DNA from: Spongospora subterranea f. sp. subterranea | Taxonomy: Eukaryota | Length of the DNA: 64,000 nucleotides | Reading direction: 5' to 3' | Assembly (NCBI GenBank): GCA_049724395.1 | Contig: JAUGWO010000102.1 | Location: 248,001 to 312,000 of the forward strand | Shown: in pieces, positions 1 to 64,000 of the stretch | Layout of the letters: every line of letters starts with the position of its first letter | How positions within the stretch are numbered: the stretch's first letter is position 1 | Notes under the pieces: model-generated | What the model was told of the DNA's origin: nothing | Databases searched by the model: none | The model's input: the letters and a program-made list of their open reading frames with translations, nothing else | Program-made: the position numbers and the translations under genes

Positions 1-2882
1 GTAAAACATTCTTCACCCTGTAAGTTTGATATGGGTAAAAACAAAGGAAAGAGTAATTTTGATATAAGTGATAACTAACTTCATGTGTTTGGATTTCTTT
101 GAGTGCATGTATCTTCGCCTGTTTTTTGACTAACTCGGTGTATGTTTCTAGTTTTGGCCGAATACGTTCCACCAAAGACATGATTGAACCGGTAGTTAGT
201 TTCATCGATATCGCGAACTGCACTTTGCTGTTTGTCGCTTCCTGTCCAGGCATCAATTGGTAAACTAAGAGGTTTCCAATATTACCTTTGAAATTGCTTC
301 TCGGACAATGGATATCGTACTGCAATTGTCGGACGTAAACGTAGCTAAGCCCTTCCTATGTTCGCAAGCATATCAAATTTTGAAGTAGTCACAATCAAAA
401 GCCATACTCGTATTGGCAAATAACATAAGTTCCAAGATAAACATTTCTATAAAAGATGTGTCCTGACGACTGAATTTGGCTGGACATTTCAGGAAGGATA
501 GTTACGATCCAGGAATGAATCTAATTTTCAAGATTAAGAGGTCTGCACATACACGCTCAGCGTGACCTACCTGTGAAAGATTGAAGGCACCTTTAAATTC
601 AATCGAACAAAGAGGAAATTGAGTTGTCGGCAAAATCGGTAATTTTTCATGTAGACTTAGCGGCTTAACTGGGATTACCACAGTCTAAATGCAATATTAT
701 TGACAGAGCATTGACACGTCATTATTACAAACTTGCGATGTTTTCGGATAAAGTTTCGGAATTATACAAAGGCTGATTTCACCGGTATGTCCTTCCAGTA
801 ATCTCAGGGTTATCGAAATGCGATTGCATGAATCGACGCATCTAAAACTTGCGAGCGAGCACGATTCTAAAAAGTACATTTGCCAATGACTCTATAGCTT
901 AAACACTGATTACTGTTATCGGAAGGTGAAAGATCGATGATTGCAGAAGAAGACATGATCATTACTGTAAACATCAGCGGTTGAATACGAGCGAAGTATT
1001 TTCTAGCGTCATACCTGGGACAGTGGCTTTAAAACCAATGACATCAATTGGCATTTCAATTTCGATCGATAAAACATGTGCTAATTTTGATTGTCATAAT
1101 AGAGACCATCAGCTTATCGACCATCTTACCTGCAATTTCAGGATCTAATCGAAAGGAATGGTTTACGTGAAATTGAGTCTCCACTGCGACTAACTCGGAA
1201 CTTTGGGTTTGGTATGAAGCGCGTCGCAAATTTAAGAGTTTGTTCAGTTCATCCAGCTGGGATCGGAGATTTGCGATTTCATTGTTGGTTCCAGTATTCG
1301 GCTTGAAAATTCCTATCTGCACTGAACTGAATTAGAGCCACATGGTGTGCCCTGTTTCACGTACTCCGCTTGACGCGCGTTGCTTCAAACCTGGTCGAGA
1401 CAACGAACGGCCTTCTCGAGGTTGCGGGGTCAATGTCTGCTGTTTCAAGCGAAGCAAGGAAATAGATCCAGAATAGGTCACGACGAAGACCTGAAAACTG
1501 TAAGTAAGCTATGAAGAATAACCAAGTACGTTTCCAAACAACCTCCGGAAGTTCTGTTGACGTGAAATACCCGATTCCCAGGGAAGCCACCGACTCCTGG
1601 AACTTGAACGAACTTACAGAAAAAAGATGTGAACCTTGCAAATAACATCACCCACTTCAAATCGTAGCAACCTGACGTTTCAATACCTCCTGAAGATTCA
1701 TTTTCCCAACTGAAAATATTAACGGTGCCGCAATTATGACCCACAATGACGTCGTCCTGACCCGACTGTGTTTTCAAAATGTTTGAAGCACTCAAATAAC
1801 TTTGTGCAATAGAAACTTACCTTGTTAAGGTCTGCGTAGGCTATAGTGCTCACCGCTTCACATTTGGTTTCAATCACAAAATCGAGTTTCACAATTTGGC
1901 CACCCGGGCCCATCAAAGCATGACCTGTAAATTTTTAAAAGTAAATTTGAATGAAGCCATCTGATGCCTTCATTACCGATCTGCCCCCTAGACGTTCCAA
2001 ATAGAATACGTCGTAAATTTCCATATTGCGGTTCATTCGCAACGGAATTACCGCTACCAGAGCACGATCCTTAAAAACAATTGAAATCGACCGAGAAGAA
2101 TTAATGTGCTTCTTGTATACCTGGGGTCGGAAACGGCACGATGTAGGTTACTGGAGCGGCTACAATGTGCTCGCAAACAAGATCTTGTCCTAGAATGAGC
2201 TATTCTTGGGAACGAGGCAAGTTATGAAAGGCTTTGAAATTTACCTGCTATCACACGAATGCAATTATCTTGACAGGCAAGAAGCGCAAATACATCTGTG
2301 GAGTTATCCACTGTGTCGATCTCAATGGCAAGGTGGTTTACCACGTCGTTGCAAATGTAGAAGCCCTTGCTGACGCCATTCTCAAAACGGTTCACCGCAT
2401 AGTCGCTACATGCCCAAATATTGGCGTTGTCGATCACCAATGTGTGGATATCCTAAGCAATATCAGTAGACTGCCGAGAGGACGCAAACAGGCCTGACCT
2501 CAATTAAACCCGTGTCAAGTCTAAAAAATTCCTTTCCATTTTTTTTCAAGCCAACAATATCGTGCCCATAAGCAACATATATTTTATCCTTATGCAGTCG
2601 GGGTCCACCGTTCGTCAACGCCGTCACTTCCCTCTCACCCGATTTCGTCTTGAATTTTTGCTTGCGACGAAGTCATGTTATTAAAACACACATAAATAGG
2701 GAAAGAAGAAGAAATACCAGCGGTTCATCTGGGTTTTTCAACCTCCAGCAAGCAACGATTCCCGCTCTGTCGCCAGTTACAATTTTCTGCTCCTTATTTT
2801 GCGCCGATGGCAAAGCAATTGCAGCATTCCGCACAGCTGACGACATCTGCCCGACGACGCACGCCGTGCATGTTATTTCCAT
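1..2882 (-). CDS. BBS7: Bardet-Biedl syndrome 7 protein (BBSome subunit), multi-exon, 3' end runs off the window
   Basis: N-terminal QKIVTGDRAGIVACW, LLACQDNCIRVI and DDVIVGHNCGTVNIFS, and near position 1 EATNSKVQFAISMKL...IRPKLETYTELVKKQAKIHALKEIQTHE, all match remembered BBS7 segments. ATG at 2882. Confidence 0.9.
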
Positions 2883-3098
2883 TGGGCCAATACTGGCCCG
2901 GAATTCGGCGGCGGAGACCAACTAACAAAAGTGTTAATTATAAAAGAGGGCGCAGTTCACCCACATCGGAAAGGCACAATAGGCCTGTGCTTTACGATAC
3001 TACGTATGATCAGACGATACACAGAGCCATACACGTAACCTGAGGTTTATTCCGGATATGGCTCAGAGCAGTGATCATTATCAAATGAGTTGTCAGCG

Positions 3099-4667
3099 TC
3101 AACAGTGATCTCGTTGAATTCTGGGTTGTTTCTGAGATCGACATCCGGCAGCTGGTCTGGGGATTTCTGAAGAAAAGTGGGAACCAGGGCAGTAACGCGA
3201 GAAAAGCGCCCGCGCTATTTCGGCCTTGTGGTCCATGTCCATACTGAATCCCGACTCAATCGTCGATGTCAGTACTTCCGGCACCTGAATCTAAAAGCGA
3301 GTTCAGTCATAAATGGCTTGGAATGCACAAATTTCCTAATTACTAGATTGGAATGCAAACTCTCACTATAGAACAGAGTTTTTTGACGATGTTCCTCAAC
3401 GACAAGCAAATCGAGAGCTGCTCTAAGATCAGATTCTGGATTCTCTTCCTGAATAGAAGACAAATACAGTATGTAGCATCCTTTTGGCGCGCACCCCGTT
3501 GTTTCATCTAACTATGGAGAAGTTGGATTCGCTAACTCAATTAAGGTGGATATCGAACCTGTAGAACCCGAACGGAATGTTTTCTTAGCATGGGAGGCAT
3601 CATGATCAAAGAAACAGATGACGTATTTTTGGAAGGAGCTGTTGTAATACATATACAACGTGATAAAACTCCAGATGACTTGATACCGCTGGAATCAGGC
3701 AACTCAATTGACCCATCAACAAAGATATCACATTCGATGGCTTGTTGCGACTCCGAAAGAATCACTGTTTTCGGACACTTTGCGGTCACATCTGACCGAA
3801 GCAGATAAATACCCCCGTTCACAGCACTAAGCCGGCAAAATGCTTGAGGAATATCACCAGTTCCATAAACAGGATATAATAATGCTCCAGAGTCAAATTT
3901 TCCAAGTGACTTGATGAACTTCCTAACCAGCAGTATACCATCTGCAGTTTTCAGTTCTGCAGAGTCAGCAAAACACAGCGAGTACAGAACAATATCTTGA
4001 AGTGCTTTCGAAAGCTGGAGCTCCTCCAAATATAGCGCAAAAGGGAGATCGCGGAACCTTTGACGCAATTCATTATCATAGGAGTTGCTTGGCGCTTGGG
4101 AATGCGTGTCATCGCCCAATGCTATATGCATCAATTTCATGAATCGCCTCTTCTCAGATCGGTCAAGAAAACCGCATTGAAATATATCGGCCTTCGAGAT
4201 TGGAACCGCAGTGACAGCACCATCCAGAACAGTGTAATAATTGTTGATGCACTGAAACGATAGATAATGAAAACTTTTGCTTTTGACTATGTCATCGACA
4301 AGATTCGATGTTGAGAATATCACTTTGGGTTGTAGATCGAATAAGAATTGTTGACCAGGATCTTCTCCATATGACGAATAAATGGCACCTTTGTCAAGCA
4401 AAGACTTATAAAACTGGGCCCAAGGAAGCGTTGCACATTCCCCGCCATAGTATTCATTTGGATCGCAATGAAGCACCGACTTTCCAGCAATACTCAGGCC
4501 TCTAAACCGGAGGCAAAAATGGTCAATGCGAACCAATTGTCAAAAGGCCGACCACTAACTCACGCCGCAAGCATGGATTGCCATAGTCCAGTGCCGACAA
4601 TGACGGCGTCGAACCGATCCTGGTCTAGAATATCATGACAATGAGTTGTTGGCCCCTCCTCAATCAT
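3099..4667 (-). CDS. CHM: Rab escort protein (REP/choroideremia, GDI superfamily)
   Basis: FDAVIVGTGL, VLHCDPNEYYGG, FLFDLQPK, VPISKADIF, LYPVYGTGDIPQAFCRLSAVNGGIYLL; C-terminal ARALFSRYCP is typical of REP rather than GDI. Confidence 0.88.
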
Positions 4668-5153
4668 CTCTAGACCGTTCCCAGCTGTTCCCAGCTACAC
4701 CTGTAGGGCGATAGGCGCACAATTTGGGAGCGGTGATCTCTGAGTCCCGGGAAATCCATTGCGACACTGTATATTTATCAGAATTTGAAGTGTGGTTACG
4801 GTATATTCATCAGATTTACAGACTTTCTTCAAAAGACCAACTCACTATATTGAACGGGTCTGATTTCTTATCTTTTCTGCTGTAATGAACGAACATTTCT
4901 CCAATCGCATATCAGTTGTTCTGAGCGGCAGCTTTGTTTATTACAGTGGTGAATCGAAAGGTGAAGCTGGTTCAGTCGCGCCCACTCCAGTACGAGTGTT
5001 GGCGACAGGTTCTCGGGTTTGGCCCGGTCATCATCAAGCTTTAGCGTAGAATCCATCACATCCATCAAAACACGTCGCCCGCAACATTTCCGGCCCAGAA
5101 CTCGGGGTCGGGGCAAATCATCAGATTAATTTCTTTCTGGAATTAAACACGCG

Positions 5154-7180
5154 ATGGCTGTGGCCGATTCCGTCCCTGATCGATTGATGACCGTCGCCGA
5201 AGAGATAGTATTCCGGGTCCATTCGGCCTATACCGACGACGTTGACGGACTGGTGGCGATCGGCAAATCCCTAGGGATAACTATCGAGGTTCCTCGTTCG
5301 AAGGTATCGGTTATGCTCGTGGGGAACCATTCCGCCGGCAAGAGCTCGTTCATCAACTGGTATCGCCATCGCCCATCGTCCGGCTATCGGTGGACTGATC
5401 GTTGCCGCTAGGTACATTGGCGAATACGTTCAGGTAATCGCATATGCGACACCCCCTGGCACAGACGTGGACGGTTGAGTGTGTTGATCTGAACCCAGTT
5501 GGAAAGCGTGGCGATGGAGACGAACTCGTTCACGTTCGTATCGCACGGGAAACGAAGGGAGACGTTCAAGGTCGGTGATGATTACTCGCTGCTCCAGAGC
5601 CGATCTGATATCTCACGATCGATCTCGGTATAATTCAGGGCCGTGCCACCATCAAACACAAACCTTGGCTGGCCGATATCGAATCATTCCCTGGCGCTAT
5701 CGACAACCTGTCCACACAAATCTCCAGCTCCAGGCACAACCTGTTCGCCATGTGCGATTTCGTGGATACGCCGGGTCTGACTGATGGATCGCTGAAATAT
5801 CCATATCCTGGTTGGGCGGTTGCTGGAACATGGGCCTCAATCCCGCTCGACTCACCATTTGTGTTTGGACAGTCAATGAGATACTGGAATGGCTGGGGAT
5901 TCGTGCCGATCTGATTCTGGTGTTCTTCGATCCTCATGGCCAAGCACTGTGTGCTCGGACGTAATACTGGACCTCCCTGGTCGATCGGCGGACCTGTTTC
6001 TGACAGCGATCTCTCTGCAGGATGAATGTGGTCCATCGACTCAACAAGAACTGCAAACCCAAGACGCACTACTTCCTGACGATGGCGGATAAGGTCTGGT
6101 CACTTGGCGAGCATCCGCGCCCAACCACGCCCTGACCCCGATCACGATCGCAGATCTCCTCAGAGAAGGAGCGATCCAAGGTCATCCTGCAGGTCGCACA
6201 GTCGCTGAGTCACGCTCAGACGCGTCCGTCGACAATGTCGGGAAATCATCATCCCGACGCCGTTGCCGTTGACCACCAGGGCCAAGAGACCTGGCTGGGA
6301 GAGCACGCCCTTCGGTAAAATGATGATCGCCCCTCTCCACTCAATCGAAATTTCCCTGTCTGACGACCGTGTGTTTTGTTGCCAGTGTTCGCCCGATCTA
6401 TATCCCAGAGAAGGTGCAGCACGGCGCCGACCTCAGCCCCGATTTCAATCGAATCGACGAGGTCCTGGAGCTGATCGCCGACGCCGTCAACCAGAACGTG
6501 CAGAATCACATCGAACGCTTTGAGAACGACAGCCTGATCCTGCTGGATTCGGTCAACAAATGTCTGACCAGGTAGATCGCCGTGCCCGCCCTCCACCGTC
6601 ATTGACGACTGATTACAAGATACGAATGGCGTCGGAGAATCAACGACGTAATCGGGTCGTTTCGGATGTTGTGTTTGATATTGACCTGGTCTATTCCCAT
6701 GATCCTATCGCTATATCTGTTCTACATGATTCACCCCCTGGTTCTCCCCAAGTAAGTGGTGCTGCCCCCATTGCCTCTCGCGCCTCAAAAACGCTGTTCG
6801 CTGACCGGTTGCGGGTGCCCGAATCGAACAGGGAATTCCTGGGTCTGCCTTGGGTTCAGAAGATGTTGCAGACGGCGATGGCATCGTTTACATGGGTCGC
6901 TGAACAATGGCCCGAACTGATTCAGATCGAGCGAGCGGTTGTTTTCCGGCATTGCGTTCTCGTTTTCCTGATCGCGGCCGCCGCAGCCGTTGCGTTCGGG
7001 AAACTGATCGTGGGCAACATCTCGCCACGTGACGCCAGAAGACTCTACACTCACCAGGCGCAGCTTCGCAACAACGTCGAAGGTACTGAACCAGCGTTTG
7101 CCGTTTGATGATCGCTAACGATGGGAGAACAGTTCAGGTGCCGTTGCACTGGAAGACCTTCTTCTCAGATTCCACCTATG
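5154..7180 (+). CDS. EHD/dynamin-like P-loop GTPase with C-terminal hydrophobic segments, multi-exon
   Basis: G1 MLVGNHSAGKSSFINWY, G3 DFVDTPGL, hydrophobic C-terminal stretch (HCVLVFLIAAAAAVAFG). 3' end approximate. Confidence 0.75.
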
Positions 7181-7241
7181 AATAAACACACGAGTTCAGT
7201 AAAACAGGATCGAGTGCCCGGTACCTGATTCATAGCGCCAA

Positions 7242-8025
7242 ATGGATGAAGGCGATCCGGTCGTGGGCGAATCGTTCGAGAACGCGTACGTGAAGGACAC
7301 GAAACGGTGCCTGCTGCGGTTGGAGAACGCGGCGAACACGGGGATCGGGGAGATTGTCGAAGGGATATCGGAGCTGAGTGTATTGTGCTGGCTGGGCGGC
7401 CCAGCGGTGCAGATCCCGGTTGGGACCAGCCACATCGTCGACAGGTTCCACGAATGGCTCCAGGGCAGGGCGCTTCCCATCGACAACCTCACCGACGATC
7501 AGGTCTTCGCCCTCCATCGCGCCGTTCTCGAGGTGGTCTCGATCGTCTGCCGACGGTCGAAACCGATCCAGGATCCGCCTGAAGCAGTCGCTGTGGATCG
7601 AGGTTCTGGTAAAGTTCTTGAGTCACCCGAGGGATAAACTGGTACAATTCCTGTCCAAGACGACATGATCTGCCAAACTCAACATTGTGTGTTTCGCTAG
7701 CGACAATTGGCGGTGACGTGTTTATTGTTCATAATCATCAACAATACCGCCAATCAGTTCGCCATCATGAAGGTTCATGGGATTCAGGTGGGAAGCGGCG
7801 CCGCTCTCGATTGTTGTTGTGGTTATTGACCTGGGGGGCGGTACTTTGGCCAACGAACAGGGGGCCATCGAGAATATCTGCAATCTGGATTGGTCGCTGC
7901 ACGTGTCGAACCACGCCGACGACCTGCTGAACCTGTTGGATCTAGCCCAGCACGCCATCCGGAAGGACGGGGCCGGGAACGAATCCCTGCTCATCCTCAT
8001 GCAGCAATTATCACGACAGGGATGA
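7242..8025 (+). CDS. Armadillo-like helical protein resembling ARMH2; needs a 1-nt frameshift at ~7575
   Basis: Reconstructed LCWLGG...VLEVVSIVCRRSKPIQD/RLKQSLWIEVLVKFL...LAVTCLLFIIINN...NLDWSLHVSNHADDLLNLL parallels my recollection of ARMH2 (LAYTGG...CWCYLNPVSQKRAK...ENWSGWTENFAEVL). Two GT-AG introns splice in phase once one C is removed. Confidence 0.55.
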
Positions 8026-8537
8026 TCATGACCATCATCATTAGACCCGTCATTTCAATTACAACGATTGTATAAAGGGTAAAATCGCCCATAAAAAAAC
8101 GGCCGATTGTCGTCGCCTGCTATTTAATAAAAAAAAACAACGTGTTTCATCACATTCGTGCTCTGCAATAGATAAGATCGGGCTGTTTCTCCCTGAACGA
8201 CTCCTAGAATTGCAAACAATTCCTGCATAGGGAGATGGGCAAATTCACAGTCCGAGAAGGGAAAACGGATGATGATCTGATATGGTTTCGGAAACAACAG
8301 CACCATTGGTGAGATTGAGGGGAAATATTGCTAATCGATGGAGTAGGAATAGATATTTTCACAGCTCATAGCGAGAATAAGATCGTGTACAAATTACGAT
8401 TGGTGCAGAATCCCAACCCCCATATTACGTTGGTTTTGGGTGTCGGGTTGCAATCGTGTGGGAGAACAAAGTGGGGGCGCTAGGCTTCCCCTGGATTATC
8501 TGCCAAGATTGACGAGCTCAGGCGCGTTTCGGGCGGT

Positions 8538-11381
<2,844 letters not shown>

Positions 11382-11638
11382 AACACAAAATGGTGAAATA
11401 CATAACCACATTATCCCAGTCGTATTCTGCAGAGTCGCTCAAAGAGAGGTCATCGGCACCTGGAAGAAAAACTGACGTTTCGAGAAAGCGTCACCGTTCT
11501 TCGGCGAGGAAACCGGTGTCGTTGTTGAGTCAGATCGACATTCACTTATGGGGACGATTATTCCAGAGATGAATGGCGTTATTATTGGTAGTTTGGGCTG
11601 ATGGCGATTGTATAAGAACATATTGCAGACCCCCACCG

Positions 11639-13123
11639 TTATAATGGGGGATCGTCCGGCGAACTCCTCTTGACCGGCTCTGGTGGTAGACACCTCCTCA
11701 GCAGAACCTGGACCACTCTGTCGAACACGTCCTCGACATTAGCCCGGTTCGTGTTGCACGTGGTGTAGATCGTGATGGGATTCGTGAGTCGATTGGCGCA
11801 TCGCAGCTCGAACAGACCCCGGATGAACGCCAGGCCGGCGTCATAGTCACTTCCGCCCGTGTATTCAGGAAACGTCTTGGACAGGCCGGAATACTGCAGC
11901 TTTTCGCGGAACAGGTCGGCCTTGTTCAGAAACAGGAAAATCGGCACCTTATCGAAATACGCTGAAAAAGCAACGATGGTGTTGACCACACCGTCTCTAT
12001 TCTGAGAGGAATTCACCTTACGGGAGGAGCACACTTCCTCGAACAGCTTCAGCGATTCGCACATTCTGTTGACAGTGTCGTCCTCGAACAGCATCTGATC
12101 GTACTCGCTCAGCGCCGCGACAAAAATGACGGTCGTGACTTGTTCGAAGCAATGCAGCCATCTTGATTGGCAGAACAGCAGACGATGAGTTTAGGCGGAC
12201 GCACGCTGCCAGGGTTGTGGGGACTTACTTGCGTCGTTCGCTCCGTTGCCCGCCCACGTCCACTATCTTGAACAGGGTCGAGCTTTTCCCTTTGAACTCT
12301 TTCTCAGTAATGCCAGTGGACGATACGCGAACCTGATCGGATTCAGCGCTTAGGGGGGAGGGGGTTGGTCGGCGTTCGGCACCGCTTACCATGAGGATAT
12401 CCTGTTTGGAAGGAATATAGCGATCGGAGACGATGGCGCTGATCTTGTTCAGGAAATAGGCTGTGGATTCCTGAGCGTGGAACAGATGCCGATGCTTGTA
12501 TGCGTTCTGCACGCCGGGATCGGCCCAGAACACTTTCATCATCTCCCCAACCTGAACAGGAACCAGGAGATCAGATGAGGAACGGTACGAACACTGAACG
12601 GACCAGTTTCGACGGTTTCAACGTTTTCTTATCAGCCTGTAGGAAAAACCTCTTGGCTTCGAAACTGTTGGGACGCATTCGAGTGTCTAATCCTGGATCA
12701 AGGCTATCGGTGGCGAAAAGAATGCACTGTACAATTAGCAGACACATTTGGCAAATGTGGGCGATCAACGAATCGCCGACCAGTTACTGACGTTGACGCC
12801 TTCGACAACATTGAGAAAGATAGCGCGTTTGAATTCCAGACGCTCTTTGATGGTCATTCCCGCCCCATATATGGACACCAACTGTTTGAACAACGTCGAT
12901 TTACCCGAATCTCCTAGGAAATGCGCAGAGCGCTTCAACAACAACGTATCACGCAAATGGGGAAATAATGGCTATCAGAACCTGGACCAAGGAGCAATAT
13001 CCGGAAAGTGGTATCAACTCGCTGCCGATCCAAGACGAATTCTTTGTCAAATAATCGAGAGCGGGCCAGCTGTTCGTGAGAATTCACCTTTCTGGAACCG
13101 CAAAACCCAAAGCATCGTGACAT
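11639..13123 (-). CDS. Heterotrimeric G protein alpha subunit (atypical), multi-exon
   Basis: ILLLGPG/DSGKST across an intron, YIPSKQDIL, RVSSTG, DVGGQRSERRKW, NRMCESLKLF, FLNKADLF, TTCNTN. Confidence 0.93.
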
Positions 13124-13363
13124 ACGGTGGGGAGTGTTTGCCGATTATCGCATTTCAAGTTTTGTGACGTGCGCGTTGGCTTCTCCGTTTGGACGGAATG
13201 GACGGGCGGTTCATAGACCCTGGCTGCTGCCAGGCCTTGTCAATCCCCATCCTTCAACGACCAAACCACTGACTTTCACCGATCCTAGCACAGTTCACCA
13301 ATCAAACTCGTTTGATTCCTGATTGGATTTATTAGAGGCGCATGCTGCGAAGCAGCTGACGAA

Positions 13364-15845
13364 TTAAGACTTTGAAGGGCTTTCTGCAGTGATACCTTCT
13401 TCGGCCAACCAATTTCGCCAATTCCTTGCGAATTCCTTAGGAAGACTAGGAGGAAATTCTGAGAGAACTGCTTTGACGATTATCGATTCATCGACATTCT
13501 CTGGGAGAGTATACTGATCGGGAATGACTTTAAGGACTGAACTTAACCGAGCACAGCAAACCTACAATAGAGTGCCCAGGACATTGGCGATGTATTCTGG
13601 AGTTAAACGCTTGGCAGTGCTGGCGAAATCGACTGGGTAAATTGTAAGAGATCCGGGTAACAACTTTACAAGGGCGGAACTTTACTCTTGCCAATAAATT
13701 TTCTGCCTCAAGAACGCTGGTACCCGACGAAACAGTTTCTAGCCATTCTTCAAATAGATCCATTCTAACAGAAGAATATATGCAAGAAATGACGTCCACA
13801 TGATCTGTAAACAACGTAAGCGATTTGCAGATTCGAAATGACTAGGACTATTTGGTTACCTGAGCGCCATTTCACGTCCATGAAAGGAACTTGACTTTTT
13901 AATAGTTTTAATGTGTAAACAACCAGATCAATCTGGGGTATGTGAAGCAGTTTAATTAAAAGCTCCTGAGGGTAAAAATTAAAAGAGCTTTGTAATTGAA
14001 GCAAAACGGCTTACAGGCGCACGAAATTTCACCAAAGAACGGATTTGTCGAGGTGCCCGTTTGGATACTTTTTGAAGGATCCTTAACATGTTAGAATACG
14101 CCGAATACTTTCTCCAACAAGGATGTCCTTGGCAGGCTATGATGGAAAAAAGCATTCAATGAGATTAGACACAGTCTCACGCTGTAGTTTGAAAAAATAC
14201 GTTTAGCTTCAGCGATCAACTGTAGCATTGACACTCTATCGCTGGATCGCCACATGTTATCGTCAAAGGGACTACGATGGAAATAATGTTATAGTTAAAT
14301 AAGGTTGGTGATTGTCTTGAATACCTCAAATGTGGAATATCGTTTCGTTTTGTTAACGAAGCTGAAAGGTTTTGATTAAGAAACTTCAAGATCAGTATCA
14401 ACGCATTTTTGTCTTGCAACAAGCATAACATTGTAGAAAACTGCAGCGGATGCCCACGTCGGAAGATTTTCAGTAATTTGAGAAGGATAAATGCAATCGT
14501 CTTGGTGAGGATCTCCGTATGCCTTGATCTTTCAACAGTTTCCGTTAGGTCTTGGATATCTTCCCAAATCATGAACTCTGCCGACGTGTTAACCATTTGA
14601 GCGCTGCGGCGAACGTTGGGCGCAACCGAGAGAAGCAATTTAAGTATACCCACAATATACTGAGTGCATTTCAATGAGCAACATATATACACAGATGCCA
14701 GAATCATATACCTGCCTAAGCTGAGGTTGCATTACCCCATATAATTTGCTAGGCCCAGTTGTGTTATTAGGAAGATAATGTTCTTCGAACAGGTTTTGTT
14801 TCAAAATATCTTCTGTATCTGAATAACCAATATGGATATATTTCCTTGCCATTTCAGCTCGTTGCACCAAAGCTTTCGGAGTACGAACAAAGGTCACCAG
14901 CTCGATTCCGTTTTCATGAGCTGAGTTCGGAATGCACAAAATCGGCCCAAAGTTGTCACTAATATGTTGACATACACGGAAAACATCGCTCCGTCGGGAC
15001 TTTGGGGTTTTCACAAACTTTTCATCATCAAACTGAGATTTCCCTACGCCACCGAACTCCATAAGAATCATTAACCGCACCAGCAATAATATCTTTTTTA
15101 GGGGAAACAAATCAGCGTCATCTGATGCGACAAGATCCAAACAAAAAGCGATGCCGTTTTGGCCATTGAACACATTTCCGGCAAAGAACTCGCGAACCTA
15201 AAACAACGCTCACTTTAGAGTGTGGTTTTTTAACCGACGTGGTAAAACCTGTGTGTCATCTGAATGCAGAATCAGAATCATCAGCGTCATGTTCAGGCAC
15301 AGGCGAGATTCTTTTGTTAGTTTTGCAGAAGTTGACGAGCATTTGGCGCCAGATTCTGATAACTGTAAATTCCTGATTGCTTTCGCGGCTTTACAGAAAG
15401 CGGTGATGACAACGGGGAGTAATCCAGCACGAAGCATTCCCAACGAAAATTCTTTGGATAAACTAATACGCTGCTCAGATGAACTAGGGCAAGGCAAAAC
15501 GCCGCCGACCATGCACAAGCAAATAATTTCTGCGATTCTTATTCTTTCCTTGGAAGTTTTTAATTCGTCAACTAGAAGTTGAGTTAATCGAGTCGACGCT
15601 GTCAGAAAATCGAGCCCGGAAGGCGAACCGCAATCGTGGATTGCCTGGCGAAACTCGAACAGCTCAACATACTCCGAAAGAGAAAATATTTCGCTCAGCT
15701 CATTGAGAAGCGAATCCGTATCGCTTCTGTCGAATAAATTATCGCTTCCTGGCTTGACGGCGAAAAATGTAGCTGACAACCGCCTGCTGGTCCTATTGGG
15801 CAGCTTCATCGTCAGACGGCCCGCTGATTTTTCTGACGATGCCAT
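13364..15845 (-). CDS. STRIP1: Striatin-interacting protein (STRIP1/2, FAM40/Far11; STRIPAK)
   Basis: FPLKKILLL...FGG, ILKLLLSVAP, RHTEILTKTIAFILLKLLKIF, LILKFLNQN, YTLKLLKSQVPF...WR, C-terminal LPKEFARNWRNWLAEE. Confidence 0.85.
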
Positions 15846-16247
15846 TGTTCATGAGAGGTCGGCGATATCCACTTCAGCTGGATTCTCTTCCGCTAAATCC
15901 AATGAGGCTCTACGCTCCATTATGACATACAGTGACCCACTTTCAACAAGCGGAACATACTGTACACAGTACACACACACGCTCACACATGAGTCCTGCC
16001 TGACTGATGAGTGGTGGCCCGGAGTCATCAAAGGGGGCTGCGTACCACGCTGGACAAAACACTCGAAAACAGTACATTTGAGAGATTTGTAAAATCTCAA
16101 CTAAGGTCGTGTCCACTCAAAAATAGGTATATTGCCATGGAGATTTCTCCAAGTACCCATTTTTTTCTCTAAGGAGAAAAATAGCTGCGGTTGTATGATG
16201 AAGTAGCTACAAGGTCGATCGTGGATTTCTTCCGGGGTACCTGTAGC

Positions 16248-16982
16248 CATTTGTCGGAAGGATGGCTACGAGAGGTGATCGTCGCCATACCGCTGTGGCC
16301 AAGTTCAGAAAGCAGTTGTTAGTACGGCGTCTCCTAATCAGCGCATGATTTAGCGGCTCAGAGCTACGTTGTCGGCGATGAACCGCTTGAATAGCGAATA
16401 CATCAACCTTCCTGACGCTGATGAATTTATGTACAAAATGGACGTGAGTCGATGTAGGTCTCGTATGGCATCACGTCATTTACAGTATCACAATTGTTCA
16501 AAGGTTGCCTTACCCAGCTCACAAGTCGATGTGAGCTCAAAGCCATGTAAACCCACTGGCAAAACAGAGCAATCTGTTCGATGGACCCCCAACGCGACTC
16601 AATGTCTGATTGACGAGCTGGCGAAAACGAATCGCAACCCGATTTTTAAGTCTGAAAAGGACAAGATCAAGTTGCTGGTTGGACCGAAATCATGAAAGGA
16701 CTTGCCAGGGCAGGCCATTCTGCTTACGAAACAATTGTGATGCTGTAAAGGACGTGATGCCATACGAGACCTACATCGACGGCGTCCATTTTGTACATAA
16801 ATTCATTAATGTCCGGAAGGTTGATATTTTTCGCGATCCAAGCGGTTCATCGCGACAACGTAGCCCTGAACCCGCTAAATCATGCGCTGATTAAGAGACG
16901 CCGTACTCTAACAACTGCTCTCTGAACTTGGCCACAGCGGTCTTGCAACGATCACCTCTCGTAGCCATCCTTTCGACAAATG
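16248..16982. repeat. Long imperfect inverted repeat: arms 16248-16498 and 16730-16982, ~230-nt spacer
   Basis: catttgtcggaaggatggctacgagaggtgatcg...cagtatcacaattgtt is the reverse complement of aacaattgtgatgctg...cgatcacctctcgtagccatcctttcgacaaatg, with scattered mismatches and bulges. Confidence 0.95.
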
Positions 16983-17069
16983 TTGTTTTTTATTTCAAAC
17001 GAAACAACGGCTCGTCATGCGTTGATGCTCAACGAAGTGCAGCAGTTTTTTTTTCTAATAACTAGATTA

Positions 17070-18453
17070 ATGACTCTTCGTGTTGTACAGGCACCTTGCT
17101 GGCTTGTGCACCTCTCTATTACGCTAATGTTCGTCATGGTGATATAACCTATAGTTCTTGTAGAGAATGGCCAGCTGCCAGATTTTATGCCACAGTTCTG
17201 CATCCACGACGTCTAACTGACCATAACGCCGCGTTTTTGGACGATGGCGATATTGTTTGCAACAAGCCCACTGAAGAGATGTTGTCGGACGCAATCGAAA
17301 GGGAACCTTCAATCCAGCATGAAACTGATCTCACCCAGGGGCTTTCATCGGGCCAAAATTCCTCGAGCTAGACAAATCCATCATGGCCAGGAACACGCCG
17401 TCAAAATACACAGCGGCACCACATTGTTGACGGTAGTGTAGAGCACTCACATTCAAGAGACATGTTCCGTTTTCTATCGCCACTGGTTTTCGAGGATCAC
17501 CTCACAGTTTGGACAAAGAATGATTGCGACATCAACAATCATAGAGCCGAATTTATACAAAATTTCTTGCTGGATGCATGAGGCAAGCAGACCCTTTCTA
17601 GCAAATTGACCATCATCAAGTTACATTGGACGACCACAAATATGCGGATCAGTCTTATCCCGAATTTTTATCGTGATTATCGTGTGAATGAATCACGAAT
17701 CTGAGTGTTCATACTCTGAAGAACAGGCAGAATGGATCTGCAAATGTCTGCGTCGCCCCATCACCGACCGCAGTTAGCAATCGATACGAGTAAAGGCGAA
17801 TACCTGATGCGGATGCCGTTATCGTCATTGGCCTATAATGTTTACAAGACTAAACGCTACTATTAACGAGGATACTCCCAAGATTGGATAAGTATTTCGA
17901 ACGGTAATCTTTGACCGGTACGGTGAAGGTATCTTGGGAAATGGTCCGACGAGGAAAATAACGCCCTTTGACCCGAGTGACCTACGACTGGTTTGACCCA
18001 AGTGATTCGCGCGTTGTCGCAATATATCCTCCAAACTAAAAAAGGACCATGATGGAGCAAGTTAATTCTGGAGAACCGTATGAAGGATTAATTATTACAC
18101 CAACGCTAAGAGTTGCCGAATCGATGCTCCTCTTTGGTGAACACCTGAATGTTTTAATGCCAGAAATGGGTGCAGAACAACTATCGGCATATGATGAGGA
18201 ACTATACACCAGGATAACCGGCGGGTCATATTATGGTGACGCCGAGATAGAGGTGGACGAGCAATTCCCTGAACGGCCGGCAATCGATGCTCCAGGTGTG
18301 ATGCCTAGAGAACGCGGTGAAAGCGAATCCTGTCCCTATGGTGATGATCAAGAAACGATTCGCACTGATTATTCCCCTGTTGAAGGAAGGTCGATGACCA
18401 TTCACGAACTTGTTTATAACGCGATGCCCGAGTGTTTTATTACCGAGATCTGA
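17070..18453 (+). pseudogene. Degraded intronless coding sequence (possible secreted protein relic); intact 134-aa acidic tail at 18049-18453
   Basis: Protein-like stretches broken by stops and frameshifts lead into the 18049 ORF; hydrophobic signal-peptide-like start at ~17070 if one frameshift is allowed. Confidence 0.35.
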
Positions 18454-18553
18454 CAGCAAAGGATAGATTCAACACCATATTAAGCTGGACCAGGTCGGAA
18501 AAATGGTTGTGTTTTGTAAAAACAATAAAAGGACGTTTGACAAGACAGAACTG

Positions 18554-19304
18554 TCACCCTCTCCTCTTATCAGAAACTGATACGCGTTCCCTTTCAGAAA
18601 TCTGCTCCAATAACCAAAGAATAGCTGGCTTGAGGCCACTTCCGGTTATTGCTACGACATCGACAACTTGATATGGTCTAGTATCATCCAATGATAACAT
18701 GTCTGATATCTGATCCGACGGCAAGGCACCGGGCAAATCTTGCTTATTGGCCAGAATGAGTACTGGAACACCAACCACGTCCTTGTGTTCTAGAACGGAC
18801 AACAGTTCCTGACGAGCTTCCGATAATCGCTCGACATCTGCAGAATCGACAACGTAGATAATCGCGTTGGCTTCGGAATAGTATTTATCCCAGATCACCT
18901 AGAAATGAAATTGAAAATGTAATCTGACCGTGATAGATATCAGATAATGACCCGTATTCCAGATTGACCACCGACATCCCAAATAGTTACCCGACATGCG
19001 TCAATGTCCAAACGAACAACTGTCGGGTCGCGTTTGAGAAACCCAGACCCCAGCGAATCACAACACATGTTTACGGTTGAACCCAATTGTTGGAGTAGTT
19101 GTGATATTTTCATTCACCTTCATGTTCTTATCGAAAATCATCCGGAACTGCTCGAGACAGGTGCTTTTCCCGGCATTATCTAATCCTAAAACCAACAGAT
19201 CAGATCCACCTAGTGTGCCTTGGTGGAGGTCTACCAATGATCAAAAGTTGATACTCTGGGCGGTCGAACATGATGCATTTAATGTGATTTATGATGGCGA
19301 ACAT
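18554..19304 (-). CDS. ARFRP1: ARF-related protein 1 (Arf-family GTPase)
   Basis: MFAIINHIKCIMFDRPEYQLLIIG/LDNAGKSTCLEQ, PTIGFN, WDVGGQ, IWDKYYSEANAIIYVVDS, LANKQD; aromatic residue 2 and no myristoyl Gly, as in ARFRP1. Confidence 0.88.
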
Positions 19305-19757
19305 CGTCAAAATCGCTCTTGTTGGGTAAAGGGGGAATTACAGCATCGGCATTTCGACCCTTGAGCCGAATAATATCCACGGACTCCACCACTGGCTCTG
19401 GGATTGTCGTTGAAGATGGAGTCGAGACTACATAGAGATGGCGTGCTGCGTCCTGCACAGTGTTTCTAGGAGGCGCTGATGAGTACTTTGGACACCCTGG
19501 AGTCCCTGTCGCTCCAAGTCCTGTCCAATATTCTGGCCATTTCAAACGAATCGCTGGAATGGCTTGCTCAAAAGGCATGTTCTTATCACCGCTTCTTCAG
19601 CTGGTTGGTTGAAAGGCCCAGATGGGTTATGGGTATTTTTTTACAGTAGGGGGTATCAAACCGACGAATTTCCCTGATGTATGTATACGCCCACGAGAAT
19701 CGCAAGCTTTTTACTCTTCACGTACGTGATGAACAGGTGAAAGGGCTGCCCAAGTTT

Positions 19758-19904
19758 GAGGTCGCCATCGAAAATGCGTCTAAACCAGGTTTTCGAAACT
19801 TCAGTACAGGCAGAACAAATTGAGAACAAAACTACTACGCGTTTGTTCTACCTGTAATGATGTTTTGAGAACCTGGGAGAGGAGCATCAAAACCGAGTGA
19901 CCTC
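19758..19904 (+). ncRNA. Candidate pre-miRNA-like stem-loop
   Basis: 19785-19820 pairs with 19841-19876 (36 positions, 3 G-U, 3 mismatches, 20-nt loop); outer gaggtcgc/gtgacctc pairing. No expression evidence. Confidence 0.45.
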
Positions 19905-20229
19905 TAAAGTCAATGTTTCGAAATTGTTTGCCATGGAGTTTCGATAACAATGTAGTACATCTCACTTGATTAACACTTTACATACGAACAAATCAGTACC
20001 TTCAGCAGGTGCAGTCTATCATCTTTTGGAGTACTTGCTAAGTGCATTACCTAGACTTAACACAGGTAAAGGCTGGTAAAGGTGACGCAGCGAAGTCAAT
20101 ACGGTGTCAAGTTCCGCCCGACTCTCAGCTACAAAACTACGATGGCAATTGGCGTTAATGTCTCAAATTTGTTGAACTTGTCAATTGCATCGTCATACTT
20201 TCGTCGCTTTAAAAAGCAATTCATACGAC

Positions 20230-20794
20230 AGCATAATGGTACCAACTAAACGGGATCTCCGCTACATGAAGCTTAATAGCCTTTTCAAAACAATCGAACT
20301 GATCGCAATAAGCAACGATCCCCCATTTTAATAGGTGGTTGACTTTGCATCTACTGGCGTTCCCAGAAAAAAACAAGAGTGTGCGTTGATAACAGATGGA
20401 TCATCACGGTCGGTATCTGAGCGTTCAAAGACTGGCGTTTGGAATTCCTAGCCCTGTGATTATCGGCCGGCATCAAACCGACTTTGATACACGCTGAATT
20501 TGACCTCTTGCAAGACGACAGCAATGACCTGTTCACATCGTCGCCACCACCTCTTTTCCTTGGTGCCAGAACTGCGACTCGCAAAGAGAAACACTTTTCT
20601 GGGGTGTCCGCTTCAGGTTCTGGTAGGATAAATTCACTGCTCCCTTCGCCGTGAATACTTTGCTTGAACGCCAGTAGATTCAACGTCAACAACCTATAAT
20701 AGTAATCGTTGCTTATTTCGATCGGCTCGATTGTTTGAACAGGTTATTGAGCTTCGTGTAGCGAACATCCTGTTTTAGTTGGTACCATTATGCT
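20230..20794. repeat. Imperfect inverted repeat: arms 20230-20362 and 20666-20794, ~300-nt spacer
   Basis: agcataatggtaccaactaaa...atctactggcgttc vs gaacgccagtagat...tttagttggtaccattatgct. Confidence 0.92.
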
Positions 20795-21166
20795 CTCATG
20801 CTGTGCACTACACGGAATACCTGTTTGGATGAGATCAGGGGTTTCGTCAGTCGCAGCCGATCTTAGATTTAATCTCGCGAGAGCTTTGGGTGAAAACTAA
20901 TTCTCCAACGGGAATGCATAGTGCATCTTTCAGGACCATGCAATCCGAAGCACATGTTAAACGATATTGCGGTTTGTTTCAAAACATTATCACATCAAGA
21001 TCGTATAGAGATCGCGAACTTTTGATCAACGAAAAGTTGGTATGTCTTACGAAAATTGCTGCAACGCAATCAAGTATCGAATCAATCTAAAGGTTTCACC
21101 AAAAAAGATGTGGGCCTTTTACACCCAAATGAAACGACTGTTAATGATATTTATTATCGATAGGTT

Positions 21167-24100
21167 TTACAAAGGATGTACACTGTCTTGATATGCAGAT
21201 TCAAAATTGAAAATGACTTCACGCTGTTCGGCAGCATTTGTAGCAGCAAGAAGATTATCGACGAAATTGGCTCGACCCGGAATAGATCCTGGGAGGCTAT
21301 ATCACCCGTGTCAACAAAAACAAAATTGAGAGATTAATACCCAACCTGTCAACAGCTTGACGAAGAAAAACTGCTGCACTAGTTTTATCAAGAGTGACAG
21401 CTGCCCTGATGACCTCAATCAAATCCCTCATTCTGTTCCGGGATAGATCTTCAAGCAAATGTCCAATCAGCTCCCTAAACATGATCGCTCCATACGTTGA
21501 AAAGATTGAAAGCACAGCGCTGGAAGAAACGCAAATATAAATATATATATTGCCTAAAGGATGCCAACTCTACCTTCTGCATTGCTCCCGAGTTCCACCA
21601 ATATCTAATAGATGCCTAATGAACATAAAAACAGCTCGAGCCGCCTCCCTATGTTGTACCCTGATGGCAATCAAGGCGCAGTGCAACGAAGATGGTAAAA
21701 ATCCGCTATTGAATGAAACTGCAGTTAGGTCGGCAATGCAGCGAGACAGAAAATTGAAGTAGTCTTCGCAGATTGTGGGATTCTCTGTTATTTGCTCAAA
21801 ACTGGTAAGTATGGACAGAGTTTTGGCAGCGATGCTGCCAAGAGCTTGAGCGAATAATTCCTGACACTCATCAACGCTGAAAAAACGAATAATCACCCCC
21901 GAGGCAGAAAATAATCACAGAAACTACGCACCTGGAAAATTCGTCGAGGCAGATGGAACAAGTGTAAATGAAGCACGACCAAGGGGCAGCAGGAAAAAGC
22001 CTGCTTAACAAAGGTAGAAGCACGGCGATTATTGGACAATCCCTCCCAGTCGCTCGCAAAGAATATTTCAAAAGACGACAGACTTTTTCCATTAACTTTT
22101 CATCGCGGACAAGGACAACGAGCATTTCTGTAAAAAAGTTATTGAAAACCTAGGGCACCAGAGGCGAAAACACATGATACCTTGCAATAAAGGCCACATA
22201 TCGTTGATGATACGAACTAGTTCATTGCATGAATCGAGATGAATACTTTTGAAAAGATGCGCTAAACGATCCAAATTAATGGAAAGTGTAGAAATATCGA
22301 TTTCCTGGCCATTTCCTAAGAGAAATAAAAATGCTTAAAACACTGACAAACGGCTTGGTATGCAACCATACGTAAAAGGCCCATTGTGGACGATAGACTT
22401 TGTAAAATGGGACTGATCAACTGCTGTAAATGACCTGGAATCGCTTCTGGAGGCCGGGAGCAGATAACGCTGCAGACACCTTCTATGATCTCACTTTGGT
22501 CGTCAAAGTCGAGACTCCCCATCGAACAATAAACCTAAGCTCCATAGAATCAGCCAAAACACAAATTCTGAAAGCAGCTACGAACCGCAATTAGCTGATT
22601 GATATCATGGGCGGCTAAATGACGCGCACAGGATTCACACACAAATTTGAACGCCATTGCAGCCGCTGACTGAGATGCAGGAATGGAAAGTCCCTCAACA
22701 ACAAAACCAAGAAGAGGGCCAATGGATTCTGGATGGGCATTAATCCAGTCCGAATATCTGTTAACGACTGAAACTCCATTGGCAAAAAACTGACTAATCG
22801 CATCTCAAACCTTCCAATAATCATCGTTGATGTATATCTGAGTACGGGATGTGAAGACATGGACAACAAATCCGCCATAACTCGCGGAAGCAGACTTTTT
22901 GACGCAGCGCTCTGAATGCAGGCTATGCATTGACTTTGACGGGCAAACCGCAAATACGCTTGGCATTACCTCTTCCCCAATTTTGATGTTCCTGGCGATT
23001 GATCTAACACTGTAAAGGCAAGCTTCCAGACGATGCCATTGGCGAGGATTTTGGCGATACTCAAGAACACATGGCTAATAACACAACAGTCAGAGACATT
23101 ACGTTAACGGCAGTGTAAACACTACTTCACCTGCATGCAGGATACCAAATGTTCCAGGCAGACTGAACTGTCACAAAAAGAAGATATGTCTAACAATGCA
23201 TCCGCTGCTTGATAGCGAAATCGTTTCTGCTCCTCATCTTGTTCTGATAGTCCATCGTAATCCGAGGGAAATTCGATCACCACTCTGATTTTGTCCATCG
23301 CAGCAAGAAATTCATTTTGATACCGTTGGCCGACAGCATTCGCTTGGTTCGCATCAGCACGAGAAAGCGCTTCCAGATTCGCTGCGAGTATGTACCTAGA
23401 TACAAGACCGCTGAATTGGTGTGTCGACACTCTATAATGGGCCAGCTGACCAAAAGTTAAACGAAAGGATCGAGAGTTCAGGATCAGGGTTAGAAGTGCA
23501 ATTGATAATCAATTGCAGCAAATCGGTCGCTTGCGGCGCTTGCTCTAATATCCAAGCAACATTCGACTCCGACAACTGAGTGAACACTTGCAGAAGTGAT
23601 CGGCATTGGCTAAAATCTTCGTCATTGACTAGTTGACAGTAATGCGGCCATAAGGAAAAAACAGCAGTGGAAAGCTAAGAAACCGGATCAGGGAGTAATC
23701 TAAGTTGATCGCGATTGCTTGTACTCACTTGCGACCGGAGGTTTTCAAGGTTATGTTGGTCAGCAAATACAATGAATGCGGTTATGACATCGCACGCCAC
23801 CTAGATCCAGAATCAACACATTACCAGTCGAGTAATACAGCTACTGACTTGAGACACATCACTGCAAGAAACAGCTTGGAAACAATCAGCAAGAATTGTC
23901 GAACTCAAAACACCGGCTTCAGGAACGGCTGCAAACGCATGCCGGACCCATGATAAAAGACAGCGTAAAACCATTCGTTGAACGCGCACGTCGTTCGATC
24001 GACGGATAAATTCTAAGGCCGCATTATTGCAGCATCGACGACAAAATCAATGTTTGAGGCAAACCTGACAAAAGAGAAAGTACTTTCGATGCGACAGAAA

Positions 24101-24815
24101 TGCACAAAGAAGCTGCACGAGGACTGGCAAGACGTGAACGCCTGGCAACCGTGTCGCATTCTTCAGGAAGTACAGTTAATATATGCAGTAGAGCGTGAGC
24201 AGTGGTTCCATGGCCCCCATCTATAGTATTAATCATTGAGAACTATGGCAACAATCAAAGTGTTTGATGAAACCATACTGAGCATAGAGACTAGCTGTTC
24301 AACAGGTTGGTCCCATTCCTGCATTTGAACTGCAAGAGAAGCTATGGCAAGTGACAATTGTGTCAAGATGATTTCGGTCCCTGTGATATGGCGAGAAAGA
24401 TAATTGAGAACCGCATCCCTAAAAGCGACTCGATTTTCCGGCGGCAGATCGCTGTAGGAAAACGACACCTGCATACACATTCATTATCGGTCGCACGCAA
24501 AAGGCGCCTAAGTACCTTATTGTATAGGGTATTTGCTGCAAACCAGACCGCCTCTGGTGAGGCAGATGTCAGCTGCAAGATATCATGGGAAACCTACCAG
24601 AATACAAACTCAGAAACTCAAGATTATTGCGAAAAAATAGCGCCTTTGGCATGAATTAACAATACCTGCCAAGCTTGATTCGTTCTTTGAAATTCCTTAA
24701 GAGCTAGGTCTGCTTGTTTTTTGGCTGCCGGATTGGGGTCGTAATATAGAGCGTGGACGGCAGCGAGGACGGCTTGTACAGCGGGAGACGGCTGCGATCC
24801 TGATGCCTCCGCCAT
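21167..24815 (-). CDS. TNPO3: Transportin-3 / Mtr10 (importin-beta family), multi-exon
   Basis: AVHALYYDPNPAAKKQADLALKEFQRTNQAWQ, WFAANTLYNK, ILTQLSLAIASLAVQMQEW, ILTVLPEE, EKVCRLLKYSLR, ENPTICEDYF. Confidence 0.88.
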
Positions 24816-25410
24816 TTCTTTGAATTCCTCCGACCTGAAGTCGCTAAGATCTGTTAACAGACTCCAAACTGCACGGTGTTCCCGGAGCCGTTTACACCAA
24901 GGGTCCTTTATAGGGTCCAGTTATGGCTACCAGCTATCAGCTATGTGTACTCGATAGTAATTCAAATAACGGACCGCTCCGCGCTCGCAGGCTCGATCGA
25001 ACGGACTAACATATGGTCTGGATCTCATGCAAACGGCCTCCAATTTTTACATAACGAGGAACACTCCATGATCCCAAAGGATACAATCGCCTTATCTGCA
25101 GTTTTCCTCCGTAATATACTCTATCTGAACCTGTTATATTGTTCATCTGCCTTCGTGTGATTAAGGTTTCGGAATGGAAAATATTTATTGATTGATCATG
25201 ATTTTATTGAATGAAGGTCATGAGCGGAGCGACATTTGGCGCATCCCTTGGGATTATTCCGTGGACCGTGTAACGAATAGCCCGTGCGATGGCCGCCCAT
25301 TGGCCATTGCGGCATTACTTCGCTTCTATCGCCAGAAGCATTTCTGGTTTCACTCGGTTCGCGCCTGAAGCCTTTTGTTGGATTAGGGGTTACGTGTTTG
25401 GGGCTGAGAA

Positions 25411-25849
25411 ATGGCAAAGCATCATCCGGATCTTATCATGTGCCGCAAGCAGCCGGGCATTGCCATTGGACGTTTGTGCTCGAAATGCGACGGAAAATGT
25501 GTCATTTGCGATTCCTATGTCAAACCCAATACGCTCGTTCGTACCTGCGATGAGTGCAATTATGGAAGCTTTCAGGGTCGCTGTGTTATCTGCGGTGGTA
25601 TGGGAATTAGTGATGCATACTACTGCACCGAATGCACTCTTCAGGAAAAAGATCGAGACGGTAGTTTCAACCGATATATTCCAGACTTAATCGTATTGAC
25701 AGTAGTTCATAGGATGTCCGAAGATTGTGAATCTCGGGTCAGCAAAGACCGATTTGTTCTACGAAAGGAAGAGTAAGTCGTGTTTGTTTGCTGCTCTCTT
25801 TGAGTTTGCTGATGGTGTTCTTGCAGAGTATGGGTTCAAGCCGCATTAA
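25411..25849 (+). CDS. PHF5A: PHD finger-like domain protein 5A (SF3b subunit, Rds3), 3 exons
   Basis: [23 protein letters not shown]...[18 protein letters not shown]...[29 protein letters not shown]. Confidence 0.97.
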
Positions 25850-25926
25850 CATTCCATGGGCTTCTTTTTACGAGTACGAGGACACATGCTTATCTATCTA
25901 TATTAAAGCCATTTTCCCCCATTTAC

Positions 25927-26583
25927 TTATTGGGTTTGTCTAATTACTATCGTCCTACTTAATCCAACAGATCGGTTCAGTTTTACACCCTTTTGCTCAC
26001 GATACCTTCTCATATAATTGCCGAGGTTATTAGAGCAGTTTGTTTCTTGGCGGTGGCAACGGGAATCAGATTGTGCTTCGTGGCAGCATTGCCGCGCCTC
26101 GCGATTTTTCCCTTGTGGATGCAAATCAATCATTGATGATGCAGACGGCAATTCTTTCATTTTGCATTTAGCTAGATCTCTGATTGCATCTCCTGTCTGT
26201 AAGACGGCCATTTTCAAAGTCTGAATCATCTCACCATAATCTAACGTTTGTACTGGAGTCTTCAAGGGTTCATTTAGTGTTGCATCAAAACTTGCGTTTT
26301 TTTGCTCAGCCGTAGGAACATGTGTAGCCTCAGTCGCATTCTCTCGAATTCGAGGCGATTTTGTATCGCTCACAACGGATTCGCTATTGAAGTGAGAGAT
26401 AGTTCTCTGATTGGCATCGTTGCGTTTCCTGCGGTGCTCAGCTTTATCGTTATCGTAATTCCGTCTCGTCCCTCTTTCTGACGATTTCCTTCTTTTAGAC
26501 AATTTCCTTCGTTCAGACAACACATCATCTGCGCCTGCATCTACATCGTGCTGTAGAGTATTCGTTAGAAGACTGTAGTGCAA
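25927..26583 (-). CDS. Hypothetical basic/low-complexity protein (start uncertain)
   Basis: 218-codon ORF, no recognisable motif. Confidence 0.35.
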   Translation of the reverse strand: MHYSLLTNTLQHDVDAGADDVLSERRKLSKRRKSSERGTRRNYDNDKAEHRRKRNDANQRTISHFNSESVVSDTKSPRIRENATEATHVPTAEQKNASFDATLNEPLKTPVQTLDYGEMIQTLKMAVLQTGDAIRDLAKCKMKELPSASSMIDLHPQGKNREARQCCHEAQSDSRCHRQETNCSNNLGNYMRRYREQKGVKLNRSVGLSRTIVIRQTQ

Positions 26584-26861
26584 TCAAACAAGAATGCCCA
26601 CTAACGCAGAGCAAATGGCGATGACGTTCTAAGAAACGAGCAACTGCTGCAGAAAACATCACTCAGCGACGCCAAAATCAGAGTACAATGAGATCGATCG
26701 ATATTGATAACTTTCGCCGTTTAATGAAGATATGGTCATTACATGAACTTCAGTTTTGAATTTTTTTCGTCAACGGTTTTCAAATAACTATACATGCTCC
26801 TGAATCTTCACCGCGCGATTGCGTCCTGCACGATTGTTATCCGCGCTTCTAAGAGGCGCTG

Positions 26862-27312
26862 ATGGATACCCAATTTTTGATCCAGCATGGCAACGCCATG
26901 CCTCATATTGACGCTTCAGATGAAGAATTCAAAATTGAAGCAAGCAAAGATGGATTTGACATTCAGTTGACCTTTCAGCCACCGAACAGCCCTGATCTGA
27001 ACGTTTCGATCTGGGTTTCTTTCGTGCCATCCATTTCCTTCAGCATCAACGAGCACCAAAAAAACTGACGAACTTGTGGATGCTGTCAAAGATTCGTTTG
27101 CGAAAATTGATAGGGAAAAATTGAACGATATCTTTTTCACTCTCCAGCAATGCATGATAGAGATAAAAAGTCAAGGGGGGCAAAAAATTACAAGCTGTCT
27201 CATATGGGCAAGGGATATCTCCGGCGCCAAGGAGACCTACCCGATGAATTGCCATGTGCCCATTGCAGTTGTGTATCAAGTCAAGCAGGATGCACACATG
27301 GTTAATGAATAA
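26862..27312 (+). mobile_element. Degenerate Tc1/mariner (DD39D-type) transposase fragment
   Basis: FLIQHGNAMPH...QPPNSPDLNV then, after a frameshift, DLGFFRAI...DELVDAVKDSF...LNDIFFTLQQCMIEI. Spacing between second and third catalytic positions is 39; second D mutated to G. Confidence 0.85.
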
Positions 27313-29137
27313 AATCCTTCATTGGACCGTCTCTTTAAGCTCCCTATCCATTTCAACAAATGAAACCGTGACAGCGTCGACAAGTTAGGCAAACCCCAAG
27401 ATCATCCATCCGAACGAATCGTGATTTGATATTGGAAGGTGATTGATAAATCAAGAAACGCAGATGCAAAAGCTTTGATTATGAAGAACCTTCATGAGAC
27501 CTTTATTTCCGAACGGAGCAAGTACTTTAAGAACACTTCTGCAGGAGGAAAAACTCTGAACAACTATCTGTTTTTGCACGACATCTAGTTTCAACCTCAT
27601 TCTGAGGTTCATTAACAAATTTGACAAGTGCATACAGACATTTATATATCCATTCAGCGTTGTTCGTGCTTTTGATTGGAAGAGATTACCATCATGCGGA
27701 TGTGCTGGCTTCGGTTGCTTCGTAAATGATGGGGGACTCCTCAAAAAGATGCATTTCTGGTGGAGAGGATATAAGCCATTCCAAGGTAGTATGCATAGTC
27801 GCATCGATTACGTCGTCAGGGCCGTAATCGGCAGGGTCTTGACTAAAAACCTATTGAATAATTTTACAATATTGGCCATGCCAATGCTACCTTTGGACTT
27901 TCCAGCCGTCCTCATCCCCTTCTTCAAGAGTACCAGTGGTTGTCGCAGTCGTGGCCCATCTACACGGTCTGGCTCCAGCGACACGAGCCATGATCCCCCG
28001 TCGCAAGCAGTTAACGGCCATCATAATTGATTAATGATTTACAGTATTGACAGTATTGGTGATCAAGGTCATGTGTTGTGGGAATTGTGGGGGGACCCCC
28101 CTTCTGTACAGGTAGATACACTGACCCACATCACAACTCGCACTTTGATCTCACCACCTGATCTGTTTCGCCATTTTGACCCATTATCGCTGTCATGTTT
28201 ATCAATATTGTTCAGTTTGCGGAATACTGATACCGCGATATATCGTGAGAGTCATGTGTCATTGGGTTGTGAAAAGGAAATGTGCAACACGTCGATTTAT
28301 TTTACCAAACTACACAAGTTTCCCTCGACGCCTTTGGTTTTTGGTTCGCCTTCCCCGGGCAGACCGTCCTTGTTAGAATGATTGATTTTGTTCCCTTTTT
28401 CTCACATCATTCAAAGATCCAACAAGCGGTCCACCGATAAGCAGAGGAAATCAAAAAAGTTGTATCTGTGCTAATGCCGATAAGCTGTCAACAATTACTG
28501 CAGCTCTCCGATGTAATGTGATGTTGAAATTTTTGTGTTCTACCAGAGTCCATTTCTGCTCAATATGTAGGATTTTTCCGTTTATCGACACCCTCTATCA
28601 ACTGTTGTCAATGATCTGGCATCGTCTTTTTGTCCACGTTGAAGAAGCTCACGATTAGCGTTGTTTGATGAGCTTTGGATCAACTTTTGCGTTGCGTTTC
28701 CGATATGACTTTCTGACAGATTGACCACATCGCGAAATGGTATATATTGCCGCCACTTCAAAGAGGAAGGCGGAAATTCCTTGACTATCAAGCAATTTTG
28801 AACTATTTCCCAACCCGAAAATTCACACCGATTTATCTGCCTGGATGGGGACGCAGTCTCGAATCTGGACTGATGAAATTTTACCGTCGTTGGCAAGATT
28901 ACACACTAAAAAGACCAACTTTGATGCGCTTTGTTTCAACATCGATTCGCTGTGTATACACCCACCTGAAAATTGCAGTCAAAATCGAGCCCGTCTGCCA
29001 GTTGGCGGTATACACTGGTCCTATAGACCGTTCCTATCGGCCCTGTCGTGATTGGATACAGTGAAGTCAGTATCAACTGAAAACCGTAATCGTTTAAGCC
29101 GTCTTGGTTCATTACTACAGATTATACTATACCCAAT

Positions 29138-30079
29138 ATGGCGCTGGTATCACCTCCCAAGCCATGGGAACGGTTGCCGACCGATCCAACCATATCTACT
29201 GCGCCTTTAACCCAAACTTCATCGTTTCCTTCGGTGAACCCTGGGATTTTCGGATCCACATCCCCATATTCACAGCCATCGTATGGATTAAGTCCCAGCT
29301 ATCAAAGCAGCAGTTGGGGGATGTCCAATTCAGGAGCTTATGGGTCATCTTACCCGATGTCGCAATATCAACACTATTCCCAGCAATCTCCTTATATGGC
29401 AAGGTCCTATAATGGTGCAATGATGACGCATCCTATGGATCAATATAAGGGGACGCCCATCAACACCTTGGTCACCAGTGGACACACATTTATGTCTGGA
29501 GTTCAACAACAAGTCAGTTCGTTCGGTCGATTCTCACAGATTCTTCACATGAATCTCGACGCCTTACACGGATCGTTCTCATCATTTCTGCAATTGCTAA
29601 CTAACATTTCACTCTTAAAAAATGAGTTCAGTTCTTTTTTCGGCACGTTTGGGTCTTTAAGTTCTGTGTATGTAATCTACATCAAGTTAAAATCGGTACT
29701 ACTAAGGCTGCTTGGTCGGCAAAATGAGGCGACCAAGCATGAATTCGATGTTCTATGGAAAGAGACATGCCAAGGCCAATGGGGCTGGCTGCCAACGTTT
29801 TTAACGCTATCTTTAGCGGTTCTTTTGGCCAAGAAATTTTTTCAGATGATGCTTTCCGATACCCATGACATGAACAATACGGAAAAGACTCTTCCTGCCG
29901 GATTGCCGCCCAACGCGCCGTGGATGAACCCATCAACTCCAGCGTGCTCTCCATCATTTGGAACAAGCGCACCATTCGACTTTGACCCAAGCAATTCTCC
30001 TTCCTTCATGACAAATCAGGGCAATTGGACTCAGAGCTCGTTTGGATCAGCCCCCAACGCATTCCAGTCAACTTGGTGA
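29138..30079 (+). CDS. PEX13: Peroxin 13, SH3-less (plant-like) type, intronless
   Basis: N-terminal PPKPWE, Tyr/Gly/Ser-rich region, SFGRFSQILHMNLDALHGSFSSFLQLL, membrane segments. Confidence 0.82.
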   Translation: MALVSPPKPWERLPTDPTISTAPLTQTSSFPSVNPGIFGSTSPYSQPSYGLSPSYQSSSWGMSNSGAYGSSYPMSQYQHYSQQSPYMARSYNGAMMTHPMDQYKGTPINTLVTSGHTFMSGVQQQVSSFGRFSQILHMNLDALHGSFSSFLQLLTNISLLKNEFSSFFGTFGSLSSVYVIYIKLKSVLLRLLGRQNEATKHEFDVLWKETCQGQWGWLPTFLTLSLAVLLAKKFFQMMLSDTHDMNNTEKTLPAGLPPNAPWMNPSTPACSPSFGTSAPFDFDPSNSPSFMTNQGNWTQSSFGSAPNAFQSTW

Positions 30080-30226
30080 ACGTCAAAAATCGATCGCTTT
30101 ATTTACAGTACATATAAATATTTGAAATACAAAGAGCTTTTAATATCAAAAGGCATTTTGAACGTCCTGCAGGTTTTGATTTAGTTTCCCACTTTCAGAC
30201 AATTCCAATTTTTGGACGGGATTTAA

Positions 30227-31681
<1,455 letters not shown>

Positions 31682-31798
31682 GATCAGTTCCGAATTTCAA
31701 TCGATGGCATTCCCCTGGCGCCCTGGCCGTGGCGCTAAGAGGCCGGCCGTCATCCGCAACTCTAAGTTCTGGTAGACACCGGTAATTCGTTTCCGTCG

Positions 31799-32146
31799 AT
31801 GAATCATGTTTGCCCTTCCATGATCATGGACGATTTATCGTACGTCCCTTCCAAAGTCCTGTTCTCGGTTGTTCCTGATTGCGAGACCGAGGCGACTCTG
31901 TTAGAGCTGGAGTCTCAGTATGCCAAGAAGCTGGAATCGGTCAAATCGTCACTGAATGATAGTTACAATCGGGAAATGGTCCCGGTCGTCGCCTCGATGG
32001 CGCTGGGTTCGGAGCGTTCACAAATACGAGGGAATCAAGATCTCGATGAAGATATCGACGAATCGGAAGTTGAAGACATGGATGGCAGCGACGAGGAAAT
32101 GTCCCCTGATGAAGGCGATGGTTTTAGTTTCGATGATGAGTCTTAA
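31799..32146 (+). CDS. APC15-like small acidic protein (anaphase-promoting complex subunit 15 candidate)
   Basis: LF..PDCETEATLLELESQYAKKLESV...MVPV followed by a D/E-rich tail mirrors the ANAPC15 layout. Confidence 0.5.
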   Translation: MNHVCPSMIMDDLSYVPSKVLFSVVPDCETEATLLELESQYAKKLESVKSSLNDSYNREMVPVVASMALGSERSQIRGNQDLDEDIDESEVEDMDGSDEEMSPDEGDGFSFDDES

Positions 32147-33040
32147 GTATGGCCGTCGGTATTGGAACAACGCTAGCCGAGATCCTAACAATCTCCTAAC
32201 ATGGTCGAATTTATTCTTCACGATTATAACCCATGTGTCAACAGCGCACCATAATGACCTAAAAACATGGAAACAAAAAAAAATTTGCAATTTGAAGCAT
32301 TGACGAGTGTCGATCTTGTGTTGACCTTGGTCGATTGTGTGGGCCTGGGTAGATTCGTGTAAACTGTGTGGTAGACTGGAGACCAGATCATCCTCCTTGA
32401 TGAGGGGGAAGCAGTCAGCAGCAGCCCCAGGGGCCAGTGTCATTCACCACCCCACACTGAACTACACCTTGGCTGCGCCTCACTCACTTGCTATAGTCTA
32501 ATACTCTATTTGGACGAACGCCAGAGATCGTTGGAGGACCTGTTTGACCCCTCGCTGCAGACATAGCTCAAAACGATTATCGGCACGCATTTCTGGTCCC
32601 AATAGTCCATCAACATCCGAGCTGCTTTTGGAAATTATGGCAAACCCAGCCGATGACGACAAAGGAGATTCTCCCAAATTATCGCCGTTACAAAGTGGTA
32701 TCCGATCGATGCGACGTTGTTGGTGCGACGCTGTACAAAACGCTCAAGAAAATTCTGGTAAGTTGGGTTCCTTTTGCACTTCGTCATGTGAAACTGTTGA
32801 TGACGGTAGAACTACTGTGTCGCTCCTTTCAACGATCGGTATACGCCCCGGCTGACGAGATGTTCCAAGGTATAAAATCGGATAAAACCCTGCATATTTG
32901 AAAATATATATAACATGTATGCTTTTTCAGAAGCAAAAACTACATGGAGACAGGTACGACGGCGCCAGCCTGAATTGATCGTCGCAGGAGCTACTGCGCT
33001 GGCGATGATATCCTCTATTCCATGTATGTTTCTCGCTTGA

Positions 33041-33632
33041 CTAAATATGTCTACTGTATGTTTTTGTTGATAATGTTTTTGCAATAGATGGGCGTTTGGC
33101 GTTCGTTCGAAATTCACTTTTAGCAGCGGGCGTAGCATTCGCCGTTTCTAGTCCTGAAGTACTTGTAGACATTTTGAAAGACAGACGACCGAAACGAAAT
33201 GTAGAAGATGGATCAAAAAAATCTGATACTTCATCTGGAATTCCCAAGACCTAAATAAACGCTCACACCACTTGTTAAAGAAAGTGTCATCAATTCTATC
33301 GTTGTAATTGTTGGGGACATGTTAATTATCGTTAGACAGGATATGTATTAGTTGCCACCCTGTCTGGAGTGAAACTGGCTTACTTTGGCGAGGGCGTCAA
33401 TATAGTTCAGAGCGTGTTCGCGGCATTTTACAATGTGTTGGACACCGTATTTTCGATAGCAATGCTTGACTTGTTCGCCAATCAATAGGACTCGCGCCAC
33501 TATTAAGCGTTTTAAGTAAAACCAAAAAATGTCAGGAGAGTGCTCTACCGTTTTTTGCATCCTCGCGCGCATGTTGCTCTTTAGCGGCCATAACTGATAG
33601 AGGAGGGCGCTCATCGGCGAGGTCTGGTACAT
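33041..33632 (-). CDS. NDUFB10: NADH dehydrogenase subunit NDUFB10/PDSW-like (3' end approximate)
   Basis: LIGEQVKHCYRKYGVQHIVKCREHALNYID matches the CX11C motif of plant PDSW (LREKVKWCYRVEGVNHYQKCRHLVQQYL). Confidence 0.7.
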
Positions 33633-34281
33633 TACTCTGGTCGGCCATAATAAATGGGCAGCAGCTATATATCGGTAGGAGCCTCGAACTCAGCGGAATA
33701 TGGGCGGGAAATCAATCGATGGGCAGAACTGAAAGGTCACCCAAGAGTGCCCATACACGGAGAGTGAGAGTGACCCGTACAGAGGTGTACAGGTACCCGC
33801 ACCGACCCTCATTACATTAATATGGCCTTTTATTGGCACCGCTCTCCAAAAATTGCAGCTGACATACCATTGATATCATCAGTTTTACTCGCCATTATTG
33901 GCATCCAATCGATTGGAAACGCTATTCACGTCAAACCTTGAACGCGGAGCCGGTACGGCTCAAAATATACATACAGCTTGCAAAGTATAAGAAGCAGATT
34001 TCAGAAGTGTCACATTCTACGTTGCCGTTGAATTTCTGGAAGATTGAAGAAAAACACGAGAGTGACTACGTGGACGACAATCGAAAATATTGTCACGGCC
34101 ATGAGTTCTTACGAACACACGCCAGCCTTCCGGTTCAGAGAAGCTGTGCTGTTGCATGCACTTTTTTAGGCTCGTTCGCACCCTATAGATTCAACTATTG
34201 CTGAAGAACACGGAGGCTGTCAACGGTGAAAATTCTGACAATCTTGAGTGAACTACGCAGCCGCGGGCGGTCTTGTATGGT

Positions 34282-37200
34282 TTATCCACTTGATATGTCA
34301 TTGTTATATTGATTACATCTGCACCCGCAACCCATTACGGGACACACAGTATGCGATTGAAACCACTGCAGAAAATAGCATTGTTATCATCAATAACACG
34401 GCCAATGCAATGAATCAAACCTTTTCAAGGTGTTCGGCATGAGCTGAATGATGACAGACGACGCACCATGAAAGCCATTTGTCAAGCAAATTAGCTGTTC
34501 CTCGCAGTGTCTGAACATCTACTGCATTTTGCTGCCAGCGCTGAGGCGCAGACGAAGCACAATCAAGGGAAATCAAGCAAATCGAGCACCTTGGCAGAGG
34601 TTTCTTACAAGATAGACATCCTGAATCAAATCAATTTAAACAAATCGGGCCTAGTTCAATAAAACCTTGGACGCGAAGTCTAGATGATGCACTGATAGGG
34701 GCGACTGAGATCTGGGTGCGATAAAGGCGGCCACTAGATCGTTGAGTTGGAAAATCGCACAGGGCGAGTGATTGCCGGCAATGACGACTGGAGCAAGTGT
34801 TAAAAAAAAAAGGAAAAGTCAATTATCCGATGACTAATAACCATGCCGCTGATATGTGGCCTCCGACAGCTACGCTGGATCGCTGAAAACTACCTCTGGC
34901 AATGTCAAACTTTGCTCGGAATGACCACAACCTCCACCTATCTAGAACATTTCTATATACATTGATGCATTCATTTAACCATTCTGTTAAACAATTAATA
35001 GGCACTTGACATAAAATGGGATGTAAAAACCTGCTTCCTGATCTGCGGCGACCATGGCGCAGATAATAGCAACCGTTTGGATATCTCCTGTCCTGTCTAA
35101 AAAGCTTTTCAAAACTGGAACGCAAGACGAAGATAATCCGCTGCAGATTAGGCCGTTGAGATCTCCTAAGAAGCAACTCTTAGTTCACCGATAATATCAT
35201 TGATTAAACTAACCGTGTTGAACGTGAAACTGTGATTTTGTTTCAAGAAACAATGAAAGCTCTGTATCGTTCAAGAATCGGCAGGCAAAAGCCAAACGAT
35301 CTTGAAAAAATACTACACACAATATTAGGCGAACATGAGAGGTTTCATTGTCAACTTACCATCATTATCTTCTAAAACCCTTGAGAAATCAGGGTTTCCA
35401 TCAATAGCTGAAAGGAATGCTATCGCTGCCCGTAAGTACCTACTCATCATTCAGATTTTTATTTACACTCAAGCGAACCTGCCACAAGACAAGCAAACGA
35501 TGTATCTTTACGGATGGATAGTTGAAGATGTGTCTTTGGCGGTACTTGCCCATAATTTTCTATGGTCAGCTGAAGAGGAAGTGGTGAAACCAGAAAACGC
35601 CAGGCAAACAAGCGAGAAGGTCGGAACGCTTCGTAACTACTCGAGATTTTTAGCGGCAAGAGTGTGTTGAGAAAAAAGAGCGTTTACGCTTTGCAGACGC
35701 CCTTAATGAGGCAATAGCGCGCGGTAGATCTAGATGGAAAACTGCAATGGCTGCGGCCATTTCAAATTCCAGTTTTTCTTCAAATGTGCGAACAAGCTTA
35801 TCGATTTCGTCAGGAGTAGTGACATCGCACCAGCCTGAACTGTTACTTTAGGCAATAAACAGCGAAAAAACTGACAGAAATTGCAAAACCGAGAAAATGC
35901 AGGGCCTCTAGACGACGAAGACTTGAAAAATAAACAAGTTCATTCCAAGCAACAGATGTGCTGAGTGTGTTGGCCGCAATGGAATCTGTAACAGAAAATC
36001 CCACCATCTCCCCGGAAACATCCGAGCAAGCTACTGTCAATGGTGAAGTTCAACGTTGGGTACAACAAGATTATGAAGCATATTTACGCATCAAGAAATC
36101 CCAAACACGATACAGAGAGGAGTCAGAATAAGATGACTCAGCAGAAAAAAGCCGACAGTTTTCAGCAGCGTTTAAGCAATATCCAGCTTTCACTCTATTA
36201 ACAATGACGTTAACAACATCCTAATAAACAACGACACTCAGGTGGCGCAAAGATGAGAGAGTAAAACAAATGTGTACCTCAACCACGTCAGTTTCACGAA
36301 AAGCAGCTTCACTTGAAAATGCAACGCTGTCATAACACGACACACTTATCGGAACCGACTTGTGAACAGTTTTCAGCTAAACAAATGGTAAGAAACGAAT
36401 TTGTAGATTGGTATAGCAATGATGTTTGAGTACATGCACTCTAGAGTCTGCAGTCAAGACCAAAAGTTTATCGGGTCGCTTAGGATGGAAGTCGAAACTA
36501 GACACCGAGCACGGTAAAGTTAATTGGTATCTCGGAACAGCCTATTCCCATGAATATTGTTATACGACAGAGAATGATTCAGGCAATTTTCTCGAAATAC
36601 TTTTGGAATGTCAGGTCCTACTTCTAGGACGTCATACATCCGTATCCTTGACGACACGTCGTGAAATTCAATCTCCGATTTCCCGCTAATCCATTGTAAG
36701 TCATACCAAAATGAAGATGGTTGAGGCTTACGTAAACGAGGTGGCAATTAAATTGGAAGAAAATTCCGACCATTGAATAAAGTTGGGAATAACCCCAGGG
36801 AAAAATAAGCCACCCGCCAAAGGCTTGCCACGTGAAATTCTCACATCCCACAGATTCAACAGCCCTACACGATATAGCTTAGATACCAAAATAACACAGT
36901 AGAAATGCTAACCATCTTCTGAGGCTGCCGCGAGAAGGTATTCACTATTGTGTCCCATTGAAATCGCTTGAATCTGTTTTGTATGCGCACCAACAGCTAA
37001 TACCGGTTCCAATGGAGAACGAACGTCGTACATGCGAACCCATTTGGTGCCCGCGTTGACTGCGCAGAGAAAATTTTAACAATTAAGAAACAATCAGAAA
37101 AGCTACTCCAAATCTCAACCTGCAATGCAGTGAGGCATCCTTTTAACCCAGATGGCTAAGTTAACGGCTTCAGACTTTGAGAATTGAACAAGCGGATCAT

Positions 37201-37774
37201 GAACCGTTGATTCTTGAAACGAAGATTGCTCTTCGTCTATGCATACGCCTCCGCCAGCTTGTTCTACATCAAATACAAGCCCAGAGCAAGCGTTTCGAAC
37301 CTGATATATATTCAACCGGCGATATTGGATAAACAGTGAGGGCGATACCTTCTCAAGACCACATACAAACTGGTTTGGGTTATTAGGGCTAAATTGTACT
37401 GTCGTACATCGGCGAGAGTATTTAGGAACAAACTGTTTTAGTATTCTTGTATTATTGCAAGGAACCTAAATGAACGGACGACTCGCAATGAGCATGAAAG
37501 AGCATACGCAACACGTAGCCAGGCGACAGACCCCATCAACTTTGAGAAGAGCGACTTTACCGGAGACTAGACCCCCAGCTATCGCTTTCGGAGCCCAAGC
37601 TATACAAGTAAGAACTGGAATTCGCTGATCACACACCGACACGAGCCGGTGGTATCTGAAATTATCAGTCCAGCCATCGTTGTCGTCCACTAAATTATAT
37701 ATACGTAGGTCGTCGCTATTAACCGCAAACTGCCTGTCATCTAATGGGTTCCATAACACCTGCCCTGTTAGCAT
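34282..37774 (-). CDS. MIOS: GATOR2 subunit Mio/Sea4 (WD40 + C-terminal zinc finger/RING), multi-exon
   Basis: N-terminal VLWNP...FAV...LRIY WD40 start; LPRCSICLISL and WLSWCVVCHHSAHAEHLEK/WFQSHTVCPVMGCGCRC C-terminus. Confidence 0.87.
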
Positions 37775-38386
37775 CGGTATCGTCAAACACCACCTTTATA
37801 CAGTAGTAGCTGTACAGAATAACTTACCACCGTAGATTCATGCCACGGATCGTTAATACTGACTACAGTACCAAACCCCGCCTTTCTCTGGATTGCGGGG
37901 AAAAACGGGGCAAAGCACAAAATGAACCAACAGAATTTATGAACTTTGACAATGTTTTTTAAAGGAAACGGCTTGATTCTTGCTCATAGATCTAGCGGAA
38001 TTAATGGCCAGACGCTATGATGTTGGCAATGTGACAGCGATAGCCTGAGCGTGATACATGGCACAGTCGAACCCTGTAGCGACGGCCAGGATTGACGCAA
38101 CGACATATCTGCAGAAACCTGATCCGGCACTGTCGCAATGTCAACTTGGAGCTGATCCGAATCTGCACATGCGCCTTTCTGTGAGACCTGGTGAAGCTAC
38201 ATGAGAGGCGGGTGGTGCGTGAGTGGTGACCTTTTCAGGCAGCAGCGAGAGAGATCACCTTTTCCGACACTCCACAATGTACATAATAAGTACGTTACAT
38301 GCGTGAACGGTGACGCCATCGCACTCCGCCTCATAATTGCACCGATCATCAGTTCATCACGCTTTATCCGGACATATCGCCAGGTC

Positions 38387-38940
38387 ATGGAGTTCATACA
38401 TGGAAAGCGATCGCTAGCGTCTATAGGTTGGGGATGCACCCAGGTACTGCCTTGAAAATTATGCTTGACGTGGCTGACATCGGAACATTGGTCTAGGGTT
38501 TGGCTTTCGCATTGATTATTTGCTATTGGGTGGCCGCTGGGGAGGCTGCTACCGGCGGAGAAAAGTTTGGGTTTGTCTGGAAAGGCTTTTGGTTTATGGC
38601 ATCATTTCTTACATATTTTCTGCTATTTCGAAAGCCAACAGAACATTCCTTTTCTTTGGTATGTGGGCTGCAGTACATATTCGAGTCATCGCTCTAAAGT
38701 GCTTCGAAGTTTGTTGTGTTTAGCATTTTTCTCAATCAAGTCGCATTGGTCGAGGCGGCTATGATATCTCCCACATTCAAAACCCTATCAGGGTTTGCTT
38801 TGAGTAATATTGTTTTGTCATCGATCTTCTTCCTCGCTAATCTCATATCGTCATCAGCCTATTTCTTCACCAGTGCACTATCACTGTTTGGAATCCTCTC
38901 AGCGAAAGAAGAATTTGTGGGAGGCCGGGCCAGCATTTAA
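38387..38940 (+). CDS. Hypothetical small multi-pass membrane protein, 3 exons
   Basis: Spliced frame MEFIHGKRSLASIGWGCTQ/GLAFALIICYW...FWFMASFLTYFLLF.../FVVFSIFLNQ...; about four hydrophobic helices. Confidence 0.5.
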
Positions 38941-39923
38941 CGATGGTGAACATTTTGGTCCACCACCAAGCGACGCATATCAAGGGGTCATATAAAACCA
39001 ATAAATGTTGATGAACTCTTGACATATTTATAAATATGATAATGTCCGAATAAAGTTTTGAAGTTGTTCAGAAAAAAGCGGACAGGTCAACGCTGTACCT
39101 GGCTCGTATGAAGCATTGTTAGATGTTGACGATGTGAACAAAGCATATATGTGGTTCAAAGCATCCCTAAATCACCATTATATGACTCGCGAAAAACGAA
39201 AACAGAAATTTTTACCTTTGATCTGGCACAGACACATCTGTGATCATTACGAACCGAATTCCCGTACAAGTTTCTAAATAGTGTAGTTTATAATGATTTG
39301 TCGAGAAAAACCTAATGGGTTCATTTTCTAGTTCTTCTTGTCTGCAGTAATGAGAATCATCAATGTTTGAACAAGGGAAAAGAATTCAACGCGTACGCAT
39401 TAGGAGTCAGCTGATTGGCAAATGATTTGAGCGCAAACAGGAGACCAAAAGCGGTTTTGTGATCAACGACCCCGAACATTGGCTATCCAATCCTTTTCAA
39501 ACAAGCATTGTCCATCCTTGCCGTATACCCTCAAGCAATAAAGCATAGTTGATATAGATTGCCAAAACAGTTGTTCGGGCACTTTACAGTTTACACTCCG
39601 CAAATGCCCAGTTTTACCCGTCCTCAACTTGTATCATTGCTCTATTTATGCGCAGGTTGGCCAGCTTATGTTGCCCATCATCTGTGTAACAGTACCTTGG
39701 TCAAGACGGAAAGGAGTACGATATTGGTGAGCGCTCGAATTGAAAAACCGTTTCCACTATCAAACCAGATATTTTGGTCAAAGAGCAGGAGAACCGATCG
39801 TCGTTCCGAACGATGAAATGAATTGACGGCCAATCGTGTATGACCGGAGGGAGCATGACAACTTAGTCTGATTCATGAGAAAAGATTTGATGGACCTTTC
39901 AATAGTATGATGTGTTGTATTTA

Positions 39924-41114
39924 TTAGGGATGTAGCCTGATTGTATCCCCTGCTCTATGCGATCCGTGAAGTCGAAATCGCAACCGATGTGCAGATGTCT
40001 GATGCAATGGATCTGACATCAAATCTGGTCCCGGAATATGAGTTTGCAGAAATTCCGATACCGCATTCTTGCCGTTCATAGTAAGAATTTCAAGAAAATC
40101 CCTTCCGTTCATCGCAACATTGTATCGAGTACCTTGGGAATTATCATTGGCGACCTGAAAGCCTATGCAAATAATTAATAAAGGCAATTGCAGTATGCCG
40201 AATAGAACAAGATCACCTAAAGGAAATGCACATTTTGAGTCTTGATAAACCCCAGTCATCCAGTCATCCGAATACCAATTTTCAAACAATGGAGGATACA
40301 AATAACCGAAAATGTGCATATGCATTCGGCTAACAAATGATTGGGTCAATATAGAAGCGCCAATATCTTTCGGACCGACTACTCCAAGATCTGGGAAAAC
40401 AGGGTTTTGTCGCAGAGTGTCTATGAAAACTTTTGACCACCCTGGGCTCAAGAATCTGACATCATCGTTAACTTGATAAAAGTAATGACACCCATCGTTG
40501 AATGCTTCTTCAAACAAGCGATTCCACACAAGAACCGGTTTTCCCTAAACAAATGTTGGATGCGTTATGATAAAAAACGGTTACGATTCTTACTCGCGTG
40601 TTGGCGAACGCCGAAGTATGAAGTCGAACTGGGGAAACGGTTTCTACAATCGAATACAGCGCCTCCAAATTTGTATCATTGTCATACAGCTCATCACCGA
40701 TGTCGAAACCCAAATAAAGATGATATTCAAACAGGTCTAGATCTTGCGAGTCAATAGATTTAGATAATGTGGGTAGGAATATCTTCAACAAGGGAATATC
40801 TGATATTGACCAGCCTGTTATTGACCTGCCCAGCTTCAAAACTAATTTTCGGCATAGAGGTGCAGGGTAGTATACCTTGCGGGGACAAGAAAAGCAACCT
40901 TGATTTTGCTTGGTCTCGTGGGAATAGCTGACGTTTCTGCAGAATGTGAGATAGATGGCGTAGCAATAGTTGGGGACGATACATTTCTTTCGCTATAGGA
41001 CCCAACAGCTCGCCAAAATATGCCGTCCTCGCCATCCTTATATCGTGACTGAAGTACTATAATCTGAAGAAATATCACTATCGCCAAAGCAATGCAAATT
41101 GTTGAATGAATCAC
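39924..41114 (-). CDS. Type II membrane GT-A glycosyltransferase (start uncertain)
   Basis: N-terminal anchor ICIALAIVIFLQII, KVAFLVP, YFYQVNDDVRF (DxD-like), ILTQSFVSR, NWYSDDWMTGVY. Confidence 0.75.
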
Positions 41115-41455
41115 GACGCGCCCGGATCATCAACGATAATCACAGCTGACACCTGGTACAATTTCGGTTTATCGAAAGAAAAACTACAAATGCAATCTGA
41201 GAAGCCTTCGCCAGGTCTTGGTGCCAGACCGGCACAGAACCCAGAACAATCTCTGGTTGTGCCCCAAGTGTCTGTGGAACGACTGGCCAATTACACTGTA
41301 GTGCAATCCCTATTTACGCAAACAAAGCCCTGTTGAACATCTTGGATGCAATCTCGTATTACTTTGTGTTTGCAGGACCTATTATTCTTTAGATCATCCG
41401 ATTTTCCAAAGAACTTTTTACATAAAGCATTTAATCATATATTGACACAATGATG

Positions 41456-43170
41456 TTAGAGCCAAGAGCGTATTGCTCGAGTGAGCAAGCGTATTGGCAT
41501 TGTGATCCGTCTGTTGGTGTTGAACGTCTCATTGGTGATTGGCGCCATATAGTTCCCGACATTATCCAACTCTTGGGTCATCTTCTAAGTATATCAATTA
41601 AGAAACATTGAACATCAAAAATAAAACAGACGAACTTGTCGCAAATCTTCATCAGATGTCATCAAATAAAATTGACATTCCAGATCTTTCTCCAGAGACC
41701 GGTATCCAAAATTTGAGCTCCCTAAAACAGATAAAAAGGGGGCGGTATTCGAGCTGGGGCGTATCCAGATCCCCTTTTGATGGTAACTCCAACCATGACG
41801 TGAGTATTCCATTAAGGAAACCTTGTTCACCCTATTTTCTCTGTTTGAAAACAAACCGCGAAAGTTTAATTATCAAACTGGACTACCTGTTCTTTTGAGA
41901 TAAAAATCGTTGTTCAATGGCAGAGTACACGTGCGGAACAAACTTTAAGACACCTTGGGCATTGAAAAATGCATTCGCCATGGGAGATGCAGTTAGAATT
42001 GTGGAGTCGCCTACATATTGTGGTCGTAAGTGACAAAACAAAATTTCAAGATTCTGTGATTACAAGTTTTTAAATGTTCCTCAAGGGAGGAAACCGGGTT
42101 AAAGTACCCAGAAGCAAGAGTTAATGAACATTCTTTCACAGAAATAGATCGTAAAACAGAAAAAAGAGCGAGCTCGTCTAATCGGACGTTAATACAGCCT
42201 AACTGAATAGCCGGGAATATCCACGTGTTGGACCCGCGGCTGCTGCGCGCCTGTAGAAAACCAGATAAAATTCAGATAAAAAAGAAGCACAATCACTGGA
42301 TAACTAAACTGTACATATGCACTTGATATCCCTGGAAGATTTTGAAGCGAGAGCGGGTTTACTGGTGGCGAAAGAGCTGTTTCACCGTAAACATAGGAGA
42401 ACGACGCGTTGCCGATGCATGCAACTAATTCGTGAACATAGTTGGCCAAATGACGGTCTGTTATTTGATAATAACGATCCTGGCGATTTGTAAAATATGA
42501 TCTGCTGAGGTTGGCTCCAGATATGATGACAGTATCATCGAATACGTATAGCTTTGTGTGCTGAACACCGATCACTTCTTTTATCCGTTCGCCGAGTAAG
42601 TTGTGATAAGGAGAGAATAGCGGGCTTCGATAAAGGTGCAGGCGGAAGCGAGGAGACCGATCAGCGACAAGCTGGAACTGTCGTCAGACCGGGTTTCGGG
42701 ATATTCAAAATGACCACTCGAACCGGTTCTAAGCATGTGAAAGAATTTCGCAAATTGGGATCGCGTCGTTGTGCTCGATGATAATCTAATACAAAATTGA
42801 TCGCCAAACTCGGGGTTTTATGGATCTGAAAACGCAACCTTTGCACCTATTGATCCTGTGGTATCAGGGTCGAATAACAATGATGTCAAAGATGATTACC
42901 AATGCAGACTCCTGGTCGTCAACGCCGAGATATAGCGACGACAAAGATATTCGGTCTTTCGAGTGCGATATCAGTTCCTACACCAAAGACAACACTTCCA
43001 AATTGGCTTTGGACATGATATAGCCGCTTTTCTGATACCAATAAACTTTGGTAGAAATCCTCAGGGCTCTTCAAGACGGCAACCTTGTCAGGATCAAGTG
43101 GGAACGGTGACAAGCTGTTCCCTTCCAGCAATTGTTTAATATGGTTGACATGGTCAGCCGTAACCTGCAT
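41456..43170 (-). CDS. PGS1: Phosphatidylglycerophosphate synthase (PLD superfamily), multi-exon
   Basis: VLKSPEDFY, IGVQHTKLYVFDDTVIISGANLSRSYFTNRQDRY, LASGYFN, WSYHQKGIW, GSSNFGYRSLEKDLECQ. Confidence 0.92.
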
Positions 43171-43477
43171 CGCCCCTGAAACTTGACGGAATATTGCCAA
43201 TGTCCGTCACGACAAATACAGTTGACAGAGGCAACAGACCCAAATGCCGTTTGAGTTTGAGGGGTCGCTGATGCATCGAATTATCTCAAAATCAAGCTAT
43301 GCGTCTACCGTGGGAAACAGTGTCAAAGCCATTGGTGAGCTCGTAATGGGTTTATTCACCAGAATTCGACTAACTGGAAGAGTTTGTGAGACGACGGCTT
43401 CGGGCACCCTCCCTGAACCGGTCGCTGTAAAAATCAGATACAAATCAGGGTTCGAACTCGAACGGTGTGTCATCAAA

Positions 43478-43642
43478 TTACGCATCGGCGGCGCTGAGGT
43501 CTAACTCAACATCCCTCTTCTTGGGTGCGAACGAACTGAATGACACGTACGACAATCCAATGACTCCGATGGTACCGAACGCGACTCGAACATTCTCGGA
43601 GCGACAAAATGCAGTAAACCTCGTGCTCGAGAATAAATACAT
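43478..43642 (-). CDS. Possible 54-aa single-TM microprotein
   Basis: MYLFSSTRFTAFCRSENVRVAFGTIGVIGLSYVSFSSFAPKKRDVE; plausible composition only. Confidence 0.25.
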   Translation of the reverse strand: MYLFSSTRFTAFCRSENVRVAFGTIGVIGLSYVSFSSFAPKKRDVELDLSAADA

Positions 43643-44038
43643 TATGAGAAAGGGAAGAGGGGTAACGATGTTGAAGTTGGACTGATCTTGGACTGTGTAA
43701 CACAATAGACGGAACGGACTATCAGAGTGTGGTACTGTAGTACTGTACTCACTGTGGCACGTGTAACACATTTGCGGATACAGTTCGGGGAAGAAACGTG
43801 CTGGCCGGGACGATGTCCATTAAATTAACGGGAACCAATGGGCTTCAATTGGCATTGTTCGAGGGGTAAACCATACGCCTGTTGCAATGATATAGGGTTT
43901 CTTGTTTATTTGATCGCCTGGGTATTGAACGGAAAATCATATGGCCGTTTCGGATGAAAGGACGCGGGAAAATGCCAAGCGTACTGGAGGAAGGAGACGC
44001 TTCGCATGTGCTGCAGGATTGAGCAGCTCCTCCACGCC

Positions 44039-44059
44039 ATATATATATATATATATATA
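44039..44059. repeat. (AT)n microsatellite
   Basis: atatatatatatatatatata. Confidence 0.9.
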
Positions 44060-44573
44060 AACTGCAAGGCGATTGCGAATTTCATGCCTGAAAACCGGAA
44101 CGGGTCTACGGATCACGGCGGTCGCGCAGCTAATCAGGAACTGGAGACGAGAGCGAGCGAATTGCGAGAGATCCCCATGGGCGGCGCCGCTCAATACAGT
44201 GATGATGAACGCCCATCGTCACTGAACGGTCAGCCATCCATGATGCAGGTAATGCTCAGCAGCGTCACCGATGACCTATCTGGCCTACTCGGCGACCATA
44301 TCCATCATCCATGTTGGGTAATCGCTTGATCTGTTGTCAACGCTGCCCGGTGTACTGATTTAAATCGGCAATAACAGAACCCTAATTCCGAATTGGGAAA
44401 ACGAATTGAGACAGGCCTCGTCGAGGTATTCATTCACCTGTTTTCGGCGGTCAACCTTTGTCCATGTAGTTCTTGTCTGTACAGTTGCTATGTGGATTTG
44501 CGAATAGACATTTCAACTCATCCTCAGATAATGGTTCAATTTTGCGTCGATCATTTTCTTCGTCTATCTAAGA

Positions 44574-44969
44574 ATGTCATTAGAATCGCAGCAAATGCAA
44601 ACCAATCCTGAACCATCTGGTCGGAAGAAGCAGAAGATTACTCGGAAGAAGAAGACGATGGGAGAGATAATGTCGATTGGAGCTGGTTATGATAACATGA
44701 GCAAAGGTCGCGGCGACGAACGACCCGGCAGTTTTGCCAGATATTCCCCGTGCGAGATTTTACCTGAAACTTTGATGCAGTATCGCGATATCTATAAAGT
44801 CAGCACGTCTCTTAGCCGAGCAGGGATGTGCGCCGGGCTCTTACATCCGGCCAACGCCGATCAGAAGTTCGACTGGCGTAAACTTCCTTCAATGCTTAAT
44901 CTCGATCCGTTGGCGTGCGCTAATAGACAAGATACAATGAAGGTCATCTCTTCATTGGCCCGGTCATAA
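44574..44969 (+). CDS. Hypothetical nuclear protein, weak resemblance to a SAP30 Sin3-binding segment; possible upstream exon at 44084-44248
   Basis: Basic RKKQKITRKKK; ILPETLMQYRDIYKV resembles SAP30 LQVNTLRRYKRHFKL. Confidence 0.35.
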   Translation: MSLESQQMQTNPEPSGRKKQKITRKKKTMGEIMSIGAGYDNMSKGRGDERPGSFARYSPCEILPETLMQYRDIYKVSTSLSRAGMCAGLLHPANADQKFDWRKLPSMLNLDPLACANRQDTMKVISSLARS

Positions 44970-45059
44970 TCTAAATATCACTCGCCCTCCACGTAAATTA
45001 AGTATTATGTCAACAAAAAATACCAAATAATTTGTGTATTCTGCGATATATTTTACAAT

Positions 45060-45435
45060 AGTTACTGGTTTTGTTGACGGATACGATCCAACTCTGCCGT
45101 CATGACTTCAAGCTTTTCTTTGGCCTTTTTACAAATAATGAACGTTAGCGGACACAGAAATCACTGCTACTTACATTGACTTGATGTTCTGTGATCGATT
45201 CGAGCAGGGAAGTATTCAGGTCGGAAGATTTCATCAATGAATTCTTGAAAGAATCTCGAACCATTTCATCAACGGCGGCCTTATGCGCTTCCGAGTCTCT
45301 ACGAATCTGTCCGGCCCTGGCCGATATGGCTTTATATTGCTCAATCCCCATCGATTGGAACTCGGTCCACGATGTCCATATCTCCATGAATGGTCTGGCG
45401 ACGGCCCGCCATGTTGACCTTGTTATGGACCCCAT
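45060..45435 (-). CDS. Hypothetical helical protein (ends approximate)
   Basis: MGSITRSTWRAVARPFMEIW... ORF with a GT-AG intron splicing in phase to AKEKLEVMTAELDRIRQ. Confidence 0.4.
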
Positions 45436-45637
45436 CGCCTGATTCCTCTTCTGGCTCGGCACTGCCCTGAACCGCGGCGATCTGGTCGCGAATGAGTGTC
45501 CCTCAAAACTACCCAGTTCTGAAAAAGAACATCGCGTCGCTGTATTATGACTTTTGAAAGCACCAATGCGGAAAGCGCCCAGTGATACATATGAAATATA
45601 ATATGTATTGAATTTACATTTCGAAAATCAGAAGCGA

Positions 45638-46343
<706 letters not shown>

Positions 46344-46857
46344 GATTTAGCGAGCCCGTGCGATCGGCGTTATGAATATCCCTATGTAATGAGCCAGGGA
46401 AGCTGCAGGTCAGGAGCGAGATGAATTCCACGAGACAGGCGCCCATACTGCTGGCTACGAGCCAGTCCTGAGGCCTGCCTGGTACATACAGATAGATCCG
46501 ATCAAAAAGAGGCTGCAAGATTCAGCACCCAAGGCAGGCAGAGTAGAGTTCTGGTTTTTGGATCGATGGCCGACGGCCAACACACCCACTAATCGATTAC
46601 GTTAGAATGTGAGTCGAAACTTAGTCCGCGATTCCGATTATTCCCCCGGGCATCTCGGGCGAAGTTTCTGGGGTCAACTACCCCAAGCGCCAATATCTAT
46701 TTTGACTTTCTTTTTGGATAATGTTTTAACTGAAGACTTTCAAACGGGAACGACAACACTCTGAACAGGTATTAAATGATAAATAATCACATCTGTGTAT
46801 TTAATATGAAATCAGTCCTATGATCGATTACTGATATAGATATATGAATCTCGCATT

Positions 46858-49800
46858 CTATAATGCCTGGAAAACCTTGGCCGCAAAGGATACTTGATTA
46901 TTCGCCCTACTGTATCCATCGGATTCGTTAACCGTAATCATGACGTTAGATAACGTCCTGCTCATTCGATTAAATTGCACCAGAACCGGAGAAATAGATA
47001 ACGGCTGATCTTCATCAGAGGACAGCGTCAGATGTGCAATAAACCGAGGCTCCACCGGGACGACTTTCCAGCAGACTCGTTGTTGCTCTGTATCAAACAT
47101 ACAAGAAGGTGGTGAAGCTGAAACCAGTTCCAAAACACGTCCAGGAGGAGTCATCGCAACCAGTAAAGAAATGGAATCCACGTCAGATCCTGGTGAAACA
47201 GATATCAACAAACAGTCAAACTGTATATAGGTTTTATCAACAACCTTCAACGTCAATAACTAGATGAACATCAGTCTTGGAAATCATATGATTAGTCGTG
47301 ACTCTAATCGGAAACAAAGCAGGATCCATGTCTAGAGAGTACCTCAAGACGGGAACGGACGCGGTATTGGCAGCAATATTGGTACTGTACATGTAATCCC
47401 CAATCTCTTCTACAGCTTTAGCGTTGGCCATAACCTCCGCTGTTAGGATAAAACGTAATGAATGGAATGCAATTGAAACAAGAAGAACCTCCCTACCCAG
47501 TTGGTCATCACTAGAGAGGCTAAAGCTAACAACAACATCATGTTGTTGAGGTGGATCGACAAACAATGTCACCATACCAACAACATTGAGGTCTGAAACA
47601 TTTCCTGAGCGCATATTGCATGACACCGTTTCCGACACGTTGGCACAAACTACAGCTTTTGATTCCATGCCCTGATGAAAAATTAAATCCAAACAAAAAA
47701 ACACGAGGGTCATTATCACCTTCGCAGCCGTGGGCGAAACCACTTTTGAGGTTTCAGGCGCACCCACTTCAGGGCTGGCGGTGTCGGGAGGAGTAATAGA
47801 AGATTCGCTGTCAACATGCCTGCTGGAAGCCTTAGCGGTTTTCTTCTTCTTTTTCTTCTCTGAGACTGCGGGCCTTGGCTTCGATGTTGAAGCTGTGGGA
47901 GGTTTATCGAAATTGATAACCGCTCTTGAAAGCTCCTCAGTCGTTGCCTCTACCTGTACGAAAAGCATATGAAATTGATACAACCACCGACCCATTTCAA
48001 AATACGGCTTCATTCTTGGGCTTAATCACAATTGGGTTAACGGAATGATGGGTGGCGTCCAGAGCATCGTCATCGCTATTATCGTGGTCACCTTCTACAG
48101 GGCGGGTTCCATCAGCGTCCTTTCGAATTATATAGCTATGCGTTGAAAGACTAAGCGTTGAATTACTACGCACAATAGGCACGTACCCATCTTGATCATA
48201 CTGAACATCGTCAGATTGCACGTTTTTTTTCACTGTCGACATTGATCTTGAATCGTTAGGCTGACCTTCCTCCTCTGTAATATTAGTATCGACGGAAGGG
48301 TAACGGGCTGACAATCTCGGGACGACCGATAACCGATTCTGCGAGAAAGATCCACCCTGCGATAAACGACTTCTATTTGAACCCAATTCTGCTGGCCTGA
48401 TTGAGCCGAATAAACATTAATAAGAATATAACACAAGTCATTGGCATACTTGGTTTGAATCATCAGAATATACTGAATATACGTGAGACGGGCTTCCTTC
48501 TCCTTGTATGGCTGCTTGCTTGAAACAACGAAGTTTAGTCCCCGTACAGTCAAAACAATCAGATCACGCGAGGCAGGTGAGGCGGCCAGCAAGTCAAACG
48601 GAGGGATTTTTTCACTAATTTTCAAAGTGAACCTAAACAACTAAATAAAAATCACAAATTAAAAATAGTCCTGAAACCGACCTAGTATCATCCATAGAAG
48701 AACAAGAAACGACAACTGATGGGCTGTACGGTTCTTTAATGGTGGTAGTTTTGCCTTCCCGAACCTTCAATTTATCTTTAGTTAAAACTAACGATTTTGT
48801 CTGATATGCGAACGTATTAAAAACCATGAAATGCACGATGTTGTGACGAGCGAACCAACATTTTTTGTTGCAGAATCTGACAAATTTTTTATGCCGAATT
48901 CTATGTCTTTTTTCAGATGAAAATTTTCATGCAGTTGTTTGGCAAGCGATGCGGATAAAACAACAGGGCCTATTTCAGACGATACACTAAGCCCTGTTGC
49001 GTTAATCAAAACAACACGGATAACGCGCCCAAGATCATCCGCATTGACATTGTAAACGTCCGTTGATTTGCTCTCGATGACTGAACAAAGCAGCTGAATA
49101 AGCCAGTACGCACAACTAAGTGGAACGCACGTTGAAAAGCAGAAGATGCCGAAGAGGCACGATACCACTCATAAGCAACAACGTCACCGCAGTCATGAAA
49201 CCGAACACGTATTTCATCACCGACCTACAACCTGTTACTTACATAGCCCAATAAAATTAAAATCCTACTTCAGGCTCAGAATCATGGGGAGATTCGAAAT
49301 AGCATTGCATCTTCGATTGATCTAACTCCCGTTCCTGAATCGTCTTGACAGCAGTTTCAACAGCCTTTAATTTCTGCTCCGTATCGGCAATAACAGCTTG
49401 CTGCATTAGAGACAATTGATTTTTTTCAGCCTAAAATGTGGTTAATCTACAGATAAGGATTGAGGTAGCAACGCATACCCTTGTTTGTTCTAGTTGAGCT
49501 TGCAGTTGTACGTTCTTTGCTCGTTCGGCTGCCATTTCCTGTTCTGACTGCTTTAGCAAGGCAGAGGCCCTTAACATTTCCGCATCTTTCAAGGCAATTT
49601 GATGCTGTAAATTTTGCAGCTGGTCTGATTGCATGTGATGAAACTGGATCGCTTCGTTGTATTTAGCCATAAGTCTTTCAAAAACTTCTTTTTGTTGAGC
49701 CGATACAGCAAGGAATTTCTGTTTTTGCCGGTGCAACTCCTTTGATAATTGTCAGACTAAGATGAAACGAAGTCACACCAACATACCACTTCTTTTATGG

Positions 49801-50795
49801 AGTTAAATCTATCCACGAGGGACTTGAACTTGGATTTCTCGCTCTCTAAATCAGTCTTCGCAACGTTATACAGGGCATGTCACCTTGCCACAAGAAAACT
49901 AACCTGAAGCTTCAAAATTCTGCTGGGGTACTCATGATTTTCAACCTTTAACCTCTACATAACCGTCAAATACCCTCAAACAACTAGAATTGTGATGCAT
50001 ACAATTAATTCCTGCTCTTTCTGTTCAATCACGATCGTAAGCCTATTTTGCTCCTCCTGTGCTAGAACTAGAAACTGTACCAATTCTCAGTAAATTTCTG
50101 AACCGGCATCATCATACATACGCCTTTGAGCTCCTGTTGTGCTTGAAGCGCAGCTTCAAGCTGAGACTCATTTGTTGAACGAACAGCCTCTATTTCCATA
50201 GACCGAACACGCTGAATCTCTTTGGCTTGCTTGAGTTGCATGCGATAAAGGTTTGTAGATGTTTCCAATGCTTCAATTTCTTGTTGAGCCTGAATCAGAG
50301 CGGTTTTGAGACGCTCGATTTCCTGCAAAGCGTTTCCGTTTTCGGGAACAACAGAAACCGGAATCTGAACAGCATTGACAGAAAGGTCATCTCCAGCTTC
50401 GCTACCAGAATGTGGAGTGCCGTTAGAGGATGCAGCAACATCTTCTTCTTGCGTCCATTGTTCAACGGCATCCATTGCCGAATCGCAGTTAGTCACCGTA
50501 TCCTCATTGTCATTGTTTGAATCCTGGTCCTGAAACCAGTATCAGAATACCGAAACAGAGGCATCGACCTTGGCATTACCGGAACCATATTCCGGATATC
50601 GTTCAATGCGACCCACTGATCCATGGACTCCTCCTTCTCCGTTTTCTCAGTCCACTGGTCGACAACAGCCAAAGCCGAGTCATCCAGGGACGCGTCCATG
50701 TCGTTGGAGTTGATCGGCTGCGGCGCTGGCGCCGGACTTTCATTTCTGATCGACAGGATCGAAAGGATATCGCAATTCACAGTGGGATCGGACAT
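46858..50795 (-). CDS. Large protein: coiled coil + Ig-like + PH-like + disordered linker + muniscin-type mu-homology domain
   Basis: Heptad-rich exons (49.3-50.4 kb); YNVNADDLGRVIRV (AIR9/SCAB Ig-like); KLKVREGKTTTIKEPYS...SRDLIVLTVR (PH-like); ANVSETVSCNMRSGNVSDLNVVGMVTL, VLRYSL, VCWKV, PVLVQF (MHD). Confidence 0.65.
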
Positions 50796-51401
50796 ATCCG
50801 ATCAACACATCGACGATAATGAAATGGAGCGAGCGCGATGTGTTTGATGATATGGGATTTGATAAATGTGTATCTGTCTCAGACAGAAGAGTATTAGCAC
50901 ATCAGCCCCCGCTATAATACAGTGAAGATCGTGTCGAGCGACCCGTCGTCAGTGAGCTCAGGCTCTAGACCACCGGTGGCCGTTTAGTCCGTGTGCGAGT
51001 GGGCCTGTGAGTGCGGCCCCTTGTTCTGCGTGCCCGTATATACAGCGGTCGACTGCTGGTGGTCCCACCTGGTGACCGGCGTTGACGACCTTCAAAGGGG
51101 TATTCGGTCGGAAATCAGCAGCTCGCTACAAGTTGTATCTAGTGGGCTCCTTTTTTGGATCGATTTCAGATATCGTCGGAAGATATTCGCGAACGTCTGT
51201 CAATGAGGTTCGGGGCATCCAGTTGTAATACACGATATATGAATTCCGTCTGTTTGTCACCGTTCATCGTCTTCGAATTATAACCTTCGCCTTGCTATAT
51301 TGAAAAGGGCCATATTATCACCTTAAAAAAAATCGATCGTACATTATGATCAACGTCTTGTCAAGTACGTCAGTCCTGGCGAAATAACCCAGCGCCAAAT
51401 C

Positions 51402-54400
51402 ATGTCGTTCGATCGTAGGCGCCGGAAAATTGTTCAGGTTGGATTGTTGCCACCTCGATCACGATCCAAGCTCGATCAACATGGGCCGAATTCAGCCCGC
51501 GACCCCGACGACAAACGATCGCGATCCGCCGCCTCAGCTCGAATGGAAACTCCAATAACGGATCGCCCATCGAAGTTCAAACGCGATCAGTTGCTAGCGC
51601 GAATGCAGAAAACGGAGTCGTTCTGCCATCCGCGTCGGTCCATCATCAACGCCAAGAACAAGAAAGAGATCCTAGCGATCATAGCGCCATCATTACAAGA
51701 GGCTCAAGACGATCGTAACTAATTTTGCTTGCGGTTGTTGATTGATATTGATCGGATTTGTTGAATTGTTTTCAGTATCTGCTGATCCACAGTCCCCTGT
51801 TTTCAAATGGAGTCTACGAGAAATCGCTGGAATCATGCCCAAGCTTGGGAATGGGGTCGATGCTGACTCCCAGGTCCGAGTCCTTTCGGCTCGTCGAAAT
51901 TCATTTCATTACATCAAAGGGCGAGTGAACTTCGAAAGCCAGAGTCTGCAGGCGAATTTCGAGGGGATTCGATCTCGCCGATCTCTCGATGATGGCGAGG
52001 TCATAGTTGAGGATGGCGACGACGACGACGATGATGGTAATACGGCTAGGTCTTTTGAGGAACAGCCATCCGACCCACATCGTCAGATGCTGGCACTGAT
52101 CCGGTCGAGGCGCTTGCCGAGTCGATGGCGCAATTGCATCAATCGATAACAGCTCAACTCCATCAGGTATGGTCGCGTCATGGCACTCCATCAGAACCCA
52201 ATCACGCTAAGGGGTGATGGCAGATGCCTGCACTTCGAAGGGAACTCGATCTCAACTACGAGTTGCTGATGTCGTGTCCTCATCCAAAGGAGCAGGGGGC
52301 CAAAGATAAGGTTAGGATGCCATTCAAAACGATTACAATATTAACTTAATTCGGGTTTCGTCAACAGTTCGATCATTCATCAGATATGAACAAACTGTTC
52401 GAATCATTACGATTGCGAAGGTATAACCCCCCCCCCCCCCCCAATCGTTTATTCGTTCATAAAAAATCATTTTGACGGTTCAGCAAAGGCGACCATGGCA
52501 TTACCGATCCTCGACAGCTGAAGCGTCATCAGGATCTCATATCCCTCAATGAGGATATTGTAGTCGCCGTTAAAGATATAAACGCGTATCTGGCCGAGGT
52601 CAACCACCAAAACGGCAAGCAATCCGAGCTCAAACGATCAAGTCTTGATCCAGCTCGTTCCGTTGAACATATGATCCACATCAGCGAACTTTTCCGTCGC
52701 GCGTTGCGAACGGTAATGCAAAAGTTCTTCGGAATCCGAAAGATTTCCCGATCTGGAAAATTTAGGTTATGGAACACGATATCAATATTGCATGGGCCTT
52801 GGAGACGTGTTGGAAAGGTGCTACGCTAACTAATGAGGCGTGTTTGGCGAGAGAGACTGCGTTTATTCATCATGGTGAACGACAACTTTACCGCATCGCC
52901 CTATAATCGGATAACCGGATCCTGAATCGTGGCGTCTTGTAGTGAATAATCAACTGCAGAATGTAAACTATCGTAATATAGGAGGGAACAACCTATCGAA
53001 CGAGAGGTCTTCGGCAGTGGCCAAACTGCAAGACTCATTCGATAACGATGTGCTGAAGAAGAGGATGGAATCTTTACAGAATGGTAGGCAGTCATGAATA
53101 TGTCTGGATCATGGGATCATATGAAAACGAGGGATAACCGCCCCATACAGAACTATATGAGATGAAGAAGGAGAATATATCGTTGAGATCGCGGGTGAAG
53201 GCGAGCGAGCTTCTGACCAGGCAACGGCTTATCAGCCATTTATACCACGATGATGAGGACCCGAACCAACCACAGGTCCTGGCAATATTCCACCAACTCT
53301 GGTGTAGTCTTCTCATTAATTGAGTGTCAGAATCGGTCGGATGAGGCTAAACCATCATTCCAACACGGCGAGCCACAATATTTCCCTATTCACGTGCCCA
53401 CAACCGCTATCGTCTCTGGGCCTCGCTCCACTGGTCCCATCTCGGTAAGCAACATGTGATGTGTCCTGCATAGCACAAACGGGGATCACCAAATCACCAA
53501 TACAAAATATCATATCGTGTGTGTAGAGGAGATCGATTCGCTCAGAGAATACCACTCCTCGCCCCAGACAGGCCTCAATGGTCAACGAACAAGATGAACC
53601 CATCGACCATGAACGGGAGTTCTTCTCTGCCCGATCCATTGGTCTAGAGAGAATGTCCCTCCCGAGGTAATCTCTACCTGTCTATTTTCCAGCTCAATCG
53701 ATCGAATTGAGGGACAGTACGACGCTCTCTCCTGTCGCTGTCGATCTTGTCCTAGGTCGCGTTCCACAAGTTATCACCCATGCACTCAACGTCATCACCA
53801 GCTCCAAAGTAGGCCCAATCCTGGTTTCCAAACGACGCTCATATTCGCAACACGGCGATTCCCATTTCAGGAAATGATTCCTCCGTTGAGTCATACTGAA
53901 CTATATCGATTATCGATTGAGGCGTTGGTGGAATCGACTGCCTATTATGGATATACACCCGAGGCCATCGTAATAACTCAACAATAGTCGATCGCATAAG
54001 ACCGTTGACCGGCAACTGAATTGTTCTGCTCAGGTGCCATCGGTATCGACCCCAATCTTACAGTTTCCCGATTTCCTCTTGACCTTCTTCCAGCTCCGAT
54101 ACGGTACCAAGAAAGAGTCAGATGTACAAATGGGAAGGTGGTGAGATTACCTGATGGTTGGGCAGCAGAAATTTCAAATCGGTTTTCAGGTTCTGCTTCG
54201 AACTGCAGCAAATCCAACTTGAAGATATTCGGCCTAGTATATTTGGAACTCTGCCTTTATTGTCCATTATTGGAAAACTAGTAGGGTTGGCCAAATCCAA
54301 CCTACACAAGCAAGCGTTTAGCCTGATACTGTTCGGATTCGCTCAATGGCATTGTAATGAAAAGGTCAAGAAGGTTTGTGAATTGATGATCACGTGCGGT

Positions 54401-55518
54401 TTTTTTGGGGAAGATATCGATTTACTGGTTGGCCAGATCTATTTTGAAGCTCAAAGAGATTTGTTCGAAACAAAGGTCAATGGGTTAATGACTCAAACCG
54501 GCAACTCTGAGGAAGGAGAAAACCTCGAGCCGAAGGAAATCGGCTTCTTTGAAGAGGGACTTTTGATCCCATTGGACATAGCAGAAGATATCCTCCAGAA
54601 GACTCACAAGCATTTCCAACTGAAAACATCGATCGAGATTGGTCAGAGCCATCTGGAAGGGGAGACTGTACTTGCTGATGGATCAAAGTATGGCGTCTGA
54701 AATGGGGAAACGCCGTTCAACATCGCTGATTGGCTCGTGCGTATAGCATTGGACACAACCAGATGCACATCTTGCTGACGATGCATCACATTCATCGGGG
54801 GATCGAGATCCGAACACGGATCAAGGAGCTGAAAGTGGAAGACATCGAATCACTATTCCGTCGGTTTGATGCTAGGCGCTGGTATGCGCTCCGAATATCA
54901 AATCGATTGTTTGAACTGATCTGAATTTCCTGCTGATGCAGTGGTCGCATGCCGTTGTTGCAATTCATATCGTGCATTCGCAATCTACGGTGTGGTGTCT
55001 CCGATGATGAAATACATGCCATTGTTCGCCTGTTCGATACGAGTTCAAAACGATCTCAGGAAGTCGACTATAAGAAATTCGCCAAGTTCTTCAGCCCAGT
55101 CACTCTTTTTGTCTCGGTAGACACAAGTAAGCGAAATGGGAGCGGCGATCGTCTTCAATTGTTGATATGTGGTTTTTGAATATTTGAGTGGTATCCTCCC
55201 TGATCACAATGTGGTCAAACGAAACAGCTACGAACGAATCAGAAGCTATGAGAAAATTCGTTTGTAATGATTTCAAGCAACGAATATCGGAGCTAAACGA
55301 GTTTACCGCCATCATCCAAAGCATGAAGCCAGGTAAAAAACTACAAATTAAGCGATAGTCGTGATTTGACTCAACTTGTCGAGATAGATATCACCGTTCA
55401 AGACGCGGCAATCTACTTTCAAGAATGCCTTGATATATCAGGGTCAAATTTCGTCACAAGAAGCACGTTTCTGGCAATGACCCGAACACATTGTCTATTC
55501 AATAATTTATCCCATTAA
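51402..55518 (+). CDS. Large hypothetical protein with C-terminal EF-hands, multi-exon (could be more than one gene)
   Basis: IESLFRRFDARR..., VSDDEIHAIVRLFDTSSKRSQEVDYKKF, FQECLDISGSNFVTRSTF; exons linked by GT-AG introns. Confidence 0.55.
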
Positions 55519-55539
55519 TATAACTGTATATAATCATTT

Positions 55540-57433
55540 CTAGGTTGACGGTTGCTCAATTTTTGCAATTATTCGTTCAAAAAAATCGCATGATTTTTTC
55601 ACTTGACTGGAGAGAAATGCAAAATTGGCTGCAGTGTCACTCTGCATATTACCTTCCTTATTTTCGGAATTTTCCAGTTCATCCATGTACATGTGCAGCC
55701 TTTGGAAAAGGCTGTCGAACGCGGTAACAAGCTGTACGAATCAAATATATAATCATCACAGCGTCCCGACGTAAACTCCATACCTGCCCTATCTGATGAA
55801 CATCGTCCTCATTGATAAGATCAGGCTTGAGCTTTGATTTTTTTTGTGCAGCTTTAACAGTTCTCGACCGGATCTTGCGCCTGAAGTAAGGTTTCGAAGA
55901 GCGCAATTGCTGTTGATTTTAAGCTCATGATTATGAATTTACAAGAGGCATACCTGGATTTGCAGCTTCAAATGCGTGTTTTCTTTGCCGAGTTCGTTGA
56001 TCGAATGATTCTTTGTAGAAATTTCTCGTTTATTTCGTTTGATGGTTTTTGTCAAATCAGCGATGTCGGAAAACCCAAACGAGGACAAAAATTCTTGAAA
56101 GTCGTGGGTTAAATCTGGCGTCGTTATTTGTGGTGATGGGATGATGACCTGCAACACATTAGACTTCTTTCCAGTATCTGGCGCATAATTACTGTTTTGG
56201 TACTGGAATGTTCATGGACCGGCGCTGCACGAGCTTGAGCCCATGCACTCGGTCTCACCTGAACATTGCTCGGCACTTTGGCTGTGGCCCATTTGGCCAT
56301 CAAAGGGTCTCCATGCTAAATGCAGACATATAGCCTGTCGAATGGAATATGAACGCGTTCACTGACCTTGCTATCTTGCCTATTGACCAAAATAGATTTC
56401 AAGTGAGCGACCAATGCCACATCTAATCCAGGATTGTCATCGATGGTGATTGAGCACAGCGATTGATTGATTTGCAGCATTTCAATCAGTGCACAAATGG
56501 CGACATTTGTGAGCTGATTTGAGCTAAGATTGATATCCAGAACCCATTTGTCGTCTGTCAGAGCCTCGATCAAGCTAGGATACTCAGTAAAAGCATCACG
56601 AATTCAAATATATCTCATACCATTTAACCCCAATATCGCCAAGGCGGTTATCTTGTAAGTCCACACTCAGGACGCCCAATGTAGACATACCCGGCATTCC
56701 ATCATTGTCACGTAATCTATATTGCCATTTCGCCACATCTCGACGAATATTATGATTGGAGATTACATCGCTGAAATGAGAAGCGCTACTCTCGTTGAGC
56801 CCGCAATTGATGAAGTGCCAGTGAGTGATCTCAGATGATATTAGCTGTTGCATTATTCCTAATTCAAATATATTAGCGTTGAATATGAGCGCAAACAATA
56901 TTGATTACTGGATAACAGCCCAGAATCTAATACCACATTTCTTATAAATATCGATTTCAGTGTCTTCAATGAGCCCTTTACTATTGCAGGAATCCGCTTT
57001 GCAATACATGGAGTTACAGAATCGAATTCTACACACGTTAGTTCATGGTTACGACTTAGACCTCGGATAAGGTTTTTTGCAAGCTCATTTTCGGTTGACC
57101 GTGTCGATGACGGCAAACTATTAACACGAGCCTTTGTGTGTAGACGTTGTCGTTCTGAATTGGAGATGCGAACGACTTTGAACGTTGGTACAGCATATAA
57201 TACTTTGAATAATGATTCGGCGATAAATGCAGTGGTTGAATGGATATCGATATCAAGGGTATCTTCCCCTAGCAGTCTCATGACGGAATCAGTAACCTGC
57301 ACATGCTATGCTATCAGTGATGACAGGTTCGAAGAGCAACGCCCCCGACCTGAACGGATCGAGCATCACATTTTTGTTTGAACAGCGTCTGTTTGGCATT
57401 GTAATCTTGAAATGTCTGTAATTTAGTTGACAT
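55540..57433 (-). CDS. CEP78: Centrosomal protein 78-like LRR protein, multi-exon
   Basis: ISNHNIRRDVAKWQYRLR, LQDNRLGDIGVK/CLIEALTDDKWVLDINLSSNQLTN...LIEMLQINQSLCSITIDDNP, followed by coiled coil. Confidence 0.8.
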
Positions 57434-57892
57434 TTTATTATGAACAATGGCAGCAGTGAGAGCTCTCCTAGCCAATCCACTCAAAGAGAACAGAATTTCA
57501 GTTACTGAACACTACTGTAACTGAACAAGCGGCACACTGGGCCTTATACCTATACTGCTCTGTGAGACTGTGCCCAAGTGGGCAAGGCTGACGAGGAGAG
57601 ACAGGTTACCGGGGCTGACAGACAAGGATAAGCGGGAAAGGTGGGGTGATGGGCCCCGGTTGTTGACAATAAAACGGTGGATGGACCGGGTATTTATTTA
57701 ATGGCAGATAGGTTGTCGTCCGAAGAGGTTCATGTAATTCGACAAGTTGGTGAAGACAGCCAACAGTGAGAGACGACGCTGAGTCTGTCAGCGATTCCTG
57801 ACGAAGCATGACGCTTAGCCAATGTCGAGATCATGAAGAACATGTACGCCGACATGACTGGATTTATATCTTTTTTTTTTGTATGTACAAAA

Positions 57893-57975
57893 TTGCACGA
57901 TTATTTGCACGATTATTGTTTTGTCCAAGGTGCACTATTATGTGCACTATGTGGCGCTAATACGCACTATTGCAC
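57893..57975. repeat. Short degenerate tandem repeats (tgcacgattat / gtgcactattat)
   Basis: ttgcacgattatttgcacgattat and gtgcactattatgtgcactat directly before the 58-kb inverted repeat. Confidence 0.7.
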
Positions 57976-58443
57976 ACCTGGCGCTTGGATCAAACTCCAG
58001 AGACTGCAGCAACATCTGCTGTCCAAAAAAAGGACGAGGTATTCATAAGGATTACGGCGAGCACCAAGTCAAATGCTGGAAAAGCGCAACGGTGCCAGAG
58101 GAGTACGTCGGACATGCACCACCGGGGAGGCCCAAAAGCATAAAGCAGTGGAGCGAAAAAGGTACCAATCCGACGCGTACAAACGCGCGCGCCCGAACAC
58201 GTGTGTTCAAACGCCTGGAAGAAGTCAATTGTACGCGTAGGATTGGTACTTTTTTCGCTCCACTGCTTTATGCTTTTAAGCCTCCGCCGGTGGTGCATGT
58301 GCGACGTACTCCTCTGTCACCGTTGCGCTTTTCCAAAATTTGACTTGGTGCTCGTCGTAATCCTTATGAATGCCTCGACCCTTTTTGGACAGCAGATGTT
58401 GCTGCAGTCTCAGGAGGTTGATCCAAGCGCCAGGGTGTGCAAT
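57969..58443. repeat. Long imperfect inverted repeat: arms 57969-58182 and 58229-58443, ~46-nt loop
   Basis: attgcacacctggcgcttggatcaa...acgcgtacaa vs ttgtacgcgt...ttgatccaagcgccagggtgtgcaat. Confidence 0.96.
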
Positions 58444-58446
58444 CGC

Positions 58447-58559
58447 AACCGCCTTGGCGATATTGGGTTAAATGGTATGAGATATATTTGAATTCGTGAT
58501 GCTTTTACTGAGTATCCTAGCTTGATCGAGACAAATGGGTTCTGGATATCAATCTTAGC
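58447..58559 (+). repeat. Inverted duplicate of a CEP78 exon-intron-exon segment (source 56523-56649)
   Basis: Identical to the reverse complement of 56523-56649 except a 1-nt and a 13-nt deletion; contains the whole 46-nt intron gtatgag...tcctag. Confidence 0.95.
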
Positions 58560-59218
58560 ACATAAGGTTGCGCTTTTCCAGGATGTGGACATGCATAGGC
58601 GTACCGTATTAGAAATGATCGGTCGTGGGGTGTCTCCGGATTATGGCGTTTTAAGGCGTCGTACGTCCAAGATGCAAACGTTCGTGCAACCTCCCATGCG
58701 TAGGTACGACAGCTGGTGGTGTTACCGTCGAACAACAGATCTGGTAATTGGACGCGTCATGAAAATAAGAGACGTCCCTGTTGGAACGAGAAGATGGGTG
58801 ACGTTTGAACGCCCTATTTTCAATTAAACTTTTAGGTTTTCTTAAATCGAGGTTAATCGCCAAGCCACATTGCTATTTTACCGAGAACTGCATGAAGTTT
58901 TTTTGATGAACACGCTGCTGATGAACCCTTGATGCTGCTTGTTTACGCAAAAAAAAATCGAATTCCTGTCGTATAAACGGCAGTTATGGTTTAAACTGGG
59001 TTCTCAAAAACTTGGCGAAAAATAAGCAGCAAAAATATAACGTGATAAGCAGCGGCTCATGCTCTTCTCTCATTACGATTGCTACAGTATTACCGATCGG
59101 CCAAATGAATTTGATTGACACATGGTTGATTGTTCACTAAAGTGTACATACCCTACGATGCCCGTCTGGGTGTGTGTACACTTCATAAGACTCATGAAGT
59201 CATGAACCTCATTATCAT

Positions 59219-60319
59219 ATGACCTCTCTGAGACACGCTCATCCTGAACCATTCGTCGAGATTGTCGAAAGCCGAGACCTCGCTATGTCTCTGAGTACTG
59301 CATCCAACCATACGGCTCCCAGCTCCTGGACAGCACAGCATGATTTTCCAAAGTCACGACGAACACGTACGATATCCGGAACTTATTTCGATGGTTTATA
59401 TAACGACCTGCTTCATTCTTGGCACAACTCCTCTGAGCCTCGACCTGATCCAAGCAATATCACTGATGACGATGCAGCGTTGAACAACTTTGATCACAAA
59501 GCTGTAGACGATTTGGCAAAATGCATAATTGCCAAGAAAACAGATCGTTCTGAAGACACGCTCTCGTCCCGACCTCCATTAGATCAAGACATATTTAGCG
59601 GATTCCCAGTTATCAATATGTTTACTGCTACTGTCTAACATATTTTGTTGTCCTATCGGGGCTGAAGTGCGACTGGTTTGTGTGTTTTCTTGAGATTTCT
59701 CCGACGGACTCGATAGGTCCGTTCATTTTTATTGATGACCTTTTGACGATCAGGATGGCCTCTGATGATACTGAAGCCTGGCTACTGATAGGCGATCATG
59801 AAGATATATTAGTTTCCAGCCTATGACTTAGAAATTAAATCTGAACAATCACTACACATTGCGGCCACGGTTGCAGAAATCAAAGCTCGCATTAACCAAA
59901 TTGATTCAGAGAGTCGCAACAACGACACTACCGTGTCATCCCTTCGGCGCCAACTGCAAAAGCTTACATTCGCTCAAACCAAGCATTTAGATCCCGATGC
60001 GATTGCCTGTAGCTGCTGTGGACTAAAAATCGCTGTCATCTCTGATATTGTGTCAAGATCATATCGAGGCCAAAGCGGACCAGCGATTCTGCTCCGAAAC
60101 GCTACCAACGTCAACATTGGAGAAAAATATGACCAGATTCTTTTGACAGGATTATATACGACTGCCTCAGCTTCTTGTGAAGGATGCGGCAAGGTTTTGG
60201 GCTGGGCTTATATACATGCTCGCAATTTCACTCAGCGGTTTAAGGAAGGGATGTTCTGTCTAGAGAAAGCATACATTCTCGAGCATGTCGATAATCTGAA
60301 ACTAGTCGCTGCGAATTGA
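59219..60319 (+). CDS. Yippee/Mis18-family zinc-binding protein with long N-terminal extension
   Basis: CSCC...IVSRSYRGQSGPAILL...NV...LLTGLYT...CEGCGKVLGWAY...QRFKEGMFCLEK. Linkage of the 59219 exon is inferred. Confidence 0.85.
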
Positions 60320-60344
60320 GACGCTCAATAATTACAAGGATATT

Positions 60345-61701
60345 CTAGTCAAACAATTTTAGTAAAGTAATCTCATTACTATCATAGCATGACACAGCTA
60401 TGGTGCTGCAAGGAATATTGGCGACGACACCTGTCAGCAAACCAGGAGAAGCAACTAGGTTCGATAGGCATTCAATTTTGAGGGCGTCATCTGGCATGCT
60501 ATAAACGGAGACAAATGTGTCTTCAGAGACGCACACGATTCGACTGCCAGTTGGATCAATTGCTACTGAATTGATCGCTCGAGTGTGTGCTGTTATCTAG
60601 ACCCATTTCAGAATACAACAGGATGTGCAGCTCTGGAATACCTCGGCATGAGTCTCGTTCCTATATCAAATAGGAGTATAAATTGATTATAAAAATAAGC
60701 TGAGATGCGGTTTTCTGGAACCTGGAATCGAAGACCCGAACATGGCCTGACAGGAATCCAGCGACAACGATCGATTTATGGACCGCGACGCTATTGCATC
60801 GTGATTGAAAGCTGCCCAATGTAGCAGCGACCGTTAAGGTGGCGAGGTTCCAGATCAATATTGTGCCTCTGACATCGGCAGATACTCTGTTGCGCGTCAA
60901 TCGCATCAGTGATTGAGCTCAATTTAATGAATTGGTTTTGATGGAGAATAATTACAGGATTGGAGACTCATTGCTATATTCGTTGACGATATCCGTGATC
61001 GGGTCGTGATGGACATCAATCCCCGCGGCCAGGGAGTTAAGTTTGGCCAACTGATTCTGCAAAACAGTGAACGCTAGGATTTCTCCTGTATATGTACCGA
61101 TAAAAAGTTGTTCAGCACCATTGCCGGCAATGCCGCGTAGTGATTCGAGGATATCTGATCCCCAGACAATTTAGCATTGAGTGCAAACGTTGTTGAAAAA
61201 CATCATCAAATGCACCTACTTTCAGAGCTACCGCTAAATCTGTAGAAATGCAACAACTTGAGCCCAGTATGGTTGTATATCTGAATTAAGCCTGAATTCG
61301 TCACTAAGACAAGTACATGACCAAATGCTAATTGAACCCATTTCGCTTGGGCTATAATGTCGTTCTCCTCAAAAGGTACCTGACGAAACTCAATGGTTAA
61401 TTCTATGATGTTTATCAGTCAATCTTTACCATTGTTGCATCTGCTATTAATACATCCTCATCGAGTCCCCGGTTTCTTGGACAGAAGCAATCGATCTGTA
61501 ATAATGCTGGTGTCTACAATAACCACTCTACAGCCAATAATTAGTTGGCTATCTATGCACGAGCAAAGACACCCGTGATAATTCATACTGGTTCTTGTGA
61601 ACAAAAGAGAGCCCACGACACTCGGATATATACGAGAGATTATTCGGCAGAAGGGAGGCAGAAAATGGGCAGGAAAGTCTAGCGATCACAGATAGAGGCA
61701 T
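60345..61701 (-). CDS. WDR54: WD repeat protein 54-like, multi-exon
   Basis: SASLLPNNLS, QAKWVQL...VLVLVTNSGLIQIY, LRGIAG...LFIGTYTGEILAF, C-terminal LLTGV...AVSCYDSNEI. Confidence 0.75.
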
Positions 61702-62065
61702 TCAAGCGAGATTGATTAGGTATCTATGACGAGCGTTTATCTACAAATGAGTTAGCCGACATGGCGACACACAGAACTCGATAACAGCCGATCAGCATCG
61801 TCATCAGGTATCACACGTTCTCAGGATGGAGAACTGCCGCCCTGATCCTGCTCGGCTACTACCGACGTCTCTAACAGCGACCAACGGCGCGTTCCATTTA
61901 CGACCAAGAAATAAAAGTCAACAAACTCAATAACGTCAAAGCATCGACAGACAGATGTTAGAAAAGCTGTCTAAATACGAACTCGTATTGGGGCAGACGA
62001 GATTTGAATTTACGAGATATCGCCGTTTATTTTTCTTAAGGGTTACCATATTTCGTCAAAACTGC

Positions 62066-62272
62066 TTAGCCTTTATCGCCGAATCGAGGGCTTGTCGCCA
62101 TCGGGGACTTCCCTTTCTTTTTCTTTATATGGTCGTTGTACATGTACAGCGCAACAGCGATCGCCAATCCTCCCATGCCGAGCTTGGCATTGGTCGAAAA
62201 CCCTGTCTTCACCGTCTTCTCCATCGGTACCAACTGTATGAATTTGCGAAACTTTGATTTTGGCCCACTCAT
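62066..62272 (-). CDS. Possible 68-aa single-TM microprotein
   Basis: MSGPKSKFRKF...LGMGGLAIAVALYMY followed by KKKKGK. Confidence 0.4.
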   Translation of the reverse strand: MSGPKSKFRKFIQLVPMEKTVKTGFSTNAKLGMGGLAIAVALYMYNDHIKKKKGKSPMATSPRFGDKG

Positions 62273-62414
62273 TTTTCATCTCCGAAACAACGTAGGCCTT
62301 GCAACGGATAGTTTTGAGGTCGTCATCATTTGTGTGAGATGCCGGCCTGGTGTTGGGCCGGTGGATCGTTTATGAGTACATCAGGCGAGTTCCCATTATT
62401 GGACTATTTGATAT

Positions 62415-64000
62415 ATGGCTAATGTCAACGATGGTGAGGTGATTAGCCAAACGAGGACCGACAAGTGCTGCGTGAAAGAAGGCGATAATAGTGACCATGT
62501 CAAAGATGTAATTAGGGTTGTTCCTGACCGCGCCGTATTTTCGGAGAGCAAAACGTCATTGAACATATCGATTTCAAACTCGAGTAAGACGTCCCATCAT
62601 ATTCGATTAATAAGACCGCTATCACCATATTTTACGCTCGTAAATCATGACGCTATATCGGTTCGTCTGGCGCCTGGCCTCAAATTTACTGTCAAGCTGC
62701 GGCTGAATGTGTCGAATTTGCGGTCGGGCGACCGATCCCTAGAATCAGATACAAAAACTGGGTCTAACCAGGTCAACAGTGAAGACATTTTCGATCGATT
62801 TATTGTGCAAAGCGAAATCGGCGAAACCACAATACCAATCAAATTCGAAAGGAATCGGGGGGATATCCGTCTAGAAAGCGCAATCGATCTGGGAATCACT
62901 AATATCGGCAATACAGCGACATACGTCCTGAAATTACGAAATCAGGGAACGGCTGAAGCCGAATTCACTGTATTGGATGACGAGGCCGAAGCAGAAGATG
63001 ACATAAAAGTTACTGTGATTCCACGTTCAGGCAAAGTCAAAGCACGATCGATATCACATGTAAAGGGACAGTTCTTGATCAGCCCAGGTTTTTGAACATC
63101 ATTACTATAGGTCCGGTTAGAAGTCTTGGCAACCTCAACAGGAGTGTTCAACCGAATTTTGTCCTTTAGACTAAACGATCGGATGCATCGAGTGGAACTA
63201 TGCGGGGAATTTGTAGAAAGCAGATTAGAAATTATCGATACCACATTGAAGACATCATCGAAAGCGATTGATTTTGGGAAGGCATATTTTGGGGTTAATC
63301 TTGAGCAAATAAGGACGCTAGTCAATAGCAGTCCAAATACCTGCACATTCCGAGTGGCAACTCAAGAGCAGCAAGATCCCCCCGGGGGATCGGGGGGATC
63401 TGAAAACAACACCATTGAGCTTCTGAACGCAACAGGTTCTGGAATGGATCCACCTGCTATATCTGTATCTCCACAAGAAGGGGTATTAGGGCCATATTCT
63501 AGTATTTCAGTGCGATTTCGTTTTCGCCCTAGGCAAGGCGAGCTAAAAACGGGGTTCAAAAGCCAGATACCAGGAGGAACAGTAAACTTATACCACATTA
63601 TGGTACAGTTTGTTGCTGTTGGCGATATTGAACGATCAGTGTCCATTCATATACGTGGTGTGGCTGCCGCACCGTTCTTCAGTTTTTCTCACGACAGTCT
63701 TAATCTGGGGCAATGTCCGGTGAATGAAAGGCGTGACGCGATTATCAAGCTCGAAAACCACTGCGACGATTTAGGTTTACCATTCACGATCAAAGACGTT
63801 CCTCACTTTCATTCGTATCCAAAAATGGGGAATATTCCAGCTTTACAAAGCCGGGATATCATTATATCCTTCGTGCCCCGTCAACTTGGCGCATTCGAGA
63901 ATATATTGCAATTTGAATTAGGTGGTGAACAGAAATTCGAGTTTCGAGTTTCAGGAAGTTCACCGTCCATCTCCAAGCCAGAAAAAAACACCTCCTCTGA
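62415..64000 (+). CDS. CFAP47: Cilia- and flagella-associated protein 47-like (ASH/Hydin-type Ig repeats), truncated at window end
   Basis: IRLIRP...LAPGLKF, IDLG...LRNQG, IDFGKAYFG...LVNSSP, FHSYPKMGNI...ISFVPRQLGAF. Confidence 0.8.

Follow-up and report, generated by a model that had tools for sequence, protein, structure and literature searches.

Intergenic fold-backs in Spongospora subterranea, including an inverted copy of Mutator-like transposase sequence, as candidate sources of hairpin siRNA

Between the genes of a 64,000-nucleotide stretch of the Spongospora subterranea genome (hereafter the window), we find four real fold-backs, labeled H1 (16.2–17.0 kb), H4 (19.8 kb), H2 (20.2–20.8 kb), and H3 (58.0–58.4 kb). 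Our best reading, which we hold with some but not great confidence, is that they are sources of siRNA of the kind represented by maize Mu killer and by hpRNA loci, and on our analysis the four together likely supply double-stranded RNA for small-RNA silencing in this parasite. We regard them as pieces of transposons or genes that were duplicated locally in inverted orientation, which is what we see for H2 and for a copied piece of a leucine-rich repeat (LRR) gene next to H3.

Results

Geometry and folding of the fold-backs

We used two DNA runs (X1 and X2, one of which may itself be the source of the assembly) and three RNA runs (X3, X8, and X14), all in the form of contigs, which give no strand and no transcript ends. 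Copy numbers are reported as summed contig depth, which is not a true copy number. The GC content of the window is 45.6%, and 45.7% is reported for S. subterranea. This agreement and the transposase match described below are the evidence for the species, three frames of the window having no entry in the collection of exact sequences.

The fold-backs were located by self-BLAST of the window and alignment of the arms. The arms of H1 (16248–16498 and 16730–16982) match at 89.8% over 255 columns (E 3e-89) with a loop of 231 nt, those of H2 (20227–20362 and 20666–20797) at 82.5% over 137 columns (E 1e-30) with a loop of 303 nt, and those of H3 (57969–58182 and 58229–58443) at 92% over 216 columns with a loop of 46 nt, H3 being detected as a single palindrome with E 7e-161. 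H4 (19785–19876) has a stem of ~36–38 bp (E 1e-5). Measured against shuffles that keep dinucleotide content (12 for the long hairpins and 40 for H4), the folding z-scores are −41/−52 for H1, −16/−26 for H2, −38/−57 for H3, and −6/−9 for H4. The fold-backs are long imperfect inverted repeats in which an intramolecular duplex can form, as expected of an hpRNA or palindromic siRNA locus.

These results bear out the initial annotation, which had placed fold-backs in intergenic gaps and had noted that they lack both common sequence and target-site duplications: no match joins any two of the four in the window self-BLAST, and comparison of the arm tips, allowing a distance of up to 3 nt, found no flanking direct repeat longer than 4 nt (best match 0–4 nt). 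The perfect blocks of 15–30 bp that it had described apply to H1 and H3, the longest being 18 bp in H2 and 8 bp in H4 (15 with G:U pairs), and the position at which it had ended the series, 58559, falls in a fifth inverted duplicate (58447–58562) that it had left undescribed. In all, the local duplicates in the window that convince us number five, and every one of them is inverted rather than direct (two-sided p 0.06). Rfam gave 0 matches across the window, and when 133 chosen frames were searched against Pfam, none of those in the hairpins matched a family above cut-off. The G:U mismatches in the arms of H1–H4 number 15 on the plus strand and 16 on the minus strand, next to 27 transversions, and this lack of strand bias fits the expectation for neutral decay.

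H2 and the MULE transposase family

The single match to H2 among 248 candidates is P0001, an intact MULE/SWIM transposase of S. subterranea with 759 aa. Judged by its alignment to this protein, H2 repeats in inverted orientation the sequence that encodes the C-terminal part of a Mutator-like (MULE) transposase, itself multi-copy, with the following features.

20209..20362, plus strand, H2 inverted arm, a reverse copy of transposase codons ~596 to 645 (tblastn of P0001 to 20209–20319, 78%, E 1e-11)
20372..20922, minus strand, disrupted 3′ portion of a MULE/SWIM transposase (aa 550–746 of P0001; 71% over 184 aa, E 1e-68), containing the native arm of H2 at 20666–20797 and the loop

P0001 matches PF21056 with 38.6 bits (cut-off 27.2) and PF10551 (MULE) with 25.2 bits, which is below the cut-off of 27.6, and FAR1/SWIM clusters are present among the Atlas feature matches. 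The combination by which MULE transposases are recognized, an RNaseH-like DDE domain plus a SWIM or zinc-knuckle C-terminus, is found here. Contig depth over the H2 transposase region is 7–15 times background in both DNA runs, and the multi-copy depth continues past both arms. Of 12 candidate matches to P0001 among viral contigs, 0 were confirmed.

The last 9 residues of P0001 can be encoded, 9/9, by the strand opposite its own codons 635–644, where the runner-up among 2202 placements reaches 6/9, and the same sense/antisense junction is present in the window at H2. The fold-back is a family trait: the intact 759-aa transposase ends nine codons inside the antisense of its own coding sequence, and RNA contigs from other copies appear to take in loop and arm alike. 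Inverted duplication of transposase sequence, as in Mu killer, is found in H2 only.

Other MULE copies are represented by one RNA contig in X3 (depth 179) and one in X8 (depth 19.8, 1168 nt), and from matching depths and end distances each appears to cover the H2 loop together with the inverted arm. The loop letters of the H2 locus itself are found in X3 at a depth of ~10. Because RNA of other family copies is abundant in X3 (contig depth 179–535), the family remains active in that run, which argues against its full silencing.

H1 and H4

16248..16498, H1 left arm, with a FAR11/STRIP-like gene on the minus strand, relative to which it lies ~350 nt upstream
16499..16729, H1 loop, common to a second locus in which the loop is ~110 nt shorter
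16730..16982, H1 right arm
19785..19876, H4, a short, pre-miRNA-sized stem-loop (minimum free energy −45 kcal/mol on the plus strand, z −8.8)

The FAR11/STRIP-like gene beside H1 carries the Pfam families N1221 and DUF3402. RNA contigs lie on the left arm of H1 at a depth of 9–20 in X3, as against 1.6–1.9 in the next two bins, and no RNA contigs lie on H1 in X8. By rough estimate, the depth surplus across H1 is ~710–760 single-copy nt, and a contig linking 16540 to 16677 has a depth near single-copy in both DNA runs; H1 is put at ~2 copies, the other being a probable sister copy in which the loop is shorter. The plus-strand frame at 16354–16692, which we take to be Myb/SANT-like in look, is unconfirmed as such because it has 0 protein matches among 1.84 billion representatives. 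For the plus-strand frame at 16610–16891, the 10 candidates were longer proteins only and none was a homologue. Exact-match scans of metagenome contigs with H1 patterns, and likewise with H3 patterns, returned 0 matches.

In DNA run X2 the contigs break at H4 with a 30-nt overlap at 19820–19849, which suggests that H4 has a stretch in common with another locus. The H4 fold is compatible with a canonical miRNA gene and has no Rfam match. The surroundings of H4 and H2 contain MULE and mariner-like relics.

H3, the LRR gene copy, and the adjoining transcript

57969..58182, H3 left arm, at single-copy depth
58229..58443, H3 right arm, whose minus strand reads a 72-codon frame with one stop
55960..57400 (approximate limits), minus strand, intron-containing LRR gene, source of the copied piece 56520–56649
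58447..58562, young inverted DNA copy of that piece with the intron kept, 3 nt beyond the end of H3
58501..59046, minus strand, spliced and apparently non-coding transcript that heads for H3 and is antisense to the LRR gene in its 3′ part (X3 contigs)

By contig depth H3 is single-copy, and among the matches listed neither DNA run departs from the window sequence over it. Other loci resemble it over 58134–58188 (~83%) and over 58200–58229 and diverge afterwards. Its stop-free 56 aa have no homologue among 12 candidates, which were longer proteins only.

The best PDB sequence match of the LRR gene has an E value of 5.5e-6, and the others are tropomodulin and axonemal LRR chains. Over 55960–56700 its frame is open only once three GT-AG introns are removed, for which several pairs of borders work. 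The copied piece includes one 46-nt GT-AG intron (56575–56620), and the alignment of the copy to its source has 115 matches, 1 substitution, and 14 gap columns in 2 gaps over 130 columns.

The adjoining transcript has an X3 contig depth of 36–121 and a joint that leaves out 58542–58604 with CT..AC ends; its strand is read from these intron ends alone, and its longest ATG frame is 42 aa. We rejected an allele flipped between the two LRR repeats as the origin of the X3 contigs, since its expected depth was ~55 and the observed depth was 21.5. The depth arithmetic is compatible with the transcript stopping within the LRR copy, and neither X3 nor X14 has RNA contigs on the arms of H3. Silence is not proved by this missing cover, nor by that over H1 in X8, and RNA-seq cover is known to fall away over hpRNA arms (PMC10317233).

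Discussion

A proposed route from fold-back to small RNA

We propose that the inverted duplications arise by template switch (fold-back) and that some are then transcribed. H1 would be transcribed divergently from the FAR11/STRIP-like gene, H2 by read-through from transportin-3 or within the element's own mRNA, and H3 by way of the transcript running from 59046 to 58501, strand and extent being putative for all three. Such transcripts would form long hairpins, which a Drosha-like RNase III likely dices into 21-nt RNAs, and these RNAs would direct Argonaute to the sequences from which the arms were copied: the MULE family in the case of H2, low-copy parents in the case of H1 and H3, and possibly the LRR gene. 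Protein searches revealed no parent of H1 or H3, and at the DNA level only partial traces were found, at other loci. S. subterranea is described as having Argonautes and one Drosha-like protein with two RNase III domains (PMC4471660).

Comparison with known systems

The closest comparison is Plasmodiophora brassicae, of a sister genus in the same order, where palindromic loci are reported to give phased 21-nt RNAs through a Drosha-like enzyme with RdRP absent, where a Drosha-like enzyme and AGO occur together, as described for S. subterranea, and where the small-RNA loci are mostly intergenic and TE-derived, as the candidate loci here would be (PMC13547706). Its 234 miRNA precursors measure 58–973 nt among the rows listed, a range that overlaps H1–H4 (92–735 nt), and its density of about one miRNA locus per 108 kb may be set beside four hairpins in 64 kb here, a comparison that is not like for like (PMC13547706). 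The P. brassicae small RNAs are demonstrated, whereas those of H1–H4 are predicted; on the other hand, the P. brassicae loci are not traced to inverted duplications in the main text, where the word "inverted" occurs 0 times, and Spongospora has 0 mentions in that text and two supplements (PMC13547706).

In maize Mu killer and in the inverted duplications that silence Ac/Ds, transposase sequence is partly duplicated in inversion and read-through transcription runs into the hairpin, an arrangement that H2, with its putative read-through, resembles (PMC3440606; 10.1101/2020.01.07.897926). Mu killer, which derives from the same Mutator superfamily as H2, is a single derived locus with TIR copies that silences in trans (PMC3440606). 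Unlike it, H2 is an internal fold-back with no recognized TIR sequence, is found in members of the family, among them a gene whose transposase frame is intact, and has a silencing role that is only putative. The Drosophila hpRNA loci hp58 and hp-ODox2 share with our loci spliced transcripts and arms from a neighboring gene or TE, and share with H3 an RNA-seq gap across the arms, but they are Dicer-2-dependent and have proven targets (PMC10317233). Unlike the Drosophila hpRNAs, H3 has its neighbor-gene copy outside the main stem, so that pairing could be only long-range (1.8 kb) or in trans. In Naumovozyma castellii, many of the palindromic siRNA loci are said to be transposon fragments. This species likewise combines a non-canonical RNase III with Argonaute and draws 74% of its siRNA reads from palindromic loci, although the lineage and enzyme are unrelated and its RNAs are 22–23 nt (10.1101/2019.12.12.873604).

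The initial annotation had proposed inverted duplications of coding fragments that form an uncharacterized hairpin-RNA class aimed at the organism's own genes or transposons, or at host transcripts. The duplication of coding fragments holds for H2 and the LRR copy, and protein searches with H1 and H3 were blank. The hpRNA interpretation is thereby supported in part, by these inversions, by the enzymes described for the species, by the 21-nt RNAs of the sister genus, and by low RNA-contig cover of H1 and H2 in one RNA run; the class is not uncharacterized for the lineage, having been described in Plasmodiophora in 2026 (PMC13547706).

Alternative explanations

The strongest competitor, which we nonetheless think unlikely, is neutrality: transposon activity and DNA repair would have left the fold-backs as scars in gaps rich in transposons, perhaps transcribed at a low level and yielding no small RNA that matters. 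The unbiased mismatch spectrum, the location of H2 and H4 among transposon relics, the low or absent RNA cover, and the continuing transcription of the MULE family all agree with this. Against it, an RNase III/Argonaute pathway exists (PMC4471660) and in the sister genus acts on palindromic loci (PMC13547706), an intact transposase gene retains the H2 fold-back, and H3, among the matches listed, is identical to the window in both DNA runs.

We consider it quite improbable that each fold-back is a MITE or other non-autonomous DNA transposon with the arms as terminal inverted repeats. The probable sister copy of H1 and the sequence that H4 seems to have in common with another locus would suit such an element, and H2 is indeed multi-copy transposon sequence, yet it is not a terminal repeat: its arms are internal coding sequence and its multi-copy region exceeds both of them. 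Many copies bounded by the arm tips are not what we see, with H3 single-copy and H1 at ~2 copies, and the arm tips all lack target-site duplications above 4 nt.

Export of the hairpin small RNAs to silence transcripts of the host plant would suit an obligate intracellular parasite possessing RNAi, but nothing points there, and both arms of known source are the parasite's own (the MULE transposase and the adjacent LRR gene), which makes this very improbable. That the inversions are assembly chimeras, a refutation the initial annotation had itself foreseen, is scarcely credible even though the inner junctions of H1 were not both seen bridged among the contigs listed: the arms diverge by 8–18%, the junction seen in H2 is present again in P0001, a protein that was deposited separately, and H2 and H3 are not chimeras because independent DNA contigs bridge them without differences, from arm to loop and from loop to arm of H2 in X1 (20289–20648 and 20642–26929) and across H3 in X1 and X2.

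Implications

Returning to the fold-backs as siRNA sources, a wider and more tentative idea, possible though we doubt it, is that plasmodiophorids, without RdRP and Dicer, draw siRNAs from frequent fold-back duplications of pieces of transposons and genes, and that one Mutator family has fixed such a hairpin in its transposase gene, so that every transposase mRNA would end in a hairpin cut by the Drosha-like enzyme: a transposon with a built-in Mu killer. In listings of open-access full text on MULE hairpins and on Spongospora or plasmodiophorid small RNAs, we found no description of a transposase gene ending in its own antisense. If the hairpins yield no small RNA, they are ordinary transposon debris. 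As a self-limiting design, a transposase gene whose frame ends in its own antisense copy would be unusual. In the 2026 P. brassicae paper, the absence of RdRP is given as the reason why it is unknown where the dsRNA behind plasmodiophorid siRNAs comes from (PMC13547706), and the fold-back loci are a concrete candidate answer.

Inverted repeats in the window

When the window was compared with itself, five significant local repeats were found, and all five are inverted. They comprise four intergenic fold-backs (H1 to H4), each with two arms and a loop, and an inverted copy of part of a neighboring LRR gene:

16248-16498 / 16730-16982, arms of H1, 89.8% identity
20227-20362 / 20666-20797, arms of H2, 82.5% identity
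57969-58443, H3, inverted
19785-19876, H4, inverted
58447-58562, LRR copy, inverted copy of 56520-56649

Two further repeats are weak (E 0.007), and seven two-copy families of direct repeats (25-40 nt, 70-84% alike) are chance-like. The hairpins fold with z-scores of -6 to -57, match no Rfam family, and lie in gaps flanked by ordinary intron-rich genes (FAR11/STRIP-like, Arf-like, transportin-3, PHF5, and Yippee). As the initial annotation had stated, comparison of H1 to H4 gave no sequence common to any of them. Window GC is 45.6%, with 45.7% reported for S. subterranea (PMC12883290); it reaches 50-57% at 5000-13000, which spans a GTPase-like gene, a kinase, and a G-alpha gene, versus ~44% elsewhere.

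H2 and the MULE transposase family

The H2 frame has a single protein match, a Spongospora subterranea ZSWIM/MULE protein with 78% identity; this match and the GC content make S. subterranea the very probable source of the window. The matched protein, P0001, a 759-aa transposase of the H2 source family, scores above the cut-off for PF21056 and just below it for MULE PF10551; its residues 550-746 align, with breaks, to 20922-20372 on the minus strand, and residues 596-632 align a second time, to 20209-20319 on the plus strand. By these alignments H2 is transposase sequence. The initial annotation's view of some arm frames as protein fragments holds for H2; searches with the 56-aa frame of H3 gave no protein match. 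In two DNA runs the summed contig depth at H2 reaches 7-15 times background, a measure that does not count copies but indicates a multi-copy source family.

Read in antisense, codons 635-644 of P0001 can encode all nine of the protein's last residues, against 6/9 for the next best among 2201 further placements, and the window repeats this path, with the pre-junction residues at 20392-20372 and then 7/9 end residues at 20358-20332. A gene encoding an intact transposase therefore has this fold-back and terminates within it. In X3 and X8, for which the RNA label is a guess (intron-skipping joints occur in these two runs alone), one contig each (depth 179 and 19.8, respectively) appears in rows for both the H2 loop and the inverted arm, and 183 unplaced letters in the X8 contig record fit the implied second piece. 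We read these contigs as transcripts of other MULE family members containing the hairpin.

Near H2 and H4 lies what we take, by motif, to be a Tc1/mariner-like transposase relic, at 5-10 times background depth and with no Pfam match:

26880-27384, plus strand
19518-19565, minus strand

In all four runs, contigs link position 19518 with position 26880 across opposite strands, which makes these two halves of one transposase, inverted and 7.4 kb apart. A short common stretch (19447-19501 / 26820-26891; score 51 versus a random maximum of 43) adjoins both breakpoints, and a weak 46-nt inverted pair (27071-27116 / 27341-27386, 78%, E 0.007) lies inside the relic.

H3, H1, and H4

H3 is single-copy, and its loop-side end is present at other loci, which then diverge. 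Three bases away, the LRR copy is a nearly exact inverted DNA copy, intron included, of part of the LRR gene, and a transcript enters it:

58501-59046, minus strand, spliced transcript, intron 58542-58604

Depth arithmetic fits an end of this transcript inside the LRR copy. Neither X3 nor X14 gives RNA cover over the H3 arms; RNA-seq is known to drop out across hpRNA arms (PMC10317233).

Right next to where the duplicated LRR piece begins is a 36-nt imperfect palindrome (56484-56519), a possible trigger of a template switch. Just outside the H3 left arm, a 12-nt unit is repeated in tandem and followed up by a third, related copy (57893-57941), and just past the LRR copy, within the spliced intron, 21 nt (58567-58587) match an H3 arm at 19/21 positions, possibly as templated filler. 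X3 contigs in the LRR gene (56187-56832, depth ~20) are unspliced and end on both sides, as antisense or unprocessed RNA, and a very deep X3 contig (59226-59400, ~3055) covers a frame that has no annotation and lies back to back with the 58501-59046 transcript leading toward H3.

H1 has a depth excess of about one extra copy's worth in both DNA runs, and one contig has a shorter loop. Its X3 depth is 9-20, versus 1.6-1.9 just downstream and ~200 in nearby genes; X8 contigs give no cover over it, and protein homologue searches with H1 frames found no parent sequence. H4 has a pre-miRNA-like fold and may have a stretch in common with another locus.

Possible function of the fold-backs

It is reasonably probable that the fold-backs are a source of hairpin siRNAs; by analogy, they would act in the manner of hpRNA loci or of Mu killer, as candidate members of such a system. 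For H2 the nearest known mechanism is that of Mu killer and of the inverted duplications that silence Ac (PMC3440606; 10.1101/2020.01.07.897926), and H3 resembles those Drosophila hpRNAs born from neighboring genes or TEs (PMC10317233). Palindromic loci supply 74% of siRNA reads in N. castellii (10.1101/2019.12.12.873604). S. subterranea, like P. brassicae, has Argonautes plus a single protein bearing two RNase III domains, and RdRP is reported as not found in P. brassicae (PMC4471660). A 2026 study of P. brassicae describes 21-nt RNAs, phased and 5′-C-biased, that arise chiefly at intergenic and TE loci, palindromic ones included, and that a Drosha-like protein produces; precursors are 58-973 nt long among the Table S8 rows listed, and the study gives the dsRNA source as unknown (PMC13547706).

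That the fold-backs are neutral relics is a lesser possibility, consistent with arm mismatches in H1 to H4 that have no G:U preference by strand (15 versus 16, with 27 transversions) and with a MULE family still well represented in X3 (depth 179-535). A MITE origin is improbable: no target-site duplication >4 nt was found at H1 to H4, as the initial annotation had also observed. Direction against host transcripts is more doubtful still. Assembly artefact, which the initial annotation had named as a refuting case, is very improbable, since difference-free X1 contigs (20289-20648 and 20642-26929) span both inner H2 junctions and X1 and X2 contigs run from flank to arm to loop and from loop to the other arm of H3, although one of these DNA runs may be the source of the assembly itself; the 10% divergence of the H1 arms likewise counts against a chimera there.

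The class that the initial annotation proposed is already known, as palindromic small-RNA loci, in the sister genus Plasmodiophora. What is new is the traceable origin of the hairpin arms, together with a Mutator family whose transposase gene itself contains a hairpin.

What the first reader, a model, noticed from the sequence alone, without database searches (positions are those of the whole stretch)
16248..16982. 250-bp-arm fold-back upstream of STRIP
Seen: arms 16248-16498 and 16730-16982 pair along their length with small bulges; perfect blocks include aaggatggctacgagaggtgatcgt (25), taatcagcgcatgatttagcgg (22) and gtcgatgtaggtctcgtatggcatcacgtc (30). Arm divergence argues against an assembly artefact. 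One frame reads protein-like (KTAVAKFREQLLEYGV; EFMYKMDAVDVGLVWHHVLYSI) and the spacer encodes VRWTPNATQCLIDEL, faintly Myb/SANT-like. Inference: inverted duplication of a gene or transposon fragment now acting as a dsRNA precursor.
Basis: partly seen in the sequence, partly recalled or inferred. Interest (0 to 1): 0.72.

Follow-up and report, generated by a model that had tools for sequence, protein, structure and literature searches.

The report
Spliced hairpin RNA in potato-scab protist
In the potato powdery-scab protist, a likely gene-derived 250-base stretch and its inverted copy flank a short spacer; the locus is transcribed and spliced, and likely folds into a long RNA hairpin that would be cut into silencing RNAs, a candidate source of double-stranded RNA in a group whose best-studied member lacks the usual enzyme for making it.

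Summary
The fold-back is real: arms 16248-16498 and 16730-16982, 229 of 255 columns match, folding z = -37. The window is Spongospora subterranea. Contigs from two runs of one sample cover 16072-16780 and skip a 50-nt GT..AG intron (16454-16503) on the + strand, head-to-head with STRIP. The spliced RNA is non-coding (longest ATG frame 45 codons). There is no target-site duplication, and the window's three other long inverted repeats share no termini with it, so a plain foldback/MULE is unlikely. The arm-plus-spacer looks like the 5' end of a dead intron-containing gene; its parent was not found and the Myb/SANT hint stays weak. The relative P. brassicae has Argonaute and a Drosha-like enzyme but no RdRP, and its siRNA precursor is published as unknown. 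My re-count of its 435 published phased 21-nt loci finds 87 close pairs (about 9 expected), length-matched, of the same geometry as this locus. Best reading (0.55): a hairpin-RNA (siRNA precursor) locus. Not shown: small RNAs from it, a target, or RNA over the outer 200 nt of the right arm. A known kind of locus in a new lineage; it makes an open question testable.

The parts
16248..16498 (+). Left arm (251 nt); holds the gene-like 5' part and most of the intron
   Evidence: covered by RNA contigs in X1 and X2 up to the splice donor
16730..16982 (-). Right arm (253 nt), inverted copy of the left arm, 89.8% alike
   Evidence: RNA contigs reach only 16739 (X2) and 16780 (X1) with right-arm letters
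16499..16729 (+). Spacer/loop (231 nt; about 270 nt of loop after splicing)
   Evidence: covered by RNA contigs at depth 15.9-17.7
16454..16503 (+). 50-nt GT..AG intron, spliced; fixes the + strand as the transcribed one
   Evidence: joint 16453>16504 in X1 (side 28) and X2 (side 138); six host introns in X1 are 49-55 nt
16262..16264 (+). ATG of the likely parent reading frame, 14 nt inside the left arm
   Evidence: a related 176-nt contig matches 16223-16269 and then diverges
16335..16337 (+). TAA present in both arms; a stop in one of the two least-broken readings
16504..16695 (+). 63-codon open frame after the intron, no ATG of its own; weak Myb/SANT-like signal only
   Evidence: Pfam 0; atlas 0.78, lead only; pLDDT 55.6
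16072..16780 (+). Span covered by contigs of the RNA runs (minimum transcript)
   Evidence: records 1, 2, 3, 5
15926..16071 (.). Gap between the STRIP contigs and the hairpin contigs; likely shared divergent promoter (inferred)
   Evidence: STRIP contigs reach 15882 (X1) and 15925 (X5); hairpin contig starts 16072; contigs cannot show true starts
14216..15848 (-). STRIP/FAM40 gene, 5' part (N1221 and DUF3402); neighbour, no homology to the arms
   Evidence: spliced contigs; self-BLAST
20227..20797 (.). Second fold-back (arms about 140 nt, 83%), unrelated sequence
   Evidence: z -15
57969..58443 (.). Third fold-back (arms 214 nt, 46-nt loop), unrelated sequence
   Evidence: z -33
56520..58562 (.). 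Fourth inverted pair (56520-56649 / 58447-58562), 1.8 kb apart, right arm abutting the third fold-back

Best explanation
A transcribed, spliced, non-coding locus of Spongospora subterranea, likely made by inverted duplication of the 5' end of a dead gene, whose RNA likely folds into a stem of about 200 base pairs that would be cut into 21-nt silencing RNAs. Shown: the inverted repeat; + strand transcription from at least 16072 to 16780; removal of a host-type intron; no long ATG frame; no target-site duplication. Inferred: transcription starts at a promoter shared head-to-head with STRIP (Pol II, because it is spliced); it runs through the whole right arm; 16248-16453 pairs with 16775-16982 (188 of the first 205 nt paired in the predicted fold); the organism's two-RNase-III Drosha-like protein dices the stem in phase; Argonaute carries the products to transcripts of the parent family (a host gene or a transposon gene elsewhere in the genome), not to STRIP. 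This needs no RNA-dependent RNA polymerase.
For: Arms and fold. Organism: a window ORF is 100% identical over 95% of its length to a UniRef S. subterranea protein. Splicing in two runs of one sample, in runs that also splice six host introns of 49-55 nt. Longest ATG frame in the spliced form 45 codons, shuffled median 51; no synonymous bias between arms, 3 synonymous against 10 non-synonymous codon differences. [quoted passage not shown] In P. brassicae the Drosha-like protein cuts long dsRNA to 21 nt in vitro, RdRP and Dicer are absent, sRNA loci are mainly intergenic and the dsRNA source is stated as unknown (PMC13547706). Re-count of that paper's Table S6: 87 adjacent pairs with gap <= 600 nt among 435 phased loci (164 loci), random placement mean 9.3, max 21 in 2000; length ratio >= 0.95 in 20 of 87 against 4.2 by shuffling (0 of 20000 reach it) and 12 of 289 distant neighbours; median member 308 nt, median gap 159 nt. 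Seven of 240 fold-back precursor rows of Table S8 bridge both members of such a pair, two of them 798 and 713 nt long with 236-nt gaps, against 735 and 231 here. Three more long inverted repeats of unrelated sequence lie in this 64-kb window.
Against: No small-RNA data for this organism could be laid; only assembled contigs were offered. No contig carries right-arm letters beyond 16780, and left-arm depth (20.5, 17.7) is not double the spacer's (15.9, 17.7), so right-arm reads are not simply collapsed on the left arm; if the RNA ends near 16780, the spliced form has almost no stem. The splice evidence is one sample of one study; the lower-depth runs X5, X9, X13, X14 show no hairpin transcript. 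No sign of selection for pairing: only 4 of 12 transition mismatches give G-U on the + strand (p 0.39). No parent or target was found. The paired-locus count is from another species, cannot tell inverted from direct repeats without its DNA (only 7 of 87 pairs have a bridging fold-back), and the overlap of precursors and phased loci is partly circular because both are called from the same reads. RdRP absence is reported for P. brassicae only.
Confidence: 0.55

Rival explanations
1. A neutral relic: a pseudogene that suffered a local inverted duplication is still transcribed from the STRIP promoter region, but the RNA stops early or yields little small RNA, and nothing is regulated.
For: No contig cover of 16781-16982; low depth, 16-20 against about 230 for STRIP in the same run (contig depth is only a rough guide); 10% arm divergence without bias to G-U; splicing removes the partner of the inner 45 bp of the right arm.
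Against: Contig assembly prunes tips and bubbles at inverted repeats: the X1 contig folds onto left-arm letters exactly at the shared 30-nt block, so the missing cover is weak evidence. Four long inverted repeats in 64 kb, and the paired geometry of phased loci in P. brassicae, fit a pathway that processes such loci whether or not each is selected.
Confidence: 0.27
2. A transposon relic: a non-autonomous foldback/MULE-like element with long terminal inverted repeats, or a broken piece of a PIF/Harbinger-type Myb-like gene. Any small RNA would be transposon control.
For: Long arms round a short core are the shape of such elements (own knowledge). The spacer peptide's nearest atlas clusters are Myb/SANT-like (PF13873, PF12776; 0.76-0.78), a fold that Harbinger ORF1 proteins carry (own knowledge). 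The public S. subterranea protein set left out transposon-masked transcripts (PMC4471660), so a transposon parent would be missed.
Against: No flush target-site duplication; best within 6 nt is 3 nt, the modal chance value (455 of 1000 random pairs). No shared termini or homology among the four inverted repeats. The inner end of the arms falls inside an intron and the arms hold an ATG and exon-like sequence, unlike terminal repeats. A related contig continues to match outside the arm (16223-16247), so the arm end is not an element end.
Confidence: 0.13
3. A cis element for STRIP: the fold-back acts at DNA level (cruciform) or through local chromatin on the adjoining promoter.
For: It lies about 400 nt upstream of the STRIP reading frame, head-to-head.
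Against: No homology to STRIP; STRIP is well covered in all four runs; a 231-nt spacer and 10% divergence disfavour cruciforms (own knowledge); closeness to a gene is expected anywhere in so compact a genome.
Confidence: 0.04
4. An assembly artefact (fold-back chimera).
For: Inverted repeats are often mis-assembled (10.1101/2021.08.05.454923, passage); one base of the left arm differs from the RNA contigs.
Against: 26 differing columns between the arms; an independent RNA contig runs from the spacer 51 nt into the right arm with right-arm letters.
Confidence: 0.01

Closest known systems
Palindromic siRNA loci of budding yeast Naumovozyma castellii (10.1101/2019.12.12.873604, passages)
   Same: Genomic inverted repeats give hairpin transcripts in a lineage without RdRP and with a non-canonical RNase III; there they yield 74.1% of siRNA reads.
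   Different: Shown there by small-RNA sequencing and genetics, not here; 22-23 nt products there, 21 nt expected here; this locus carries a spliced intron and gene-like anatomy.
Drosophila hairpin RNAs such as Nmy and Tmy (10.1101/2021.08.05.454923, passages; PMC8728187, passages)
   Same: A gene copy turned into a long inverted repeat, transcribed, proposed to silence its parent family in trans.
   Different: Nmy is a retroposed copy with near-perfect arms, processed by Dicer-2/AGO2, with known targets. Here the intron is kept (DNA-level duplication), arms are 90% alike, the relative has no Dicer, and no target is known.
P. brassicae palindromic 'miRNA' precursors and PHAS21 loci (PMC13547706, Fig. 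2G legend, Tables S6 and S8)
   Same: Same family of organisms; intergenic fold-backs up to about 1 kb (27 of 240 rows >= 500 nt); paired loci of the same size as these arms.
   Different: Described as miRNA loci and 'phasiRNA-like' loci; the sections read do not link the phased loci to long hairpins or to dead genes and call the siRNA precursor unknown.
Foldback / MULE / MITE non-autonomous elements (recalled)
   Same: Long inverted arms round a short core.
   Different: No target-site duplication, no shared termini among neighbours, arm ends inside gene parts.

Membership tests
Hairpin-RNA (hp-siRNA / palindromic siRNA) locus | Long genomic inverted repeat, well beyond miRNA size, that folds as one stem | tested here: met
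   251/253-nt arms, 89.8%, z -37; below LIRBase's 400-nt arm filter
Hairpin-RNA (hp-siRNA / palindromic siRNA) locus | Transcribed as a spliced, Pol II-type RNA | tested here: met
   50-nt GT..AG joint in two runs of one sample; poly(A) and cap not seen
Hairpin-RNA (hp-siRNA / palindromic siRNA) locus | One transcript spans both arms | tested here: inconclusive
   contigs reach only 51 nt into the right arm; contigs are pruned at inverted repeats
Hairpin-RNA (hp-siRNA / palindromic siRNA) locus | Non-coding | tested here: met
   longest ATG frame 45 codons, shuffled median 51; 3 synonymous, 10 non-synonymous differences
Hairpin-RNA (hp-siRNA / palindromic siRNA) locus | Phased 21-nt RNAs from both arms, dependent on the RNase III and loaded in Argonaute | not testable with these tools
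   no small-RNA or raw-read run offered; machinery reported for the species
Hairpin-RNA (hp-siRNA / palindromic siRNA) locus | A homologous target silenced in trans | tested here: inconclusive
   no parent protein; one 176-nt related contig at depth 6.1 in X5 and X13, probably one data set; no genome held
Non-autonomous TIR/foldback transposon (MULE, MITE, FB) | Target-site duplication at the arm ends | tested here: not met
   none flush; best 3 nt, chance level
Non-autonomous TIR/foldback transposon (MULE, MITE, FB) | Many genomic copies sharing both termini | not testable with these tools
   no genome; none within the 64-kb window; metagenome scans 0 and 1 chance hit
Myb/SANT-like domain (parent protein) | Profile match to a Myb/SANT/MADF family | tested here: not met
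   Pfam 0 families at E <= 1 and <= 10; atlas 0.75-0.78 only
Myb/SANT-like domain (parent protein) | Three-helix fold | tested here: inconclusive
   single-sequence model, pLDDT 55.6, two helices; the peptide is cut short
Known Rfam RNA family | Match at gathering score | tested here: not met
   0 matches in the whole window

The most novel reading that the evidence does not exclude
Plasmodiophorids, which lack RdRP and Dicer as far as tested, make most of their endogenous siRNA from hundreds of dispersed long fold-backs, each born by inverting part of a gene or transposon beside itself and read by Pol II; this spliced locus is one of them, and the published 'phasiRNA-like' loci of P. brassicae are largely the arms of such hairpins. 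Each hairpin would be an off-the-shelf silencer of its parent family, diced by a Drosha-like enzyme alone.
Probability: 0.45. Interest if true: 0.8.

Novelty: new member of a known kind. Interest (0 to 1): 0.6.

Why it matters
A 2026 study found working RNA silencing in the clubroot organism without RdRP or Dicer and left the source of its double-stranded RNA open. This locus gives a concrete candidate in the sister pathogen of potato, with strand and splice site known, and the re-count of that study's own table gives a genome-wide prediction that can be checked in an afternoon with the P. brassicae assembly. If right, it names the natural substrate of an unusual Drosha-like enzyme, points to the gene families these parasites keep silenced, and informs RNA-based crop protection against two hard-to-control root diseases.

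Tried and rejected
No whole genome is held, so copy number and the parent could not be searched. Parent search with the 113-aa frame 16354-16692: 0 hits among 56 candidates of 199-2000 aa, 0 at E <= 0.001 among 1.84 billion representatives, 0 in viral contigs. These blanks are weak: the STRIP fragment also found nothing among longer proteins, and three other window ORFs are not in the collection as exact sequences. Pfam: 0 for all hairpin frames tried. Rfam 0. Metagenome pattern scans: 0 and one 26-nt match in a 61% GC contig with no further likeness, taken as chance. An extra intron that I first guessed near 16322 is not spliced: one contig runs unbroken over 16221-16455. The parent frame cannot be fixed: two of 32 indel choices give equally few stops. 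The X1 contig's tail 16781-16801 carries left-arm letters and ends at the mirror of its own start; I read it as a graph fold at the 30-nt shared block, not as gene conversion or as cover of the right arm. Lack of cover over 16781-16982, and in the shallow runs, is not taken as absence. Rhizosphere runs X9-X12 hold only small shares; only X9 was laid. The structure model was too poor for a fold search. Earlier scan notes by place and sequence: none. A paper id recalled for the 2009 budding-yeast RNAi study was not held; that study is not cited as read.

Full report
Observation. As RNA it folds at -504.9 kcal/mol against -236.5 +/- 7.2 for 20 shuffles, z -37. The quoted 25-, 22- and 30-nt perfect blocks are present. 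STRIP lies on the - strand with its N1221 domain at 15210-15845. The two arm peptides quoted as one frame are in two frames.

Organism and setting. An ORF at 3544-4539 is 100% identical over 95% of its length to a UniRef protein of Spongospora subterranea, the plasmodiophorid of potato powdery scab. The window has three more long inverted repeats: 20227-20797 (z -15), 57969-58443 (z -33) and 56520-56649/58447-58562. The four share no sequence and no termini, and none has a target-site duplication beyond chance (best 3-4 nt within 6 nt of the ends; 746 of 1000 random pairs give 3 or 4).

Transcription. Sixteen runs were listed, all as assembled contigs, none as raw or small-RNA reads; I laid six of them. 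In X1, which splices six host introns of 49-55 nt in 14500-21500, three contigs cover 16072-16236, 16221-16455 and 16426-16453 joined to 16504-16801; in X2, the same sample, one contig covers 16316-16453 joined to 16504-16739. The skipped 50 nt begin GT and end AG on the + strand, so the RNA runs away from STRIP, whose contigs reach 15882-15925. Both runs lack one G at 16374, as the right arm does. The X1 contig has right-arm letters to 16780 and then left-arm letters, ending at the mirror position of its own start; this is what a 31-letter graph does at a shared 30-nt block, so it does not show the outer right arm. No contig carries right-arm letters over 16781-16982, and left-arm depth is not twice the spacer's. 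The shallower runs X5, X9, X13 and X14 show no hairpin transcript. No DNA run was available to exclude a 50-nt deletion in that isolate, but size and ends match the host introns.

Origin. The left arm plus spacer reads like the start of a spliced gene: ATG at 16262, the intron, then 63 open codons. Each arm has its own small indels, and a TAA at 16335-16337 is in both. The frame cannot be fixed uniquely (two of 32 indel choices leave one stop), and the arms differ by 3 synonymous and 10 non-synonymous codons in the first of these, so neither arm shows protein-level selection since the duplication. The spliced RNA's longest ATG frame is 45 codons against a shuffled median of 51. The intron is present in both arms, so the duplication was at DNA level, and the inner arm boundary falls 5 nt before the acceptor. 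A 176-nt contig in X5 and X13 (identical figures, probably one data set) matches 16223-16269 across the arm's outer end and diverges after the first codons: a weak hint of a related gene. The parent protein was not found; the same database also missed STRIP, so this is weak. Myb/SANT: Pfam 0; atlas neighbours are Myb/SANT-like at 0.75-0.78, under the 0.9 lead threshold, though the spacer peptide's recognition score is 2507, above the 2300 that 9 in 100 shuffled proteins reach.

Mechanism. After splicing, 16248-16453 would pair with 16775-16982; 188 of the first 205 nt are paired in the predicted fold. [quoted passage not shown] A 2026 study of P. brassicae (PMC13547706; I read the abstract, sections 2.2-2.4, the Discussion, term passages, Tables S1-S8 and the start of S9, and searched the second supplement; figures not visible) reports 21-nt phased small RNAs mainly from intergenic loci, two AGOs, a Drosha-like enzyme that cuts long dsRNA to 21 nt, no Dicer or RdRP, one palindromic locus as a miRNA example, and says the dsRNA source for siRNAs is unknown. 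Eighty-seven adjacent pairs lie within 600 nt (164 loci); random placement gives 9.3, at most 21 in 2000 trials (contig lengths approximated from the last locus). Members match in length: ratio >= 0.95 in 20 of 87 against 4.2 by shuffling (0 of 20000) and 12 of 289 distant neighbours; >= 0.8 in 43 of 87 against 18.3. Median member 308 nt, median gap 159 nt. Of the 240 precursor rows of Table S8, 55 overlap a phased locus (null 3.3; partly circular, as both come from the same reads), 24 of the 48 single overlaps are centred on the locus, and 7 bridge both members of a pair, two with 798 and 713 nt and 236-nt gaps. That is the geometry of this locus (735 nt, 231-nt gap). Limits: another species, a few pairs are multi-copy repeats and not independent, and direct repeats with shared reads would also give matched lengths.

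Against. No small RNA, no target and no full-length transcript are shown. Only 4 of 12 transition mismatches keep a G-U pair on the transcribed strand, so there is no sign of selection for pairing. The RNA evidence is one sample. A neutral transcribed relic therefore keeps 0.27, a transposon relic 0.13; the latter overlaps with the best reading if the parent proves to be a transposon gene.

Comparison. It works like the palindromic loci that give 74.1% of siRNA reads in RdRP-less N. castellii (10.1101/2019.12.12.873604, passages) and like Drosophila Nmy/Tmy (10.1101/2021.08.05.454923, passages; PMC8728187, passages). Membership is met for structure, splicing and non-coding state, open for span and small RNAs. 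In the held library, searches for Spongospora with small RNA and hairpin (2 papers), P. brassicae with inverted repeats and small RNA (1 paper), plasmodiophorid with hairpin, siRNA and phased and two genome searches listed nothing on such loci in S. subterranea; these were listings only, most subscription papers are not held, and the genome papers of this species were not read. PMC13746701 (passages) adds only that the assembly is 31.5 Mb with 27.4% repeats. An earlier AI note on P. brassicae fold-backs agrees but is not independent support.

Verdict. A real, transcribed and spliced fold-back, most likely a hairpin-RNA locus (0.55): a new member of a known kind. Its value lies in making the unknown dsRNA source of plasmodiophorid RNA silencing directly testable. 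Interest 0.6.

Noticed in passing
window 20145-20797: Second fold-back has relatives elsewhere: contigs of X5, X9 and X14 (three studies) match its left arm and upstream flank with shared differences, one ending in an A run after 20401, and a depth-535 contig in X1 partly matches the spacer at 20503-20586. A parent or sister transcript exists here, so it is a better test of trans-silencing than the first hairpin.
   Followed up: partly
window 57969-58443: Third fold-back: 214-nt arms, 199 matches in 216 columns, 46-nt loop, z -33; no RNA laid on it; Pfam blank for its frames at E <= 0.3.
   Followed up: partly
window 56520-56649 and 58447-58562: Near-identical inverted copy of a stretch beside open frames at 56.6-57.4 kb, placed right against the third fold-back: a young duplication with its likely parent 2 kb away.
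   Followed up: no
window 6000-12000: G+C rises to 53-56% against about 44% elsewhere; the stretch holds kinase-like and G-protein-like frames by eye. A distinct domain or an assembly join.
   Followed up: no
window 16374: The window has one more G than the RNA contigs of two runs: isolate difference or assembly error.
   Followed up: partly
P. brassicae Table S6/S8 of PMC13547706: 164 of 435 phased loci sit in close, length-matched pairs, and many 'miRNA' precursors are 0.5-1 kb (27 of 240 rows >= 500 nt); many may be hairpin-siRNA loci rather than miRNA genes.
   Followed up: partly
window 17074-18009: Low-depth contigs (0.5-3.6 in X1; 12-14 in X5 at 18045-18586) lie between the hairpin and the ARF-like gene; unexplained.
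   Followed up: no

What the first reader, a model, noticed from the sequence alone, without database searches (positions are those of the whole stretch)
19758..19904. Pre-miRNA-sized stem-loop with G-U pairs
Seen: ccaggttttcgaaacttcagtacaggcagaacaaat (19785-19820) pairs with gtttgttctacctgtaatgatgttttgagaacctgg (19841-19876): no bulges, three G-U pairs, three symmetric mismatches, 20-nt loop, plus a lower gaggtcgc/gtgacctc stem. Established: this geometry is typical of microRNA precursors. Inference: G-U tolerance points to a + strand RNA. It lies in a ~1.8-kb non-coding island with other hairpins, so a polycistronic precursor is possible.
Basis: partly seen in the sequence, partly recalled or inferred. 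Interest (0 to 1): 0.7.

Follow-up and report, generated by a model that had tools for sequence, protein, structure and literature searches.

The report
Transcribed microRNA-like hairpin in potato-scab protist
A real 147-base stem-loop in the genome of the potato powdery-scab protist Spongospora lies inside a likely RNA transcript and is likely cut into 21-base silencing RNAs by the Drosha-like enzyme known from its sister genus; nearby fold-back copies of gene and transposon fragments could be the double-stranded RNA source still unknown in this group.

Summary
The hairpin is real and as described: 36 bp in register (30 Watson-Crick, 3 G-U, 3 mismatches), 20-nt loop, z = -9.1, above all 20 shuffled whole windows. 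A window protein is 99% identical to Spongospora subterranea Pex13, so this is a plasmodiophorid. Its sister genus Plasmodiophora was shown in 2026 to make 21-nt siRNAs and 234 miRNAs with a Drosha-like RNase III and Argonautes, without Dicer or RdRP. In 1 of 4 runs laid, a 391-nt unspliced contig (19620-20010, depth 155) spans the hairpin. No small-RNA data were reachable, so miRNA membership is untested. The neighbouring hairpin is a Mutator-type transposase remnant followed by an antisense copy of its own coding sequence (Mu killer-like), at far lower contig depth. Four such long inverted repeats occur in 64 kb. Best reading: a small-RNA precursor (0.55; precise miRNA about 0.3), likely an eroded local inverted duplication. 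No parent gene, target or homologue was found. Interest is moderate; the larger lead is fold-back loci as the missing dsRNA source.

The parts
19758..19904 (+). Extended stem-loop, candidate small-RNA precursor (strand inferred, not shown)
   Evidence: MFE -65.2, z -9.13; 55 pairs, 6 G-U
19785..19820 (+). 5' arm of the 36-bp bulge-free core
19821..19840 (+). 20-nt terminal loop (weak internal pairs, p 0.4-0.6)
19841..19876 (+). 3' arm of the core
19620..20010 (.). Unspliced 391-nt contig spanning the hairpin, no differences from the window, depth 155; putative primary transcript
   Evidence: run X1; not covered in the shallow runs X5, X8, X13
19677..19823 (+). 48-codon ORF whose stop falls at the end of the 5' arm; probably not a gene
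   Evidence: no credible homologue among 1.84 billion representatives
18427..19574 (-). Spliced mRNA of an Arf-family GTPase (ARFRP1-like by recall); its contig ends 45 nt before the hairpin contig
   Evidence: Pfam Arf; three CT..AC joints
20372..20922 (-). Remnant of the C-terminal ~200 codons of a MULE/SWIM-type transposase-like protein (P0005)
   Evidence: 71% identity over 184 aa, E 1e-68 in the window; Pfam ZSWIM1-3 RNaseH-like and MULE in P0005
20227..20362 (+). Inverted (antisense) copy of that coding sequence, placed directly behind the remnant's C-terminal end
   Evidence: 83% over 137 bp to 20666-20797; codons 596-632 of P0005 at 78% on +
20666..20797 (-). Original coding segment that pairs with 20227-20362
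16248..16982 (+). Long inverted repeat, 255-bp arms at 90%, transcribed and spliced on +
   Evidence: contigs at depth 15-20 and a GT..AG joint 16453/16504 in X1
57969..58443 (.). Long hairpin, ~215-bp arms at ~93%, 46-nt spacer
56520..58562 (.). Outer inverted repeat, ~130-bp arms 1.8 kb apart, one arm inside an ORF-rich stretch on -

Best explanation
This 147-nt stem-loop of Spongospora subterranea sits in a likely stand-alone transcript of about 0.4 kb, probably read on the + strand away from the Arf-family gene, and is likely cut by the species' Drosha-like RNase III into one or two 21-nt duplexes that would load into Argonaute and silence RNAs made elsewhere in the genome. Shown: the structure, its excess over chance, the species label, and one contig over it. 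From the literature: S. subterranea encodes Argonautes and one two-RNase-III plus dsRBD protein, and in P. brassicae that protein alone makes 21-nt RNAs. Inferred: strand, transcript ends, processing, targets. Origin (inferred): an old local inverted duplication, eroded to a 36-bp core, made by the same process that left four longer inverted repeats in this window. Whether cutting is precise (miRNA, about 0.3) or gives several species (short hairpin-siRNA locus, about 0.25) is open.
For: Structure and controls. All 16 possible 21-nt duplexes in the core have 1-3 mismatches and no bulge; 147 nt is under the 300-nt limit. Species: 99% to UniRef S. subterranea Pex13, 46% to P. brassicae. Machinery in S. 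subterranea (PMC4471660 passage). P. brassicae: 90.3% 21-nt sRNAs, mostly intergenic, 234 miRNAs in 25.2 Mb, i.e. about 0.6 loci per 64 kb by my arithmetic; the validated Pb-miR002 has a 150-nt precursor. Contig 19620-20010 at depth 155 where other intergenic bins of the same run are 0-20, in a run with spliced contigs. Lower stem exceeds shuffled flanks on + only. Only Rfam matches are two sub-threshold miRNA models, E 0.024 and 0.073, which reflect shape only.
Against: No small-RNA reads were available. Only 1 of 4 runs laid covers the hairpin (4 of 16 listed runs were laid); that run's RNA status is a guess by the tool, and contigs show neither strand, ends nor level. G-U excess is not significant (3 vs 1), and in five other repeats G-U/A-C counts are 4/8, 6/4, 2/3, 0/0, 3/4, as from neutral decay. 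Lower-stem support fades with wider flanks (9 and 12 of 150). No conservation or covariation could be tested: no homologue in metagenome contigs, no similar sequence by eye in the P. brassicae miRNA table. No target in the window: best penalty 4.0, controls 3.0-4.5. No AATAAA near either contig end, while both flanking genes have one. An abundant intact precursor would be unexpected if processing were efficient.
Confidence: 0.55

Rival explanations
1. A decaying local inverted duplication with no function: DNA repair or template switching made a fold-back, and it is transcribed passively from the back of the Arf-gene promoter but is not processed to any effect.
For: The window holds four longer inverted repeats, at least one from a transposase remnant; mismatch spectra look neutral; contig starts 45 nt from the end of the Arf mRNA contig; no target, no homologue.
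Against: Pairing is uneven: 33 of 36 in the core without indels, much looser outside, and the extension favours one strand. In the sister genus the RNase III cuts any long dsRNA to 21 nt in vitro, so an expressed 36-bp stem would likely be a substrate.
Confidence: 0.27
2. A cis-acting structure of an mRNA: either the far 5' leader of the Arf-family gene on the - strand, or the 3' fold-back of a 48-aa micro-ORF mRNA that blocks its own translation.
For: The ORF 19677-19823 stops at the end of the 5' arm, so the 3' arm is antisense to its last 12 codons; the hairpin also folds on -; a hole between contigs proves nothing.
Against: No homologue of the ORF (one filamin-like hit at E 9e-4, judged chance); the two contigs differ in depth (155 vs 276) and no joint links them; + is the more stable strand.
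Confidence: 0.08
3. A small non-autonomous DNA transposon (MITE or fold-back element) whose terminal inverted repeats form the stem.
For: Transposon remnants lie close by; the S. subterranea transcriptome is reported as rich in transposon genes.
Against: No target-site duplication at 19758/19904 or 19785/19876; the 4-6-nt repeats found lie at asymmetric ends (one 4-mer at 19756/19906, chance level among 2346 boundary pairs). No second copy in the window; no variant contig at 90% or more over it in X1.
Confidence: 0.06
4. Part of another structured non-coding RNA of about 390 nt (an SRP-, MRP- or telomerase-like RNA too diverged for Rfam).
For: Size and apparent abundance of the contig; the 391-nt stretch folds into several stems.
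Against: No Rfam family at gathering score in the window; at E up to 1 only two miRNA models.
Confidence: 0.04

Closest known systems
Plasmodiophora brassicae MIR loci (Pb-miR001-225; PMC13547706)
   Same: Same family of protists, intergenic fold-back, size like the 150-nt Pb-miR002 precursor; S. subterranea has the same kind of RNase III and Argonautes (PMC4471660).
   Different: No sequence likeness seen by eye to any listed Pb miRNA; no reads here; processing not shown in Spongospora.
Plant-type MIRNA precursors and the inverted-duplication model of their origin (PMC10004981, passages; criteria in bioRxiv 10.1101/213314, passages)
   Same: Fold-back under 300 nt, near-perfect duplex region with at most 3 symmetric mismatches, looser lower stem; longer, younger inverted repeats nearby fit the earlier stages of the model.
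   Different: No DCL1 in this lineage; no founder or target gene found for this hairpin; precision untested.
Mu killer of maize (PMC3440606, abstract) - for the neighbouring repeat 20227-20922
   Same: Partial inverted duplication of Mutator-family transposase coding sequence able to fold into long dsRNA.
   Different: Arms 137 bp, not kilobases; no terminal inverted repeats seen; the antisense copy sits behind the C-terminus and is also present in the database protein P0005, so it is shared by another copy; silencing not shown.
Drosophila hairpin RNA (hpRNA) loci (PMC10317233, search listing and start of abstract only)
   Same: Genome-encoded fold-back transcripts as a source of endo-siRNAs against related selfish sequences.
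   Different: Made by Dicer-2 in flies (recalled); here only a Drosha-like enzyme is known; this hairpin's stem holds only one or two 21-mers.

Membership tests
MIRNA locus (Axtell and Meyers 2018 criteria) | Single-stranded fold-back of at most 300 nt, no secondary stems or large loops in the duplex | tested here: met
   147 nt, 36-bp uninterrupted core; criterion
MIRNA locus (Axtell and Meyers 2018 criteria) | At most 5 mismatches in miRNA/miRNA*, at most 3 asymmetric | tested here: met
   16 of 16 possible 21-nt registers have 1-3 symmetric mismatches; the true duplex is unknown
MIRNA locus (Axtell and Meyers 2018 criteria) | Precursor is transcribed | tested here: inconclusive
   One contig in 1 of 4 runs; strand and ends not shown
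MIRNA locus (Axtell and Meyers 2018 criteria) | miRNA and miRNA* seen by sRNA-seq, at least 75% precision, in two libraries | not testable with these tools
   None of the 16 runs listed is recorded as a small-RNA library; all are contigs
Known miRNA family (Rfam or P. brassicae set) | Sequence homology to a described family | tested here: not met
   Rfam best 24.5 bits vs cut-off 249; none alike by eye in Table S8
Polycistronic miRNA cluster | Several precursor hairpins on one transcript | tested here: inconclusive
   Contig ends at 20010; next repeat is transposase-derived with own-locus depth 6-10; contigs cannot prove ends
MITE / fold-back transposon | Target-site duplication flanking terminal inverted repeats | tested here: not met
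MITE / fold-back transposon | Multiple genomic copies | tested here: inconclusive
   None in 64 kb, no variant contigs in X1; genome not held
Inverted-duplication (hpRNA / proto-MIR) locus | Arms homologous to a founder gene elsewhere | tested here: inconclusive
   For 19758-19904: two of six frames searched in large databases, no founder; other frames Pfam only. Met for the neighbour 20227-20922
Mu killer-like locus (neighbour 20227-20922) | Inverted duplication of Mutator transposase sequence | tested here: met
   (MULE domain at 25.2 bits, just under the 27.6 cut-off; ZSWIM RNaseH-like above cut-off)
Mu killer-like locus (neighbour 20227-20922) | siRNA production and silencing of the autonomous element | not testable with these tools
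   No small-RNA or methylation data

The most novel reading that the evidence does not exclude
Plasmodiophorids, which lack RdRP and Dicer, get their silencing dsRNA from genome-encoded fold-back loci made by local inverted duplication, typically an antisense copy of coding sequence placed just behind a transposase or gene end. These loci age from long hairpin-siRNA sources into short miRNA-like stems, and 19758-19904 is the oldest stage of that series in this window: a Drosha-only route from transposon defence to new microRNAs.
Probability: 0.3. Interest if true: 0.72.

Novelty: new member of a known kind. Interest (0 to 1): 0.45.

Why it matters
miRNAs in Rhizaria were described only in 2026, in P. 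brassicae, and that paper states that the source of dsRNA for its siRNAs is unknown because RdRP is missing. My five literature searches returned no small-RNA study of S. subterranea and no report of inverted-repeat loci as sRNA sources in plasmodiophorids; the library lacks most subscription papers. This locus would be a first MIR candidate for Spongospora, and the series of fold-back repeats gives a cheap, direct test of the open question using small-RNA data already published for P. brassicae. One unconserved hairpin alone is ordinary.

Tried and rejected
Own-genome search: none held, so copy number, founder gene and targets are untested genome-wide. Replication of the transcript in further runs was not obtained, so expression rests on one run. 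Lack of cover in X5, X8, X13 is no evidence: their depth on the Arf gene is 0-7. Metagenome scan with a 24-nt pattern covering both arms: 0 matches. Arf exon scan: 80 loci kept of 339, identities 32-53%, no close relative for synteny; blastn of 19575-20200 against them gave nothing. ORF 19479-19820 read with X at its internal stop: one hit, a filamin-like protein, E 9e-4, rejected as chance. Frame 19659-19847(-): no hit among longer proteins. Pfam on other frames: nothing credible. A-run after 20401 in X8 first looked like poly(A); rejected, it matches the reverse complement of Phe/Ile codons present in P0005. G-U bias as strand evidence: rejected. The repeat at 27066-27391 is not significant alone: 39.2 bits, reached in 6 of 30 shuffles. 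The 10-mer search of the paper's supplements was uninformative because the miRNA table is written with U. Earlier scan findings: none.

Full report
Observation. The 147-nt stretch folds at -65.2 kcal/mol, z -9.13, 0 of 200 shuffles; the - strand also folds, z -6.81, as any inverted repeat does. Correcting for the search over a whole window, the stem scores 25.5 against 12.5-16.5 in 20 shuffled 64-kb windows (real side limited to 1-57900) and 49.1 bits against at most 46.4 in 30 shuffles. It is not chance.

Organism and setting. The window is a compact eukaryote with introns of about 50 nt. An intact ORF at 29138-30076 is 99% identical to a UniRef protein labelled Spongospora subterranea Peroxin-13 and 46% to P. 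brassicae. The hairpin lies between an Arf-family GTPase gene on - (Pfam Arf; ARFRP1 is my recalled subfamily name) and the 3' end of another - strand gene (transportin-3-like by recall; no Pfam hit), whose poly(A) site is near 21130. No whole genome was held.

Transcription. Sixteen runs hold parts of 15000-24000, all as contigs, none recorded as small-RNA. I laid four. In X1 (RNA is the tool's guess, but its contigs skip GT-AG introns) the Arf mRNA contig spans 18427-19574 at depth 276, and a separate 391-nt contig spans 19620-20010 at depth 155, unspliced and identical to the window, with the hairpin in its middle. Other intergenic bins in X1 are 0-20 apart from a paralogue's contig near 20500. 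X5, X8 and X13 are shallow and do not cover it. Contigs give no strand, ends or level, so a divergent + strand transcript is an inference. AATAAA lies near the 3' ends of both flanking genes but near neither end of this contig.

Strand. Three G-U against one A-C is not significant, and five other repeats in the window show no G-U excess on +. Keeping the core and shuffling its flanks, the real flanks fold better than 150 of 150 shuffles at 40 nt on +, but 9 and 12 of 150 shuffles match them at 60 and 100 nt; on - there is no signal (23, 44, 84 of 150). That is modest support for a + strand RNA.

The neighbourhood is not a miRNA cluster. Self-comparison finds four longer inverted repeats: 16248-16982, 20227-20797, 57969-58443 and 56520-58562, at 132-563 bits against at most 46 in shuffles. 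The nearest is explained: 20922-20372 on - is a remnant of the last ~200 codons of a S. subterranea protein, P0005, 71% identical, which carries ZSWIM RNaseH-like and sub-threshold MULE domains. The arm 20227-20362 is an inverted copy of part of that coding sequence, set directly behind the C-terminal end. P0005's own last ten residues match the antisense reading of that segment (8 of 10 with the stop in place at 20667-20699 on +, 7 of 10 at 20361-20329 on -; all other places at most 5), and X8 and X13 hold a ~90% variant of the arm, so at least one other copy, or a diverged strain, has the same fold-back. This resembles maize Mu killer (PMC3440606, abstract). The 16-kb repeat is transcribed and spliced on + in X1. 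At 26853-27391 a weak IS630/Tc1-mariner signal (E 0.017; DDE_3 lead at 0.86; motif recalled) is again followed by a short antisense arm, but that repeat is within chance (6 of 30 shuffles).

Origin of the hairpin itself. No founder was found. P0005 does not match it. The + frame running into the 5' arm, read with X at one stop, gave a single E 9e-4 filamin-like hit; one - frame gave nothing among longer proteins; six further frames of the island gave nothing credible in Pfam. There is no target-site duplication, no second copy or target in the window, no match in metagenome contigs and no close Arf orthologue for synteny.

Machinery. PMC4471660 (passages) reports Argonautes and one two-RNase-III plus dsRBD gene in both P. 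brassicae and S. subterranea, and no RdRP in P. brassicae. PMC13547706 (abstract, passages, sections 2.2, 3 and 4.5, spreadsheet parts 1, 3, 4, 5, 34, and a term search of the Word supplement; figures not seen) shows 21-nt, 5'-C-biased, phased sRNAs mostly from intergenic loci, 234 miRNAs, 435 PHAS21 loci, a Drosha-like enzyme that alone cuts dsRNA to 21 nt, and states that the dsRNA source is unknown. It does not mention Spongospora. It shows one palindromic miRNA region in a figure I could not see, so the link to inverted repeats may be partly anticipated there. About 0.6 MIR loci per 64 kb would be expected at that density (my arithmetic), and this is the best short-loop stem of the window outside the 58-kb repeat. 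Precursors in the table run from about 60 to about 990 nt (read by eye); none of the mature sequences resembled the arms by eye.

Mechanism. Likely: Pol II makes a ~0.4-kb RNA from the back of the Arf promoter; it folds into the 36-bp core on a looser lower stem; the Drosha-like enzyme releases one or two 21-nt duplexes; Argonaute uses them on RNAs from elsewhere, plausibly transposon or paralogue transcripts. Structure, species label and one covering contig are shown; all later steps are inferred from the sister genus. The structural miRNA criteria are met, the read-based ones untested (bioRxiv 10.1101/213314, passages), so I file it as a candidate, not a member. The inverted-duplication model of MIR origin (PMC10004981, passages) fits the graded series of repeats here.

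Verdict. Real feature; probable small-RNA precursor (0.55), neutral relic the main rival (0.27). New member of a known kind; interest 0.45. The bolder reading, fold-back loci as the RdRP-independent dsRNA source in plasmodiophorids, has probability about 0.3 and is testable with published data.

Noticed in passing
window 20227-20922: MULE/SWIM transposase-like remnant on - followed at once by an antisense copy of its own coding sequence; the database protein P0005 and contigs in X8, X13 show the same arrangement in another copy. Mu killer-like.
   Followed up: yes
window 16248-16982: 255-bp inverted repeat at 90%; contigs at depth 15-20 in X1 with a spliced 50-nt intron on +; founder gene unknown.
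   Followed up: partly
window 57969-58443: Largest hairpin of the window, ~215-bp arms, 46-nt spacer, open frames on both arms without Pfam hits; expression not examined.
   Followed up: partly
window 56520-56649 and 58447-58562: Near-identical inverted copy (13-nt indel) of a piece of an ORF-rich - strand region (56316-57305, leucine-rich-repeat-like by eye, no Pfam hit), enclosing the 58-kb hairpin; a small palindrome at 56484-56519 abuts it.
   Followed up: partly
window 26853-27391: Frameshifted remnant with weak IS630/Tc1-mariner similarity, followed by a 51-bp antisense arm at 76%; the repeat alone is within chance.
   Followed up: partly
window 5001-13000: G+C rises to 0.51-0.57 against about 0.44 elsewhere; holds a protein kinase ORF (9912-10478). 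Could be a conserved gene block or an insertion.
   Followed up: no
window 18040-18453: 137-codon acidic ORF on + without Pfam hit, converging on the Arf gene; no contig cover in the four runs laid.
   Followed up: no
window 20503-20586: An abundant paralogous contig (depth 535 in X1) matches the transposase remnant, so a related element is probably highly transcribed in that sample.
   Followed up: partly
window 3541-4536, 14216-15845, 29138-30079, 30896-31492, 42189-42575, 62415-63095: Ordinary genes by Pfam: GDI/REP, Far11/STRIP-like (N1221, DUF3402), Pex13, Dus, phospholipase D, HYDIN-like Ig domain.
   Followed up: no

What the first reader, a model, noticed from the sequence alone, without database searches (positions are those of the whole stretch)
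57969..58443. 215-bp-arm, short-loop hairpin between CEP78 and the Yippee gene
Seen: near-continuous duplex with a ~46-nt loop and roughly 15 differences, about half transversions, spaced fairly evenly; preceded by degenerate 12-13-nt tandem repeats. The minus strand of the right arm reads AWINLLRLQQHLLSKKGRGIHKDYDEHQVKFWKSATVTEEYVAH, suggesting coding origin. Inference: strong Dicer-substrate candidate.
Basis: partly seen in the sequence, partly recalled or inferred. Interest (0 to 1): 0.75.

Follow-up and report, generated by a model that had tools for sequence, protein, structure and literature searches.

The report
Transcribed hairpin in powdery-scab parasite
In the potato powdery-scab parasite, a piece of what is likely a dead repeat-family gene sits next to an inverted copy of itself and is transcribed, and the predicted 215-base-pair RNA hairpin likely feeds the Dicer-less silencing pathway described in its clubroot relative.

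Summary
The hairpin is real: arms 57969-58182 and 58229-58443, 46-nt loop, 14 substitutions (7 transversions) and 3 indels. It stands in two DNA runs from different studies as unique sequence. The organism is Spongospora subterranea (neighbouring protein 100% identical). It is not a MITE: no target-site duplication, no close copies, and the left arm continues a broken upstream reading frame whose parent family I could not name. An inverted 116-nt copy of the neighbouring CEP78-like gene abuts the right arm. RNA contigs from one sample flank both stem ends; one low-depth spliced contig crosses the loop; both strands show spliced RNA nearby. 'Dicer substrate' needs correcting: plasmodiophorids are reported to have a single Drosha-like RNase III, which in Plasmodiophora brassicae cuts long dsRNA into 21-nt RNAs; there Dicer and RdRP are absent and the dsRNA source is called unknown. 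Two more fold-backs lie in the window. One is a Mutator-transposase relic whose full-length relative ends in the same fold-back. Best reading: a Mu-killer-like hairpin-RNA locus, a new member of the palindromic small-RNA loci known in P. brassicae. Small-RNA production is untested here.

The parts
57969..58182 (+). Left arm (214 nt); sense copy of the relic reading frame, with two derived one-base frameshifts
   Evidence: ancestral state judged from 30-nt loose ends of a related contig
58183..58228 (.). 46-nt loop; the 30 bases 58200-58229 also stand at another locus, where they continue into other sequence
   Evidence: records X1-6 and loose ends at 58229 in X1 and X2
58229..58443 (-). Right arm (215 nt); inverted copy, reads on the minus strand as the quoted peptide with one derived TAA stop
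58231..58280 (+). 50-nt GT-AG intron inside the right arm, spliced in one RNA contig that crosses the loop; its AG acceptor exists only through a 2-base change specific to the right arm
   Evidence: X6 record 14, depth 3.4, 76 nt on the shorter side
57701..58030 (+). Broken reading frame (ATG, two TGA stops, C-x2-C...H-x-C...L-x2-H motif) that runs into the left arm; parent family unnamed
   Evidence: no homolog
57893..57965 (+).
58447..58562 (+). Inverted copy of a CEP78-like exon-intron-exon piece, 3 nt from the right arm; 1 substitution, a 13-nt and a 1-nt deletion (the 1-nt deletion is absent in X2)
58475..58520 (+). Captured 46-nt CEP78-like intron; inferred to be spliced out of a + strand RNA from this copy
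   Evidence: X5 record 8: 58520-59033 joined to the exon piece 56622-56640
56520..56649 (-). Source of the captured piece, inside the CEP78-like gene
58542..58604 (-). Inferred 63-nt GT-AG intron of a minus-strand non-coding RNA heading toward the hairpin; acceptor lies in the captured piece
   Evidence: X3 record 20: joint at 58605, 11 letters unplaced; X6 record 15 starts at 58605
59082..59151 (-). 70-nt minus-strand intron spliced in the same contig
   Evidence: (CT..AC joint)
55543..57281 (-). CEP78-like gene, coding part (left neighbour); introns shown by an RNA contig
   Evidence: (X7 record 23)
59813..60319 (+). Yippee/Mis18-family frame (right neighbour)

Best explanation
A fragment of a likely dead, repeat-family gene stands next to an inverted copy of itself and is transcribed, and the RNA is predicted to fold into a 215-bp hairpin that a Drosha-like RNase III likely cuts into 21-nt small RNAs, which would silence relatives of the parent gene. 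Shown: the inverted repeat in DNA of two studies, unique sequence, RNA on both flanks and one spliced contig through the loop, related sequence elsewhere in the genome and in an expressed contig. Inferred: the origin by fold-back or template-switch duplication, with the CEP78-like piece probably added by a later switch; folding in vivo; cutting by the Drosha-like enzyme (by analogy with P. brassicae); loading into Argonaute and silencing of relatives. No RdRP is needed because the RNA pairs with itself.
For: Structure: (162 of 196 possible 21-nt windows have at least 19 paired positions). DNA. RNA, one sample (X3-X6): contigs at depth 17-31 start at 57687-57724 and, in 2 of the 3 runs that hold them (X3, X5), stop at 57974-57975, the stem base; right-flank contigs reach about 58455-58465; inside the stem 3 contigs at depth 2.3-3.5, one spliced across the loop. 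Possible target: a related ~1-kb contig at depth 123-152 in 4 of 4 of these runs, matching with 2 differences in 26 nt, 4 in 32 and 5 in 34; it holds one sense and one antisense piece, so it may itself be a fold-back. Same layout at 20227-20797, a MULE transposase relic (71% identity to P0005, E 1e-68); the last 10 codons of P0005 fit the reverse complement of its own codons 634-644, against at most 6 in 60 of 60 shuffles. Machinery: PMC4471660 passage. In P. brassicae the enzyme makes 21-nt RNAs from long dsRNA in vitro, a palindromic region yields small RNAs, and two northern-validated precursors are 462 and 433 nt (PMC13547706).
Against: No small-RNA data were seen. RNA through the stem rests on 3 contigs of depth 2.3-3.5 from one sample, in runs whose RNA status the tool only guesses; contigs give neither strand nor level directly. 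No sign of selection on pairing: G-U-tolerated changes are 3 on the plus and 4 on the minus strand, 7 changes are transversions. Contigs that stop at the stem base are also expected from reverse-transcription bias alone. The spliced form removes 50 nt of the right arm and shortens the stem (-320 versus -394 kcal/mol). The parent was not identified as a transposon (blank), and the related contig is expressed, so any silencing is incomplete. The enzyme's activity was shown in P. brassicae, not in S. subterranea.
Confidence: 0.62

Rival explanations
1. A neutral scar: a fold-back or template-switch duplication inside decayed repeat DNA, crossed by stray transcription from both neighbours and yielding few or no functional small RNAs.
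For: Both arms have decayed (frameshifts left, a stop right); substitutions fall 3/5/6 on codon positions 1/2/3; no bias toward G-U pairs; spliced antisense RNA also runs over the CEP78-like gene in the same sample, so transcription here may be pervasive.
Against: The duplex is still 92% paired over 216 columns; three such loci lie in 64 kb; one belongs to a family whose full-length member ends in the same fold-back; the enzyme in the relative cuts even a foreign EGFP dsRNA, so a transcribed stem should be a substrate.
Confidence: 0.24
2. The working part is the captured CEP78-like piece: overlapping plus- and minus-strand RNAs over 58447-58562 form dsRNA or antisense RNA that lowers CEP78-like mRNA in some life stage, and the hairpin is incidental or helps recruit the nuclease.
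For: The copy has perfect runs of 63, 29 and 21 nt to the gene; spliced RNA of both orientations is inferred over it; it is less diverged than the arms (1 of 116 versus 14 of 213 substitutions, Fisher p 0.023).
Against: 46 of the 116 nt are intron; the copy carries a 13-nt deletion and a strain-variable 1-nt deletion; low divergence fits simple youth; no expression comparison is possible from contigs.
Confidence: 0.08
3. A MITE or Foldback-type element: the arms are terminal inverted repeats of a mobile unit.
For: Arm length of about 215 bp is typical of Mutator TIRs (recalled); related short pieces occur elsewhere in the genome.
Against: No TSD: best flanking direct repeat is 4 nt within 6 nt of the ends, chance level. 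Arms lie on long unique contigs; only 3 short outside pieces of 30-53 nt were laid from the two DNA runs. The left arm is continuous with an upstream frame.
Confidence: 0.04
4. Assembly or chimeric-read artefact.
For: Fold-back chimeras are a known artefact of long-read and amplified libraries (recalled); the window has one probable base error nearby (59816).
Against: The arms differ at 17 places, and contigs of two DNA runs from different studies reproduce both arms and the junctions.
Confidence: 0.01

Closest known systems
Palindromic small-RNA ('miRNA' and PHAS21) loci of Plasmodiophora brassicae processed by PbDRL (PMC13547706; read: abstract, sections 2.2, 2.4, Discussion, Table S8 rows miR032-miR200, start of Table S6)
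   Same: Same order of organisms; intergenic palindrome; size (475 nt) matches validated precursors of 462 and 433 nt; loci are frequent (about 435 PHAS loci and 234 miRNAs in 25 Mb there; 3 long inverted repeats in 64 kb here).
   Different: Different species with no small-RNA data seen; here the coding origin, a captured host-gene piece and an intron inside one arm are visible. The paper's main text has no occurrence of 'inverted' and calls the siRNA precursor source unknown.
Maize Mu killer and Ac composite insertions (PMC3440606 and 10.1101/2020.01.07.897926; abstracts read)
   Same: Inverted duplication of a transposase-gene fragment, transcribed from its own or a flanking promoter into hairpin RNA; mixed sense and antisense transcripts. 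The 20227-20797 hairpin is literally a MULE transposase fold-back.
   Different: The parent of this hairpin is not shown to be a transposon; it is about ten times shorter than the ~4-kb Mu killer hairpin; maize uses Dicer-like enzymes and DNA methylation; silencing of an active element is not shown here.
Drosophila hpRNA endo-siRNA loci, such as Dsim-hp58 and hp88 (PMC10317233; abstract and two result sections read)
   Same: Young inverted duplication of a gene fragment, borne on a non-coding transcript, complementary to related genes, sometimes born beside the source gene.
   Different: hpRNAs are defined by Dicer-2 dependence and de-repression of targets in mutants; here the lineage is reported to lack Dicer and no target repression is tested.

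Membership tests
MITE / TIR DNA transposon | Target-site duplication flanking the outer ends | tested here: not met
   Best direct repeat 4 nt within 6 nt of the ends, for the hairpin alone or with the CEP78-like piece
MITE / TIR DNA transposon | Many close copies sharing the termini | tested here: not met
   Arms lie on unique contigs in X1 and X2; only 30-53-nt pieces from elsewhere were laid at 80% likeness. No whole genome was available, so copies under 80% are not excluded
MITE / TIR DNA transposon | Inverted repeats form the element's ends | tested here: not met
   The left arm continues an upstream reading frame across its outer end
Plasmodiophorid palindromic small-RNA loci | Intergenic palindrome of up to several hundred nt able to form a long stem | tested here: met
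   sizes in Table S8
Plasmodiophorid palindromic small-RNA loci | Transcribed across both arms | tested here: inconclusive
   One spliced contig covers 28 nt of the left arm, the loop and part of the right arm at depth 3.4; flanks at depth 17-130; one sample
Plasmodiophorid palindromic small-RNA loci | Yields phased 21-nt RNAs with 2-nt offset | not testable with these tools
   All 23 listed runs are held as contigs
Plasmodiophorid palindromic small-RNA loci | Drosha-like RNase III and Argonaute present in the organism | not tested
   Stated for S. subterranea in PMC4471660 (passage); not checked here, no genome held
Mu killer / Ac killer-type loci | Inverted duplication of part of a transposase gene | tested here: inconclusive
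   Parent of this hairpin unnamed; met for the 20227-20797 hairpin
Mu killer / Ac killer-type loci | Silences related active elements in trans | not testable with these tools
   A related contig is present in the same RNA runs; effect unknown
Drosophila-type hpRNA | Processing by Dicer-2; precursor accumulates in the mutant | not testable with these tools
   Literature reports no Dicer in P. brassicae and one Drosha-like gene in S. subterranea, so it can work like an hpRNA without being one

The most novel reading that the evidence does not exclude
Plasmodiophorids replace RdRP with hundreds of fold-back copies of transposon genes, some built into the 3' end of the element itself so that it silences its own family; this locus has also captured a piece of a centriole gene and extends silencing to CEP78-like mRNA in a stage-specific way.
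Probability: 0.15. Interest if true: 0.75.

Novelty: new member of a known kind. Interest (0 to 1): 0.48.

Why it matters
The 2026 P. brassicae study states that the source of dsRNA for siRNAs is unknown in a lineage with no Dicer and no RdRP. Self-pairing transcripts from fold-back gene relics are a direct answer. This locus gives a concrete test in a second species, with a predicted precursor, a splice variant and candidate targets. A transposase relative that carries the fold-back in its own 3' end suggests self-limiting transposons. I found no report of such loci in S. subterranea (searches; listings only; a 2026 review of its molecular resources, PMC12883290, has 0 hits for small RNA, miRNA, RNAi, repeat, inverted or non-coding).

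Tried and rejected
No whole genome is held, so copy number and hairpin density genome-wide could not be computed. Rfam: 0 matches in the window. Parent of the hairpin frame: no credible Pfam match among 38 frames around the three hairpins or for the read-through frames; 0 of 10 candidates in the 5.8-billion search, longer proteins only; 0 hits at E 0.001 among 1.84 billion representatives; no usable atlas hit; 0 of 598 and 0 of 232 pattern matches confirmed in metagenome and viral contigs; 0 matches to a DNA pattern in metagenomes; PDB best E 0.26. A likeness of the cysteine motif to BED/TTF zinc fingers of hAT transposases is recalled and untested. P0005 (MULE) does not match the 57-58 kb region. 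A possible plus-strand intron at about 57881-57929 is crossed unspliced by contigs in X3 and X5, so I do not count it. Parts without cover, which prove nothing: X7 (another study) has no cover from 57534 to 59705 while its CEP78-like contig has depth 64; nothing from X15 was laid. I laid 8 of 23 listed runs; table 8 hid 51 rows. X4 record 2, which joins 58465 to 56631 through the 66-nt shared stretch, is treated as an assembly chimera. A single-event origin of the right arm and the CEP78-like copy is weakly disfavoured (Fisher p 0.023; Poisson 0.03-0.11). No G-U strand bias in any of the three hairpins. The 17-nt motif from the 5' loose end of the CEP78-like contig is not in the window. Supplements not seen: the figure document of PMC13547706 and most of its spreadsheet (2 of 34 parts read); those of PMC4471660 (Fig. 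S9 on the RNase III genes). They may bear on precursor structure and on the S. subterranea enzyme.

Full report
Observation. Arms are 57969-58182 and 58229-58443 with a 46-nt loop; 199 of 216 columns match, with 14 substitutions (7 transversions) and 3 one-base indels. It folds at -394 kcal/mol, z -38, with 0 of 100 shuffles as stable. The quoted peptide is on the minus strand of the right arm. The tandem repeats are an exact 12-mer pair at 57893-57917 and looser units after it.

Organism and neighbours. An exon of the left gene matches a Spongospora subterranea protein at 100%. Its predicted fold is closer to CEP78 clusters (TM 0.84-0.86) than to other named LRR clusters (0.65-0.70), so 'CEP78-like' is fair. 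The right gene is Yippee-Mis18. No whole genome was held.

Real and unique. In DNA runs X1 (possibly the source) and X2 (another study), overlapping contigs cover both arms, the loop and the outer junction with 0 differences inside the arms. The arms lie on long unique contigs. Only three short pieces from elsewhere were laid: two of 51-53 nt at about 85%, and one exact 30-mer ending at 58229 that continues into other sequence. There is no target-site duplication. The MITE reading fails.

Origin. A broken frame starts at ATG 57701, carries two stops and a cysteine/histidine motif, and runs into the left arm. The right arm is the inverted copy. A related contig keeps the W-I-N-L-Q-R-L-Q-Q stretch with synonymous changes (loose ends), so the parent was protein-coding and has relatives. 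By that contig both arms have since mutated: frameshifts on the left, a stop on the right. No search named the parent. It has 1 substitution in 116 against 14 in 213 for the arms (Fisher p 0.023), so it was probably added later. Template switching is the likely cause; this is inference.

Transcription. I laid 8 of 23 listed runs, all held as contigs. X3-X6 are one sample; the tool only guesses that they are RNA, but they hold spliced junctions. Contigs at depth 17-31 begin at 57687-57724; in X3 and X5 they stop at 57974-57975, the base of the stem (in X4 at 57863). On the right, contigs reach about 58455-58465. Inside the stem there are three contigs at depth 2.3-3.5. One (X6 record 14) covers 58155-58230, skips a GT-AG intron at 58231-58280 and goes on to 58377, so a plus-strand RNA crosses the loop. 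Its acceptor exists only through a 2-base change in the right arm. X5 record 8 joins copy-specific sequence to the next CEP78-like exon piece, which implies that the captured intron is spliced from a plus-strand RNA. X3 record 20 shows a minus-strand intron at 59082-59151 and implies another at 58542-58604, so a minus-strand RNA also heads into the captured piece. The drop at the stem fits processing but equally fits library bias. A related ~1-kb contig at depth 123-152 appears in 4 of 4 of these runs and holds one sense and one antisense piece of the family 473 nt apart; it may be another fold-back.

Not alone. Two more long inverted repeats lie at 16248-16982 and 20227-20797. The second is a relic of the 3' part of a MULE transposase: 71% identity to the 759-aa S. 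subterranea protein P0005, E 1e-68. The last 10 codons of P0005 fit the reverse complement of its own codons 634-644; 60 shuffles reach at most 6. So a near full-length relative ends in the same fold-back. In this hairpin and in the finding the layout is the same: relic frame through arm and spacer, then the inverted copy.

Mechanism. PMC4471660 (passage) reports Argonautes and a single two-RNase III, Drosha-like gene in both S. subterranea and P. brassicae. PMC13547706 (abstract, sections 2.2, 2.4, Discussion) reports for P. brassicae no Dicer and no RdRP, phased 21-nt RNAs mainly from intergenic regions, a palindromic region that yields small RNAs, and an enzyme that cuts long dsRNA to 21 nt in vitro; it calls the siRNA precursor source unknown. 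Validated precursors Pb-miR041 and 045 span 462 and 433 nt (Table S8), like this 475-nt locus. The best-supported model (0.62): the transcript folds on itself, is cut by the Drosha-like enzyme, and guides Argonaute against relatives of the parent. The steps from folding onward are inferred. Against it: no small-RNA data, thin RNA evidence in the stem, and no sign of selection on pairing. The main rival is a neutral scar with stray transcription (0.24). A role against CEP78-like mRNA (0.08) is possible because both strands appear transcribed over the captured piece.

Comparison and novelty. It works like maize Mu killer or Ac composite insertions (abstracts) and Drosophila hpRNAs, but membership of either is not shown. 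It is closest to the palindromic small-RNA loci of P. brassicae. Earlier AI notes of this scan describe similar fold-backs in that species; they are unchecked and are not counted as support. I found nothing in print on such loci in S. subterranea (listings). Verdict: a real, transcribed hairpin; new member of a known kind; interest 0.48.

Noticed in passing
window 20227-20362 / 20666-20797 (relic to 20922): Fold-back in a MULE transposase relic, 71% identical to P0005; P0005's own C-terminus fits the antisense of its codons 634-644, so the family member carries the same fold-back.
   Followed up: partly
window 16248-16498 / 16730-16982: Third long inverted repeat (251-bp arms, 231-nt spacer, 229 of 255 columns match) beside the 5' end of an N1221/DUF3402 gene; a 113-aa frame runs from the left arm through the spacer, with no Pfam or PDB match.
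   Followed up: partly
window 56203-56920: Spliced RNA antisense to the CEP78-like gene in runs X3 and X4 (plus-strand GT-AG introns 56587-56643 and 56821-56876), and a contig in X6 that keeps the sense intron.
   Followed up: no
window 59816: X1, X2 and X3 all lack one base here; without it the Yippee frame extends upstream, so the window probably has an assembly error (frames).
   Followed up: partly
window 57426: The CEP78-like contig of X7 has a 30-nt 5' loose end; a 17-nt part of it is not in the window within 3 mismatches. Strain difference, far exon or chimera.
   Followed up: partly
window 58567-58581: Exact 15-nt inverted match to the left arm (58076-58090) just past the CEP78-like copy; 5 of 500 shuffles score as well. 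Possibly a further templated patch.
   Followed up: partly
window 17000-18450: Decayed coding-like sequence after the first hairpin, ending in a 137-aa frame with no Pfam match.
   Followed up: no
window 5001-13000: GC rises to 0.51-0.57 against about 0.44 elsewhere; holds a G-alpha frame at 11639-12190 and several unmatched frames.
   Followed up: no
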